Shown in pieces: positions 1 through 48,684 of a stretch of DNA of 48,684 bases (within the stretch, counting starts at the first letter, position 1; every line of letters begins with the position of its first letter). The notes below the pieces were generated by a model that saw only the letters and a program-made list of their open reading frames with translations, made no database searches and was not told the origin of the DNA. The position numbers and the translations under genes were made by a program. Source of the stretch: a virus (Duplodnaviria > Heunggongvirae > Uroviricota > Caudoviricetes). The stretch covers positions 1 to 48,684 of the IMG/VR virus record IMGVR_UViG_3300020171_000017. One strand, given 5' to 3'.

Positions 1-141
1 AATATCCTCCAATTCGGTAAAATTGAGTTCGAGAAACTAAATAAATCCAACAAAGTAGGCCGGGACACGGCCAAACTTAAACGCCCAGGAAGACTGCGTG
101 CTGTAAGACGGGTCGCTGAACTGGGAATCCACCGACTTTAG
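1..141 (+). CDS. tnpB: C-terminal fragment of TnpB (partial)
   Basis: Frame 1 reads NILQFGKIEFEKLNKSNKVGRDTAKLKRPGRLRAVRRVAELGIHRL*. This is the usual tail after the RuvC-III DxNAAxNI motif, ending within the right-end hairpin. Confidence 0.7.
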   Translation, partial: NILQFGKIEFEKLNKSNKVGRDTAKLKRPGRLRAVRRVAELGIHRL

Positions 142-157
142 TCGGTGGAGCAGTCAC
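1..157 (+). mobile_element. Right end of an IS200/IS605-family (TnpB) element, truncated by the window start
   Basis: Subterminal palindrome TCCACCGACT-TT-AGTCGGTGGA (128-149) preceded by GAAT and followed by GCAGTCAC, the typical right-end layout. The TnpB-like C-terminal frame stops inside the hairpin. The exact last base (156 or 157) is uncertain. Confidence 0.8.
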
Positions 158-176
158 GATTAATAGGGATGTTGAT

Positions 177-713
177 GTGAAAGTTAATAGCGATAAAGTA
201 AGTTATGAAGCGCAGTATTATGATGTGGTTGCTGATATAGCGGTAAATGATGTATTAACAATATCGCCTAAAGTAGGAATGACAAAAGCAAGAATTGAAG
301 ATGATATGAAAAAAATAGACAGTAAAACAGGTTCTAATTTTGGTGTTGATGTTAAAATAAAACTTTATGAAGGCGATGTAAATGCGGTGCTACTTTCTAA
401 GTATAGGTTTTCAAAAATAACTTTCAAAGATACTGTTTTATTAAAAACAAGCCTTCATGAATATGAAGTTGGACCTATTATATCTAAATCGTTTGGAAAA
501 GATGTAGTAGTGTCACCTTATGTCGGCTGTGTATATAGCGAAGTAAAAGGAAGGGTTATTGTTTCACCTGAAAAGGTCAATTTTGATGCTAAAGACAACA
601 TCGGTTTGCGTCTTGGTACAGCAGTAAAATTAGCGAATAACATCAACTTTTTTATTGATGGCGCATTGTTTGACAAACAAGGCATTTCAGCAAAAGTAAC
701 ATACACATTCTAA
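177..713 (+). CDS. Outer-membrane beta-barrel protein, probably N-terminally truncated by the IS
   Basis: Alternating amphipathic beta-strands and C-terminal KVTYTF (terminal Phe, Tyr at -3). No signal peptide. The frame stays open upstream of the GTG back to the IS end (INRDVD). Confidence 0.7.
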   Translation: MKVNSDKVSYEAQYYDVVADIAVNDVLTISPKVGMTKARIEDDMKKIDSKTGSNFGVDVKIKLYEGDVNAVLLSKYRFSKITFKDTVLLKTSLHEYEVGPIISKSFGKDVVVSPYVGCVYSEVKGRVIVSPEKVNFDAKDNIGLRLGTAVKLANNINFFIDGALFDKQGISAKVTYTF

Positions 714-727
714 TTTAACAATTAAAT

Positions 728-769
728 ATATCGGTGCGGGAACTAACTATTTTTGCACCGATATTTTTT
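728..769 (+). terminator. Intrinsic terminator after the beta-barrel gene
   Basis: Inverted repeat ATATCGGTGC (728-737) / GCACCGATAT (755-764) followed by a T run. Confidence 0.7.
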
Positions 770-779
770 AAAAAAATCT

Positions 780-1007
780 ATGCATTATGCCGAATTGTTA
801 GAATTTAATTATGTGCATGTGAGTATTCCGCGTAAAAAGATATTAAAAGATTTAGATCGGCGCATTATTAAAAGAAAGAATTTTTATGAATACCAGAAAT
901 TAGAAATAGAAATTGAAACAGCGTTGAATAAACTTAACCATGCGAAAAGCGTAGTTAATAAAGTATTGCAAAAACCTTGGGAATTTGAGATTGGAAAGGA
1001 AAAATGA
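780..1007 (+). CDS. Hypothetical protein
   Basis: ORF. ATG at 780 preferred because the TTG at 753 lies inside the terminator. Stop overlaps the next ATG (ATGA). Confidence 0.55.
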   Translation: MHYAELLEFNYVHVSIPRKKILKDLDRRIIKRKNFYEYQKLEIEIETALNKLNHAKSVVNKVLQKPWEFEIGKEK

Positions 1008-1264
1008 AAAAGATAATTGATACTTATGGTTCGGTTAGCAATATACCGTTATCAACAGTGATAAAACAACTTGATAAATTAACAGATATGGTTAATGCGA
1101 TTTCAGAGACAATAAACAATTTAGGTAACTTATCAGAATTAAATACAGTTAAAGAAGAAATAAAAGAATTAGAAAAAAAGGTTATCGCGCAAGGCGATGT
1201 AATAGCGAAAATAGTTGAATTGATCGATGATGTAAAAAGGAATATAGTTGATAAAATACAATAG
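1004..1264 (+). CDS. Hypothetical coiled-coil protein
   Basis: Heptad-rich 86-aa ORF with GGAAAGGA upstream, coupled to the previous gene. Confidence 0.65.
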   Translation: MKKIIDTYGSVSNIPLSTVIKQLDKLTDMVNAISETINNLGNLSELNTVKEEIKELEKKVIAQGDVIAKIVELIDDVKRNIVDKIQ

Positions 1265-1276
1265 TAATGATATACT
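1248..1276 (+). promoter_or_regulatory. sigma70-type promoter
   Basis: TTGATA (1248-1253), 17 bp spacer, TATACT (1271-1276), with an extended -10 TG. Confidence 0.6.
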
Positions 1277-1305
1277 TAATATAAGAATAATAAATAATAA
1301 CTTTT

Positions 1306-1620
1306 ATGCCTGAAATCTATATTAAAAGTATAGTATTAGAAAAACAAATATACGATTCTTTTAAAAGTACTTTAAAAGAAAGGTACTCTAACTTAAAATC
1401 TCCAAGATGCACGTTTTCTAATTTTGAATCATGGTCGTTAATGGCGATGGTATTAGGTATTTTTACAAGTTACGGCGATATAACTTCATCGCCGTTGTTT
1501 TTAGAATGTTTAGAAAAAGAATATTTACCTGAATTAAAAAAAATAGATAGAGATAAATATGTTTATGTATGTATATGCATAAAATCAAATGACCGAAGTA
1601 AAACCAAACAGTATACCTAA
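1306..1620 (+). CDS. Hypothetical protein
   Basis: 104-aa ORF downstream of the promoter. No motif recognised. Confidence 0.55.
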   Translation: MPEIYIKSIVLEKQIYDSFKSTLKERYSNLKSPRCTFSNFESWSLMAMVLGIFTSYGDITSSPLFLECLEKEYLPELKKIDRDKYVYVCICIKSNDRSKTKQYT

Positions 1621-1801
1621 AAACAAGTTGCGTGAATTTCGAGTGGTTCCTCACATCAGCCAATGGCAACTCGCATTACAAAGCGGTGTTAAACAATCCC
1701 GTATTTCTTTAATTGAAAATTTACTAGTTAAACCTAGTACACGTGAGAAGATTAAACTTTCTAATGCATTGAAACAATCTATTGAGGAGGTTTTTCCATA
1801 A
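1589..1801 (+). CDS. XRE/Cro-type helix-turn-helix transcriptional regulator
   Basis: NKLREFR...ISQWQLALQSGVKQSRISLIEN...PS matches the HTH_3 pattern. Confidence 0.85.
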   Translation: MTEVKPNSIPKNKLREFRVVPHISQWQLALQSGVKQSRISLIENLLVKPSTREKIKLSNALKQSIEEVFP

Positions 1802-1806
1802 TTAAT

Positions 1807-2736
1807 ATGCCAGAAGATAAACCAGTAGATCCGTTAGAAGCAGCGTCAGAAGCCGAATATAACGAAAAGATAGTAAACGCTTTTAAGCCTGAACCAAAGG
1901 TTGTAGAAGAACCGATTAATGGTTTAACTCCCGCCGAAATTGAATCTAACCTAAAAAAACAGCATGATTTGAATGAATTGCCTGAAGAGTTTAATGTAAG
2001 GCATATTGGGGATTTAACTTATCTGCAAGAGATCTTTTGTGCTAAATATGATAAATTCAAATCTCTGGATTATTTAAATAAAATGCGAGAAACGATGGTT
2101 CTAGAAGGCCATCAAGAGAGTTCACAACTTAACGAATTTCTTTTTTGGGCGGCAATGAGCCGTAAGATGCAGATTATATACCAGCGCATGCATGCTAAGA
2201 TGACTCGGCAAAAAGGATCTACTGACGATACCGCCGAGAACATCGGTTTGCTGAAAGAGATGAGAGCTATATCTGAACAGCTAGCTAGTTTACAAAGGAA
2301 CATGAGTATTGATCTCGATAAACGCAAGAAAGTCAAAGACGTAGTAGACTTGCACGAAGAGACCATGCAGGCAGCGGAATCGTTTATAAAATCGCATTTA
2401 GGAGAATGCAGCTTTAGGTGCCAAAAATGCGGTACGATAGTGGATACAAAAGGGCTTCCGCATTTCGCGTTTATGACTGAAAAAGATAAGAATACAGGTG
2501 AGACTATATACTATGTTTTTTCACCTGAATTATGGTATTTATATCGTAAAAAGAAAATTGAATTACATCAAATGGCGTTTATTTTACGGACTTCACCTGA
2601 AGGTATACTTGTTACTGCCGATATGCGCGGTGAATATGGCACGAAAATATTGATTGAGAACGTGGCGATGTTAGAAAAAGAAGAGAAAGAACTTAAAGGT
2701 TTGATGAAAGGATTTAATAGTGGAATTGAAAGTTAG
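1807..2736 (+). CDS. Hypothetical protein, candidate terminase small subunit
   Basis: Directly upstream of and overlapping the terminase large subunit gene. Helical/coiled-coil core plus CxxC (CQKC). The assignment rests on position only. Confidence 0.45.
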   Translation: MPEDKPVDPLEAASEAEYNEKIVNAFKPEPKVVEEPINGLTPAEIESNLKKQHDLNELPEEFNVRHIGDLTYLQEIFCAKYDKFKSLDYLNKMRETMVLEGHQESSQLNEFLFWAAMSRKMQIIYQRMHAKMTRQKGSTDDTAENIGLLKEMRAISEQLASLQRNMSIDLDKRKKVKDVVDLHEETMQAAESFIKSHLGECSFRCQKCGTIVDTKGLPHFAFMTEKDKNTGETIYYVFSPELWYLYRKKKIELHQMAFILRTSPEGILVTADMRGEYGTKILIENVAMLEKEEKELKGLMKGFNSGIES

Positions 2737-4375
2737 CGATATAGAAAAGAAGTTGTGTTTATACTTCGTTTTTCACCATAAAATCGCGTTTCGGGATTTT
2801 TTCATACCGCAAGCTATGGGCAAGCCGTTTCGTATGCATTACTACCAAGTGCCGCCGGCGTTATGCGATGAGCTGGTCTGGGCGGGCGCGCGCGGTACAG
2901 GCAAGAGCTATGACCTTGAATTCTCGATTATGCAAAATCCGTTTCTATACCCTGGAGAAGAGACATTTTTAACGGCTTACCGTAGAACGCATATTAAAGA
3001 CAGGTTAGAAAAGGTAATTACATATTTAAGTTCTGTACCTTATTTACGCAGGTTTTTTAAAGGCGACAGTGAAACTTCGTTACGAGAATCGGTTACCAGG
3101 TCGCCGATCTATTCTATTCGGTTTAAGAACAAACATGAGATATGCGGCATCTCGACGGGCGACGATCCGCAGGCCGTGGCCGTTTCCGGGCACCACCCTT
3201 GCTTCAGATTTATAGAAGAATCCCAATTTTATACCACAGATGCCTGGATGCAGTACCAGAACACCCAATCGCCTAGCGGTTCTATAGACAGATACTATGG
3301 AGTATCTAACGGCAGGCTAGATTCTCCGTTCTATATAATCACGCATAAACTAAAGAAGTTCAAGAACAAACGGTTTCGTGTGCATCGCGCGATGGAGCCG
3401 AATTGGACTCAAGAGCTAAAGAGAGACAAATTATCTACCTTAAAAGGCCCAAATTCTAACGATTGGATACAACAAATTGAAGCGCAAGAGGGTGAACCTT
3501 CGTTTGGCGTGTGGAACGAAGCTGATATACGCAAGAACATAGATTTTATTGAATCAAAAGAAGTACCTGGTACGCTTGCTAATACAATAAAAACAATAGC
3601 GGTTTTAGCAAAAGACTATGTCGATATGGATGCTAATCAAGTACTGTGTAACTTACCGCAACTGCCTGAGAATGGTTTAGAAGTTATTTTAGGTATTGAC
3701 GCGGGATATTCGCAACCGACGATTATATTGCCTTTTTATTTTTATAAAAACAAATGGAACCTGAACTGTAAAATCTTATTATTAGACCGTATGATTTCAG
3801 ATGATCAAACAGAGTTAATAGATTATATAGCTTCATTTTACAAAAACTGTTATTTAGGCATTGATTGTTCTTCAGCAGATGGCAGAGATATAGCCACTAA
3901 ACTATGCAACCCTAAGAATGAAGAATACAATACAAAACAATACGATAAACGTATATTTTTCATAGATTTCAGAGAAGCATTAATTATTGGATATAAACGT
4001 GAAATGGAAAGTGGTAGAGTAGCACTTGTAGAAATAAAAGATCACATGAAGAATTTAACTACAAGAGTATTAAGAGACAAATTTTCTAAGGAAGAATTTT
4101 ATTTGGTTTACGATGAAGAAATGATACCAGAATTCATATCAGAAACACAAAAGACTGAAGGCGGCAGATTAACCATACACACGCCGCCTACGGTGCACAT
4201 ACCGGAAGCATACAGATGTTTCGCGGGTGCATGGTGGAAATTAAAGATAAAGGTAGAAAAACCGCCTTTAGAAGAAGACGCGGAGGAAGAGTATCAAATG
4301 GATTTTCCTACTTATGCGCCAAACGATTTAAATTTATTTGTAAGAAGGCCGGAAAAAGATACAATACCGCGTTAG
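2720..4375 (+). CDS. terL: Terminase large subunit
   Basis: Walker A (GARGTGKS), Walker B-like FRFIEESQ, coupling motif GVSN, RNase H-like nuclease motifs ILGIDAG and LGIDCS. Located upstream of the portal. Confidence 0.85.
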   Translation: MELKVSDIEKKLCLYFVFHHKIAFRDFFIPQAMGKPFRMHYYQVPPALCDELVWAGARGTGKSYDLEFSIMQNPFLYPGEETFLTAYRRTHIKDRLEKVITYLSSVPYLRRFFKGDSETSLRESVTRSPIYSIRFKNKHEICGISTGDDPQAVAVSGHHPCFRFIEESQFYTTDAWMQYQNTQSPSGSIDRYYGVSNGRLDSPFYIITHKLKKFKNKRFRVHRAMEPNWTQELKRDKLSTLKGPNSNDWIQQIEAQEGEPSFGVWNEADIRKNIDFIESKEVPGTLANTIKTIAVLAKDYVDMDANQVLCNLPQLPENGLEVILGIDAGYSQPTIILPFYFYKNKWNLNCKILLLDRMISDDQTELIDYIASFYKNCYLGIDCSSADGRDIATKLCNPKNEEYNTKQYDKRIFFIDFREALIIGYKREMESGRVALVEIKDHMKNLTTRVLRDKFSKEEFYLVYDEEMIPEFISETQKTEGGRLTIHTPPTVHIPEAYRCFAGAWWKLKIKVEKPPLEEDAEEEYQMDFPTYAPNDLNLFVRRPEKDTIPR

Positions 4376-4386
4376 GAATAATAAAC

Positions 4387-4415
4387 TTGACAAAAAGGAA
4401 TATATATTATATACT
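4387..4415 (+). promoter_or_regulatory. sigma70-type promoter
   Basis: TTGACA (4387-4392), 17 bp spacer, TATACT (4410-4415). Confidence 0.8.
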
Positions 4416-4460
4416 TATACAGAGCATAAGAATAATTTATAATTATGCTTGAATAGACTC

Positions 4461-4634
4461 ATGTCCGAAACTAAATTAGAAAAAGGCATTTGGCAAATAC
4501 TTGAAGAATATTGTGCTGATTTGAAATACGGTGAAATAAATATTACAATCACCGTGCTTCATGGCCGTGGTGTGGCATTTGAAGAGAATCATCCACCGAT
4601 AAGAAAATACAGAGAAATACGAAGCGATAAATAA
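4461..4634 (+). CDS. Small protein resembling the YezD/DUF2292 pattern
   Basis: LKYGEINITITVLHGRGVAFE resembles the (F/Y)G-x-h-x-h-x-h-x-(H/Q)-(D)G-(K/R) pattern. ATG 4461 (TTG 4449 is an alternative). The stop codon abuts the conserved 29-nt element. Confidence 0.5.
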   Translation: MSETKLEKGIWQILEEYCADLKYGEINITITVLHGRGVAFEENHPPIRKYREIRSDK

Positions 4635-4663
4635 GTCCTACTCTTACACAAAGCTAGCGGGCT
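4635..4663 (+). promoter_or_regulatory. Conserved 29-nt element, copy 1 (boxA-like putative antitermination site)
   Basis: GTCCTACTCTTACACAAAGCTAGCGGGCT, identical at 47810 and with 1 mismatch at 38493. Contains CTCTTACACA, the lambda nutR boxA core. Confidence 0.7.
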
Positions 4664-4700
4664 GAAATGTAATTATTATTACATATCAGCCCTTTTTTTT
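4659..4700 (+). terminator. Intrinsic terminator immediately before the portal ATG
   Basis: GGGCTGA-A-ATGTAAT-TATT-ATTACAT-A-TCAGCCC followed by T8. Confidence 0.85.
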
Positions 4701-6443
4701 ATGTCAAAAAAAGATAAAATCAAAACCGCGATTTTAAATAACGATATGCATGTCGGCGTTATTTCTTCAGCGCATCCGCGTGTGTTGTGGGGAAATAGTC
4801 CTAATGACGAAGATTTTCAAAAATCCAATAGATCAGATTACGGCCGTGTAGTTGATGTACGAGTGCCGCATGGTTACCATGAGCAATGCAAAAAATCATG
4901 GGAGATGTATGAAACCGACAGGTTATTCAGATACCTCGTAGATCGTTGCGGTGATTTTGCCGCTAATGGGTTTGAATGGGAAATACCTATCGCTAAGAAG
5001 ATAAACTTTACTGAATGGTTGAAGAACAAAGTTTTAAAACAACCTACAGCTGAAGAAAAAGAACATGCGGTATGGAGTAAATTCGCCGCGACATTAAACA
5101 AAACCGTAAAGAACGTAATGCCAGGTATAGATGAAGTTAACAACTGGATAGTAAAACATCTTCTGTTGGGTGCTATGGCGCCGTTAGAATGGGAATGGGG
5201 TAAAGTCAAAGTAGACGGCGTAGACTACGAAATGCCAGTGAAAATGGTAATACATAACTCTTTATCTATAGCATTAAATAGATCAACGCAGGCTTTTGCT
5301 GATGAAGAAATGTACTTGAAACTATCTTCTGGTATACAAAGTATAACCGAAGCGATTAAGATATCTCAAATCGGTATTGGCACACAAGTGATGAAAGATT
5401 CAAAAGATTGGCATGAAATAAACTTAATGGGTACAATAGGCAAGCCTAAACTTGAAGGTTTTGCGATAAAGTATAAATGGTCTCCTGGTGACAACACTGC
5501 GTTAGTATATGGTCGTAATGTTCACGTAGGCCAAGGTTTATATCCTACGCCGCCCTTTTCTGGTCTTTATGAAACATTGATTATGCGGCGCGCGTTAACT
5601 GCGGCTGATATAGCCATACTTGATGGTATTATAAACTTTATTTTAGACTGGGAAATAGGCGATAACACTACAATACAAGTAGCGCCGGGTAAAGAAGTGC
5701 TGCCGAACCAGCCATTAGCTGCTAAGTACGACGCTTCAGGCACGAAAATCTCTAAAAGTTCAATTGAAATGGCGAAAGAAATGATTACCTCTGATACTAG
5801 AGGCAACGTAATGCAGTTATTTCATCCGTATTATATGAAGTTAAATATTAAAATCCCGGACACTTCTGTGTTACTTAACAACATAAAATATGTACAATCT
5901 ACTGTAGAAGTATACCAAGCGTTCGGGATTTTACTTTCTCCTGCCGACAAAAGAATGGATTTTAGCGGTATTAATATACAGAATTTCGAACAATTTCTTG
6001 ATAATATAAGATTATGCCATATAAAAAGATTTTGGGAGGCATTAGCTTCTGAAATAGTAGATAGAAACAAAGATAAATTAACCGTAGTACCGAACATGAT
6101 CTTTAAACCGCTGAATACAAAGACTGAAGAGTTTAAACGCAGTTTATTAGAATTGATGAAGATAGGCAAACTTTCTACAGAAAGCCTACATTCAGGTTAT
6201 GGTTTAGATAATCGGGTAGAGATAAATCATATCGCTAGAGAAATAGCTAGTGGAGAGAAAGAACTGACAGATAGGCAAGTACCCGTATCGTTTGTGCAGG
6301 CGAATAAAGGTGTAGAAGGAACTGATGCTGGTAGAAACAAGAAACCAGAAGAAGAAGTTATTGAAGAAGAGGATAAATTAACACCATTACAACAGCAAGG
6401 CAGGCCTATAGGTACAGGTAAACCGAAGAAGGAGAAGAAGTAA
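4701..6443 (+). CDS. Portal protein
   Basis: 580 aa, follows TerL. Portal-like N-terminal helices (EMYETDRLFRYLVDRCGDF), IHNSLSI strand and charged low-complexity C-terminus. Confidence 0.75.
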   Translation: MSKKDKIKTAILNNDMHVGVISSAHPRVLWGNSPNDEDFQKSNRSDYGRVVDVRVPHGYHEQCKKSWEMYETDRLFRYLVDRCGDFAANGFEWEIPIAKKINFTEWLKNKVLKQPTAEEKEHAVWSKFAATLNKTVKNVMPGIDEVNNWIVKHLLLGAMAPLEWEWGKVKVDGVDYEMPVKMVIHNSLSIALNRSTQAFADEEMYLKLSSGIQSITEAIKISQIGIGTQVMKDSKDWHEINLMGTIGKPKLEGFAIKYKWSPGDNTALVYGRNVHVGQGLYPTPPFSGLYETLIMRRALTAADIAILDGIINFILDWEIGDNTTIQVAPGKEVLPNQPLAAKYDASGTKISKSSIEMAKEMITSDTRGNVMQLFHPYYMKLNIKIPDTSVLLNNIKYVQSTVEVYQAFGILLSPADKRMDFSGINIQNFEQFLDNIRLCHIKRFWEALASEIVDRNKDKLTVVPNMIFKPLNTKTEEFKRSLLELMKIGKLSTESLHSGYGLDNRVEINHIAREIASGEKELTDRQVPVSFVQANKGVEGTDAGRNKKPEEEVIEEEDKLTPLQQQGRPIGTGKPKKEKK

Positions 6444-6444
6444 A

Positions 6445-6798
6445 ATGTATTATATAGGTGATACTTTTTTACATCAAAATGCGATTGTAAGTGGTTCTTC
6501 TACTTTTCCTACAACTAAAAGCGGTATTGATTGCGGTTTGTACGATAGTCTAGCGCTTGAACTTAGTCTTGCCGGCACAGCTACTCCTACCTGGGGAATA
6601 ACACCAGGTTATTGGTCAGATTCATTAAATGCATATTGCGCAAGCAGCGCGTTGACAATAAACGCAGGTACTTCTGGTGGTGGGGTAGTTCTCGAAGTGG
6701 ATACTTTAGGTGCCTCAGATGTATACCTTTTATGTATAAATACAATAGGTACTAATCCAACAATAACAGTTTATGCTAAACAAATTAGGAAAGGGTAG
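6445..6798 (+). CDS. Small beta-rich protein, paralog A (putative virion protein)
   Basis: 117 aa. 77 of 117 residues identical to 6807-7160 in an ungapped manual alignment. Confidence 0.7.
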   Translation: MYYIGDTFLHQNAIVSGSSTFPTTKSGIDCGLYDSLALELSLAGTATPTWGITPGYWSDSLNAYCASSALTINAGTSGGGVVLEVDTLGASDVYLLCINTIGTNPTITVYAKQIRKG

Positions 6799-6806
6799 GA
6801 GATAGC

Positions 6807-7160
6807 ATGTACTATATAGGTACAACTTTTTTACATCGTAATGCGGTTAGTAGCAATGATGCTGCTTTTCCTACAGTTAAAAGCGGTATTGATTGCGGTT
6901 TATATGATAGTATAGTACTCGAAATTTCTATTACAGGCACATCTACCCCTACCTGGACCGTAACACCTGGGTATTGGTCGGATTTGTTAGGTATATATTG
7001 TGCAGGGAGTGCGTTACAGGTTAGTTCAGGTACTTCTGGTGGATATTTGGTATATGAAATCGATACATTAGGCAACTCAGATATATATATTATGTGTTCA
7101 GCGTCTTCTGGTACGAGTCCTGTAATAACTATTTACGCGAAACAAATTAGAAAAGGATAA
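6807..7160 (+). CDS. Small beta-rich protein, paralog B (putative virion protein)
   Basis: Tandem duplicate of 6445-6798. RBS GGAGA. Confidence 0.7.
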   Translation: MYYIGTTFLHRNAVSSNDAAFPTVKSGIDCGLYDSIVLEISITGTSTPTWTVTPGYWSDLLGIYCAGSALQVSSGTSGGYLVYEIDTLGNSDIYIMCSASSGTSPVITIYAKQIRKG

Positions 7161-7168
7161 TTAATGAA

Positions 7169-10100
7169 ATGATACCAACGATAGAAAAGCCTACATTAAA
7201 TAAAAAATATTTAGTGCGGCCTACTTTTCGTAATCCTTTGTATATGCAGCATAAAAATAAAGATACTGCCATAAGTTCAGCGCCTTATGGATTGACTTTT
7301 TATAAAGATTATACCAATGATAACGGTTTAAGTAGTGATTATTCTATAGGTAGCAGATTAGCCACCTTCACCGCTTCTCGTGGAGCAACCACTCCAGCAA
7401 CTTACGTTGATTCTAATGGAGTAATTCAGTTAGTTACAGCCTCAAATATTCCTAGATTTCAAGGTGGTTATTATGACGGAACTGGATTTCATGTAGGCAA
7501 TAATGGAATAATAATTGAATCTAGTACAACAAACAGAGCAACATATTCTAACATTCCTAATGATGCAAGTTGGACTAAAACTAATATAACTGCTAATAAT
7601 ACCGATGCCGGCTCATCTTCTCCCGATGGAACAACTACATCTCCTTCACTAACGGCATCCTCCGCTGATGGATCGTTCACTAAAACATATACTACATCTA
7701 CCGCTATTTATACCGCTTCTGTTTGGATAAAACGTAAGGTAGGAACAGGAGCGATTAACTTTAGAGCTAACGCTTCTGATAGTTATACTGATATTACTTC
7801 ATACGTTACTGACGGATGGACAAGAGTATTCGTTACTTCGTCTTCTTCTACCAATCCTACTTTTGATTTATCACTACATACCAATACTGATGCAGTTTAT
7901 ATTTGGGGTTGTCAATTAGAATCTGGGCCAAGAATGAAAAGTTTTATCCCAAGTGCCGCGGGAACGGTGCGGTCGAGAGGGGCAGAACTTCTAAGTTATG
8001 TTAATTCAGGGAGAAATGCAGTAAAAGAAACTATCGTTATACAATTTATACCATCGGGAGATTTTTCTGATGACGGAGTACAAAGAGTCTTAACTGCTAC
8101 TGATACGAAGGAAAGATTATTCAGAAAAAATAATTCTGCTGGTTCGGTTGCTGTGAATTTACTTCCCAACAAAACAGATAATTCAGGTGTTCAAGTATCG
8201 GGGACTACTGCTTGTGTGTCAAATACATCTTATATCGCAACTGCCACAATGGCACAAAATCCATCTTCTTATGCAGTTTATCTAAATGGTATTCAAGAAG
8301 GTTCTACTGGCTCAAGCACTTGGACAGCTCCAGTATGGGGAAATAATTTTTATATCGGTTCAGCCAATAATAATACAAATCATATTGGCGGTGTAATTCA
8401 GAAAGTTGCTTTCTTTAATCGTGTATTGACTTCTTCGGAGGTAAGTCAGGTTACTAATTTTTTTAATACAGTAACATCTCCTACTTGGTATGATTTTACC
8501 CTTGATTGGGCGAATATGGACGCAACTTCTCCTGCCAATATCGGTAGTATCGTCCTTGATGGTGATGTTGACCCTATTACAAGAACAACAACTGAATTTA
8601 CCAGAAATGCCGCAGCATATAAATTCTTCGGGACTAATCTTTCTTTTGACGCAAATATTCCAACTACTACAGACGCTGATTGGTGGGCTGATTATTTAGC
8701 TTTCTTTGGGTTTAATTGTATCAGATGGCATCATCTTGATAATTATTATCCTAATGGAATTTTAACAGATGATGGCACTACCCAGACAATGAACGATACA
8801 GCGTTTGACCGGATGGATTATCTTTTTTCAAAATTAAAAACTAAGGGTATCTATGCTAACTTGAATATGAATGTTTCAAGAGTGTTTCAAGAAGTTGGAG
8901 ATTCAGTAACAAGTGGAACAGCAGCTTATGCTATAAACCCATATTTAAAAGCTATTACTCAATATGATGCAAGGTTGATTGCTTTACAAAAAGACTACAT
9001 GAACAAACTTTTAGGGCATACCAACGCTTATACTTCTATTGCCTATAAAGATGACCCTGCTGTTGCCCTGATTGAAATGACTAATGAAAATAAACTAATG
9101 ATTGATTACTGGACATCAAGAAAACTTGACCCAGTAAATATACATACAACAGGAACGCCGTTTCCGGTATTTTATACAGATGAATTAACTACTCTCTGGA
9201 ATACTTGGCTTGACGTTACTTATGTCACTTATGCTGATGTAATAACTGCTTGGGGTTTGGCAGATTTGACTACGACACAAACCGCAAAATTTGACCATAC
9301 ATCAGAATTAAATAATCAGGTTATTTCTCCTGCGGAGGCGACTTTTGCTTTTGATGTCAACCATTGTGATATTATAGTTTCTACACCTTCAAATTATTAC
9401 GATGTCCAGTACAAATCTAATACTTCAATTACAAATGGTAAAGTTTATAGGTTTACTTTTGTGGCTTCTGCTACCGAAGCAAGGAATTTATACTTGGATT
9501 GTAAAGATCTTGGTACGGCTGTAAGTTATCATTCAACAACCCAAGCAATAACTACTACGCCCACAACTTATACTTGGGAGTTCTTAGCAACCCAAACCGC
9601 TAACGTACAAGTTAAATGGCAAATGGGTGATGTAGTAGGAACAGTAACAATCGGGACAGCAACATTTACAGAAGAAGATTTATATTACTACATAAAAGCT
9701 GAAAAAGACTTAACTGCTTTTACTTTCCATAGACCATATTATGAAAGACTTGCTCAGTATCCAGCAACACAGCAAGCCGATATAAATACGTTTATGGATG
9801 ATACTATTAAATCATTTTATGATGATATGCGGACTTATTTAACAACCACAATAGGAACAAATGCTTTAATTACTCCAGTAGGTGGTGGTAAAGGTTATTC
9901 TGCGGAAGCAGATATTACTCCTTATGCTGATTTCTTAGACGCTCACGTTTATTTTGATTCTCCTTCCACATTCAACGAAAACACTTTCATTATGACCAAT
10001 ACTCGAATGTTAAAAGATGCTAATTTAGGCATGGTTAATATACATAATACCAGAGAAGAAGCGGTAAAGACAATGCCATTTACAGTTACAGAATATAACC

Positions 10101-10756
10101 ATTGTTTCCCTAATTACTATACTTATGAAGGTAATTTGATGATGGCTATATATGGGTTGACTTATGATTGGGATGGATTATTTCAATATGGTTTTTCAGG
10201 GGATGCTACTTTTGGGAAGATTAATTTCTTTGATACAGCGAATAATCCCCAACAAATGCTTATATCAGGGTTGAGTTCTTATATCTTCCAAAAGGCTACT
10301 AATTATTCATATACAAATTTTGGTGATTATATAGTTTTTAAATCAGACCAAGTCTGTTGTGCTTTAGGTGCGATTGCAAACAGGGTAATTGATCTTAATG
10401 GTTATATAGTAGAGCCAAAAGTTGATGGAGTAGTTGCTATTTATTCTTCAACTAATACGACATTTGCGCTTTCAGATAAATTGGTAGTATTGACTATCGG
10501 CAGGGTAAGAAATACAAATGGATATTGGGACACTGGATATGAAGGTCAGGCAGGACATTATCACGGAGGAACAATTCCATCGCAATTACAATTAGCACAG
10601 ACAGATTTTATTATTCCTTATTCTGCAGGACAAAAAGTATACCAACTTAATAATAAAGGTTCAGTATCAACAGAAGTAACACAGACAGTAGATGGAATGT
10701 TAGCAACTTTTAGTAATACTGGAACAAATACACCTTGGTTTGTGATAGACAAATAA
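7169..10756 (+). CDS. Head-spike/LamG-like lectin protein fused to a clan GH-A (GH5-like) glycoside hydrolase with an inserted CBM-like domain
   Basis: N-terminus ATYVDSNGVIQ...NIPRF...GIIIESSTTN (phage spike-fiber pattern) and a ConA/LamG-like segment (YAVYLNG...FYIGS...VAFFNRVLT). C-terminal TIM barrel has IRWHHLD, EMTNEN (acid/base), DAHVY and TEYN (nucleophile). Confidence 0.75.
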   Translation: MIPTIEKPTLNKKYLVRPTFRNPLYMQHKNKDTAISSAPYGLTFYKDYTNDNGLSSDYSIGSRLATFTASRGATTPATYVDSNGVIQLVTASNIPRFQGGYYDGTGFHVGNNGIIIESSTTNRATYSNIPNDASWTKTNITANNTDAGSSSPDGTTTSPSLTASSADGSFTKTYTTSTAIYTASVWIKRKVGTGAINFRANASDSYTDITSYVTDGWTRVFVTSSSSTNPTFDLSLHTNTDAVYIWGCQLESGPRMKSFIPSAAGTVRSRGAELLSYVNSGRNAVKETIVIQFIPSGDFSDDGVQRVLTATDTKERLFRKNNSAGSVAVNLLPNKTDNSGVQVSGTTACVSNTSYIATATMAQNPSSYAVYLNGIQEGSTGSSTWTAPVWGNNFYIGSANNNTNHIGGVIQKVAFFNRVLTSSEVSQVTNFFNTVTSPTWYDFTLDWANMDATSPANIGSIVLDGDVDPITRTTTEFTRNAAAYKFFGTNLSFDANIPTTTDADWWADYLAFFGFNCIRWHHLDNYYPNGILTDDGTTQTMNDTAFDRMDYLFSKLKTKGIYANLNMNVSRVFQEVGDSVTSGTAAYAINPYLKAITQYDARLIALQKDYMNKLLGHTNAYTSIAYKDDPAVALIEMTNENKLMIDYWTSRKLDPVNIHTTGTPFPVFYTDELTTLWNTWLDVTYVTYADVITAWGLADLTTTQTAKFDHTSELNNQVISPAEATFAFDVNHCDIIVSTPSNYYDVQYKSNTSITNGKVYRFTFVASATEARNLYLDCKDLGTAVSYHSTTQAITTTPTTYTWEFLATQTANVQVKWQMGDVVGTVTIGTATFTEEDLYYYIKAEKDLTAFTFHRPYYERLAQYPATQQADINTFMDDTIKSFYDDMRTYLTTTIGTNALITPVGGGKGYSAEADITPYADFLDAHVYFDSPSTFNENTFIMTNTRMLKDANLGMVNIHNTREEAVKTMPFTVTEYNHCFPNYYTYEGNLMMAIYGLTYDWDGLFQYGFSGDATFGKINFFDTANNPQQMLISGLSSYIFQKATNYSYTNFGDYIVFKSDQVCCALGAIANRVIDLNGYIVEPKVDGVVAIYSSTNTTFALSDKLVVLTIGRVRNTNGYWDTGYEGQAGHYHGGTIPSQLQLAQTDFIIPYSAGQKVYQLNNKGSVSTEVTQTVDGMLATFSNTGTNTPWFVIDK

Positions 10757-10806
10757 CACCTATGGACACCAAGAAAAATAATTTTAGATAAAATGGGAGG
10801 ATCAAT

Positions 10807-10983
10807 ATGGCTGGATTAGAAGAATTACAGGATGCAAGCAAAGCCCTTGCCAAAAAGCAGGAAGATTTAAGAGAGAAAGAATTGTCTTTAAATGAGCACG
10901 CTAAATTGATTGAAATAGAATCACGTAAGAATGATGAAAAAATTAAGATTATTCAGAAACTTCGAGAGGATTTTAAAAAATAA
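10807..10983 (+). CDS. Small coiled-coil protein, 58 aa (absent from the ORF track)
   Basis: RBS GGGAGGA then ATG. Reads MAGLEELQDASKALAKKQEDLREKELSLNEHAKLIEIESRKNDEKIKIIQKLREDFKK*. TAATG overlap with the next gene. Confidence 0.75.
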   Translation: MAGLEELQDASKALAKKQEDLREKELSLNEHAKLIEIESRKNDEKIKIIQKLREDFKK

Positions 10984-11609
10984 TGGTTAAACTATTATTC
11001 TTGATTCTTCTTTTACTTCCGCGTTTATGTTTTGCAGACGTAGGAGGGTGGTTTGGCCAAAGTTTAAGGCAGCATAATGATGTTGATCAGACAACAGGCC
11101 CATCTAATAATCAAGTACTAAAATATAATTCTACTACTGAACAATGGGAATTTAATAGTTTAACTGATTTGTTTGTGCCTTATACCGGAGCTACGGGCAA
11201 TGTTGATTTAGGGAATTATGGTTTAACTGCTACAAATTGTACTCTTTCTGCCACTGGAACTTCAGAAATCCCTAGTTTAGAGGTTAGCACAACATTAAAT
11301 ATCCCACACTCTACATCTTTACCAGCAACGTGCGCGGTAGGAGAAATTTACCAGGATACCGACGCAATTAATCTAGGCGTTGATTTATCAGGCACCTTCA
11401 CCGACGACATAGACGGCGTAACCAGAACAGGCACTTGGGGGGTTACATTGACAGATGTTACCGATGATTACGACGGTAAGACGAGGCCGCAAGGCAAGGC
11501 GTGCGATATTGGCGCGTATGAAGCTGAAAAAAGTTTGATTGATAAAGTACGGATAAGAAAAAATACTATAAATATTAATCAATTTGATAACTGTTTTTTA
11601 ACAGTATGA
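10983..11609 (+). CDS. Signal-peptide-bearing mosaic protein with choice-of-anchor-Q-like fragments
   Basis: MVKLLFLILLLLPRLCFA leader. C-terminal TDDIDGVTRTG and TDDYDGKTRPQGKACDIGAYE motifs. Confidence 0.55.
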   Translation: MVKLLFLILLLLPRLCFADVGGWFGQSLRQHNDVDQTTGPSNNQVLKYNSTTEQWEFNSLTDLFVPYTGATGNVDLGNYGLTATNCTLSATGTSEIPSLEVSTTLNIPHSTSLPATCAVGEIYQDTDAINLGVDLSGTFTDDIDGVTRTGTWGVTLTDVTDDYDGKTRPQGKACDIGAYEAEKSLIDKVRIRKNTININQFDNCFLTV

Positions 11610-11965
11610 AAATCTTAATTATAGATGATGATAAGAATTATGCTGATACCATAAAAGATATCCTAGATGAATATGGGTATAAATGTATATGCCTATTAGA
11701 TGCGAGTAATGCGCATGAAACTAGCAAGACGTTTCAGCCAAATATAATTTTATGTGACCTTAAAATGCCGATGAGCGGGTTTAGTGTAGCGTATCATTTA
11801 GGCGAGAATGACAAAAAGATTATTATTTTAGGCGTAACGTCATATTACCATATTGAAAATGAACATTGGTTGGTTAAGTTATGTAACTTTAAAAAGATAT
11901 TCGATAAATCCAACACGCAAGAGCTAATAGATTACTTAAAGGAGTTGCAATGCCAGATGAGTTAG
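11606..11965 (+). CDS. Stand-alone response-regulator receiver (CheY-like) protein
   Basis: MKILIIDDD acidic pocket, phospho-acceptor CDLKMP, later Thr (GVTS) and Lys (FDK). No output domain. Confidence 0.85.
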   Translation: MKILIIDDDKNYADTIKDILDEYGYKCICLLDASNAHETSKTFQPNIILCDLKMPMSGFSVAYHLGENDKKIIILGVTSYYHIENEHWLVKLCNFKKIFDKSNTQELIDYLKELQCQMS

Positions 11966-12306
11966 ACAGGGAGCTACTTATTGACTTAGGCAAAGATTTA
12001 CAAGAATTGAATAAAATTGTTTCTGCTATTGATGCTAAAATAGAAGAGCGAGATAAGAATGCTAAAGAGTTTCGGGATTCGGTGTGTAAAAAGATAGATG
12101 CGGTATGGGGAAATATTGAGGCTATGAGGAAAAATTATTTAGATCAACAAAAAGATAAAAATAAAATGTGGGTAGCGATATTTTGTACGTTTCTTGTGCC
12201 TATTATTCTTTATATCACGGTTTCGGCTAGAGTAGAAAAACAAGTTAGTATGAATACAGAAAGATTAACTCTTATTGAAAATCAATATAGAGTTTGGATA
12301 AAATAA
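11950..12306 (+). CDS. Coiled-coil protein with a C-terminal transmembrane helix (holin/XhlA-like architecture)
   Basis: Heptad N-terminus and hydrophobic WVAIFCTFLVPIILYITVSA. Function is inferred. Confidence 0.5.
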   Translation: MPDELDRELLIDLGKDLQELNKIVSAIDAKIEERDKNAKEFRDSVCKKIDAVWGNIEAMRKNYLDQQKDKNKMWVAIFCTFLVPIILYITVSARVEKQVSMNTERLTLIENQYRVWIK

Positions 12307-12314
12307 GGAGCGGA

Positions 12315-14153
12315 ATGATAAAAATAAATCAGTTTTTTAATCAGATACATACATATGAAAAATCGTTAAAGCAGACTGATTTTATTTTATCGAAATTCGC
12401 AAAGAAAGATTTTCCTTTATATGTGAGTATGCATAAAATTGGTTTATCGTGCCAAATACATAAAGATTTAGGTAATGTTTTAATCTATTCTGATAAAGGC
12501 GCTAATATTACTAGGTACTTACCTAATATAATTAAATCTATACAAAATCTTAAATGTGAAAAGGCAGTGCTATATGCGGCACTGACATTAGGTGATACAA
12601 ATAAAGATGGTAAAGATGTATTAGGATATTTAAAAACTATTAATAAAGATAATAACATTTTCTGCCATATTGAGGATATTTTATACTTTAATGAAGATAT
12701 ATCAGATTTTAATTTTAGTGTGCGTAAAGAAAAACTTGATGCAATAGGCATGAAACAATCGTCTTTTGCAATAACAGATAAAAAAGACTGCCTTAACTTA
12801 TCACCGCAGATTATTTGTAAAAATACCGTGGAATTAGAAAGAGCGATAAACAGATTAAGTTTATTTAAAAATTTCAATGGTATTAAGATTCAAATGGATG
12901 TGCCATATGAGATAGAAGAAGATGAGTGTGGCAGTTATGTTTATAGTAAAACAATACCTGATGTTATAAAAAGTTTTTCAAAAGGTTGTTCGCAACAACT
13001 TGATGAAATATCGATATATTGTGATTTTTTGAATTGTGAAATAAAAGATATTTATATTTTAAAAACTGATATATCGAATGTGCGTGCGGGAAATGTATTC
13101 AACGCCATAGAAAAGATGACCGAGAAGTTTACGTTGGTAGAGACTAGAAACTTTTCCGGCCGAGAAATACCGCCAATGTATAGAGAAATACAGTTAAAGA
13201 AAAACTTAGCGAAAACATTTTTAGTAGAAGGCACTAAATTTTATTATGATAACAGTAAAAGTTTGCCGTTAATATTGCAGTTATATCCCACTTGGGGTGG
13301 GTATCAGGCTAATTTTATTACACATATTAAGGCAAATGAATTTAATAACGAGTTAAGTAAACAAATTAATATTTACGCGAGAGAGAATAACTTTTTAAAA
13401 GGCGAAAAATTTTCTGTGGCTGGCGAGTTTTTAGATGAACAGAATATTACAATAGAAGATTTAAAACTTACTGCGCCGATTAAAGATAAAATAAAAAAGT
13501 TATTATCGTTAATCGCCAAAAATGACGTTACTTTAGATTCGCGCGGCTTGATTTTTATCGGTCCGCCTGGCTGCGGCAAGACGTTAACAGGCAAGTTACT
13601 TTCGAAAATGGCATCCACCTTTATTTGGGTAACCGCGAAAGATTTTTCTAACATGGGTACGTCTTACGCCATGACCACGGCATTTAATTTAGCGCGTGAT
13701 TTACGGCCTTCGATCTTGTTTATGGAAGATATCGATTCGTATATCGAATACGGTATGATAGATTTATTAAAAACAGAGTTAGACGGCATGAAGTTGAATA
13801 ACGGCGTGTTTACTATTTTGACTTCGAACTTTCCAGAGAATTTACCTGAAGCAATCATTGATCGGCCTGGCAGGTTTCATGATATTATATACTTTACTTT
13901 ACCTAATAAAGATATAAGAAAAGAGATGTTGCTGCATTTCTTAAAAGAAGAAGTTGATGCGCAGACATTAGAGACGGTATTAAAACAAACAGAAGGTTTT
14001 TCAGGCGCGCATATCAGAGAAGTATGTAGGTTCGCTGAGATAATTAAAAAGGAAGATAATTTAACTTTATCGCAATCGTTAATACAATCTTTAGAAAAAC
14101 TTATTGAACAGCGTAAATTAATAAACGAATTTAAGAATAAAAAGAATTTGTAA
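12315..14153 (+). CDS. AAA+ ATPase with an N-terminal degenerate ATP-dependent DNA ligase-like domain
   Basis: GPPGCGKT, ILFMEDID and DRPGRF arginine finger. The N-terminus follows the ligase pattern (CQIHK...VLIYS...NIT..LP; EDILY...F..RKE.L) but lacks KxDG and DGE. ATG 12315 has RBS AAGGAG. Confidence 0.8.
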   Translation: MIKINQFFNQIHTYEKSLKQTDFILSKFAKKDFPLYVSMHKIGLSCQIHKDLGNVLIYSDKGANITRYLPNIIKSIQNLKCEKAVLYAALTLGDTNKDGKDVLGYLKTINKDNNIFCHIEDILYFNEDISDFNFSVRKEKLDAIGMKQSSFAITDKKDCLNLSPQIICKNTVELERAINRLSLFKNFNGIKIQMDVPYEIEEDECGSYVYSKTIPDVIKSFSKGCSQQLDEISIYCDFLNCEIKDIYILKTDISNVRAGNVFNAIEKMTEKFTLVETRNFSGREIPPMYREIQLKKNLAKTFLVEGTKFYYDNSKSLPLILQLYPTWGGYQANFITHIKANEFNNELSKQINIYARENNFLKGEKFSVAGEFLDEQNITIEDLKLTAPIKDKIKKLLSLIAKNDVTLDSRGLIFIGPPGCGKTLTGKLLSKMASTFIWVTAKDFSNMGTSYAMTTAFNLARDLRPSILFMEDIDSYIEYGMIDLLKTELDGMKLNNGVFTILTSNFPENLPEAIIDRPGRFHDIIYFTLPNKDIRKEMLLHFLKEEVDAQTLETVLKQTEGFSGAHIREVCRFAEIIKKEDNLTLSQSLIQSLEKLIEQRKLINEFKNKKNL

Positions 14154-14170
14154 GGGGGTGAGACTATATT

Positions 14171-15748
14171 ATGGCAAAATGGACTACTGAGTATATTAAT
14201 AACCTAAGCGATTTGGCTTTCGCTTATATTGAAGATGGCGGTACTAAAGATGCTGATGGTAAAACCGTACCGAGATCGTTACGGCATTTACCGTATAAAG
14301 ATGAGGCAGGTAACGTTGATGCCGAGCATGTACGAAACGCTTTAGCGAGGTTACCGCAAACAGATATTTCAGATGCGGCAAAAGCGGCGGCACGCAAAAA
14401 ACTAGTCGCGGCGGCAAAAAAGGTTGGTGTTACCGTTGCTGATGAATCGAAAAAAGTGTTAGCGATACCTTTTGAATATCCGTTTAGTATTACGAAAACA
14501 TATGTAGATGGTGAGAAATGGTTTATAGAAGGTTACGCCGGTAGTACTGAATTGGATTTAGTCGGCGATATAATTACAGAAGAAGCCTTTAAATTAGCTG
14601 AAAATGATTTAGTAGGTAATTCGACTGTGCTTTATAACCATGATCCAGAACAATCAATTGGTAAAATCGAAGAAGTAAAAGCTATGCCAGAAGGATTATG
14701 GATAAAAGCGTTGATTAGCCAGACTGAACCTGATATTTGGCAGAAGATCAAAGAAGGTGTATTGAATAAGTTCAGTATCAGAGGCAGGGTTGTTGACGCG
14801 GTAAAGAAATTCATCAAAGATATTGGTAAAGTAGTAAATGTGATTAATGAGATATACCTAATCGAAGCGTCTTTAGTGGCATTGCCTGCTAATCCAGAGG
14901 CGAAGGCACTTTGTTGGTATGTTTCTAAATCGTTAACCGAGTTTGAATCGAAGGGGGGTGAAATTCCAATAGAACATGCTGATAATAACATGTTGAATGG
15001 AGGTACTATGACTATATCAGAACTAATGAAACAAATCAATGATCGTTTGGTCGCTGATGAAGACAAGGCTCTTTTAGCTACATTGCAATCTGAAGTTGAA
15101 AAATCTATCGCGACAATCATTAAAAAGAAATCAGGCGAGGCAATGACTCAATCTGATATCGACGTGCTAGAGAAATCAATTACGGATTTACAGGCAGCAC
15201 TTGACCTTGAAAAACAAAAAAAACCTAAAAAACCGATAGCAGATGAAATGCAAGATGATGAGATGAAAGAAATTATTGCGTTAGCAGATGAAATTCGCAA
15301 GAAATTTCCTGAAAAGTTTCCTAAAAAACCAGAAGATGAAGTAAAACCGAAAGAAGGTGTTAAAAAATCTACTGGCGAAGAATATACACAAATAGAGGTA
15401 GACACAATAGCTAAAGAATTAAGCGATACAAAAGCTAAAGTTGAGACTTTATTGAAAGAGTTAAACGATCTTAAAGCTGATACAGAAGTTGCTAAAAGAT
15501 GGGATAACTTAAAAAATGAATATGACAATAACGATGCTACTCTGGTAAAATCGATTTTAAAGAAATCGGTTACAGGTATTGCTTTAACTGTAGATGAGAC
15601 TGAACAACTGGTAACTAAAAAGTTGAGTTCTAGCCAGTTACGCGTTGCAGGTGGTAAAAATGAAACTGAAATTAAAAATTTAGACGCTCAAAGGCGTGAA
15701 GATTTGATTAAAAAAGGCGGGATTAGAGTTCGTTTAAAAAGTTCTTAA
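14171..15748 (+). CDS. HK97-type prohead protease fused to a scaffold-like coiled coil
   Basis: IEGYA, DLVGDII, LYNHD (His), FSIRG (Ser), EASLVALPANPEA. Extra N-terminal domain and charged helical C-terminus. Confidence 0.9.
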   Translation: MAKWTTEYINNLSDLAFAYIEDGGTKDADGKTVPRSLRHLPYKDEAGNVDAEHVRNALARLPQTDISDAAKAAARKKLVAAAKKVGVTVADESKKVLAIPFEYPFSITKTYVDGEKWFIEGYAGSTELDLVGDIITEEAFKLAENDLVGNSTVLYNHDPEQSIGKIEEVKAMPEGLWIKALISQTEPDIWQKIKEGVLNKFSIRGRVVDAVKKFIKDIGKVVNVINEIYLIEASLVALPANPEAKALCWYVSKSLTEFESKGGEIPIEHADNNMLNGGTMTISELMKQINDRLVADEDKALLATLQSEVEKSIATIIKKKSGEAMTQSDIDVLEKSITDLQAALDLEKQKKPKKPIADEMQDDEMKEIIALADEIRKKFPEKFPKKPEDEVKPKEGVKKSTGEEYTQIEVDTIAKELSDTKAKVETLLKELNDLKADTEVAKRWDNLKNEYDNNDATLVKSILKKSVTGIALTVDETEQLVTKKLSSSQLRVAGGKNETEIKNLDAQRREDLIKKGGIRVRLKSS

Positions 15749-15765
15749 GGAGGTGACAATAAAAC

Positions 15766-16155
15766 ATGGATGTTAATTTATTAGATACACATATTGGCGT
15801 GCAATTAGCAGCTGGTGTGGCGGTAGGTCCTGGTACATTGATTAATTTGTATTCAGGTTCTGGCGTAGCAAGCGGTTCGTTAACTGCGAAACTAGCTGAT
15901 CACAGTTCTAGTATTTGGGCTCATGGTTTTGCTTTAACTAGTGGTGCCGGTACAAAAACAGCAGGTGTTGCTCAAAAAGTAAGAATGGATAGAGTTGGTA
16001 GGGTTACTAACGTTACATACTTAACATTAAGTCCTGGTCAATCTGTTTATTTAGGTGAAGACGGTAAATACGCAAAATCAGGAACCCAAAAAGTAGGGTT
16101 CGCTGTTGGTGCGAATGACGTATTTGTTGACTTAGATATGCAGCTAGGTGCTTAA
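15766..16155 (+). CDS. Capsid cement/decoration protein
   Basis: 129-aa Gly/Ala-rich beta protein between protease and major capsid protein (VYLGEDGK...VGFAV pattern). RBS AGGAGG. Confidence 0.65.
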   Translation: MDVNLLDTHIGVQLAAGVAVGPGTLINLYSGSGVASGSLTAKLADHSSSIWAHGFALTSGAGTKTAGVAQKVRMDRVGRVTNVTYLTLSPGQSVYLGEDGKYAKSGTQKVGFAVGANDVFVDLDMQLGA

Positions 16156-16184
16156 AATTTAACTTAAAGGGGGTGAAATACAAG

Positions 16185-17198
16185 ATGGCTGATTTAACAC
16201 GTGGTTTTACGACAACTGATGGTATTGACTTAAACGAAGTGTTGTATGGTACAGTGCTTCCTATTGTTGATTTATATAATCAAGAAGAAGTACTCGATTT
16301 ACGTGCGTTACTTTGTTCTGACTGGGACGAAAGCTATATAAAGTTCGATTCTAGCGGGCAATGGAAGTTCCAGAAGTTAGGTGAATCTGAAAAACCTACT
16401 TCAAAGAAAAAAGCTTGGGGTAAAATGCAAAAAGACTGTGCGAAGTACGGTCTTGACATTGGCTATACATACGACTGGCTGATGAGCGAAGCTTCAAGTG
16501 CGGCAGAAATTACTGCTATGGCGCGTAAAGCTGTTGAAAGAGACAGAGCTTTACAGACTGCTGTAATTTTAAGTGAGTTATTGACATCTGGTGGTTTTTT
16601 CAACGGTAGTTTCGAAGCTGGCGAGAATATGGCAACTCCTCCGACATTCGGGGCGAATACATTTTTAGCTGGTCATAGTCACTATGTTGCTTCTGGTTCA
16701 GCGACATTAACACTCGCGACAATCACAGCGATGAAATTGCATGCTAAAGAACATGGCTTCAAAGGTAATCTTTGGGGATTCATGAACGCTGACATGACAA
16801 GAAACATCGAAGATTTAGCAGGGTGGTACCAAGCTAGTACAGTGTTAATACCTAATAAAGTTACAGAAAATGTAGCGATTGAAGGTTTTGCAGGCAGGTT
16901 GTTAGGTGTTGATTGGAAAGAAACTGAATGGATGCCTACTGATTATCTTATTATTATCGGTACGCAAGCCGCTGGTGGTGAGAAACCTGTTCGTTATATA
17001 CAGAAGAAAAATCCTTCTGCTAAAGGGTTACTCTTAACACCTGGTAGTTACGATCCGAAATATCCGATCATCGATGCTGATTACCTACATTGGTTAGAAG
17101 CGAAGATCATCGTTAGAGGCGCAGGTGTTGTGTATCAATTAACAACAGATGCTTACGCTGATCCTGACATAACAACAAATGTAGTTGAACAAGATTAA
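16185..17198 (+). CDS. Major capsid protein (HK97 fold)
   Basis: Size about 337 aa and canonical position after protease and cement gene. P-domain-like segments (GFMNADM, GRLLGVDWKETEWMP). ATG 16185 preferred over GTG 16173, which is part of the RBS. Confidence 0.8.
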   Translation: MADLTRGFTTTDGIDLNEVLYGTVLPIVDLYNQEEVLDLRALLCSDWDESYIKFDSSGQWKFQKLGESEKPTSKKKAWGKMQKDCAKYGLDIGYTYDWLMSEASSAAEITAMARKAVERDRALQTAVILSELLTSGGFFNGSFEAGENMATPPTFGANTFLAGHSHYVASGSATLTLATITAMKLHAKEHGFKGNLWGFMNADMTRNIEDLAGWYQASTVLIPNKVTENVAIEGFAGRLLGVDWKETEWMPTDYLIIIGTQAAGGEKPVRYIQKKNPSAKGLLLTPGSYDPKYPIIDADYLHWLEAKIIVRGAGVVYQLTTDAYADPDITTNVVEQD

Positions 17199-17213
17199 TA
17201 TTTGTGGTATAGT
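17185..17213 (+). promoter_or_regulatory. Putative sigma70 promoter at the end of the capsid gene
   Basis: TTGAAC (17185-17190), 17 bp spacer, TATAGT (17208-17213), with an extended TG. Confidence 0.45.
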
Positions 17214-17270
17214 GTAAAATATTAATCCTTTAAAATGTATATGAAATTAAATTTAAATATGAAAAATACA

Positions 17271-17323
17271 CAGGGCAATGTGAATTTGAATAACTCAAAT
17301 TTCTCATTGCCCTGTTTCTGTTT
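17271..17323 (+). terminator. Long hairpin / probable terminator after the capsid gene
   Basis: CAGGGCAATG-TG-AATTTGA-ATAAC-TCAAATT-TCT-CATTGCCCTG followed by TTTCTGTTT. Confidence 0.7.
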
Positions 17324-17340
17324 AAAACGGAGGAATGTAG

Positions 17341-17718
17341 ATGTCTAAGAAATATCGTATTATACAAGGTTTTTTTTACAAAGGTAAAGATGGCAAAGCA
17401 AAACAAGCTGTGCGTATAGGGCCTGGTGAAGAATGCCCTGAATTAGATTCTAATGAACGTGATCGGTTGTTAAGAGAAGAAAGAATTTGTGAAATAAGTG
17501 AGAATGGCGAGAATATCAGGTACAGAAAATTACTTAATTTAGGTGAAGAGCAGATTGATAATCTTTTGCGTAAACCTAATAATTTTATTGTTAATGAAAT
17601 AAAAAACGTGATGTATTCAAAAGATACATTATCTAAAATTTACGCGAAAGCCGAGCAGCTTAAACTTGGTAAAGCGTTATTAGAGGTAGTTGAATTACGC
17701 ATCGACGGCGAACTTTAG
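17341..17718 (+). CDS. Hypothetical protein following the major capsid gene
   Basis: 125-aa ORF, RBS GGAGG. Confidence 0.7.
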   Translation: MSKKYRIIQGFFYKGKDGKAKQAVRIGPGEECPELDSNERDRLLREERICEISENGENIRYRKLLNLGEEQIDNLLRKPNNFIVNEIKNVMYSKDTLSKIYAKAEQLKLGKALLEVVELRIDGEL

Positions 17719-17749
17719 AATTTAATTAGGTCGATTGATAGGAGAATAG

Positions 17750-20050
17750 ATGAAGAAACTGCTAATTCATACCGATTCGCCGATGCTGCAGTCTGGCTTC
17801 GCGAGATGCGGTAGAGAACTTGCCAAACGATTTTACGAAAAAAAACATATAGATACACAGGGGAAAGAAGAGCGTGATTTTGAGATATCTTATGCCGCAT
17901 GGCATTATTTCAATAAACGTTACGATTTCCCCTATTTTTTATACCCGTTAAGTAAGGCTGATGGTGATGAACCGAAACAATTTAAAGTTATTCTTGGCGA
18001 CAGCCAGCCTGACTTAATCTTTTCGATTGGTGATCTTTGGAATTTCCAATCAATCTATGAAGTGGTCAGAGAGTATAAAGAAACTAAACCAGATGCCAAG
18101 TGGATTTTATGGCTGACGGTTGATGGTGAGCATCTACATCCTTCTTGGAAACAGGTACTTGATTATGCTGATGATGTGAATGTGTTTTCAAATTTCGCTA
18201 AAAATGAAATAAATTTATATTCCGGTATACAGGCTAATATTGTTTATCCTGGAGTGGATAGAGAAGTGTTTCATCCTATTAAAACAAATATTAAAGACAA
18301 TTCGTTGCCTTTTAATATAGGCCAAACGTTTTTAGTATTGAATGTAAATCAGAATACTGATCGTAAAAACATACCATTGACATTAGAAGGATTTAGAGAT
18401 TTCGCTAAAGACAAAGAAGATGTATTTATGATGTTAGTGACAGATCCTGAAGATCCGCATGGTTATGATTTATGGGATTTTATAAAATCTATGGGGTTGA
18501 ATAAAAAAGTAGCGATTACTCGCGAGGCAGGCCCTTTAAATGGCATGTCAGATGCTAAATTGAATTTGATGTATAACTTGGCTTCTGTAAGTATCAATAC
18601 AAGCATAGGTGAAGGGTTGTCGCTGCCTACATTAGAGGCTATGGCTGTCGGTACGCCTGTTCTCGCCACTGATTATGCCGCAGTACCTGAATTGATTAAT
18701 CAAGGCGGTGGTATAAAATTAAAAATCGTTGGGCATATGTATGGCTTTAATGGTATCAGGCGCGCGTTAGTCTCGAAAGAAGACGTTACCGCGCAATTAA
18801 ATATAATGTATCAGGATTATAAAACTGATAAGAAGTTGAAAAATTGGATATCAGAGAAATCACAGAAATTCGCCAGTATGTTGACCTGGGATAGAACTGC
18901 TAATATATTTTTTAAACGCATAGATAAAGTGTTAGAGAAAAAACAATTTAATTTTGTGCGTAATAGAGTAAAGATTAAAGAAATAAATCCTTTAATAGTT
19001 ATTCCAAGTTGGGGCACGCATTGCGGTATTGCGGAATATACTAAATCATTATTTGATGCAATTAGAGTAAGAGGCCAGCATGTAGTTACATTAGGCACGA
19101 ATGATTATGAAACGATAATTAAAATTGTTGAAGAAGGTAAATATAATGTTGTGAATATTGAACATGAATTTTCATTTTTTAAAGACAAAGAAGCGTTAAG
19201 TAAGATCCTTAAAAAACTTAACGAAATGAAGGTTAAGACAATTTTGACCATGCACTCATTAGTACCTGGTTTGGTGTCGCATAATGAATCGATTCTTACT
19301 AATGTCGATGAATTAATAGTGCATGCTGATTTTTTTAAACAAACATTAATGAAAAGGTTTGATGATAAAATTGGTAAATTTATTCCTGAAACTTGTAATA
19401 TTGAAGTTATACCTATGGGATGTGGTGATTTACACGAATATAATGTAGAAAAGATAAATGAAACAAAAAAACAATTGGGAATTGCAGAAAAAGCGCCTAT
19501 TATCGGTTCCTTCGGTTTTTTAAGAGATCAAAAAGGTTATCAAAACTTGCTTTTAGCAATTAAATTGTTGAAAGAAGAAGGTTTTAAAGATGTTTTAGCG
19601 TTATTGGTGTGTCCGCCGCACGAATTTGGATCGAAAACATATGATGAATCGTTTTTTAACTTTATTGAACGGCAAGGAATGAAAGATAATGTGCTGATTA
19701 TTAGAGAGTATCTTAAAGAAGAGAAATTACTCGATGTTTTACAGTGCGCCGATGTGTTTGTGCTGAATTATCAAGATCAACCGTCTGGCGGCGGTATATC
19801 TGCCGCTGTGAAGACGTTATTCCGCACGCAAAGACCGATTATTGTGAACGATGGGATCGCTTTTGCCGATTTAACGAATGAAGTGCTGAAGATTAAGAGT
19901 GTGTCGCCTTTGTCGTTGATCGAACCGATAAAAAATGTACTGGAAAATAAAGAATTAGCCGAGCAATTGGTTAAAAACGCGAATAAATATATTGAAAACA
20001 ATAATTGGGAGTGCGTGGCACAGAAACATTTAGATTTGTATGCGAAATAG
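17750..20050 (+). CDS. Two-domain GT-B (GT4-like) glycosyltransferase
   Basis: Domain 1: SGFARCGREL...EGLSLPTLEAMAVGTPVLATD. Domain 2: SWGTHCGIAEYT...GSFGFLRDQKG...CADVFVLNY. Confidence 0.9.
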   Translation: MKKLLIHTDSPMLQSGFARCGRELAKRFYEKKHIDTQGKEERDFEISYAAWHYFNKRYDFPYFLYPLSKADGDEPKQFKVILGDSQPDLIFSIGDLWNFQSIYEVVREYKETKPDAKWILWLTVDGEHLHPSWKQVLDYADDVNVFSNFAKNEINLYSGIQANIVYPGVDREVFHPIKTNIKDNSLPFNIGQTFLVLNVNQNTDRKNIPLTLEGFRDFAKDKEDVFMMLVTDPEDPHGYDLWDFIKSMGLNKKVAITREAGPLNGMSDAKLNLMYNLASVSINTSIGEGLSLPTLEAMAVGTPVLATDYAAVPELINQGGGIKLKIVGHMYGFNGIRRALVSKEDVTAQLNIMYQDYKTDKKLKNWISEKSQKFASMLTWDRTANIFFKRIDKVLEKKQFNFVRNRVKIKEINPLIVIPSWGTHCGIAEYTKSLFDAIRVRGQHVVTLGTNDYETIIKIVEEGKYNVVNIEHEFSFFKDKEALSKILKKLNEMKVKTILTMHSLVPGLVSHNESILTNVDELIVHADFFKQTLMKRFDDKIGKFIPETCNIEVIPMGCGDLHEYNVEKINETKKQLGIAEKAPIIGSFGFLRDQKGYQNLLLAIKLLKEEGFKDVLALLVCPPHEFGSKTYDESFFNFIERQGMKDNVLIIREYLKEEKLLDVLQCADVFVLNYQDQPSGGGISAAVKTLFRTQRPIIVNDGIAFADLTNEVLKIKSVSPLSLIEPIKNVLENKELAEQLVKNANKYIENNNWECVAQKHLDLYAK

Positions 20051-20053
20051 GAG

Positions 20054-21019
20054 ATGAAAATGGCTGAAAAATGTAAAATAGGTATTGGAGCACCAACCTA
20101 TAACTCGGTAAAACGGTTAGAGATGTTACTTTCTTCGCTGGAACTTTATGGGGTAGATAGTTATGACGCACGAGTTGTGATCTTGGATGATGGTTCGCCT
20201 GATCCAGAGATGAGAAAAGGTGTTGAAGAACTCGCACTTCGGTTTGGTGCAGATTTTATTCAGCATGAAACTAATAAAGGTATACCTGCGGCGTGGAATT
20301 CGTTGACGGATCACTGTGATTGTCAATATATGATTTTACTAAATGACGATATTGCGGTTTCTCAAAATTGGCTGAGAAACTTTGTTTATTTTATGGATAA
20401 TAATCCACAAATCGGCAATGTTGGGTTTTCTATTGTGCATGTTGATCCCGTTACGATGTTGCCTGACAAAAGATTTACGCCACCTGATGAAAATTCTCCA
20501 CCTGGTCGTTGTGGCTCACCCAATGGCTGTAGCTTTGGCTTCCGTAAAGAATTATGGAAAAAGATAATTAATCATGACAATAGCCGGGGGTTTTGGGAAA
20601 ATCTGATCAGTTTTTATGAGGAATTATCGTTTTCTTTTGAGATAGCGAAGATGGGTTTCCATTCTTTTCAGTTACCTACACCACTTTTAGAGCATTTAGG
20701 TAGTCGTACTTTTGGTGAAAATAAAGAACTATCTACAAGACAAATAGGTTCCTATATTACAAAAGAAGAATATTTGCGTAGAATGAAAGAAAATAAAAAT
20801 TTATGGATACCGTTTGAACAACACGAGGAATTAGCCTTAAAACAAAATTTAGCCTTACGGATGGATTATTCAAGAATGATGTTTTCGAAACATTGGGGTG
20901 CGGATGATTATCTTTCTTCTCCACAAGTATTTGTACATTCTAAATATGTAGATATATTGCCAAAAATAGAGGTTAAATGGTTGGATAAAGATGGGAATGA
21001 GAGAAAGCAGCTGATATGA
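20054..21019 (+). CDS. GT2 family glycosyltransferase
   Basis: IGAPTYN, VILDDGS, NKGIPAAWN, LLNDD. Confidence 0.9.
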   Translation: MKMAEKCKIGIGAPTYNSVKRLEMLLSSLELYGVDSYDARVVILDDGSPDPEMRKGVEELALRFGADFIQHETNKGIPAAWNSLTDHCDCQYMILLNDDIAVSQNWLRNFVYFMDNNPQIGNVGFSIVHVDPVTMLPDKRFTPPDENSPPGRCGSPNGCSFGFRKELWKKIINHDNSRGFWENLISFYEELSFSFEIAKMGFHSFQLPTPLLEHLGSRTFGENKELSTRQIGSYITKEEYLRRMKENKNLWIPFEQHEELALKQNLALRMDYSRMMFSKHWGADDYLSSPQVFVHSKYVDILPKIEVKWLDKDGNERKQLI

Positions 21020-21058
21020 ACAAGAAATCGCACCGCAATCTATGAGCGGTGCTCATAG

Positions 21059-21463
21059 TTAGGTGCGTTGATTCTGTATATATTTCTTAACAATATCTAA
21101 AGGAGCACCGCCAGTGGAAACAGCGAAATATCCAGATGACCAAAGTGTGTGTAAATGTCTTCCGAAATATGGGAAGGCGTACTTATGTTTTAGATATGAT
21201 GATGATTTTGCTTTTAATGCACCTATAACATTTCCAAGTGTATCTTGTGGAGTTAATTCTAGAAGAAAATGCACATGGTCTGTATCTCCGTTTATTTCAG
21301 TAATTTTTACTAACATTTTTTCTGCCATATTCGGCAGTACAGCGATCAAATCTTTAAGAATATCGTGAGAAAGACAGTGATACCTAAATTTAGTGACCCA
21401 GACAACGTGGTAAGTAAGAAAGAACTTACAATGTGCCTTACTTTTAAGGTCGTCATATCTCAT
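21059..21463 (-). CDS. tnpA: IS200/IS605 Y1 (HUH) transposase
   Basis: YHVVWVTKFR, DHVHFL (HUH), LWSSGYFAVSTG, YIQNQ (catalytic Tyr). Confidence 0.95.
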   Translation of the reverse strand: MRYDDLKSKAHCKFFLTYHVVWVTKFRYHCLSHDILKDLIAVLPNMAEKMLVKITEINGDTDHVHFLLELTPQDTLGNVIGALKAKSSSYLKHKYAFPYFGRHLHTLWSSGYFAVSTGGAPLDIVKKYIQNQRT

Positions 21464-22510
21464 AAATTAACTCCTATTTTGGATTTGTTATACCAGAAAG
21501 CAAATGTATGTGTTAAAGAAATGTTAACGCATAGAGAACTTTCTTCTTCAAAATATTATAAAAGTATTCCGTGCGTACTTGCGAAATCTCTTATTACAAA
21601 ATATCAGAAAAATAAAAAGATTAAGATGGTTAGTAAGTTAGTATTACCTATATGTGGAGATAAAGGGAAACAAGTAAAACTTGTTAATGATGGAGTTCGT
21701 ATTCCTGCTATTTTTAAAAAAATAATAATACCAATAATTTTTCCTAAACCGATTGTTGGACATATTAGACAAGTTGAGTTCTTCAAAAGAAACAAAAAAT
21801 GGTTTATGTCCTACTCATATAATACTCTTATTATAGCACAACAAACAGTATTAAGTTATCTTGGAGTTGATAGAAATGCTGTAGGTAATGTTGCTACGAT
21901 TGCAGACTCTGCTACTGGCAAAGTTATGGTACTCGGATGCGATGTATCAAAAATAACAGAAAATTTTCGTAACCGCAGAAAGAATTTACAAAGGAAAGGA
22001 GCAAATCATGCATTAATAAAACTCAAAAGAAAACAAAGTAATAAGATTAAAGATATTAACCACAAAGTTTCCCGTACCATTGTTGACTATGCCAAAGTAC
22101 ATCGTTCCGCTATTGTGTTAGAAGATTTAGGGAATATTTCTAAAAAAGGTAAAGCCAAGAGATATGTACAGAGATCTCAGTGGTCTTTTTATCAATTAGA
22201 AATGTTTCTAAAATACAAAGCGGCTTTGCTTGGCATACCACTTTACTATATTAATCCTAGGTACACTAGTCGGATATGCAGTAGATGTGGCAGCCTCAAC
22301 TTACCAAATGGTAAGTGCTATAAATGCACATCATGTGGACACTTTGACCATAGAGATGCCAACGCTGCTTTCAATATATCAGCACAGGCAGATTTTCTCT
22401 GTAGGAGAACAGCAGTAGACAGAGTTGCTGCTGTGGGGCATATTGGTATTCCCCTAAACCAGAGAGTTGAGGAAGCAATGCAACTGGAATCGTTGGGCGG
22501 TGCCCGATGA
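21431..22510 (+). CDS. tnpB: TnpB RNA-guided nuclease (compact)
   Basis: RuvC-I LGVD, RuvC-II VLEDL, TSRICSRC...CTSC zinc finger, RuvC-III RDANAA. ATG 21431 preferred (GTG 21365 is an alternative). Confidence 0.92.
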   Translation: MCLTFKVVISHKLTPILDLLYQKANVCVKEMLTHRELSSSKYYKSIPCVLAKSLITKYQKNKKIKMVSKLVLPICGDKGKQVKLVNDGVRIPAIFKKIIIPIIFPKPIVGHIRQVEFFKRNKKWFMSYSYNTLIIAQQTVLSYLGVDRNAVGNVATIADSATGKVMVLGCDVSKITENFRNRRKNLQRKGANHALIKLKRKQSNKIKDINHKVSRTIVDYAKVHRSAIVLEDLGNISKKGKAKRYVQRSQWSFYQLEMFLKYKAALLGIPLYYINPRYTSRICSRCGSLNLPNGKCYKCTSCGHFDHRDANAAFNISAQADFLCRRTAVDRVAAVGHIGIPLNQRVEEAMQLESLGGAR

Positions 22511-23130
22511 GTATCAAAATTGACCTGCATTTAAGAGAAGATATATTAGAGCATTTCCAAAATTTTGAATATTTCAACTGCAAAAATCCTGAAAGGCTAG
22601 ATTTTTCAAGAGTAGACAATATCACTGGCATCCAACAGGAGGCGTTCCTATTATATTGGATTTTAAAACAAATGCAAGAGCATGGTTGGGGGGTGGGGCT
22701 TGACATTGGTTGCGGCCAAGGTGCGCATTTCGGTTGTATCGGTTTAGATAAATATTACGGCAAGTCCCACCCCCAATACGGCGGTGAATATTTACCACAT
22801 ATTACATCCTTAGCAGAAAATATTACTTGTTTTAATGAAGGTACCTTCGGCTGGATCCTTGCGTCACATATTCTCGAACATGTTAATAATCCAGTAATTA
22901 CATTTCGTAGCTGGTTAAAACTGCTTCGTAAAAATGGCATTATAATTCTTTTGCAACCAGATGCAAATTTTGAGATTCCATGTCCGTGGGACCCAAGCCA
23001 TAAAAATTTTTACACACCAGAAGATTTCAGAAACAATTGCATATTGCCGAATCAAGATTTAATTCAAGAATTAGAATTTAATTCACTAAATAATAATTTC
23101 TCAATGAATTTTATCGGCAGGAGGATCTAA
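22507..23130 (+). CDS. Class I SAM-dependent methyltransferase
   Basis: LDIGCGQG, ASHILEH, LLRKNG. The current start codon lies within the IS right end. Confidence 0.88.
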   Translation: MSIKIDLHLREDILEHFQNFEYFNCKNPERLDFSRVDNITGIQQEAFLLYWILKQMQEHGWGVGLDIGCGQGAHFGCIGLDKYYGKSHPQYGGEYLPHITSLAENITCFNEGTFGWILASHILEHVNNPVITFRSWLKLLRKNGIIILLQPDANFEIPCPWDPSHKNFYTPEDFRNNCILPNQDLIQELEFNSLNNNFSMNFIGRRI

Positions 23131-23133
23131 AAC

Positions 23134-24153
23134 ATGAAGGTACTTATGCTAACTCACCCCGAACAAGATTACGGAGAATTTTTTCTCTTTTCTGGGCTAA
23201 TCAATTTATTAGGTGAAGATAATCTTATTGTATATCCACAAAAGTTATCATATATGGGTTTTGCGGATACTTCTTATTTATTGCATAATGAAAACAAACG
23301 GGGCATGACTTGTCCTGCTAGTTATGTAGTGCTAAAAAAGCTGCGTATATATCCGTTTGAAGAAATAGTAGATGAGATGTCTAGTATAGATTTAATTGTA
23401 TTAGCATCGCCGAGACATTATGCGATACATGCATTACAGTTTATAAAACAGATTTATGGCAATATACCGAAGCCATTAGCTTTTGTTGATGGCGAAGACG
23501 GCGACAATATACGAGAAGATTTAATTGAAGAATTTAAACCGCAATTTATATTTAAACGTGAATTGCGATACCCGATACCTAATATACATCCTTTACCATT
23601 TTCATCTTGTCTGCCTTATTTGCCTTATTTTGAAGAATTAAAATCTATGCCAAAGACACTTGATGTTTTCGCTTTATTCGGCAATACGCATCAAATACGA
23701 GTGGATGTAATACAGTTTTTATTAGAACAAAATCTGCCTAATTCATATATAGGCATAGATACAAACGCTTTACCTTGGCAAAATGAGAACAGATTTAAAA
23801 TACCGCCGTTAGTAGGGTATGAAGTATACTTAAGAAAGATGGCTTCGGCGAAGATAAACATAGTCTTGCGTGGTCATGGCCGAGATACAGTAAGATATTG
23901 GGAAGCGGCCAATGTAAATTCTCTTATGTTGATAAAAGATCCAGGGATTATTATCCCGCATCCGTATATCGATAAAGTGCATTGTGTTTATTTTGATGAA
24001 TTAAATGATTTACGAGAAAAGATAGATTATTACTTATCGCATGAAGATGAAAGGCTGGCGATAGCTAATAACTGCTTTGAACATACTATGAAATATCATA
24101 CAAATGAAAAAAGAGCCGAACAATTTTTAGAAACAATAAAAAATAACCTATAA
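23134..24153 (+). CDS. CgeB-like GT-B glycosyltransferase
   Basis: AKINIVLRGHG..TVRYWEAA, KIDYYLSHEDERLAIA...HT..KRAE. Confidence 0.8.
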   Translation: MKVLMLTHPEQDYGEFFLFSGLINLLGEDNLIVYPQKLSYMGFADTSYLLHNENKRGMTCPASYVVLKKLRIYPFEEIVDEMSSIDLIVLASPRHYAIHALQFIKQIYGNIPKPLAFVDGEDGDNIREDLIEEFKPQFIFKRELRYPIPNIHPLPFSSCLPYLPYFEELKSMPKTLDVFALFGNTHQIRVDVIQFLLEQNLPNSYIGIDTNALPWQNENRFKIPPLVGYEVYLRKMASAKINIVLRGHGRDTVRYWEAANVNSLMLIKDPGIIIPHPYIDKVHCVYFDELNDLREKIDYYLSHEDERLAIANNCFEHTMKYHTNEKRAEQFLETIKNNL

Positions 24154-24154
24154 A

Positions 24155-25264
24155 ATGCGAATTTTGATAGCTAATACAGAGTTTGAAGACAGAGAATATT
24201 CATCAAGTGACAGTTTAATTCAGGCTTTTAAAGATCTTGGGCATGAAGTTATTACGTGTGGCGCGAAACTCGGTAATTTTGAAGGTGAAATGTTGAGTAA
24301 AAGAGATGTTAAAGTATACGATAGCAGGGTGCATCCTGAAATTTATTCTTATGATCATATTTTACAGCAATGTGATAAAGCGCCTGATCTGATTTTACAG
24401 GTAGATCCGCATTTTTATTTTATAGGAGAAAAACCTAAAGGCATAAAATGCGCATATTATATTGTTGATGTGCATCGTGGCGCCGAAGTATTTAGAAAAA
24501 TGGCTATAACAGGCAAGTTTGATTATGTGTTTATAGCGCAAAAATATTTTATGCCGCATTTTAAAAGAATAGGATTAAACTGTTATTGGTTACCGCGCGC
24601 GTATGATGACATATATATAAAAGAATATGAAGATGTTAATATTGAATGTGATATTTCGTTTTGCGGCGAAACAGGATTGCACAGCACTTTAAATACATTT
24701 AATGACATAGATGAGCAATTACAATTAACATATCATAAAGATGCGTATGAACTAATTTCGTCAGATTTACGTTATCGCAGTTGGGAAAATCATACTATGG
24801 AATATGCTGAACGCGCAGAAATATTTACTAGATTATCAAGAGATTTTAATTTAAGAATATATGCTAAATCTTATGGGTCAAAATACGCGCAAGCGATATG
24901 TCGAGGCAAAATAACTGTAAACCATAGTTTATGGAAAGATTCGGCCTTACGTAATTTTGAAGTATTAGCGTGCAATAGATTTTTAATTTCTGATTATATA
25001 CCTTTTCAAGAAAAGTTATTATTAGATAAAGTGCATTATAGGTCATATAATCAATCTTTTAGGCCTTTTTTACAGAATTTTGATTTAGAATATGAAGAAA
25101 TAAAAATGCTGGTTGATTATTATTTAAATAATGATGATGAACGAAATAAGATTATTCAGCAAGGTAATGAATTTGTAAAGAAGTATCATACTTTTAAACA
25201 TAGAGCACAAACTATTATCGATACTGTTAATGGAAAATGCGATGGATATATTAAACCCTATTGA
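24155..25264 (+). CDS. CgeB-like GT-B glycosyltransferase
   Basis: WLPRAYD, CDISFCG, RNFEVLAC, YYLNNDDERNKI...HTFKHRA. Confidence 0.85.
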   Translation: MRILIANTEFEDREYSSSDSLIQAFKDLGHEVITCGAKLGNFEGEMLSKRDVKVYDSRVHPEIYSYDHILQQCDKAPDLILQVDPHFYFIGEKPKGIKCAYYIVDVHRGAEVFRKMAITGKFDYVFIAQKYFMPHFKRIGLNCYWLPRAYDDIYIKEYEDVNIECDISFCGETGLHSTLNTFNDIDEQLQLTYHKDAYELISSDLRYRSWENHTMEYAERAEIFTRLSRDFNLRIYAKSYGSKYAQAICRGKITVNHSLWKDSALRNFEVLACNRFLISDYIPFQEKLLLDKVHYRSYNQSFRPFLQNFDLEYEEIKMLVDYYLNNDDERNKIIQQGNEFVKKYHTFKHRAQTIIDTVNGKCDGYIKPY

Positions 25265-26258
25265 TCCAATAAAAATAATTATGCATAAAGATAAAATTAT
25301 GCAGATTATTAACAACGAATTGCCGTTGCCTATTACCGTAGGTTTAGATATTTCTAATTATTGCAATAATGATTGTGTTTGGTGTTTATTTAAAGAGTAT
25401 CGTAAAAATCATTTATGCAATATGCCGAAAGATTTGATTTTTAAAACCCTTCTTGATTTAAAAAATGCGGGTGTTTTTGCGGTATGCCTTTCAGGCGGCG
25501 GTGAACCGACGATGGATGTGGTATGTAATGATACAATATTATACGCAAAAGAGGTAGGATTAGATATTTCTCTTAATACAAATGGCGTGTTACTTGATAC
25601 CATTAGTGATGATGCTATTAAGGCATTAACCTATCTTCGAGTAAGCCTTGATGCAGGTTCTAATGAAACGCATAATTTATTACATCAACCAAAAGAAAAA
25701 GATAGTTTCAATAAAATCATCTCTGTATTAAAAACCATTTGCGCTAAAAAATTAACGACTGTTGGTGTAGGATTTTTAGTACATCAATTAAATTGCCATG
25801 AAATTTTAGCTTTAACTAAAATTCTTGATGATATTGGCTGTGATTATTTGCAGGTTAGGCCGCTTAAAAATATTGTTTTAGATAAAGATAGTGAAGAAAA
25901 GTTTTTAGAACAACTTGTTTTGATTAAGCAGCAACTAAAGATAAAAGTTTTTGAAACTTTCACTAAAATGGAAGATACAATAAATAAGAAAGTTTGTTTT
26001 TCTAATTGTTATGTAAAATATCTTGTTTCTAATATAGGTCCTGATGGATATGTATATCCATGTTGTGAATTGCGCGGTGTTAAACCGATAGGCAATATAA
26101 AATATGACAGTTTTTTTGAAATATGGCATTCATCTAATCATAAAAATATTTTAAAGAATATTGATATAGTTAATTGTCCACCTTGTAAATATGCTAAAAC
26201 TAATGAAATAATAGAGAAATATATAGTAAATGATCCAATCCACAGAAATTTCATATAG
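25230..26258 (+). CDS. Radical SAM enzyme with SPASM/twitch domain
   Basis: CNNDCVWC (CxxxCxxC), SGGGEP, TNG, GPDGYVYPCC...IGNI...CPPC. Confidence 0.9.
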   Translation: MENAMDILNPIDPIKIIMHKDKIMQIINNELPLPITVGLDISNYCNNDCVWCLFKEYRKNHLCNMPKDLIFKTLLDLKNAGVFAVCLSGGGEPTMDVVCNDTILYAKEVGLDISLNTNGVLLDTISDDAIKALTYLRVSLDAGSNETHNLLHQPKEKDSFNKIISVLKTICAKKLTTVGVGFLVHQLNCHEILALTKILDDIGCDYLQVRPLKNIVLDKDSEEKFLEQLVLIKQQLKIKVFETFTKMEDTINKKVCFSNCYVKYLVSNIGPDGYVYPCCELRGVKPIGNIKYDSFFEIWHSSNHKNILKNIDIVNCPPCKYAKTNEIIEKYIVNDPIHRNFI

Positions 26259-26849
26259 ATGGAAGAAATAACTGAAATTCTTAAAGGTACACTTCTTGAT
26301 TATTCAAATCTCGTGCGGCATTCTGATGATATGTATAAAATAGAACGCATGCAGCATAGGCTTCAGTGGTTAAAAGAAAATAGTTGCGGCAGAATCATTG
26401 AAGTAGGTTGTGCTACAGGTTATGTTTTGAATTATGTGAATGGTCATGTCGGCATTGACACAGATAGAGAAAGGTTAAAAGTTGCGAAAACACGTTGCCC
26501 TAATTTAGAATTTTATTTATGTGATGCACAGAAGATAGATTTTCCCGATAAATTTTTTGATACAGTATTGTTGCCGGAAATCCTTGAACATATGCCGTTT
26601 GATAAAAGCATTAAAGTATTCGAAGAAGCGGTTAGGTTAGGGAATTGTGTTATATTCACAGTTCCGAAAGCTGGTGGAGAAGAAGATAGAAATAAGAATC
26701 CCGAACATTTTTGGTTGGCTACTGATTATGAAGTAAAACAATTAATGAAAGAGAGAAAAATTACCGCGAAATTTGAATCTGATGATTTCTTTTTCATAAA
26801 AATAAATAGTTCTATCCACAAAAATTTCGTGTACGGAGAACAGAATTGA
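26259..26849 (+). CDS. Class I SAM-dependent methyltransferase
   Basis: IEVGCATG, GID, FPDKFFDTV...EILEH. Confidence 0.88.
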   Translation: MEEITEILKGTLLDYSNLVRHSDDMYKIERMQHRLQWLKENSCGRIIEVGCATGYVLNYVNGHVGIDTDRERLKVAKTRCPNLEFYLCDAQKIDFPDKFFDTVLLPEILEHMPFDKSIKVFEEAVRLGNCVIFTVPKAGGEEDRNKNPEHFWLATDYEVKQLMKERKITAKFESDDFFFIKINSSIHKNFVYGEQN

Positions 26850-27877
26850 AAAATATACTCGTTTTAAGCGCGGGTGGTTCAGCAAGCACTAATTTTATCA
26901 GATCATTAAGGTTATCAAGTGAAGAATTTAATATTGTCGGCACTGATTCAAATAAATATTATATACAAAGATCAGAAGCAGCAAAAAGTTACTTAATACC
27001 TTTATGCATAGATCAAGGTTATATACCTGCATTAAAACAGATTGTTAAAAAAGAGAAGATAGATTTTATGCATTTACAAAATGACAGGGAAATATCGGTT
27101 ATTTCAGAAAATAGAAAAGAATTTAAAAATAAATTGTTTTTGCCTGATAAAGAAACAATTAGAATTTGCCTTGATAAATATAAATCATATTTAAAATGGA
27201 AAAATATAGTGCCACAGCCAAAAAAGTTTCTTATAAAAACAAAGGCTAATTTAAAAACCGCGTTTAGTTTATTAAAAGATGAAAAATGGTTAAGAGAAAT
27301 TACAGGCGCAGGCGGCAGAGGGTCATTAAAAACAACTGATTTTGATGAAGCTTTTTATTGGATTAATAAACATAATGGTTGGGGTAAATATGAAGCAGCT
27401 GAATTCTTATCTGATCAATCAATTACCTGGTCATCTATATGGCAAGATGGTAAATTAATTGTTGCCCAAGGCAGAAAGAGGCTGTTCTGGGAGTTAGCTG
27501 CAAATACATTATCAGGTGTAACTGGTTCTACAGGCGGCGCGGTAACAATTTCAGATAAAGCGTTAGATGAAATAGCAGAAGCAAGCATTCTTGCGATCGA
27601 TAAAAAACCACATGGAATATTCTCGGTAGATCTGACCTATGATAGAAATGGTGTGCCAAATGTTACGGAAATTAACATCGCCAGGTTCTTCACTACTATT
27701 CTTTTTTTTACAGAAGCAGGCTTAAACATGCCTTTGATATATACAAAACTTTTTTTTAATGAAGAAATTAAAATTGATAAAAAATACAATCCATTATCGG
27801 ATAATTATGCATGGATTCGCGGCATGGATTTTTTGCCTAAATTATTAACCCCAGAAAAATTTGAAAATTTAAAATGA
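26846..27877 (+). CDS. ATP-grasp ligase (CarB-like, polysaccharide-cluster type)
   Basis: ILVLSAGG...IVGTDS, GAGGRGS, EFL, VDL...NVTEINIARF. Confidence 0.82.
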   Translation: MKNILVLSAGGSASTNFIRSLRLSSEEFNIVGTDSNKYYIQRSEAAKSYLIPLCIDQGYIPALKQIVKKEKIDFMHLQNDREISVISENRKEFKNKLFLPDKETIRICLDKYKSYLKWKNIVPQPKKFLIKTKANLKTAFSLLKDEKWLREITGAGGRGSLKTTDFDEAFYWINKHNGWGKYEAAEFLSDQSITWSSIWQDGKLIVAQGRKRLFWELAANTLSGVTGSTGGAVTISDKALDEIAEASILAIDKKPHGIFSVDLTYDRNGVPNVTEINIARFFTTILFFTEAGLNMPLIYTKLFFNEEIKIDKKYNPLSDNYAWIRGMDFLPKLLTPEKFENLK

Positions 27878-28815
27878 AAAATATTATTGTTGGTGGCGCG
27901 GGTTTTATAGGCAGTTATTTAGCCGATTCTTTAATTTTAAGAGGCAATGAAGTTGTTGTGATTGACAATCTTTTTTCTGGTAATTTAAAAAATCTAGATT
28001 TTATTAAAGGCAGTAAAAAGCTTAAGATTTATAAAGAAGATTTTATTGATATAAAAAAAATGCGGTCTATTTTTAAAAAAGAAAAACCTGATATGCTGTT
28101 TAATTTAGCTACGGCAGGTTTAATCAGGGCTCTTGAAAATCCAATATGGTGTTTTGATCAAGAAATTAGATTAGCAGAAACAGCATGCCAACTATTAAAA
28201 GAAGGATTAGTTAAACAAATGGTGCATTTTTCTACTTCTGAGGTATATGGCAATGTTGGTATGCCGGTAATAGATCCAGAATATTCAAGGACAGAGCCGA
28301 CTACAACTTATGCCGCAGGCAAATTAGCCGCCGATCATCTTATATCGGCAATGGTTGATTTAAATGCTGTTATTATACGATCATTTAATAATTTTGGCAG
28401 CAGGCAGCATAATTTAAAGTATCAAGGCATTATACCAAAGACTATAAATTTATTAAGGCAGAATAAACATGTAACAATTTATGGCGATGGCAGTCAAACA
28501 AGGGATTTTATTTATGTAGGCGATACAATTAACCGATTATTTATAATTTTAAGGCATCATTTTGCTTTGTCTAAAGAAAATCGCAGAAAAATCTATCATA
28601 TTTGTTCAGAACAAGAAGTATCTATATTGAAATTAGTTGAGATGATTGCTGGAATCGGGAATTTTGATTTAAAAATTGATTTTGTTGAAGAAAGAAAAGG
28701 TGAAATAAATCGATTAACAGGTAAGCAAACCTTGATAGAAGGAGAAGTATTGCCGAAAGCAGCTCTTTTAGAAGATGTAATAAGAAATTTAATTAACCAA
28801 AGGGGATTTTCATGA
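27874..28815 (+). CDS. NAD-dependent epimerase/dehydratase (extended SDR)
   Basis: GGAGFIG, STSEVYG, YAAGK, FNNFG, GDGSQTRDF. Confidence 0.9.
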   Translation: MKNIIVGGAGFIGSYLADSLILRGNEVVVIDNLFSGNLKNLDFIKGSKKLKIYKEDFIDIKKMRSIFKKEKPDMLFNLATAGLIRALENPIWCFDQEIRLAETACQLLKEGLVKQMVHFSTSEVYGNVGMPVIDPEYSRTEPTTTYAAGKLAADHLISAMVDLNAVIIRSFNNFGSRQHNLKYQGIIPKTINLLRQNKHVTIYGDGSQTRDFIYVGDTINRLFIILRHHFALSKENRRKIYHICSEQEVSILKLVEMIAGIGNFDLKIDFVEERKGEINRLTGKQTLIEGEVLPKAALLEDVIRNLINQRGFS

Positions 28816-29765
28816 AAGTCGCAATTTTAGGTGCATCAGGTTTTACAGGCAGAAATTTATTGTTAAATTTACCTAAAGATTGGCAGATTTATGCATTTTT
28901 CAATACTGACAAAACATTTCAAGATTGGGTAATTAAGAAAAATATAAAAGTAATACCGATTAAAGTTAATTTATCTGATACCTTTATTATATTAGGTAAA
29001 GATATTCCTAACCATTTTGATTTAGTAATATCGCTTATAGGCAATACACAAAGAGTGGCAATAGAAGAACAACCGTTATATGATTTTAATGCCGATACAT
29101 TTGCCATAAGTAATTTTTTTAGTAACTTTACTTGTGATAAGTGCATTTATTTTTCAAGCGGCGCGGTTTATGAAAATCATGTAGGCCTTGTTTCAGTAGA
29201 TAAAACAAAAGGCCTGAAACCAACGATGTCGTATCCAATAGCTAAATTAACTAGTGAATATATCATTTCTCATTTTCATTGGCGTAATCGGATAAATCAA
29301 TATTTGATAGTCAGATTTTTTGGTGCGTATGGCCCGTATCAAAAGAATAATAAGATAGTTCTTTCTACGATTAAAAAATTATTTATTGATAAAGAAAAAG
29401 AATTAAATTTTACAGGTACAGGCAAAAATTTGTTTGACGCCATGTATGTGCAAGATGCTATAGATTGGATATTATTAGCTGTGCAGAAAGAATTTAAAAA
29501 TCAAACTATAGATTTTGGATTGGCAAAACCTATAACAATTAAACAACTGATTAAATCAATTGCAAAAGCCTGTGATAGAAAAGATGTAGTTATTAATTTT
29601 GATGGTTTGCCGCCAAAAGAAGATTATTATTTTAGGTTAGGTGATGAAAATTTTACTGTATTACCGCCATTTGGTTATAAATTTAAAGTTAGTTTAGAAA
29701 AAGGGCTGGTATTAACAAGAGATTGGATATTGAAAAATGTAGATATTTTATGGCCGAAGAATTAG
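28812..29765 (+). CDS. NAD(P)-dependent epimerase/reductase (extended SDR)
   Basis: GASGFTG, SSGAVY, YPIAK, RFFGAYGP. Confidence 0.88.
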   Translation: MKVAILGASGFTGRNLLLNLPKDWQIYAFFNTDKTFQDWVIKKNIKVIPIKVNLSDTFIILGKDIPNHFDLVISLIGNTQRVAIEEQPLYDFNADTFAISNFFSNFTCDKCIYFSSGAVYENHVGLVSVDKTKGLKPTMSYPIAKLTSEYIISHFHWRNRINQYLIVRFFGAYGPYQKNNKIVLSTIKKLFIDKEKELNFTGTGKNLFDAMYVQDAIDWILLAVQKEFKNQTIDFGLAKPITIKQLIKSIAKACDRKDVVINFDGLPPKEDYYFRLGDENFTVLPPFGYKFKVSLEKGLVLTRDWILKNVDILWPKN

Positions 29766-29773
29766 GAGGAATA

Positions 29774-30727
29774 ATGCAAAGAGATTATCTTAGCGAAAAA
29801 GCGATTAGAGAATTAGAAGAACGTTGGCAGGCTGATTACCGTTGGATTGATGAATATGATCGTTATATGAAAGGTGATTTAGATCCAGTTATCAATAGAT
29901 ATTATGAAACGACCAAAGATTATAATATTGATATTTACGCTATTAATTTTGATCACGCAGGCATAGGTATGGAAGATTCGTTTTTTAGAGATAATATTTA
30001 TCCAATGCCTAAAAATAAAAATATCTTAGATATCGGCTATGGTTATGGGGCTTTTTTAAGAAAAGTAGAGCCTAATAATAAATTTGTGGCAGGTATAGAT
30101 ATTGGCATGAACGGATTTAAAATGTGCAAAGATTTAGTGGATAAAAGAGTGGCTTTATTGTATTTAGATATTTCCCGCGAGAGAATGCCGTTTTGTGATA
30201 ATACTTTTGATATAGCAAATATTACTGAGACTATTGAACATGTTGATAATCCTTTTTGGGTTTTTTCTGAAATTAAACGAGTAATGAAAGATAACGGCCA
30301 TTTGATTGTTACATTTCCAGAACAAGAAGATCAAGCAGGTGCCTGGGGCGGTGAACATTTACATTTATATCCAGGATTATTTAGAAGGTGTGATTTTAGA
30401 AGGTTTATGATGCAGTTGTTTTTTAAATTAATTTCATATAGTGAAAATGGCGGTACAGGTAAATTTATTTTTAAAAATATTAAAGAAAGGTATGTCAACG
30501 CTTATTGTGTCGCAAAAGGCGATTTTAAAGCTAATTTAGTATATGAACGAATCCGTAATTGGGATGAAGATTTAGAACAACCTATTCCTGCGCATCCACA
30601 TAATAAAGAATTGCAGCCAGGCCAACAAAAACCTCGGCTTGTTATAGATGAAAGAGTTGATATACAAAAAGAAATGGCATGGGTATTTGATGCTAATACG
30701 ACAGAACCGCCAAAAATGGAGTTTTAA
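29774..30727 (+). CDS. Class I SAM-dependent methyltransferase
   Basis: ILDIGYGYG, GIDI, PFCDNTFD...ETIEH. ATG 29774 has RBS AGGAGG. Confidence 0.88.
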   Translation: MQRDYLSEKAIRELEERWQADYRWIDEYDRYMKGDLDPVINRYYETTKDYNIDIYAINFDHAGIGMEDSFFRDNIYPMPKNKNILDIGYGYGAFLRKVEPNNKFVAGIDIGMNGFKMCKDLVDKRVALLYLDISRERMPFCDNTFDIANITETIEHVDNPFWVFSEIKRVMKDNGHLIVTFPEQEDQAGAWGGEHLHLYPGLFRRCDFRRFMMQLFFKLISYSENGGTGKFIFKNIKERYVNAYCVAKGDFKANLVYERIRNWDEDLEQPIPAHPHNKELQPGQQKPRLVIDERVDIQKEMAWVFDANTTEPPKMEF

Positions 30728-30730
30728 AAA

Positions 30731-31507
30731 ATGTTAAATATTTCGATTATTATTCCTATTGGTTCACGCAATGCAATGTTAAAATGGTGTGTAAAAACAA
30801 TTCGTGAAAATTCTGTCAATTCTAATCATGAGATTATTGTAGGTTTTGATAGGATTCGTGTCGTAAAAGATATGTCAAAACCAATAGAGAATCAGCCTGA
30901 ATCTATAATCAAATGGCACGAACTGCCGTCTAAAGAGTTATTAGATTTTTTAGAAAGGTATAACTGTAAATGCTACAATTTAGGTGAATTAGGCGATCAT
31001 TACCGCGATACTAATGCTTGTGTAAGGTATTGTTCAAATGAATGGATGAACTTCATGCATAACGATATTTATTGCGCTAAAAATTGGGATTTAGGCGTAA
31101 TGAACGCTATAGAAAGTGGTTTCGCAGTTAATCATGATATTATTATTCCTAATAGCTTGCCTGATCATGCGCAGCCTGCTGGCATAGCGCATCAAACTGT
31201 GATTGACGTATTTAAAAGTGATTTTATAAGTTCTCAAGAAAAAGAGATTTATACTTTTAATGATGCTAAAGTAGAAGCTTTTATTAAACTATTTTCTAAA
31301 CCAGGCCAATATTTTAAAGAGTTGGAAAGAAATTTGTCATGGGTGTGTCCTATTACTATCAAAAAAGATAGTTTTATTAAAGCTGGAATGTATCCTGTAA
31401 AAGAGCCGTTTCCATTTGGCAATGATTTAGCGTTAGATAGAGCTATAACTGATAAACTACGTGGTAATAAAATTGTGCCGTTAGATAGTTTCATTTGGCA
31501 TCTATAG
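30731..31507 (+). CDS. GT2-like glycosyltransferase
   Basis: ISIIIP, HEIIVGFD, FMHND, SFIWH. Confidence 0.75.
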   Translation: MLNISIIIPIGSRNAMLKWCVKTIRENSVNSNHEIIVGFDRIRVVKDMSKPIENQPESIIKWHELPSKELLDFLERYNCKCYNLGELGDHYRDTNACVRYCSNEWMNFMHNDIYCAKNWDLGVMNAIESGFAVNHDIIIPNSLPDHAQPAGIAHQTVIDVFKSDFISSQEKEIYTFNDAKVEAFIKLFSKPGQYFKELERNLSWVCPITIKKDSFIKAGMYPVKEPFPFGNDLALDRAITDKLRGNKIVPLDSFIWHL

Positions 31508-31515
31508 GAAAATTT

Positions 31516-32331
31516 ATGAACTTTTCAATTATTTTACCGACAAGATACCGTTCAAAAATGATGGAATATTTTTTGTATTCATTAAAAAGAAACAGCGTTT
31601 TTGAGCATGAAGTTATTGTTATATGCGATATATTTACTAGTTGGCAGACATATAAGTATTTACAAGAACATAATATATTTTATTACCAAGTTGATTATTG
31701 CAACTGGTATAAAATGTTAAATTTCGGCGCAGATAAAGCAAAGAATGAATACCTCGCTTTATGTCAAGATGATGTTTTGTTTGGCTATCATTGGGATGAG
31801 CTGTTACAAAGATATTTACATAAATTAAATATGATAGCGCCTACTTTTTTAGAACATGTGAATGGCCATTATTTTGGGTCATATGACAAAGACAATGTAA
31901 GGCATTTAGAAGATTTTAATTTTGATGAGTTTGATTCATATTGTAAAGCACATAGTAACGCGCCTTTACACGGTGACGTAAAACATCCTATGATCATACA
32001 TAAAGAAACTTTTAATCAGTTAGGTAAATTTACATGTTTTACAGGCCAAGAAAGAGTGCATTTGCATCATGAATCTGGTTTTAAGTTTAGGTTACAGCAA
32101 ATTGGTGGACAAGCATTTGGTGTAGGCAATTCTTTTATATACCATATACCTAATGTTGGATATGATCAAAACATACCGAGATATGGTTATGATTTTTATC
32201 AGGGTCCAACTCATATACCTTTAGAATGCAAGAAATGTGGTTTTAAACAGGCAGGCAGTGAACTGACTAGTAAAGAGTTAGATGATGCTATTAATAGAGG
32301 ATATTGGATATGTCAAACATGCAGGAAGTGA
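31516..32331 (+). CDS. GT2-like glycosyltransferase with a C-terminal Cys4 zinc ribbon
   Basis: FSIILPT, EVIVICD, LCQDD, FIYH; CKKC...CQTC. ATG 31516. Confidence 0.78.
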   Translation: MNFSIILPTRYRSKMMEYFLYSLKRNSVFEHEVIVICDIFTSWQTYKYLQEHNIFYYQVDYCNWYKMLNFGADKAKNEYLALCQDDVLFGYHWDELLQRYLHKLNMIAPTFLEHVNGHYFGSYDKDNVRHLEDFNFDEFDSYCKAHSNAPLHGDVKHPMIIHKETFNQLGKFTCFTGQERVHLHHESGFKFRLQQIGGQAFGVGNSFIYHIPNVGYDQNIPRYGYDFYQGPTHIPLECKKCGFKQAGSELTSKELDDAINRGYWICQTCRK

Positions 32332-33137
32332 TGTCCAGAAATTTTGATGATGATCTTTATGAGTTTACAGGGAAAAGACAATCTGATTATCAAGAGATAC
32401 GCGATAAATTTGAGCAGCAATACGGCATTAATGGGTTAGATCCATATTGTTTGACAGATGTTGATTTAACTTCGCCTACGCATAAAGGTTTAATTGATGC
32501 TTATAATGATCCAATATTCAATGCGTATGTTTATAGTTATAACGGTATTTTCCCTAAAACATTGCCGATAGATTATCCTAATTTAGAATCAGAACCTGTT
32601 ATTGGAAAATTTTTAAATCGGCCAAATGAAATTCTTAAAGGCAATCGGTTATTAGAATACGGCTGTGGCGGTTGTAATACGGCATTTATGTTTTGGTTGG
32701 CTGGTTTTGATCTTACTTTATGTGATTTGCCTTTAGATTGGCTGAAATTTTTAGAATGGAGAATAAAAAAATATGAAGTACCGAGAATAAAATTTATATA
32801 CATAGAAGATAATGCGTCATTTTTGCCTGATAATGAAATGTTTGATTGTTTTTATACGCATGATGTTTTTGAGCATGTAGTTAATCCTGCCTGGGCTTTA
32901 TTTCATATTTCACAACATATAAAACCTGGTGCGTTAATTTATATAGAATTAAAGTTTCATTCTGGCGGTTTTCATTTAGCAGTTGACTATAATAAATTTA
33001 ATTTAGAAAAAGATAAAATAAGCAATGAAGACGGCAATCAGTTATGGCGCGATGTTATTAATATGTGCGATATCGTGCCTGTACCTCTTAATTGGCAATA
33101 TCCACCATATTTTTTTAGAAAGTTATGGAAAAATTAA
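32331..33137 (+). CDS. Class I SAM-dependent methyltransferase
   Basis: LLEYGCGG, HDVFEHV, IKPGA. ATG 32331 by TGATG coupling. Confidence 0.85.
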   Translation: MSRNFDDDLYEFTGKRQSDYQEIRDKFEQQYGINGLDPYCLTDVDLTSPTHKGLIDAYNDPIFNAYVYSYNGIFPKTLPIDYPNLESEPVIGKFLNRPNEILKGNRLLEYGCGGCNTAFMFWLAGFDLTLCDLPLDWLKFLEWRIKKYEVPRIKFIYIEDNASFLPDNEMFDCFYTHDVFEHVVNPAWALFHISQHIKPGALIYIELKFHSGGFHLAVDYNKFNLEKDKISNEDGNQLWRDVINMCDIVPVPLNWQYPPYFFRKLWKN

Positions 33138-34174
33138 TGTTGACTAACGAAAAAATTAATCAATGTTTTATTGAGCATCCAGATTTTGAATTTATGTATA
33201 AATATATGATTTCATTGCAGCAGCATCAGACATACGCGATATGCGATTGGCGGTGTCAAGACGGCCTTTTTGGTGTTGCGTTAGCGGCTAATAAATTTAA
33301 TAATGTTACTTTAATTGATGAACCGCCAAATTATTATGAGTTATATGAAAATTATAAAGGTAAAAATATAACTATCCATAATCTTAATGATAAATTACAA
33401 CCACAAGATATATTTGATGTCATTATTTGCAGGGATTTTGATTGGATTATTGAAAATAAAGATTGGCGGAAAGAACTGGATTTTTTAATTGAACATTTGC
33501 GTGTTGAAGGTTTGATGTATATTTTAAGTAAAAATGAAAAAGTATTGCATCAAATTGATGAAGATAATTGCATTTATCTGCAAAGAAGAGGATATGATAG
33601 ACATGGCTGGCCGACTATTTTTGAAAAAATAGTTGATTTTGAGTATGGTTTACAAAGGTTTAATTATCTTAACCGCCAGATAGTAGGAGAAGCGCAAAAA
33701 GAAGTGTTACGCAACTGCGTATTTAATTTTGCCGAAGAAAAACAGCCTATTTTAGTTATTGGCGGTCCAGCAGGCGAGATGCCGTTCCCAGTAAAAGTAA
33801 TAACATTAAATATCCAAGGGCAGAGTGATTTTGGCAATATTAGAGCTGATCGGCCATTGCCGATTGCTGATAATTCTATAGGACTGATTGAATCTAGCCA
33901 CGTTTTAGAACATTGTGAAGATACTTTAGCCACTTTAAAAGAATGGATGCGTATACTTAAACCTGGTGGTATAATGCTGCATATAGTGCCAGATAAACGG
34001 TATCATCAACATCTTATGGATGAAAATTTTAAAATAGGTGACCGTTGCTTTGTGCAATTTACAGCTGATGAATTATTCGATATTGTGAAACAAATACCGA
34101 ACGCAGAGATAATACAATTTAATACTAAACAAAATAAGTTTGATATCGATTTAATTATAAGGAAAAAAAAGTGA
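33137..34174 (+). CDS. Two-domain methyltransferase-like protein
   Basis: Divergent N-domain (ICDWRCQDG, FDVIIC...LRVEG). C-domain has SSHVLEH...EWMRILKPGG. ATG 33137 by TAATG coupling. Confidence 0.75.
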   Translation: MLTNEKINQCFIEHPDFEFMYKYMISLQQHQTYAICDWRCQDGLFGVALAANKFNNVTLIDEPPNYYELYENYKGKNITIHNLNDKLQPQDIFDVIICRDFDWIIENKDWRKELDFLIEHLRVEGLMYILSKNEKVLHQIDEDNCIYLQRRGYDRHGWPTIFEKIVDFEYGLQRFNYLNRQIVGEAQKEVLRNCVFNFAEEKQPILVIGGPAGEMPFPVKVITLNIQGQSDFGNIRADRPLPIADNSIGLIESSHVLEHCEDTLATLKEWMRILKPGGIMLHIVPDKRYHQHLMDENFKIGDRCFVQFTADELFDIVKQIPNAEIIQFNTKQNKFDIDLIIRKKK

Positions 34175-35346
34175 AAATAATAGGTTTAGGCGCTGGTTTA
34201 GCAAATTGTATGTTAGGTTATTGGTTAATAAAACAAGGGCATGAAGTTGTTTTAATAGATAAAAATTCTTCACCTGGCGGGATGTGCAGAACATTTTATT
34301 ATGAAGATTTAACTTATGAATATGGACCTCATATTTTATATACAAATGAAAAAGAGGTTTTAGATTTTTTTAGTTCTTTTGTTGGTTTTGTGCCAAACGA
34401 ATTTTATTTATCGACACAGGTAGAAAATACAATTTTAACATATCCGCCGTATTTAGATGAAATATCTCAATTGCCTTCTGGTAATATTATTATGCAAGAA
34501 TTAAAAAACTTGCCGCAAGATGTTGACGAGACTAATTTTGAAACTTTTTTAATATCTTGTGTAGGTAAAAAAGCGTATACTTTATTTTTTGAAGATTTTA
34601 CCAAGAAGTTTTGGAATGTGCATCCGTCACAACTATCCGCAAATTGGGCGAAAACAAGAGAATTGAGATTAAAAACAAATGCTGATAAAAAAGCGTTTTC
34701 TGCTAAGTATCAAGGATATCCAGCTGCCAATTACACAGAATTGATTAAAGTATTAGTTGAAAAGATATCTATTATACGAGGCAATATTATCGGTTTTGAT
34801 AATGGCGTTATTTTAGATACAAATAAAAAGATACAAGGTGATTTTTATATTAACAGTATACCGATAGATGAATTGTTTAATAAAGAGTTCGGCGAATTAG
34901 AGTTCGCTGGATTTAATTTACAACTTGATGTTTATAATAAAAATTATGAATTGCCTACGCATCAAACAGGCAATAAAACAGCTTGGATGTATTTTCCATC
35001 TCAAGATGTGCCGTATACAAGAAAATGCGAATATAAAACTATTACGCAAAAGAAGAATGAAAGAACACTTATCGGTACTGAAATACCGATGCGTGGGATT
35101 AAATTATATCCATTTTATGACAATGTAAATGAATTAAGGTTTAATCAATATTTAAATAAAACGTGTAATCTAGATAATTTTATTACTTTAGGTAGGTTAG
35201 GCCTGTTTATTTATACTACTATGGGAAATACTTATATGATGGTGAAAGAAGTACTACAACTAATTGATAAATGGCAGATGTATACAAATGTAGAAAGGCG
35301 TAATACTTTATTAGATATAAGAAAATTAGCGGCTAAAGGTGCATAA
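34171..35346 (+). CDS. glf: UDP-galactopyranose mutase-like flavoenzyme
   Basis: GAGL...DK....GGMC, YGPHILYT, YQGYP, TRKCEYK, LGRLG. The Glf pattern is recognisable but divergent. Confidence 0.7.
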   Translation: MKIIGLGAGLANCMLGYWLIKQGHEVVLIDKNSSPGGMCRTFYYEDLTYEYGPHILYTNEKEVLDFFSSFVGFVPNEFYLSTQVENTILTYPPYLDEISQLPSGNIIMQELKNLPQDVDETNFETFLISCVGKKAYTLFFEDFTKKFWNVHPSQLSANWAKTRELRLKTNADKKAFSAKYQGYPAANYTELIKVLVEKISIIRGNIIGFDNGVILDTNKKIQGDFYINSIPIDELFNKEFGELEFAGFNLQLDVYNKNYELPTHQTGNKTAWMYFPSQDVPYTRKCEYKTITQKKNERTLIGTEIPMRGIKLYPFYDNVNELRFNQYLNKTCNLDNFITLGRLGLFIYTTMGNTYMMVKEVLQLIDKWQMYTNVERRNTLLDIRKLAAKGA

Positions 35347-35360
35347 AAAGGAGAATAAAA

Positions 35361-36350
35361 ATGGCAAAAATTTTAATTTCGGGTTCGGCGGGCATGATGG
35401 GCTCTTGGATTGCCGATGAATTAAGTAGGCAAGGACATATAACCTGGGGCGTAGATAATCTTTCAGGGGGATTTTTAAGGAATACATTAGATCATCTATG
35501 CTTCTTTTTAGATTTAAAAGATAGGCACGCTGCTGAACGCTTAATCGCACAAACTCGCCCGGAGATCTTATTTTTTCTAGCCGCAAATGCTCGGGAGTGC
35601 GCTTCTTTTTTTCAACCAAGAGAAGTGGTAGAAAATAATTTACTTGCATATATTAATACATTAGAGCCTTGCATTAAATACGGACTAAAAAAAGTTATAT
35701 TATTTTCAAGTATGTCCAGATTTGGCGATCAAAAACCACCTTTCAATGAAGATATGCCGACAAAACCGATAGATATTTATGCTTCTTGTAAAGTAGCGAT
35801 GGAGGAAATCACAAAACAACTCGCAGAAGCACATGGTTTTGATTGGACAATAATCGTGCCTAGAAACGTTTTTGGTGAAAGACAGAGTTTACAAGATCGA
35901 TTCAGAAATTTTATTGGCATAACCATAAATCATATTTTAAGAAACGAGGATATAATAATTTATGGTGATGGTGAACAAGTCCGTTCGTTCTCCTATATTA
36001 AAAATAGCCTTGATTGTTATATAAAATGTTTAGACAAATCAACTAATGGTCAAATTATTAATATAGGTGGTCTATTGCCAAAGACTATCAATGAAGTTGC
36101 TAAAATTATATTGTCTAATTTTCCTAACTACAAAGGGGAAATTACTTACTTGCCTGCAAGGCATGGGGAAGTAAAATATGCTTGGGGAACGTTTGATAAA
36201 TCAGTTGAGTTGTTAGGGTATAAAGAAACCTATTCTTTAGAACAAGGTATAAAAGCTATGTGTGATTGGAGTGTAGTTTTAGGACCGCAAGAATGGTCTA
36301 AGGATAAGTTATCTTTAATTAATGAGAAGGTACCGATAACTTGGAGATGA
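35361..36350 (+). CDS. NAD-dependent epimerase/dehydratase (extended SDR)
   Basis: SGSAGMMG, VDNLSGG, SSMSRFG, YASCK, GDGEQVRSF. Confidence 0.9.
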   Translation: MAKILISGSAGMMGSWIADELSRQGHITWGVDNLSGGFLRNTLDHLCFFLDLKDRHAAERLIAQTRPEILFFLAANARECASFFQPREVVENNLLAYINTLEPCIKYGLKKVILFSSMSRFGDQKPPFNEDMPTKPIDIYASCKVAMEEITKQLAEAHGFDWTIIVPRNVFGERQSLQDRFRNFIGITINHILRNEDIIIYGDGEQVRSFSYIKNSLDCYIKCLDKSTNGQIINIGGLLPKTINEVAKIILSNFPNYKGEITYLPARHGEVKYAWGTFDKSVELLGYKETYSLEQGIKAMCDWSVVLGPQEWSKDKLSLINEKVPITWR

Positions 36351-36363
36351 ATTTTTAATATTT

Positions 36364-37452
36364 ATGAAAGTAAAAACTATATGTAATCAATGTAAGAAAA
36401 TTATATATAAATCTATTTCTTCTTTTAAAAGAAGTAAGACTCATTTTTGTGGTGTTAAATGTTATATTGAATTTCAAAAAACAAGTAAAAAAGTTAAATG
36501 TTGTTTTTGCAATAAAACTTTATTACGTGTTCCTTGGCGTATTAAAAATTATATTAATAGTTTTTGCAATATGAAGTGTTTTGGTAAATTTGTACATTTA
36601 ACTAAAACAAAAAAATCAAAATGCCCTAATTGTAAAAAAATAATTGCGAGGTCATTATATCATTTAAAAAATCATAATCATTTATTTTGTAATAAAGAAT
36701 GTCAATTTCAATTTGTTAGGAAGAAAAATTTAAAATTAAGAAAAACTATTGAATGTGCTTTTTGTCATAAAAAATTTAAAAGAAAAAAATCTCATATTGC
36801 GAATAATAAGCATAATTTTTGTTCAAGGAAGTGTAACTATAGATGGCAATCAGTTAAAATGAAACATAAAAGAGCAGGTAGATATATTAAATGCCCTACA
36901 TGTAGTAAAAAATTCTATGTACCAATAGGCAGATTTAAAAAATATAAACAATGTTTTTGCAGTCCAGAATGTAACAATAAATCTAAAAATAATGGTAGAT
37001 ATTTAGAATGTTCTTATTGTAAAAAAGAAATTTATGTTAGACAACGAAGATTCAAAAAGAGTAAATATAAAAAATATTTTTGTAGTAAAAAATGTTACTC
37101 TAAATATTATGTTAATGAGAATCATTACCTTTATTTAGGCAAAAAGAACAAATATCCTGCAGAATTTCGTCATATAAAAGAAGATATTAGATTTAGAGAT
37201 AAACACCAATGTCAGAATATTGATTGTGGTGTGCCAGAAAAAGAATGTATTCATAAATTATCAATTCATCATATAGATTATAACCGTAAGAATAACGATC
37301 CAATTAATCTTATTACATTATGTGTTAGTTGCCATACAAAAACTAATTTTAATCGTAGATATTGGAAAAAGTATTATGAAGATATACAAATTGGAAGAAA
37401 AGTACATTTGTTAAAGATATTAGATATATTTTATAATGGAGAAAAAATATGA
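36364..37452 (+). CDS. Free-standing HNH endonuclease with Cys-rich repeats
   Basis: About eight CxxC...FC(S/N)xxC units, then IHHIDYNRKNNDPINLITLCVSCH. Very Lys-rich and AT-rich. Confidence 0.85.
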   Translation: MKVKTICNQCKKIIYKSISSFKRSKTHFCGVKCYIEFQKTSKKVKCCFCNKTLLRVPWRIKNYINSFCNMKCFGKFVHLTKTKKSKCPNCKKIIARSLYHLKNHNHLFCNKECQFQFVRKKNLKLRKTIECAFCHKKFKRKKSHIANNKHNFCSRKCNYRWQSVKMKHKRAGRYIKCPTCSKKFYVPIGRFKKYKQCFCSPECNNKSKNNGRYLECSYCKKEIYVRQRRFKKSKYKKYFCSKKCYSKYYVNENHYLYLGKKNKYPAEFRHIKEDIRFRDKHQCQNIDCGVPEKECIHKLSIHHIDYNRKNNDPINLITLCVSCHTKTNFNRRYWKKYYEDIQIGRKVHLLKILDIFYNGEKI

Positions 37453-38414
37453 AGACGGCTTTAATTACTGGAATTAATGGGCAAGTAGCTTCTTATCTTG
37501 CTGAATTATTATTAGAGAAAGAATATAGAGTTTTTGGAATTATGCGTAGACAAAGTAACGAAAATTTAATTAATATTAAACATTTAATAAATAAAATATC
37601 TATTATACATGGAGACTTAACAGATGAGACATCATTATTAGAAGCCATAAATTTATGCCTACCTGATGAGGTATATAATACTGCTGCCCAAAGCCATGTA
37701 CATGTTTCTTGGATGCAACCTATTTTGACAACAGATATTAATTTAAATGGTTGTTTAAAGTTATTAGAAATAATTAGAAAAGCTGATAAAAAAATAAAAT
37801 TATTACAATGTTCATCTAGTGAGCAATTTGGAAATGTTTTAGAGGTGCCGCAGACAGAAAAAACTCCTTTTAATCCAGTGTCCCCTTATGCAGTAGCTAA
37901 AACTGCGGCGTATTATATGATGCGCACTTATAGATTCAGCTACAACATGTTTTGTTCCAATGCTATAAATTTTAACACAGAATCAGCACGTAGAGGCGTA
38001 GAATTCGTCACCCGTAAGATATCTCAAGGCGTAGCTAAAATACACTACGATCGCACGCAACGCATCACTCTCGGGAACCTTTCCTCCCAGCGCGACTGGT
38101 CTCACGCAAAAGATATCGTAAAAGGCATGTACCTTATTATGCAACATAATGAACCAGATGATTTCGTACTTTGTTCAGGTGAAACACACTCAATACGAGA
38201 ATTTTTAACTGAAGCATTTAGCGTTATTGGTATCACTGATTGGACGCCGTATGTTGAAATAGATCAGAAATTCATGCGTCCAGCAGAGGTGAACTTGCTT
38301 CAAGGAGACTACACTAAAGCTAAAACAGTTTTAGGGTGGCAACCTACAGTTAGTTTTAAAGAATTAGTAAAAGAAATGGTCGAAAATGATATTAAACTTT
38401 TAAAAGTGCCTTGA
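37449..38414 (+). CDS. gmd: GDP-mannose 4,6-dehydratase
   Basis: ALITGINGQ, AAQSHV, SSSEQFG, SPYAVAK, RGVEFVTRKI, LGNL...RDW. Confidence 0.93.
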   Translation: MKTALITGINGQVASYLAELLLEKEYRVFGIMRRQSNENLINIKHLINKISIIHGDLTDETSLLEAINLCLPDEVYNTAAQSHVHVSWMQPILTTDINLNGCLKLLEIIRKADKKIKLLQCSSSEQFGNVLEVPQTEKTPFNPVSPYAVAKTAAYYMMRTYRFSYNMFCSNAINFNTESARRGVEFVTRKISQGVAKIHYDRTQRITLGNLSSQRDWSHAKDIVKGMYLIMQHNEPDDFVLCSGETHSIREFLTEAFSVIGITDWTPYVEIDQKFMRPAEVNLLQGDYTKAKTVLGWQPTVSFKELVKEMVENDIKLLKVP

Positions 38415-38439
38415 TACTTTCCTTTTTATATGGTATACT
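38411..38439 (+). promoter_or_regulatory. sigma70-type promoter
   Basis: TTGATA (38411-38416), 17 bp spacer, TATACT (38434-38439), with an extended TG. Confidence 0.7.
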
Positions 38440-38492
38440 TTTAATATCTAAAGTTGTAATTATAACTATGTGGAACTATATCTGAAAGTGTA

Positions 38493-38521
38493 GTCCTACT
38501 CTTAAACAAAGCTAGCGGGCT
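38493..38521 (+). promoter_or_regulatory. Conserved 29-nt element, copy 2 (boxA-like)
   Basis: GTCCTACTCTTAAACAAAGCTAGCGGGCT, 28 of 29 identical to copies 1 and 3. Confidence 0.7.
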
Positions 38522-38553
38522 AAATTATATAAACCATAATTTAGCCTTTTTTT
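38518..38553 (+). terminator. Intrinsic terminator
   Basis: GGCTAAATTAT-ATAAACC-ATAATTTAGCC followed by T7. Confidence 0.85.
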
Positions 38554-38567
38554 ATGTCTAAAATTGA

Positions 38568-39536
38568 ATGTTAAGTGCGATTTTACCAGCTAGAAACGAG
38601 CCTTATTTACAAAAGACAATCGACTCACTTTTGATTTCAGCCGAAGGCGAGCTAGAGGTCATCGTCATACTTGACGGCTATTGGCCAGAGCCGCCTTTAA
38701 AAGATGATAAGCGGGTAATAATCATACATCGCAGCGAAGCCAAAGGCATGCAGAACGGCGTAAATTCTGCTGTTCAAATCGCAAAAGGCAAGTACATAAT
38801 GAAATGCGACGCGCATTGCCTGTTTGCTAAAGGATTTGATACTATATTAAAAAAAGATTGTGAAGAGAATTGGTTAGCTGTACCGCCACGGTATAGTTTA
38901 GATGTAGAGAAATGGCTGCCTAAAACCGAGAAACGCCTGCCTGTATGCTATGATTTTATTACCTTTCCTTACGGCAACGATGATATTTATGGTTCAGGCA
39001 TTCATGGCCGTAAATGGACTGGCAACAATATGGGGTTTAATAGCTATTATGAGAAAGAAATAGCGCGTAAAGATATCTTAATTGATGATGTAATATCTAT
39101 CCAAGGCTCTTGTTGGTTTATGCATAAACAGCATTTTTTAAATATAGATGGGCAAGATGAAGTACACAGTAGCTTTTACCAAGAACCGCAAGAGATGGTA
39201 TTCAAGACATGGCTTTCTGGCGGCAGGTGCGTAGTCAATAAAAATACGTGGTACGCGCATTGGCATAAGAATAAAGGCAGCCAATATGGCTTTAGTATAA
39301 ATCAGAAGAAAGATACAGAAAAGTTTTCTTCTTGGTGTTGGATGACGAATCAATGGCCAAAAAGAATTAGAGATATAAAATGGCTGATAGATAAATTCAT
39401 GCCGATGCCTGGCTGGTCTAATAATTGGGAAGAAGAAATTATTCAATATTATAAAGATCATATAGAATTAGTGGCTAACTTCAGAATATTCGATAAAGAT
39501 GGAAAGGATGGTTTTAAATTAAATGGATGCAATTAA
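38568..39536 (+). CDS. GT2 family glycosyltransferase
   Basis: SAILPARNE, VILDG, KCDAH. Paralog of the N-domain of 43019-44743. Confidence 0.88.
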   Translation: MLSAILPARNEPYLQKTIDSLLISAEGELEVIVILDGYWPEPPLKDDKRVIIIHRSEAKGMQNGVNSAVQIAKGKYIMKCDAHCLFAKGFDTILKKDCEENWLAVPPRYSLDVEKWLPKTEKRLPVCYDFITFPYGNDDIYGSGIHGRKWTGNNMGFNSYYEKEIARKDILIDDVISIQGSCWFMHKQHFLNIDGQDEVHSSFYQEPQEMVFKTWLSGGRCVVNKNTWYAHWHKNKGSQYGFSINQKKDTEKFSSWCWMTNQWPKRIRDIKWLIDKFMPMPGWSNNWEEEIIQYYKDHIELVANFRIFDKDGKDGFKLNGCN

Positions 39537-40131
39537 CAAAGCGATTTGGGCAAAGTTTCATGTGCATTACAACGATGTTGTACCATACCAAGGCTGGGTA
39601 GGGACGCGATTGCAGTTAGCTGAATTGTTTAGTGAATTAGGCTATAAAAACGGCGCTGAAGTAGGCGTAGATAAAGGTAAATACTCGGAAATATTATTAC
39701 AATGCAATTCAAATTTAAAATTAAAATTAGTAGACCCTTGGAAAGCATATGGGCACCATAAAGATTCAGATATAGAAGCTTGTTATCAGTATGCTTTACA
39801 ACGTATTAATAAATTTAAAGACAGAGTAGAGTTTGTACGTGAATATAGCGTTGAAGCAGCCAAAAAGATACCTAATAATTCATTGGATTTTGTGTATATA
39901 GATGCAATGCATGATTTTGACAGTGTAATACAAGATATCATAGCTTGGGTGCCGAAAGTCAGAGTTGGCGGCATTGTTGCCGGCCATGATTATTACAAGG
40001 TCTATCAATACGGCGTTATACCTGCGGTAGATGCGTATACACGTGTACATGGCATAAACTTATGGTATATCACAAGAGAAGAAGGGCGCAGGATTGAGGG
40101 GGTACCTTCTTGGTTTTGGGTGAAATTTTGA
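39523..40131 (+). CDS. Class I SAM-dependent methyltransferase (Methyltransf_24-like)
   Basis: AEVGVDKG, LDFVYIDAMH, VRVGGIVAGHDY. Confidence 0.9.
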   Translation: MDAINKAIWAKFHVHYNDVVPYQGWVGTRLQLAELFSELGYKNGAEVGVDKGKYSEILLQCNSNLKLKLVDPWKAYGHHKDSDIEACYQYALQRINKFKDRVEFVREYSVEAAKKIPNNSLDFVYIDAMHDFDSVIQDIIAWVPKVRVGGIVAGHDYYKVYQYGVIPAVDAYTRVHGINLWYITREEGRRIEGVPSWFWVKF

Positions 40132-40862
40132 AAGTCTCAATTGTGGCCGCTATTTACAACAGCCATAAGGTTGTGATACGCCAGATCAGGCATTTTAAAC
40201 ATATGCGATTGCCTGATGATGTAGAGATAATATTTATGGATGACGGCAGTAATCCGCCGATTACATATAATACTTGGACTAAAAATTTTAATATTTACCG
40301 CATAGAAGAGAAACGCGCATGGACGCAAGGTTTAGCCAGAAATAAAGGCGCCGCGATAGCGAAAGGTGAGTTCTTATTATTTACCGATATCGATCATATT
40401 ATAACCAGAGAAGCGATAGAAGCGGTACGTAATTTTAGGTTTGATAAAATGGTGTTTCGAAGAAAGTTTGGCATATTTGATAGAAGAGGAAATATCTTAA
40501 GTGATAAAGCAAAATTAGATGTCTTTGGTGTTAGTCCTAAATATAAACGCAGAGGATATCAAGCAGGTGTGCATGGCAACACTTACGCGATACGCAGAAC
40601 GGTTTTTTTTGAGTTAGGCGGTTATAACCCAAAATACTGCGAAAATGAATTTCATGTTGGCGGCAAGTATATGTCAGAAGAAAGAAATTTTAATATCAGG
40701 TGGCAGAATAGAGTTGAAAGAAAAGAAAGTAAACCTGCCGCAGGCGGGCCTGATATTTATGTATATCCAATCGGCAGGTTTCATAGTTTAGGTGATGAAA
40801 ATCCAGGCGGTTTGTTTCATAATTTAAGCAGAGAGCAGGTGCCGCAGCCATGCAAGATTTGA
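40128..40862 (+). CDS. GT2 family glycosyltransferase
   Basis: VSIVAAIYN, MDDGS, ARNKGA, FTDIDH. TTG 40128 by TTGA coupling. Confidence 0.85.
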   Translation: MKVSIVAAIYNSHKVVIRQIRHFKHMRLPDDVEIIFMDDGSNPPITYNTWTKNFNIYRIEEKRAWTQGLARNKGAAIAKGEFLLFTDIDHIITREAIEAVRNFRFDKMVFRRKFGIFDRRGNILSDKAKLDVFGVSPKYKRRGYQAGVHGNTYAIRRTVFFELGGYNPKYCENEFHVGGKYMSEERNFNIRWQNRVERKESKPAAGGPDIYVYPIGRFHSLGDENPGGLFHNLSREQVPQPCKI

Positions 40863-41548
40863 GCGTGATTTTTTATACTTCAAACTATATCACAGATTTT
40901 TTCGCTGAAAACGTAAGAAAGAATTTGTTGTGGTGTATTGGCGATATGCCATTAATAAGCGTATCGCAAAAACCGATGGATTTCGGCAGAAATATTTGTG
41001 TTGGCGATATAGGCAGGTCGCATTTGAATATATACCGCCAGATATTAATCGGCGCGAAAGCCGCTGAGACTGAATATGTGGCTTTAGCTGAAGATGATAT
41101 TTTTTATACGCCTGGGCATTTCACTTTCAGGCCTACGTCTAAAGAAGTATTTGCTTATAACTACAATAAATGGGGCCTTTATACTTGGACTTCACCGCCG
41201 ATCTATTCTTATTTAGGCAATCTTGTGGTTAATCAATTAATAGCATCTAGAAACTATCTTGTTGATGCATTAGAAGAAAGGTTTAATAAATATCCCGACG
41301 AAAGTAAAATCGATTTAAGCTGTTGGAAAGACCCAGGCAGGCGAGAGAATAGGTTAGGCGTTACTGAAAGAAAAACAGAACGGTTTGATTCGCCTGAACC
41401 AAGTATTGTGTTTTCACATGAAGACGCTTTTGGTTATGCTAATTTAGGCAAAAATAAAGCGCACGGCGCGGTTAGAAAAGATTATTTAGAACCTTGGGGC
41501 TACGCTTCTAATATGATGAAGTTATATAAAGGCAGAAATGCATCTTAA
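40850..41548 (+). CDS. Divergent GT-A fold glycosyltransferase-like protein
   Basis: SVIFYT...LISVSQKP...YRQILIG...EYVALAEDDIFY (DxD-like). Paralog of the C-domain of 43019-44743. Confidence 0.65.
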   Translation: MQDLSVIFYTSNYITDFFAENVRKNLLWCIGDMPLISVSQKPMDFGRNICVGDIGRSHLNIYRQILIGAKAAETEYVALAEDDIFYTPGHFTFRPTSKEVFAYNYNKWGLYTWTSPPIYSYLGNLVVNQLIASRNYLVDALEERFNKYPDESKIDLSCWKDPGRRENRLGVTERKTERFDSPEPSIVFSHEDAFGYANLGKNKAHGAVRKDYLEPWGYASNMMKLYKGRNAS

Positions 41549-42014
41549 AATACAGCCATTACCTATCACACACATGTCTGTTCTTATTGATATAGTAAGA
41601 AGGACCAACGGCGATGTTCTTGAGATGGGGATTGGAATAGGCAGTACGCCTGTATTGCATGAACTTTGCCGAGGAAGAAAGTTAGTATCTTATGACAGTT
41701 CTAAAGAATATGTCGATGCTTTTATGAGTTTAGCGAGTGATTGGCATGAATTAAGTTTTGTTGAAGATTGGGCTAAAATAGCTATCGAAAAACCTTGGAG
41801 TATCGCATTTATCGATCATGCACCTTGTGGCCGTAGAAGGTATGATATAGCCAGGCTTAAAGATTTTGCTGATTACGTTATTGTTCACGATACTGAACAA
41901 GATGTAGATAGGTTTTATCGTTATAAAGGCGCGTTTTCTTTATATAGATACCGCCGTGATTATACATTTGCTAAACCTTTTACAACTGTCTTAAGTAATC
42001 GCCATGCCTTATAA
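41538..42014 (+). CDS. Class I SAM methyltransferase-like protein
   Basis: VLEMGIGIGST, LVSYD, IAFIDH, VIVHD. Confidence 0.7.
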   Translation: MHLKIQPLPITHMSVLIDIVRRTNGDVLEMGIGIGSTPVLHELCRGRKLVSYDSSKEYVDAFMSLASDWHELSFVEDWAKIAIEKPWSIAFIDHAPCGRRRYDIARLKDFADYVIVHDTEQDVDRFYRYKGAFSLYRYRRDYTFAKPFTTVLSNRHAL

Positions 42015-42243
42015 AAACCGTGAGCCTGTTTCTGAAAAAATTATGGATATTAAAGATTACGAAGGGCATCATTCTATTTGCCAATTTTTAAGAGATATTT
42101 ACCATAAAACCAATGATGAAGAGATAAAACTAAAATGCCGTGTGGCGGTAGCAATGGCAAAAGCGATGAACGAAAAGCTAAAATGGTATAAAGCAAAAGA
42201 TTTGGGGATACCTGTTAGCACTATGCCTGATTTAGAAGAATGA
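42004..42243 (+). CDS. Hypothetical protein
   Basis: 79-aa helical ORF overlapping both neighbours. Confidence 0.6.
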   Translation: MPYKNREPVSEKIMDIKDYEGHHSICQFLRDIYHKTNDEEIKLKCRVAVAMAKAMNEKLKWYKAKDLGIPVSTMPDLEE

Positions 42244-43028
42244 TTGTGGATTGTTTTCCATTTTTCAATGAGTTGGATGTTTTAGAAATTAGATTAAATA
42301 GTTTAGCGCCTTATGTCGATAGATTTGTTTTAACAGAATGCAATGTTACTCATAGCGGTAACCAAAAACCATTGTTCTTTGCGGAAAATAAAGAAAGGTT
42401 TAAAAATTTTAATATCATGCATTTAATCTGTCCGCCACCTGAAACAGATATGAAATCTATACCTGGCACATTAAACAATAACGCTTGGCGGTTAGAGCAT
42501 CGTGATAGAGAGTTTTTAATGAATGGCATAAAAGATTTAGATCAAGACGATATAATTTTATTATCTGATGCTGATGAAATACCTGATTTAACACAATATA
42601 AAAAAGGTACGGAAGGTGCATTTAAACAAAAGATTTATTATTATTACCTTAACTGTTATGCAGGCATAAAGAATTGGAAAGGTACTATCGCTATAAAGAA
42701 GAAGAATATAAAAACTATGAACCATACAAGAAACCATAGAGCGATGTATCAGACTATCGTGGTTGGTGGCTGGCATTTTTCAACTATGGGAAATGTAGAA
42801 CAGATTAAATACAAAATTGAATCGGTCGCACATCAAGAATTGAATACAGATGCGTTTAAAGATAACATTGAAATGAATAGAAAAGACTTAATAGATCCTT
42901 ATGGTGGCTGGAGACCAGGTCGTCCGCCAAATTGGCAAGGTAGAAATGTAAAGTTATCGATTGAAATGCCTGATGGTCCAAAATGGTTATTAGAAAATAA
43001 AGAAAGGTATCCAAAATTATGGATTTGA
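42240..43028 (+). CDS. GT17 (beta-1,4-GlcNAc transferase, MGAT3-like) glycosyltransferase
   Basis: DCFPFFNELDVLEIRL...VDRFVLTE...THSG..KP, LSDADEIP, GWHFS. Confidence 0.88.
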   Translation: MIVDCFPFFNELDVLEIRLNSLAPYVDRFVLTECNVTHSGNQKPLFFAENKERFKNFNIMHLICPPPETDMKSIPGTLNNNAWRLEHRDREFLMNGIKDLDQDDIILLSDADEIPDLTQYKKGTEGAFKQKIYYYYLNCYAGIKNWKGTIAIKKKNIKTMNHTRNHRAMYQTIVVGGWHFSTMGNVEQIKYKIESVAHQELNTDAFKDNIEMNRKDLIDPYGGWRPGRPPNWQGRNVKLSIEMPDGPKWLLENKERYPKLWI

Positions 43029-44743
43029 GTATCTTAATTCCAGCACGAAACGAGATTTTCTTGGCTAAAACTATAGAAAATATCCTTGAAAATATTCAAG
43101 GCGATACTGAAGTGATCGCTGTATGCGATGGTTATTGGCCAAAACCTGAAATTAAAGACCATAAAAGAGTGACGCTCGTGCATTATACCGAATCTATCGG
43201 CCAACGTGCAGCGACTAATGTTGCGGCTAAAATATCACGAGCTAAATATTTACTGAAATGCGATGCGCACTGTGCTTTTGCTAAAGGCTTTGATGTGCAG
43301 ATGCTGGCCGATATGCAAGATGATTTTACAATGGTGCCAATTATGCGTAATCTGCACGCTTTCGATTGGGTTTGTGCTGATGGACATAGAAGATATCAAG
43401 GGCCTAGCGGTGTATGCAAAGAATGTGGTAAAGAAACGAAAATGGATGTAGTCTGGATTGCAAAGAATAATCCACAGAGCACTTCTTATTGTTTTGATCC
43501 AGAACCCCATTTCCAGTATTTCAATGAATTTAAAAATAGACCGGAATCTAAAGGAGACCTGACCGAGACAATGTCTTTACAAGGCTCTTGTTTTATGTGT
43601 ACCCGCAATAAATATTTTGAATTGGGATTATGCAGTGAAGAATTCGGTAGCTGGGGGTCTCAAGGGATTGAAGTGGCATGTCGTACATGGCTTTCTGGGG
43701 GAAGAGTAATAGTTAATCATAAAACATTTTATGCTCATATGTTTAGAACGCAAGGACAGGATTTTGGTTTTCCATATGTTTTATCTGGTAAACAAGTAGT
43801 ACATGCTAAAAAATCAGCAAAAGATTTATTTTTTAATAATAAATGGGAAAAGCAAGTAAAACCTTTATCGTGGTTAATTGAAAAATTCTGGCCGATACCA
43901 GGGTGGAATCAAGAAGATTTAGATGTGATTAGAAAGATAGATTTGCCTTTTAAATCTGTTCTTCAAGATCAAATTGATATGAATTATAATAAAGAAATTA
44001 TTATGCCTAACGAAATGCCTTCTTTTGCAGTAAATATTTCTACTTCTATAAAAGGGCTAGTTTATTACACCGACAACAATTGTGAAGAAAAAATTTTATC
44101 CGCTTGCCAAAATCAATTAAAAGTTTGCTGTAATGGCAATCAGTTAGTATCTGTATCTTTGCAACCGATAAATTTTGGAGAGAATATAGTGTTGAATGAA
44201 AAAAGAAGTGCATTGACTATGTTTAAACAAATTTTGGCAGGTCTTGAGAAGATAAAATCAGAAGTTGTATTCCTAGTTGAGCATGATGTTTTATATTCAA
44301 AAGAACATTTTGATTTTATGCCTTTTAGAAAAGATATTATTTATTATAATGAAAATATCTGGTTTTTAAGGATAAGCGACGGACATGCCATGCATTATGA
44401 CTGTAAACAAACATCAGGTTTATGCGCGTATCGCGATATTTTAATAAAACATTATAAAGAAAGGGTAAATTTAGTAGAAAAAGAAGGTTACAGTAACAGA
44501 ATAGGTTATGAACCGATGACGCATAACAGAATTAAATGGAATAATATTTATAAAGCTGAAGGTTGGAAATCTTTAGTGCCTAATATAGATATTCGGCATG
44601 GTAAAAATCTTTCTGGTGCTAGGTGGAGAAAAGATCAATATAGAAATCAGCATTTATTGATAAATTGGACTGAAAGTGATAATGGAGTGCCTGGATGGGG
44701 AAATAATAAAAATATTTTTATTGAATTGACAAAGGAAATATAA
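43019..44743 (+). CDS. Bifunctional GT2 + GT-A-like glycosyltransferase
   Basis: N-domain SILIPARNE...KCDAH. C-domain LVYYT...LVSVSLQP...FKQILAG...VFLVEHDVLY. Confidence 0.85.
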   Translation: MDLSILIPARNEIFLAKTIENILENIQGDTEVIAVCDGYWPKPEIKDHKRVTLVHYTESIGQRAATNVAAKISRAKYLLKCDAHCAFAKGFDVQMLADMQDDFTMVPIMRNLHAFDWVCADGHRRYQGPSGVCKECGKETKMDVVWIAKNNPQSTSYCFDPEPHFQYFNEFKNRPESKGDLTETMSLQGSCFMCTRNKYFELGLCSEEFGSWGSQGIEVACRTWLSGGRVIVNHKTFYAHMFRTQGQDFGFPYVLSGKQVVHAKKSAKDLFFNNKWEKQVKPLSWLIEKFWPIPGWNQEDLDVIRKIDLPFKSVLQDQIDMNYNKEIIMPNEMPSFAVNISTSIKGLVYYTDNNCEEKILSACQNQLKVCCNGNQLVSVSLQPINFGENIVLNEKRSALTMFKQILAGLEKIKSEVVFLVEHDVLYSKEHFDFMPFRKDIIYYNENIWFLRISDGHAMHYDCKQTSGLCAYRDILIKHYKERVNLVEKEGYSNRIGYEPMTHNRIKWNNIYKAEGWKSLVPNIDIRHGKNLSGARWRKDQYRNQHLLINWTESDNGVPGWGNNKNIFIELTKEI

Positions 44744-47700
44744 ATGGCAATAACCAAAGATACAGACAAACAATTATATCGGGATAAGCTCGGCGAAGAT
44801 GAAGTTATTATTGGCGATGAAGTAGACTCTACGAAGTTTAAGAATAAAATTAAATTTACAAAGTGGAACAAAGAAGAAAGTCTTACTATTGACTGCTCTT
44901 CTATTCCAGGCGAGCCAATCCTTGATGTAGACAAACTAAAGAGCAAAGATTTAACCAACGCCGAAAACTTTTATTATCAGAAGTTCGACGAGAACACCTA
45001 TAAGTTCGGGTTAATACTAAAAGAAAAACCATCTGCTGACAAGTTAGTTACCATCGACGGAGTTGAATATTATCAGTGGCAGTTTCAGTTAGAGGGGTGG
45101 GGGAATTTTGATTTCTTTTATCAAGAACCTTGGGTAAATGTAGAAGAATTCATACAAGACGGTGAAATTTGGGTAAAAAATTTAGATGTTGTTGACCATG
45201 CGCAAGTACGTCCTTTAAAAGTACAGGGTAGTTATGCTATTTATAGTAAGATAAGAAAAGAAGGTAAAACAAATAAATTTGGTCAGTTTTATGGTGTAAA
45301 AGTATTAGATTCTAATAATAAATTGTTGTGTCAAATTAATCTTCAAATAATAGATGGTATTTATATAATTAATATTCCACAATCTATATTTAATTATGAT
45401 ACACAATATCCATTACGATTTAATGACGAGTTTGGCAGAACAAGTCAAGGTAGTGGTAGCGATGGTTGGAGCGCAAATCGTATTGCAGGAAGTATTTATA
45501 ATTTATCAGTAGATGGAAGTGTATCAGCAATTCATTATTACGGTGGAATGACGGTAGGAGCGGGTAATGTTAAGGGAATTATATATGATGATAATGCAGG
45601 AACTCCTAATAATTTAAAAGGAGTTACAGATATTCTGAATTTACCTGATACCACTAAAGGATGGTACGCTTTAACATTCGCATCTCCTATTTCTCTTTCT
45701 GCTGGTGATTATTGGTTGATGTTAGTAACTGATACTAATAACAACAGTATTTCGGCAGATTATTCAGGAAGTCCTGCATCCCATTGTAGATATACGGCAA
45801 GTACTGCGGGGAATTATACTTCACCTCCTAACCCTTGTCCTAGTACTACCCAAATAAATGGTTATGAATTATCAGTCCACGCCACCTACACCCCAAGCGG
45901 GGGTTCAGCATCTGAAAGCCCAAGTTTATCACCGTCAATTTCGCCGAGTATTAGTATAAGTCCAAGTTTGTCGCCATCAGTATCACCTAGTATTAGTATA
46001 AGTCCAAGTTTGTCGCCATCAGTATCACCTAGTATTAGTATAAGTCCAAGTGCGTCGCCATCAATTTCGCCAAGTATTAGTATAAGTCCAAGTTTGTCGC
46101 CATCAGCATCACTGAGTATTTCGCCAAGCGCGTCACCGTCGATATCACCTAGTATTTCACCTTCGATAAGTCCAAGTATCAGTATAAGTCCAAGTTTGTC
46201 GCCTTCGGCATCACCAAGTATTTCACCAAGCGCGTCGCCGTCGATATCACCTAGTATTTCGCCTTCAATAAGTCCTAGTATCAGTATAAGTCCAAGTTTG
46301 TCGCCTTCGGCATCACCAAGTATTTCACCAAGTGCGTCGCCCTCAGTAAGTCCAAGTATATCACCAAGTGTATCGCCTTCGATAAGTCCGAGTATCAGTA
46401 TAAGTCCAAGTTTGTCGCCTTCGGCATCACCAAGTATTTCACCAAGTGCGTCGCCCTCAGTAAGTCCAAGTATATCACCAAGTGTATCGCCTTCGATAAG
46501 TCCGAGTATCAGTATAAGTCCGAGTTTGTCGCCTTCAGTATCACCGAGTATTTCACCGAGCTTAAGCCCTTCGGCATCACCAAGTATATCTATAAGTCCG
46601 AGCTTATCGCCAAGTGCATCGCCGTCAATATCACCAAGCATTTCACCTAGCATAAGCCCATCGATTTCACCTAGTATATCCATAAGCCCAAGCTTATCAC
46701 CATCGGTATCACCAAGTATTTCGCCAAGTGCGTCGCCGTCAGTAAGTCCGAGCATTTCGCCTAGCGCGTCACCTTCGATATCGCCTAGTATATCCATAAG
46801 TCCAAGCTTGTCGCCATCCATATCGCCAAGCATTTCGCCTAGCGCGTCACCTTCAGTACCAATTGGATCACTAAGTTTATCGCCTTCAATTAGTCCAAGT
46901 TTATCGCCAAGCATATCACCGAGTGTGTCGCCATCAATATCACCTAGTATTAGCATAAGCTCTAGTTTATCACCATCAATATCGCCTAGCGCATCACCTT
47001 CAATTTCACCAAGCATATCGCCAAGCGTATCGCCTAGTATATCCATAAGTCCGAGCTTATCGCCATCAATATCACCAAGTATTTCACCTAGCGCGTCGCC
47101 GTCGGTATCGCCAAGCATTTCACCGAGTATAAGTCCATCGATTTCACCTAGTATATCTATAAGCCCAAGTATTTCACCTAGCACATCACCATCGATTTCA
47201 CCGAGTATTTCGCCTAGCATAAGCCCATCGATTTCACCTAGTATATCCATAAGTCCAAGCTTATCACCATCAATTTCGCCAAGCATTTCACCTAGTATAA
47301 GTCCTTCAGCATCACCAAGTATATCCATAAGCCCAAGTTTATCACCATCAATATCTCCGAGTATTTCGCCAAGTAAATCGCCATCAATATCACCTAGCAT
47401 TTCGCCAAGTATAAGTCAGTCACTTTCACCGTCACTTTCACCTAGCATTTCGCCTAGCGCATCGCCATCCATTTCGCCTAGCATATCGCCTAGCATTTCA
47501 CCTAGTATATCCATAAGTCCAAGCTTATCACCATCAGTATCACCTAGCATATCACCAAGTGCATCGCCTTCGATATCACCTAGTATTAGTATAAGCCCGA
47601 GTTTATCACCTAGTGTATCGCCAAGTATAAGTCCATCTGTTTCTCCTAGTGCGGTTTATTTAGTGCGATTAAAATCAGCGACCGAACAAACAAGGTTATT

Positions 47701-47752
47701 ATCAGCGACCGAACAAACAAGGTTATTAAATTCTAATATGTTAGATAGTTGA
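44744..47752 (+). CDS. Large putative virion protein with globular N-terminal domains and a Ser-Pro-rich mucin-like tract
   Basis: About 390 aa of globular sequence, including a beta-sandwich-like segment (GWYALTFASPISLSAGDYWL), then 578 aa of (SPS[I/L/V/A])n and a 33-aa tail. Confidence 0.85.
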   Translation: MAITKDTDKQLYRDKLGEDEVIIGDEVDSTKFKNKIKFTKWNKEESLTIDCSSIPGEPILDVDKLKSKDLTNAENFYYQKFDENTYKFGLILKEKPSADKLVTIDGVEYYQWQFQLEGWGNFDFFYQEPWVNVEEFIQDGEIWVKNLDVVDHAQVRPLKVQGSYAIYSKIRKEGKTNKFGQFYGVKVLDSNNKLLCQINLQIIDGIYIINIPQSIFNYDTQYPLRFNDEFGRTSQGSGSDGWSANRIAGSIYNLSVDGSVSAIHYYGGMTVGAGNVKGIIYDDNAGTPNNLKGVTDILNLPDTTKGWYALTFASPISLSAGDYWLMLVTDTNNNSISADYSGSPASHCRYTASTAGNYTSPPNPCPSTTQINGYELSVHATYTPSGGSASESPSLSPSISPSISISPSLSPSVSPSISISPSLSPSVSPSISISPSASPSISPSISISPSLSPSASLSISPSASPSISPSISPSISPSISISPSLSPSASPSISPSASPSISPSISPSISPSISISPSLSPSASPSISPSASPSVSPSISPSVSPSISPSISISPSLSPSASPSISPSASPSVSPSISPSVSPSISPSISISPSLSPSVSPSISPSLSPSASPSISISPSLSPSASPSISPSISPSISPSISPSISISPSLSPSVSPSISPSASPSVSPSISPSASPSISPSISISPSLSPSISPSISPSASPSVPIGSLSLSPSISPSLSPSISPSVSPSISPSISISSSLSPSISPSASPSISPSISPSVSPSISISPSLSPSISPSISPSASPSVSPSISPSISPSISPSISISPSISPSTSPSISPSISPSISPSISPSISISPSLSPSISPSISPSISPSASPSISISPSLSPSISPSISPSKSPSISPSISPSISQSLSPSLSPSISPSASPSISPSISPSISPSISISPSLSPSVSPSISPSASPSISPSISISPSLSPSVSPSISPSVSPSAVYLVRLKSATEQTRLLSATEQTRLLNSNMLDS
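45917..47650 (+). repeat. Coding repeat (Ser-Pro-Ser-X)n, residues 392-969
   Basis: 4-residue period with occasional SI inserts and one interruption (VPIG). All six Ser codons are used. Confidence 0.97.
46277..46504 (+). repeat. Perfect 114-nt tandem duplication within the SP tract
   Basis: 46277-46390 equals 46391-46504 by direct comparison. Confidence 0.9.
47675..47728 (+). repeat. Perfect 27-nt tandem duplication (SATEQTRLL x2)
   Basis: TCAGCGACCGAACAAACAAGGTTATTA at 47675-47701 and 47702-47728. Confidence 0.95.
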
Positions 47753-47777
47753 TTTTTCCTTATTTATATGATATACT
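47749..47777 (+). promoter_or_regulatory. sigma70-type promoter
   Basis: TTGATT (47749-47754), 17 bp spacer, TATACT (47772-47777). The spacer closely resembles that of the 38411 promoter. Confidence 0.7.
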
Positions 47778-47809
47778 TTTATCAACCAAAGATTTGTTTA
47801 AATAGAATT

Positions 47810-47838
47810 GTCCTACTCTTACACAAAGCTAGCGGGCT
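47810..47838 (+). promoter_or_regulatory. Conserved 29-nt element, copy 3 (boxA-like)
   Basis: Identical to copy 1. Confidence 0.7.
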
Positions 47839-47873
47839 AAAATTGTATCTTCATGCAATTTAGCCTGTTTTTT
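47835..47873 (+). terminator. Intrinsic terminator
   Basis: GGCTAA-A-ATTGTAT-CTTC-ATGCAAT-TTAGCC followed by TGTTTTTT. Confidence 0.8.
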
Positions 47874-47905
47874 ATGTGTAGAACTATGTTTATTAGGAGG
47901 TGAAT

Positions 47906-48415
47906 ATGGCTATTACCGAAATTTCATTAATTCCCCAGTTGGCCCGCGAAATGGGCGATACTGATAGTTCGAATTTATATTATACTCCAAGCCAACTTTT
48001 CTCGGGAATTAACGACGGAATTTCAGAATTTTCATTAAATTCTCCCGATCAACAATACACTGTAATCGGCAGTGAAGATCTCGCATACATCTCCCCTGAA
48101 CCTAGTAAAGACGACCAGCGCCTTATCGTACTTTATGCCGCGCTTTGCCTTACGAATGGCGAAATTCAAAAGTCGGCACGCACTGCGTATACTCATAGTA
48201 ATCCAGCAGGAAGTACTAATTTAACTAGGATAACCGAATATTTAATAAAACAAGCTGAACGAATTCAGGACAAGATAGATAATGCGTTTACTTCTAGGAC
48301 CAGGACATTAGTGGAAGCAGAATTAGACGAATCAGGAGTTGAGCTAAAAGGACGGTCAAATTCTAGTGATGGTACTGAAGGGATAGGGATTACGACTATC
48401 GAGACAACAAATTAA
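47906..48415 (+). CDS. Putative head-tail adaptor (neck) protein
   Basis: Helical protein of about 169 aa (LAREMGDTD...YYTPSQL...IVLYAALCL), an adaptor-like pattern. RBS AGGAGG, ATG 47906. Confidence 0.55.
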   Translation: MAITEISLIPQLAREMGDTDSSNLYYTPSQLFSGINDGISEFSLNSPDQQYTVIGSEDLAYISPEPSKDDQRLIVLYAALCLTNGEIQKSARTAYTHSNPAGSTNLTRITEYLIKQAERIQDKIDNAFTSRTRTLVEAELDESGVELKGRSNSSDGTEGIGITTIETTN

Positions 48416-48418
48416 AAT

Positions 48419-48684
48419 ATGCCGCTAAATCAATATCAAAAATCAATACTTAAAACTGTTCGGGAAGATGAAAACGAAGTTTATGGCTTGAAATTTATTT
48501 CTTTGACAACTGGTGCTAGTTATTTTTCTGGATATGATGCTTACAGAAAGCAGACATGGGTAGAGACAGATACTTTTTTCTCGGGTTCTGTGCTATGGAC
48601 CCCATATTCATCAAAAAACAGTTCAGAAGGCGGTTTTTATAAATTAAGTAATATTGTAATAACTTGCAGCCGAGATAACCGCAC
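48419..48684 (+). CDS. Partial CDS (runs off the window), possible head-closure protein
   Basis: ATG 48419, MPLNQYQKSILKTVREDENEVYGLKFIS... open to the window end. Function is inferred from position only. Confidence 0.5.
   Translation, partial: MPLNQYQKSILKTVREDENEVYGLKFISLTTGASYFSGYDAYRKQTWVETDTFFSGSVLWTPYSSKNSSEGGFYKLSNIVITCSRDNR

Follow-up and report, generated by a model that had tools for sequence, protein, structure and literature searches.

An uncultured tailed phage of the HK97 class, recovered from groundwater metagenomes, carries about 24 glycan enzymes densely packed on one strand over ~27 kb (17750-44743). This block occupies about one-fifth (20%) of the phage genome. The evidence supports a genuine, lineage-conserved phage feature built into the head module, and the block is most likely a very large version of the virion-glycosylation strategy that has so far been proven only in mycobacteriophages. 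It comprises 11 glycosyltransferase (GT) genes with 13 domains, six Pfam-supported methyltransferases, four SDRs, a Glf mutase, a radical SAM/SPASM enzyme, and an ATP-grasp ligase, together with two selfish elements.

The window, i.e., the whole stretch of DNA that was analyzed (48,684 nucleotides), belongs to a 135.5-kb contig (G000) that is ~77% complete, and claims of absence therefore needed a complete relative (G001, 175 kb). Relatives were taken from IMG/VR, ENA, NCBI, and Logan and were judged where their DNA covers the relevant positions. All features located below are on the plus strand.

Organization of the head module

The left anchor of the head module is a prohead serine protease gene (14171..15748; PF04586 Peptidase_S78, phrog_80), which is conserved in all relatives. 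The 129-aa protein encoded next (15766..16155) is a scaffold or decoration candidate with weak family matches only; it is 42 to 85% identical in all relatives, and its gene is duplicated in relative L010. The major capsid protein gene (16173..17198) was recognized by phrog_3990 (major head protein, E 1.3e-38), and its top tblastn matches were annotated actinophage capsid proteins. The gene of a 125-aa protein with a conserved position (17341..17718) separates the capsid gene from the first enzyme gene; the protein had no Pfam, PHROG, or PDB match. The island is closed by the gene of a 171-aa protein (47900..48415), homologues of which are located 3' of the island in G001, L010, and L041. The original prediction placed a co-oriented block between the capsid gene and a putative adaptor gene. 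The position was confirmed, whereas the adaptor identity is putative, based on synteny, as the 171-aa protein had no Pfam or PHROG match.

According to the ORF calls, the junctions within the island are mostly gaps of 0 to 14 bp or short overlaps (≤43 bp). The single sizeable internal gap (153 bp, 38415-38567) contains a terminator-like hairpin (38517..38547), with a 12-bp stem followed by TTTTTTT, and a promoter-like site is found at 38411-38439. Overall, the counts of such sites were not above those in shuffled sequences. One junction is broken by an IS200/IS605-type insertion (21020..22510) with a tnpB gene (21365-22510; PF07282 Cas12f1-like_TNB, 77 bits). Relatives lack this insertion here and have the GT2 gene directly next to the methyltransferase gene. 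The other selfish insert (36364..37452) encodes an HNH homing endonuclease with FCS-type zinc fingers (phrog_1271, E 1.4e-22; weak PF13392 and PF06467) and falls in the bin with the GC minimum of the window (26.5%, 36001-38000).

Glycosyltransferases

GT genes were called from Pfam profiles, and divergent domains were assigned from Atlas structures and paralogy; on this basis the predicted number of GT genes and domains is supportable, with one weak member. The lead enzyme is a 766-aa double GT4 (17750..20050) with two GT-B modules and two PF00534 (Glycos_transf_1) matches above the cut-off. The AF2 model has a pLDDT of 88.6, and the best PDB match is the chlorovirus NY2A GT 3oy2, followed by PimB', MshA, and BshA. 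Module 1 has an invariant EX7E motif (E288 and E296) and by its sequence looks like the catalytic module. Module 2 has GGG...K at that place and may thus be non-canonical or an acceptor-binding partner. The double GT4 family consists of 43 clusters with 39 to 100% identity, all metagenomic; two more matches are only 23 to 25% identical.

The adjacent GT2 core gene (20054..21019; PF00535, 59 bits) has homologues 3' of the double GT4 in G001, L009, L020-L022, L036, and L040-L042. Two CgeB-like GTs were recognized by PF13524 (Glyco_trans_1_2), one at 23134-24153 (53 bits), a core gene with homologues in nearly all relatives, and one at 24155-25264 (68 bits). Pfam also identified GT2 genes at 31495 (within 29723..34174) and at 38568 and 40110 (both within 38568..41548), while the GT2 at 30731 (within 29723..34174) is the weak member, scoring 18.8 bits only, below the cut-off. 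At the 3' end of the block, a GT17-like gene (42240-43028; PF04724, 91 bits) is followed by that of a 574-aa double GT-A (43019-44743). The N terminus of the latter has PF00535, and its C-terminal half is GT-A-like by Atlas structure, as residues ~300 to 574 gave TM values of 0.73 to 0.87 (normalized by the matched model) against viral GT-A models. The divergent GT-A at 40850 (within 38568..41548) has no Pfam match and is a paralogue of this C-terminal domain (29% identity, E 5e-19); it has a DXD-like motif and resembles viral "glycosyltransferase" clusters in Atlas.

Methyltransferases and sugar-tailoring enzymes

Seven methyltransferase genes had been predicted, and the seventh was not confirmed by Pfam. 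The six supported genes include a class I SAM methyltransferase core gene (22507..23130; PF13489 and PF08241), with homologues in G001, L021, L036, and L040, and a gene at 26259-26849 (PF08241/PF13649). Three others start at 29723, 32304, and 33125 (all within 29723..34174), the last having a weak second methyltransferase-like N-terminal half, and a Methyltransf_24 gene starts at 39523 (within 38568..41548).

The predicted set of sugar-tailoring enzymes was borne out by Pfam and NCBIfam. The radical SAM/SPASM enzyme (25230-26258; PF04055 and PF13186) and the PylC-like ATP-grasp ligase (26846-27877; PF21360, NCBIfam PRK12767) lie on either side of a methyltransferase gene. They are followed by two SDRs (27874..29765; starts 27874 and 28812), one NDP-hexose 4,6-dehydratase-like and one epimerase/reductase-like (PF01370, 147 and 64 bits); their top NCBIfam match was dTDP-glucose 4,6-dehydratase, which at 150 bits was below the cut-off. 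Farther downstream are a UDP-galactopyranose mutase (Glf)-like flavoenzyme (34171..35346; PF03275 GLF, 106 bits; NAD_binding_8), a GalE/GDP-fucose-synthase-like SDR (35361..36350; PF01370, 149 bits; NCBIfam), which is a core gene, and a GDP-mannose 4,6-dehydratase (GMD; 37449..38414; PF16363, 379 bits; TIGR01472 gmd, 373 bits), also an SDR. Two small ORFs of 158 and 79 aa (41538..42243) had no significant family match.

Conservation and variability among relatives

The gene order of protease, ~129-aa protein, capsid protein, ~125-aa protein, and double GT4 was found in every covered relative, down to 39% GT identity. The contigs found via the double GT4 also all keep the capsid gene, the 125-aa gene, and the double GT4. 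This order rules out a misassembled host locus. The size of the island ranges from 2 enzymes in L010 to 10.6 kb in L041 and up to 31.6 kb in G001, and its content varies around a core, resembling a surface-antigen locus. In the minimal island of L010, the homologue of the SDR at 35361 is the sole enzyme besides the double GT4. The L033 island adds B12-radical SAM and transketolase-like genes.

Serine-rich proteins

The next gene 3' of the glycan block (44744..47752) encodes a 1002-aa protein, a candidate glycan acceptor or virion fiber according to its translation, AF2 model, and fold match. The Ser-Pro tract expected at the end of the block is real: in the translation, residues 392 to 969 form an SPS[ILVA] tract of 578 aa, the repeat of which has diverged at the DNA level. 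The C terminus has a conserved RLKSATEQTRL motif present twice. Residues 1 to 391 form two carbohydrate-binding-type beta-sandwiches (AF2 pLDDT 91.5), and the best structural match, of residues 174 to 384, was chain 9jwb_Z of the cyanophage A4 capsid (Z 16.0, rmsd 2.5). By our own chain assignment, 9jwb_Z probably corresponds to gp25, an auxiliary cement protein of CBM type (PMC12002296). The fold occurs in tail and baseplate proteins too. Gene position and fold suggest that the 1002-aa protein is part of the virion.

The N-terminal module family of this protein had 1,864 matches, mostly stand-alone and ~400 aa long. A poly-Ser extension was found in 1 of the 150 best representatives, and that one ends a double-GT4 island. 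In contig G000, an S/T-rich window was present in only two proteins, both of the head module; its 1195-aa LamG protein has an S/T-rich stretch. Four of six relatives have Ser-rich proteins together with the island. Poly-Ser-linker homologues of the 1002-aa protein are found at the island ends in G001 and L027, the latter with two Ser-tract proteins, and in L010 a poly-Ser protein lies elsewhere in the head module rather than at the island end. The islands of L022/L032 and L041 end with fiber-like proteins, and no Ser tract was found in the visible head module (~30 kb and ~22 kb, respectively), indicating that Ser tracts are not a universal acceptor. The expectation that relatives keep the GT cluster together with an S/T/P-rich gene was thus correct for the GT core but not for the Ser-rich partner.

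Proposed function and alternatives

A Kyte-Doolittle scan of the cluster detected no signal peptide or transmembrane helix, the sole match being the Rossmann N terminus of one SDR, and no polytopic membrane protein (>3 hydrophobic segments) was found on the whole 135.5-kb contig. The claim that the enzymes are all soluble and lack an exporter was therefore upheld within and beyond the window.

We favor, with moderate confidence, the explanation that the island is the phage's own late-operon glycan factory and that it glycosylates virion proteins in the host cytoplasm. As the phage is without a nucleotidyltransferase of its own, the pathway would take up NDP-sugars of the host. The GDP-mannose dehydratase and SDRs would make 6-deoxyhexoses, the second 4,6-dehydratase/reductase pair would convert NDP-sugars, Glf would provide galactofuranose, and the radical SAM enzyme and ATP-grasp ligase may add further sugar modifications. 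Glycan synthesis on the acceptor would probably begin with the invariant 766-aa double GT4, the 10 other GT genes would extend the chain, and the six methyltransferases would cap it. An export step would not be needed, since virions assemble in the cytoplasm and exit by lysis. If virion proteins are glycosylated, the Ser tracts are probably among the acceptors; the lectin-like 1002-aa protein would likely be modified on its 578-aa SPSX tract, and the LamG protein perhaps on its S/T-rich stretch. Other possible acceptors are the capsid protein and its small conserved neighbors. We infer the acceptor, the step order, and the glycan from gene content and position; if correct, the virion would be coated with complex methylated sugars.

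The solubility of the enzymes and their head-module setting agree with the predicted cytoplasmic acceptors, plausibly virion proteins, but the absence of transmembrane helices does not prove protein acceptors. In O-antigen and capsule synthesis, the GTs working on lipid-linked intermediates are likewise usually soluble or peripheral, and the phage enzymes could rely on carriers and exporters of the host. With the initiating transferase, carrier lipid, and exporter borrowed from the host, the soluble GTs might thus build or alter a lipid-linked host polysaccharide (O-antigen, capsule, EPS, or teichoic type). This might, for instance, serve superinfection exclusion or lysogenic conversion, or keep progeny off debris. 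GMD, 4,6-dehydratases, Glf, and GT2/GT4 enzymes are typical of surface-polysaccharide loci, peripheral GTs work without a transmembrane helix, and the best NCBIfam matches were EPS/LPS enzymes, although far below the cut-off. The contig also encodes a tyrosine recombinase, so the phage may be temperate with host conversion. Nevertheless, we consider remodeling of the host envelope unlikely. An initiating phosphoglycosyl transferase, flippase, polymerase, ABC permease, or any polytopic membrane protein was not found, and the island is integrated in the virion operon between capsid and connector genes, not carried as a separate moron. Its position is lineage-wide and is found again in phages with an unrelated capsid protein, and late-expressed conversion genes would be effective only shortly before lysis. 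To our knowledge, devoting 20% of a genome to host conversion is without precedent. Cyanophage GT sets have, however, been interpreted as acting on the host envelope (PMC12801897).

The all-soluble, methyltransferase-rich system would also suit a free cytoplasmic product unattached to protein. This could be an oligo- or polysaccharide carrying many methyl groups, comparable to mycobacterial methylmannose and methylglucose polysaccharides, or a small molecule with added sugars; it would function in the infected cell or enter the particle by non-covalent packaging. Natural-product-like chemistry in relatives (B12-radical SAM enzymes and transketolase-like subunits) points the same way, as does the methylmannose-polysaccharide mannosyltransferase 7qsg among many similar structural matches of the double GT4, but this is a single generic GT4 match out of hundreds. 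A free product leaves the fixed site after the capsid gene and the recurrent fiber or Ser-tract proteins at the island end unexplained, and we know of no phage role for such a glycan; we regard it as improbable.

Genes for DNA modification were sought beyond the window as well. PF00303 (thymidylate-synthase-type hydroxymethylase) and PF00145 (C5 DNA methylase) were absent from both G000 and the complete G001, and a Tet_JBP search, run without a positive control, gave no match. The methyltransferases encoded elsewhere on the contig are ordinary enzymes of the Dam and N6/N4 types. DNA glycans known to date range from mono- to trisaccharides, for which 11 GTs plus deoxysugar pathways and Glf would be superfluous. 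Sugar hypermodification of DNA, in which GTs decorate hydroxymethylated bases against restriction (T-even phages; MT/5mYOX/GT clusters of Pyle et al.), is therefore very improbable, even though phage DNA-glycan GT clusters exist, some near structural genes (bioRxiv 10.1101/2023.12.21.572611), and the window cluster has many methyltransferases, since these are of small-molecule class I (Methyltransf_11/23/24/25), not DNA methylases, and the island is part of the virion operon, on the opposite strand to the replication genes found and at least 24 kb from them.

Comparison with known systems

Virion protein glycosylation as proposed here has its closest proven counterpart in mycobacteriophages, whose capsid and tail-tube subunits are glycosylated (Freeman 2023 via PMC12619734 and PMC11256854). 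Corndog (cluster O, gp35-38) and the cluster F1 phages Che8 and Rita resemble the island in having soluble phage GTs and an O-methyltransferase, with no exporter, and the virion glycans form a shield. In Corndog, the portal and protease genes flank those of an O-methyltransferase, two GTs, and a GlcNAc-transferase (PMC4351075), which places them inside the virion structural operon as in the island, whereas the GTs of cluster F1 phages are placed near the genome's 3' end (PMC11256854); the statement that some mycobacteriophages have their GTs in the structural operon is thus true of cluster O but not of cluster F1. Mycobacteriophages use 3 to 4 genes, without sugar-nucleotide tailoring pathways, compared with ~24 enzymes over 27 kb here. 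Their acceptors are capsid and tail-tube C termini, whereas the capsid protein here has no S/T-rich C-terminal extension of that kind. The double GT4 had no detectable homologue in mycobacteriophages.

Adhesins of Gram-positive bacteria with very long Ser-rich repeats are O-glycosylated in the cytoplasm by a GT4 (GtfA) with a non-catalytic GT-B partner (GtfB) and then by soluble GTs. The double GT4 of the island resembles this pair in that one polypeptide has a canonical GT4 module and a module without EX7E. The island lacks an accessory Sec system, and has no GtfA or GtfB model among its NCBIfam matches. The resemblance may be taken as functional analogy only. In Bacillus spores, soluble GTs (including PF13524), deoxysugar pathways, and methyltransferases coat an intracellular assembly without export. 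They produce CgeB/Sps crust glycans and decorate the collagen-like repeats of BclA with rhamnose and methylated anthrose, a repeat-tract protein being the glycan scaffold. That system is cellular, not viral, and only PF13524 is common to it and the island.

Giant viruses (chlorovirus PBCV-1, with capsid N-glycans and the enzymes A064R and A111/114R; Mimivirus, with fibril glycans) glycosylate virion proteins with virus-encoded cytoplasmic enzymes, as proposed here, and share with the island a GMD-type dehydratase, multidomain GTs, and sugar methyltransferases; their glycans contain methylated deoxysugars (PMC4691112, PMC7826918). They are eukaryotic NCLDVs with double-jelly-roll capsids, in contrast to the HK97-class tailed phage described here. 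The 3oy2 match is barely above generic GT4 enzymes, and thus no homology-based link can be drawn between the chlorovirus and island pathways. The description of the system as giant-virus scale fits its pathway complexity, but it is not singular, since a cyanomyovirus encoding 13 GTs has already been published (PMC12801897).

Smaller versions of the layout occur in cultured cyanophages, although no published account of their function was found for the head-module GT4 cassettes of Mae-JY09 and S-CBS4. Homologues of GT4 module 1 (25 to 26% identity over ~395 aa) are located in the head modules of both. The gene order in Microcystis phage Mae-JY09 is capsid gene, hypothetical, GT4, hypothetical, SDR, hypothetical, and adaptor, which mirrors the minimal island of L010; that in Synechococcus phage S-CBS4 is portal, hypothetical, GT4, GT2, and methyltransferase. 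These cassettes have a single GT4 module and 2 to 3 enzymes, compared with the double module and large island here, and the capsid protein and small neighbor of Mae-JY09 are unrelated in sequence to their island-phage counterparts. Module 1 therefore has head-module homologues in phages with capsid proteins that are either unrelated or were not compared.

Genome context and gene content of the island

The contig under study (135.5 kb, 34% GC, no N), of which the window forms the first 48.7 kb, was estimated by CheckV to be about 77% complete. Every large ORF between 0 and 69 kb lies on the plus strand. The minus-strand half encodes replication and repair functions along with a beta clamp, DNA methylases of the Dam and N6/N4 types and a tyrosine recombinase. 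The head module was anchored by PHROG/Pfam-type matches to a prohead protease (starting at 14171) and by the major capsid protein (16173-17198; phrog_3990, E 1e-38), both on the plus strand, as is a 1078-aa ORF in the tail-gene region downstream (52280-55516). The two small proteins encoded on either side of the capsid gene, of 129 aa (15766-16155) and 125 aa (17341-17718), had no match in PDB sequence searches, and neither the gene proposed as an adaptor (47900-48415) nor the six genes 3' of it had a PHROGs match. Directly 5' of the protease, a 619-aa protein (12294-14153) combines an AAA+ ATPase domain with a weak ATP-dependent DNA ligase-like N-terminal part; it is kept in relatives. An AAA ATPase and a beta clamp have been remarked on in cluster O mycobacteriophages as well (PMC4351075). 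Two tandem 117-aa paralogues (6445-6798 and 6807-7160; 66% identical, common C-terminus YAKQIRKG) are located between the portal candidate and a 1195-aa LamG protein. An exact 235-bp direct repeat (131643-131877 and 135295-135529), whose second copy ends at the contig end, may represent a family of repeats or mark a break in the assembly.

Gene content was checked by Pfam, NCBIfam, Atlas and pairwise comparisons. The original prediction of 11 glycosyltransferase (GT) genes with 13 domains between the capsid gene and the putative adaptor was borne out by Pfam, Atlas and pairwise comparison, and the inventory and its placement were confirmed as a whole. All are on the plus strand: a 766-aa double GT4 (17750-20050), four GT2 genes (20054, 31495, 38568 and 40110) and a weak GT2 (30731), two CgeB-like GTs (23134 and 24155), a GT17 (42240), a 574-aa protein with two GT-A domains (43019) and a divergent GT-A paralogue (40850). 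Pfam supported six of the seven methyltransferases that had been predicted; the seventh could not be verified. The block also contains four SDRs, one of them a clear GDP-mannose 4,6-dehydratase (Pfam, NCBIfam), a Glf-type mutase, a radical SAM/SPASM enzyme and a PylC-like ATP-grasp ligase, all again on the plus strand. Together, the glycan enzymes take up 19.9% of the contig. The block is broken up by two selfish genes on the same strand: a TnpB insertion element (21365-22510) and a gene for an HNH/zinc-finger endonuclease (36364-37452). As a pointer to the host, the TnpB gene gave only genome matches of 28-34% identity, to a Methanomassiliicoccus and an Oligoflexales MAG.

Junctions within the block are mostly gaps of 0-14 bp or short overlaps (up to 43 bp by ORF calls). 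The lone 153-bp gap (38415-38567) contains a strong terminator-like hairpin (38517-38547). Scans for sigma-70 promoters and intrinsic terminators across 15.5-48.7 kb gave counts not above those of shuffled sequences, and among the scanned sites only this hairpin looks meaningful.

Conservation of the locus and turnover of its content

Relatives were collected as 11 IMG/VR loci, found through the capsid protein, and as additional contigs that the 766-aa enzyme matched in ENA, NCBI, Logan and IMG/VR. The order protease, ~129-aa gene, capsid gene, ~125-aa gene and double GT4 was present in all relatives whose DNA covers those positions, and it persisted down to 39% identity of the GT. The possibility that the block is a misassembled host locus was rejected; neither GC content nor GC skew shows a break between it and the flanks, and its junctions recur in numerous contigs from many samples. 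The capsid-to-GT junction was present in runs labelled groundwater metagenome, and none of the matches listed was an RNA run. Two of these runs contain it in full and may be the source samples.

The content of the island varies widely. The minimal island, in locus L010, consists of the double GT4 and one SDR, followed by the conserved post-island gene; the island of L041 is 10.6 kb long, and that of a complete 175-kb relative (G001) is 31.6 kb long. A recurring core comprises the double GT4, the GT2 of the 20054 type, the CgeB-like GT of the 23134 type, a methyltransferase, the SDR of the 35361 type and a GMD-like SDR. The L021 and L033 islands contain several extra radical SAM enzymes, two of them B12 dependent, together with transketolase-like subunits. 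The island thus has a fixed address and a content that turns over, and in this it resembles a surface-antigen locus.

Within L033 (10983-20993; NCBI contig JBGGGX010000014.1; 65% identical), four radical SAM enzymes were found, one of them B12 binding, and a fifth, also B12 binding, continues past the locus end. The same island carries split transketolase/E1-like subunits and short-chain dehydrogenases. These extra enzymes suggest branched or C-methylated sugars.

The relatives' islands are scattered with inteins and HNH genes. Large inserts occur in island and packaging genes (L010, 13756-15837; L020, 12313-14595 and 16448-18571; L022, 824-4039 and 15546-17687). Intein/Hint Pfam matches were obtained for the GT2 and the GMD-like SDR of L020 and for the large terminase of L022; the ~360-aa inserts in the 35361-type SDRs of L010 and L022 are presumed, on size only, to be inteins. 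At the places of these inserts, the window has free-standing HNH or IS elements. The contig under study is itself rich in selfish elements: its minus strand encodes two 338-aa proteins of the RRXRR family (HNH-like; 90316-91335 and 111638-112657), and a RuvB-like ATPase (119994-121463) has a Hint/homing-endonuclease insert.

The double GT4 lead enzyme

The 766-aa protein contains two PF00534 stretches, which scored 48.5 and 41.8 bits, above the cut-off. Its AF2 model (pLDDT 88.6) shows two GT-B modules with GT4 enzymes as top matches; the best PDB match was the chlorovirus NY2A glycosyltransferase 3oy2 (TM 0.78 on target), closely followed by PimB', MshA, BshA and many other GT4 enzymes. The family comprises 43 clusters of 39-100% identity, all metagenomic, and two more matches are 23-25% identical. 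In module 1, the EX7E motif (E288-x7-E296) is invariant in 41 family members. At the corresponding position, as placed manually, module 2 has an invariant G680-G-G...K688, and it retains a GxxRxxKG-like nucleotide-binding motif. Because GGG...K replaces EX7E while the nucleotide-binding-like motif stays, module 2 may be either a non-canonical catalyst or an acceptor-binding partner. By analogy, module 2 might relate to module 1 as GtfB does to GtfA. GtfA and GtfB family models were absent from the 16 NCBIfam matches.

When 50,697 phage records were searched by tblastn with the double GT4 as query, 10 matches were obtained, and no Mycobacterium phage was among them. In cultured phages, homologues of module 1 (25-26% identity, ~395 aa) lie in the head modules. 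The order in Microcystis phage Mae-JY09 is capsid gene, hypothetical gene, GT4, hypothetical gene, SDR, hypothetical gene and adaptor; that in Synechococcus phage S-CBS4 is portal, hypothetical gene, GT4, GT2 and methyltransferase. Of their capsid proteins, that of Mae-JY09 was compared with that of the window, and it had no sequence similarity to it. This independent placement of GT4 homologues among head genes is the strongest comparative argument for a virion-related role.

Ser-tract proteins and candidate acceptors

The last GT is followed by the gene of a 1002-aa protein (44744-47752), whose translation contains an SPS[ILVA] tract of 578 residues. The DNA repeats of the tract have diverged (65-90% matches, periods of 36-204 nt). 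Residues 1-391 belong to a family with 1864 matches, mostly stand-alone phage proteins of ~400 aa; one member in an unrelated phage lies between the portal and capsid genes with no GT nearby. The module had no PHROGs match. Its AF2 model (pLDDT 91.5) consists of two beta-sandwiches. Residues 1-237 look like the carbohydrate-binding supersandwich seen in mutarotases and glycoside hydrolases. For residues 174-384, whose fold is found also in tail-tip and baseplate proteins, the best match was the capsid-bound chain 9jwb_Z of cyanophage A4 (Z 16.0, rmsd 2.5, 143 residues), which we take to be the auxiliary cement protein gp25. Cyanophage A4 gp25 has been described as a CBM-type auxiliary cement protein (PMC12002296).

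S/T-rich windows occurred in only two proteins of the contig, both encoded in the head module. Besides the 1002-aa protein, the sole S/T-rich protein is the 1195-aa LamG protein (7169-10756), with such a stretch near residue 150 (SSSPDGTTTSPSLTASS...), and it is a possible second acceptor. The capsid protein (...TTNVVEQD) and the putative tube protein (...MFTTKY) have no S/T-rich C-terminal extension. A terminal-Ser or [DE]-Ser acceptor tag was considered and dropped; it is absent from the capsid and tube proteins, and the DS at the end of the 1002-aa protein is replaced by DA in its G001 homologue.

Ser-rich proteins recur in some relatives. The G001 island ends with a 1957-aa homologue that has a poly-Ser linker and the same C-terminal ATEQTRL x2 motif, and the L027 island ends with a 567-aa homologue with a poly-Ser linker, followed by an 872-aa poly-Ser protein. 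L010 encodes a 519-aa poly-Ser protein between portal and protease, in which a candidate discoidin-like domain was recognized by eye. Among the 150 best representatives of the N-terminal-module family, one has a poly-Ser tail, and that one closes a double-GT4 island. In L022/L032 and L041, no Ser tract was found within the 22-30 kb visible, and these islands end with other fibre-like proteins. A Ser-tract protein as the constant closer of the island was therefore rejected; L041 ends with an 857-aa Gly/Thr-rich fibre-like protein, and L022/L032 with two terminal proteins that have signal- or lipoprotein-like N-termini. The link between Ser tract and island is not universal, and the genes found invariably near the double GT4 encode the capsid protein and the two small proteins.

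The large post-island proteins of L032 (10001-13219) have one signal-peptide-like and one lipoprotein-like (…LFVAGC) N-terminus, which is unusual for virion-module proteins. In L041, the terminal fibre-like protein is separated from the post-island gene by a 97-aa ORF of SD(L/I)NR(I/V) repeats (20313-20603).

Function of the island

The interpretation of the island as a virion glycosylation system held in part: the island is a lineage trait set in the head module, but its link to a Ser-tract protein is not general. On balance, the island is probably a hypervariable glycan locus, owned by the phage, that glycosylates virion proteins.

Its main competitor is remodelling of the host envelope, which we consider unlikely. 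NDP-sugar tailoring enzymes and several GT2 and GT4 enzymes are present, as in surface polysaccharide loci. A hydropathy scan of the contig revealed no initiating transferase, flippase, polymerase or permease, which speaks against an export-dependent polysaccharide; the predicted lack of signal peptides and transmembrane helices in the block was upheld, as was that of an exporter or initiator, with no polytopic membrane protein anywhere on the 77%-complete contig (maximum by Kyte-Doolittle, three hydrophobic segments in a 101-aa protein, among all ORFs of at least 60 aa). The lack of an exporter is not proof of a protein acceptor, because host carriers and exporters could serve the phage GTs. 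A benefit of envelope remodelling is hard to see if expression of the island coincides with that of the late genes, just ahead of lysis. A free cytoplasmic product seems very improbable. DNA glycosylation by the cluster is scarcely credible, since the thymidylate-synthase-type hydroxymethylase (PF00303) and C5 DNA methylase (PF00145) are missing from both the contig and the complete G001 in searches with positive controls, in line with the predicted lack of hypermodification genes, and the cluster methyltransferases are small-molecule class I types. PF12851 (Tet_JBP) gave no match in a search run without a positive control. The DNA glycans of Pyle et al. need a methyltransferase and a 5mYOX and are mono- to trisaccharides. 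Whatever likelihood these readings leave falls to something else.

No nucleotidyltransferase was found in the phage, so host GDP-mannose, UDP-galactose and UDP- or dTDP-glucose must be drawn on. More tentatively, a lineage of large siphophages of groundwater and freshwater may keep a hypervariable "virion serotype" locus of up to ~20% of the genome. The locus would build heteroglycans of methylated deoxysugars and galactofuranose on head proteins, mucin-like Ser-tract fibres among them, and so give the phage a glycocalyx. Such a locus would be comparable to a bacterial O-antigen locus. The turnover of island content next to head genes that remain constant suggests that the particle surface is under diversifying selection, exerted for instance by non-host adsorption, glycan-recognising defences or grazers.

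If the 27-32-kb island glycosylates virions, some environmental phages would build glycans on their own particles that match those of giant viruses or bacterial O antigens in complexity and vary between close relatives. This would revise the view of phage surfaces, from adsorption and stability to recognition by immune systems or predators and the design of phage therapy, and would offer glycoengineering a large collection of soluble enzymes that work without export (GTs, sugar methyltransferases and deoxysugar enzymes). Cultured cyanophages with small homologous cassettes make the idea testable now.

Comparison with known glycosylation systems

To our knowledge, phage virion glycosylation is proven only in a few mycobacteriophages, each with three or four genes, and the island is very large compared with such sets. 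The mycobacteriophage system is the closest proven one. It shares soluble phage GTs and an O-methyltransferase with the island (Pfam, hydropathy). In Corndog, an O-methyltransferase, two GTs and a GlcNAc-transferase lie between portal and protease (PMC4351075), thus within the virion structural operon as here, where the genes lie between the capsid gene and the conserved post-island gene. For F1 phages, GTs near the 3' genome end and a glycan shield on capsid proteins are mentioned in PMC11256854, which cites Freeman 2023. Unlike the mycobacteriophage sets, the island is about six times larger, with added sugar-nucleotide tailoring; its lead double GT4 has no mycobacteriophage homologue (tblastn with the double GT4 as query), and the phage lacks C-terminal acceptor extensions on its capsid and putative tube proteins.

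The lead enzyme agrees with the CAZy GT4 retaining GT-B class, with Glycos_transf_1 above the cut-off and a GT-B fold in the 766-aa protein. It differs from the GtfA-GtfB system in that no GtfA/GtfB model matched and no polytopic membrane protein fitting SecA2/SecY2 export was found. Wzx/Wzy or ABC-transporter loci share the tailoring enzymes and GT2/GT4 genes, but the contig has no membrane initiator, flippase or permease. A cyanomyovirus with 13 GTs has been published, whose GTs were read as cell-wall or DNA related (PMC12801897). With the autonomous glycosylation of giant viruses, the island shares, at the level of genes alone, GMD, SDRs, Glf, two double-domain GTs and six methyltransferases, and in complexity it is like the chlorovirus and mimivirus systems (PMC4691112, PMC7826918).

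Follow-up and report, generated by a model that had tools for sequence, protein, structure and literature searches.

An IS605-group element family of phages with a candidate portable translation start at its right end

How can a gene still be translated when a mobile element has been inserted directly behind its start codon? This question is raised by a 48,684-nucleotide stretch of viral DNA (hereafter the window), which makes up the initial 48.7 kb of a virus record 135.5 kb long. Behind genes for a prohead protease and capsid-like proteins lies a long glycosyltransferase/methyltransferase operon, in which a minus-strand tnpA (PF01797) and a plus-strand tnpB (PF07282) stand between a family-2 glycosyltransferase (GT2) and a methyltransferase. 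On the sequence evidence given below, we consider it very likely that they belong to an autonomous IS605-group clade in which the right end serves as a portable start for translation, rescuing hits at start sites. The features of the locus are as follows.

20060..21019, plus strand: GT2, the upstream host gene (PF00535); its TGA (21017-21019) overlaps the original methyltransferase ATG
21016..21020, plus strand: target ATGAA, comprising the original start codon and the first two bases of codon 2
21021..21062, plus strand: left end, with guide CAAT at 21036-21039 (+16 to +19), an 8-bp hairpin at 21040-21058 and a conserved TTAG
21059..21463, minus strand: tnpA, Y1/HUH transposase, 134 aa (PF01797, E 3e-30)
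21377..22510, plus strand: tnpB, about 377 aa (PF07282); start uncertain, 21365-21434
22443..22448, plus strand: TTGGTA, 5' arm of a predicted omegaRNA pseudoknot whose 3' arm is the six terminal bases of the element (22512-22517)
22487..22517, plus strand: right end, with guide GAAT at 22487-22490, a hairpin at 22491-22509 and terminal TCAA at 22514-22517
22507..22510, plus strand: element-supplied ATG, overlapped by the tnpB stop TGA at 22508-22510 (ATGA) and coding M-S-I ahead of host codon 2
22507..23130, plus strand: methyltransferase, occupied allele (MSIKIDL..., 207 aa; PF13489/PF08241); the empty allele reads MKIDL..., 205 aa
22518..22537, plus strand: predicted TnpB guide in the right flank, matching the IS-free L241 at 19/20 nt behind an ATGAA TAM

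The preliminary description gave the range 21016-22524. All the sequence features it listed are present; the element itself ends at 22517 rather than 22524, giving an intact IS605-group element of 1,497 bp (21021-22517). It has the sequence hallmarks of that group, namely a Y1/HUH TnpA with an HxH motif and tyrosine (H63-x-H65 and Y128 intact by alignment, with ISHp608 TnpA as the best PDB match) and a TnpB with the RuvC D-E-D triad and zinc finger intact (D165/E249/D327 in the numbering of P0109). The ends form subterminal hairpins with no terminal inverted repeats, and comparison with the empty allele L241 gives no target duplication. tnpA starts immediately past the left hairpin. The left-end layout of guide, hairpin and TTAG is repeated in 42 distinct left ends of the family, and the tnpB ORF crosses the guide-RNA scaffold to stop inside the right-end hairpin. 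The ATGAA at 21016-21020 is predicted to be both the TnpA target and the TnpB TAM; the guide is placed at the right flank from TnpB biology (10.1101/2023.03.14.532601). An IscB element was considered and rejected, as the nuclease is TnpB/Cas12f-like and not a RuvC plus HNH protein with an upstream omegaRNA. The element is single-copy, with no second copy found in its own genome.

Empty alleles and the interrupted start codon

Joining position 21020 to 22518 opens a frame that begins MKIDL. The preliminary description had predicted the empty junction ATG AAA ATT GAC (MKID) and proposed a search for such an allele; exactly this junction is present in the IS-free L241, where the GT2 stop overlaps ATGAA followed by GATTGACCTG, reading MKIDLHLRE. 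Around the site, L241 and the window are identical at 116/138 nt, with one synonymous change at the junction. GT2 precedes the methyltransferase in the IS-free relatives L006 and L007 as well as in L241, and nearly all of 40 methyltransferase homologues start M-x-I-D/N/E-L, or a close variant, at the same position; thus the window insertion lies at codon 2 of the true methyltransferase start. The old ATG of the occupied allele opens only a 9-residue peptide, and the reading frame indicates that the occupied methyltransferase can start at the ATG at 22507, inside the element.

The search also yielded a predicted junction at a second site. The occupied gene of L113 encodes 727 aa (MSIKIKG) against 725 aa (MKIKG) in the IS-free L201-L203, with an exact junction. 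A PIN gene in L087 is broken at codon 2 and encodes 151 aa, compared with 138 aa in its relatives, and Pfam domains begin directly past the junction in DnaJ (position 1 at residue 5), NT5C, RF-1 and PIN proteins. Each of these comparisons supports the interrupted codons as true gene starts. The L241 allele came from a protein collection; a viral search with the methyltransferase protein alone and an exact-pattern scan for the empty junction gave no match, and cluster look-ups of occupied alleles returned mostly singletons.

In the related phage L005, the same GT2-methyltransferase junction holds a NUMOD3/HNH-type endonuclease gene (1728-2426) that starts ATGAAAAT and overlaps the GT2 stop. Selfish elements of more than one type are drawn to this junction. 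The MKID start could possibly be a relic of the HNH gene seen there, a history that is not needed as an explanation.

The right-end ATG among relatives

Relatives were collected with TnpA and TnpB as queries and with right-end patterns from which the ATG was left out. The family occurs in uncultured phages and in some bacteria; cultured phage records held only distant TnpB proteins, and GTDB genomes one family member. The closest relative (L208, 89% TnpB identity) sits at a start codon on a phage-like contig filed in a Patescibacteria MAG, and in L211 an extra 150-aa ORF (2059-2511) lies between tnpA and tnpB of a 1,992-bp element.

An open ATG in the frame continuing the cut codon was found in 43 of 44 distinct right ends, compared with 3 and 4 in the other two frames, bearing out what the preliminary description had proposed to check, that the right-end ATG and its phase are conserved among homologues. 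With the hairpin type left out, the in-frame ATG was present in 23/24, against 2 and 4 in the other frames. Nominal p-values for such counts overstate independence, because the elements are related. The ATG comes in two designs. The clade of the window has it within the end hairpin, on the 3' arm, and the reading frame is lengthened by two residues (M-S-I-K/N); in other clades an ATG led by a Shine-Dalgarno (SD) sequence lies 13-21 codons upstream of the junction, an arrangement about as common as the hairpin-ATG design that the preliminary description had noted. Counted blind to frame, the SD-led ATGs fell into the three frames as 27, 0 and 1. Their upstream distance is 2 modulo 3 ahead of a 30-nt end module (15 cases) and 1 modulo 3 ahead of a 31-nt module (12), with 1 exception; since distance modulo 3 tracks module length in 27/28, insertions and deletions have been compensated. 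Nine distances combined with two module lengths would be hard to obtain through descent alone. Judged by this conservation, the right-end ATG module is family-wide and under selection.

Single members illustrate both sides of this pattern. The hairpin of L219 has decayed, with the ATG and the tnpB overlap retained ahead of a 493-codon helicase. The counter-case is an ATGAC-targeting lineage (L135, L182), which is without an in-frame ATG and whose few sites are not starts. A MITE group (L127, L151, L152 and others), whose right end is similar but whose ATG lies in a different frame, was considered as a shifted-target variant and set aside, as no family left end was found and most of its flanks open no long frame. 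The group, which comprises L127, L151, L152, L155, L166, L172 and L189, is a multi-copy MITE of 220-275 bp in a 183-kb phage, accompanied by one full tnpB copy and mostly intergenic.

Could the ATG be a mere by-product of the TnpA-binding hairpin, or of the omegaRNA fold together with the tnpB stop, with frame restoration a matter of luck and start copies surviving through it or through excision? The window clade does have its ATG inside the hairpin, with hardly any variation between relatives over the last 31 nt. Moreover, the terminal six bases are constrained by the predicted omegaRNA pseudoknot, in which TTGGT(G/A) covaries with terminal (C/T)ATCAA (G-C in 24 cases, A-T in 14, discordant in 5); this constraint on the last six bases excludes the ATG. 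Structure alone, however, does not pick a frame, because the other two frames are also open over the last 11 nt. Hairpin sequences vary freely, with the T of the ATG mostly mispaired with G in the stem, and half of the family has its ATG outside the hairpin, at nine distances, with an SD sequence and compensating indels, and in frame (27/28). We therefore regard a by-product origin as very unlikely, and a selected start module as the preferred reading.

Distribution of insertions and target motif

When the flanks of the 38 complete distinct insertions are rejoined, 13 restore a plausible gene start; a further 15 insertions lie within ORFs, on one strand or the other, and 10 are intergenic or at gene ends. 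Starts were classified by an automatic heuristic rule. Against a background of ATGAA sites in the same loci, where starts make up 97/754 (13%) and internal sites 75%, starts are in excess (Fisher p 9e-4, with kinship ignored). The odds ratio is 5.1 for start against internal sites and 1.2 (p 0.83) for start against intergenic sites. Manual scoring added four start-site copies whose ends are altered or decayed, and the downstream frame was open for 100 or more codons in 26/70 cases, compared with 15% in the background. The expectation in the preliminary description that a TGAA-targeting element will often land on ATGAA starts thus holds in so far as starts exceed background (13/38 against 13%), but only about a third of the copies sit at starts and the target is a pentamer. 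The ATG has no use in the roughly 40% of copies inside genes, or in the quarter or so that are intergenic or at gene ends.

The pentamer emerges from the sites themselves. An A precedes TGAA in 34 of 42 distinct sites (81%), compared with 33% A in the flanks; the left-end finder required TGA and did not require the preceding A. In sister elements guide and target shift together (CAAT/TGAA, CAAG/TGAC, CAAA/TGAT), mostly with the ATG still in front (ATGAC, ATGAT). The guide rules put forward at the outset, CAAT on the left for a TGAA target and GAAT on the right for a TCAA end, are therefore upheld, with left guide and target covarying. From these alignments the target appears to be effectively the pentamer ATGAA. 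Because the terminus ends in the same AA as the target, TGAA elements restore host codon 2 exactly.

The threefold excess of start sites, together with the A found at position -5 in 81% of sites where 33% would be expected, might also mean that the element actively aims at starts beyond the ATGAA motif, for instance through accessible single-stranded DNA or an extended guide. Such aiming seems unlikely to us, for ATGAA sites at starts show no enrichment over those that are intergenic or at gene ends (odds ratio 1.2, p 0.83), and the excess is explained by the loss of internal insertions. Read most simply, these distributions mean that starts are not sought out but that insertions there are tolerated as intergenic insertions are; such tolerance is what rescue predicts.

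Several loci record movement or rearrangement of copies. The site occupied in L063 is empty in L124 (5813-5932), which carries a related element elsewhere; this is recent movement between sibling phages. The pairs L149/L179 and L135/L182 each share left flank and element and have different right flanks, suggesting right-end-mediated deletions or rearrangements. In L027, L145, L149 and L159 the insertions lie at apparent internal in-frame Met/Val codons and would split the gene into two translated parts.

Coupling to tnpB and the proposed mechanism

The tnpB stop overlaps the right-end ATG by 4-14 nt in 43/48 elements, and 86/120 of the nearest TnpB proteins share the hairpin-encoded C-terminus. 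In the TnpB tree three distant lineages use these ends, and both designs recur with swapped-in TnpB genes (23-35% identity), the overlap being retained. The TnpA-less elements L111, L120, L121, L149, L168, L171, L159 and L183 have family ends and an unrelated TnpB (23-35% identity) that still ends on the right-end ATG; by sequence comparison, TnpB has been swapped under a fixed end design in them.

The hairpin ATG of the window is predicted to be fully base-paired in RNA, with an SD-like stretch hidden in the same stem; initiation without coupling may therefore be weak. Both features of the fold would fit a restart by the ribosome that terminates on tnpB. An alternative is that the right-end ORF regulates the element itself, through omegaRNA folding, processing or stability or as a short peptide, with host rescue secondary. 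The coupling to the tnpB stop is conserved even in copies away from starts, and competing RNA states at IStron 3' ends offer a precedent (10.1101/2023.11.20.567912). Self-regulation, however, would not depend on which frame the ORF holds at the junction; within the element the leader peptide meets no stop, and it is unconserved unless hairpin-encoded; and selection spares start-site copies. As the primary role we judge it most unlikely, while self-regulation and host rescue may coexist.

Host rescue by a selected start module would proceed as follows. TnpA would insert the element 3' of (A)TGAA, a position shown by the empty alleles, by a chemistry extrapolated from IS608. An insertion at a start codon would deprive the gene of its own start; the element end ...AGY ATC AA, together with the shared AA, would restore host codon 2 exactly, and an in-frame upstream ATG, kept by selection to judge from its conservation, would supply the new start. 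A ribosome that completes tnpB would melt the right-end hairpin and initiate again on the host gene, whose protein would gain 2 residues in the hairpin design or about 12-20 in the upstream design. Start-site insertions would then survive about as well as intergenic ones, and insertions inside genes would be purged. The usual IS605 life cycle would be completed by precise excision through TnpA and by TnpB cleavage of the empty allele, the latter put forward by analogy. The interrupted gene is thus probably still translated without splicing, and sequence conservation points to near-neutrality and translational coupling. Transcription reaching the methyltransferase would have to cross 1.5 kb with the antisense tnpA; promoter and terminator scans were at chance level. 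We lean, with some reserve, towards reading the co-adapted target motif, terminal bases, element start codon and tnpB stop of this widespread clade as a splicing-free rescue by translational coupling that ties host output to tnpB translation.

The element resembles IS608 of Helicobacter pylori and ISDra2 in its divergent tnpA and tnpB, HUH-Y1 transposase, subterminal hairpins, lack of target duplication and insertion on the 3' side of a short motif that a left-end guide selects. The IS608 guide-pairing rule is applied here to a presumed single-strand insertion, and IS608 reportedly has the same right guide GAAT and terminus TCAA as the window element. Whereas IS608 and ISDra2 target TTAC or TTGAT (PMC13565253), the window family targets ATGAA. 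It also has a conserved outward in-frame start coupled to the tnpB stop, which we did not find described for IS608 or ISDra2. More generally, our searches of the literature turned up no report in which the right end of an IS serves as an in-frame start module; several key papers lay outside their coverage, so absence is not established.

In prophages and integrative elements, an attP that duplicates part of the target gene rebuilds the interrupted gene; such a rebuild serves one specific gene by homology, whereas the window family carries a gene-independent start module for any Met-Lys or Met-Asn start. IStrons, like the window family, are TnpA/TnpB elements that ease the cost of landing in genes, and their 3' end serves both omegaRNA and gene rescue (10.1101/2023.11.20.567912). 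They combine a group I intron with IS605 or IS607, splice out, target TTGAT, ATTAT or TTTAT and end in TCAG (PMC13565253). The window element, by contrast, ends in TCAA, targets ATGAA and is predicted to rescue only start-proximal hits, by re-initiation. No Rfam match to a group I intron rose above chance, and there is no room for one outside tnpA and tnpB. The separation from IStrons drawn in the preliminary description is therefore sustained by the lack of an intron, the terminus and the target. IscB-encoding IS elements and PATEs have ATGA(A) adjacent motifs and a bias to co-orientation with neighbouring genes (Meers et al.). The window family shares with them an ATG-containing adjacent motif; the window element lands past the host ATG, so it must supply a new one.

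Besides self-splicing and the targeting of safe sites, translational rescue would be a third way for insertion sequences to persist in gene-dense phage genomes, and the long C-terminal run of TnpB through the omegaRNA would gain a function in coupling. It predicts that tnpB is retained because the host gene depends on its translation; if so, tnpB is locked into the genome and ribosomes compete with omegaRNA folding. Host proteins would acquire transposon-derived N-terminal extensions or be split at internal Met codons, and annotation errors would be explained, in that proteins starting MSIK or MSIN, or leaders ending GSIK or GSIN, would be IS scars. With the family come at least 673 compact TnpB homologues, for which an ATGAA TAM is predicted. 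Elsewhere in the window, a near-perfect SD sequence (15746-15765) precedes the gene at 15766 in the head module and is the strongest of the starts tested.
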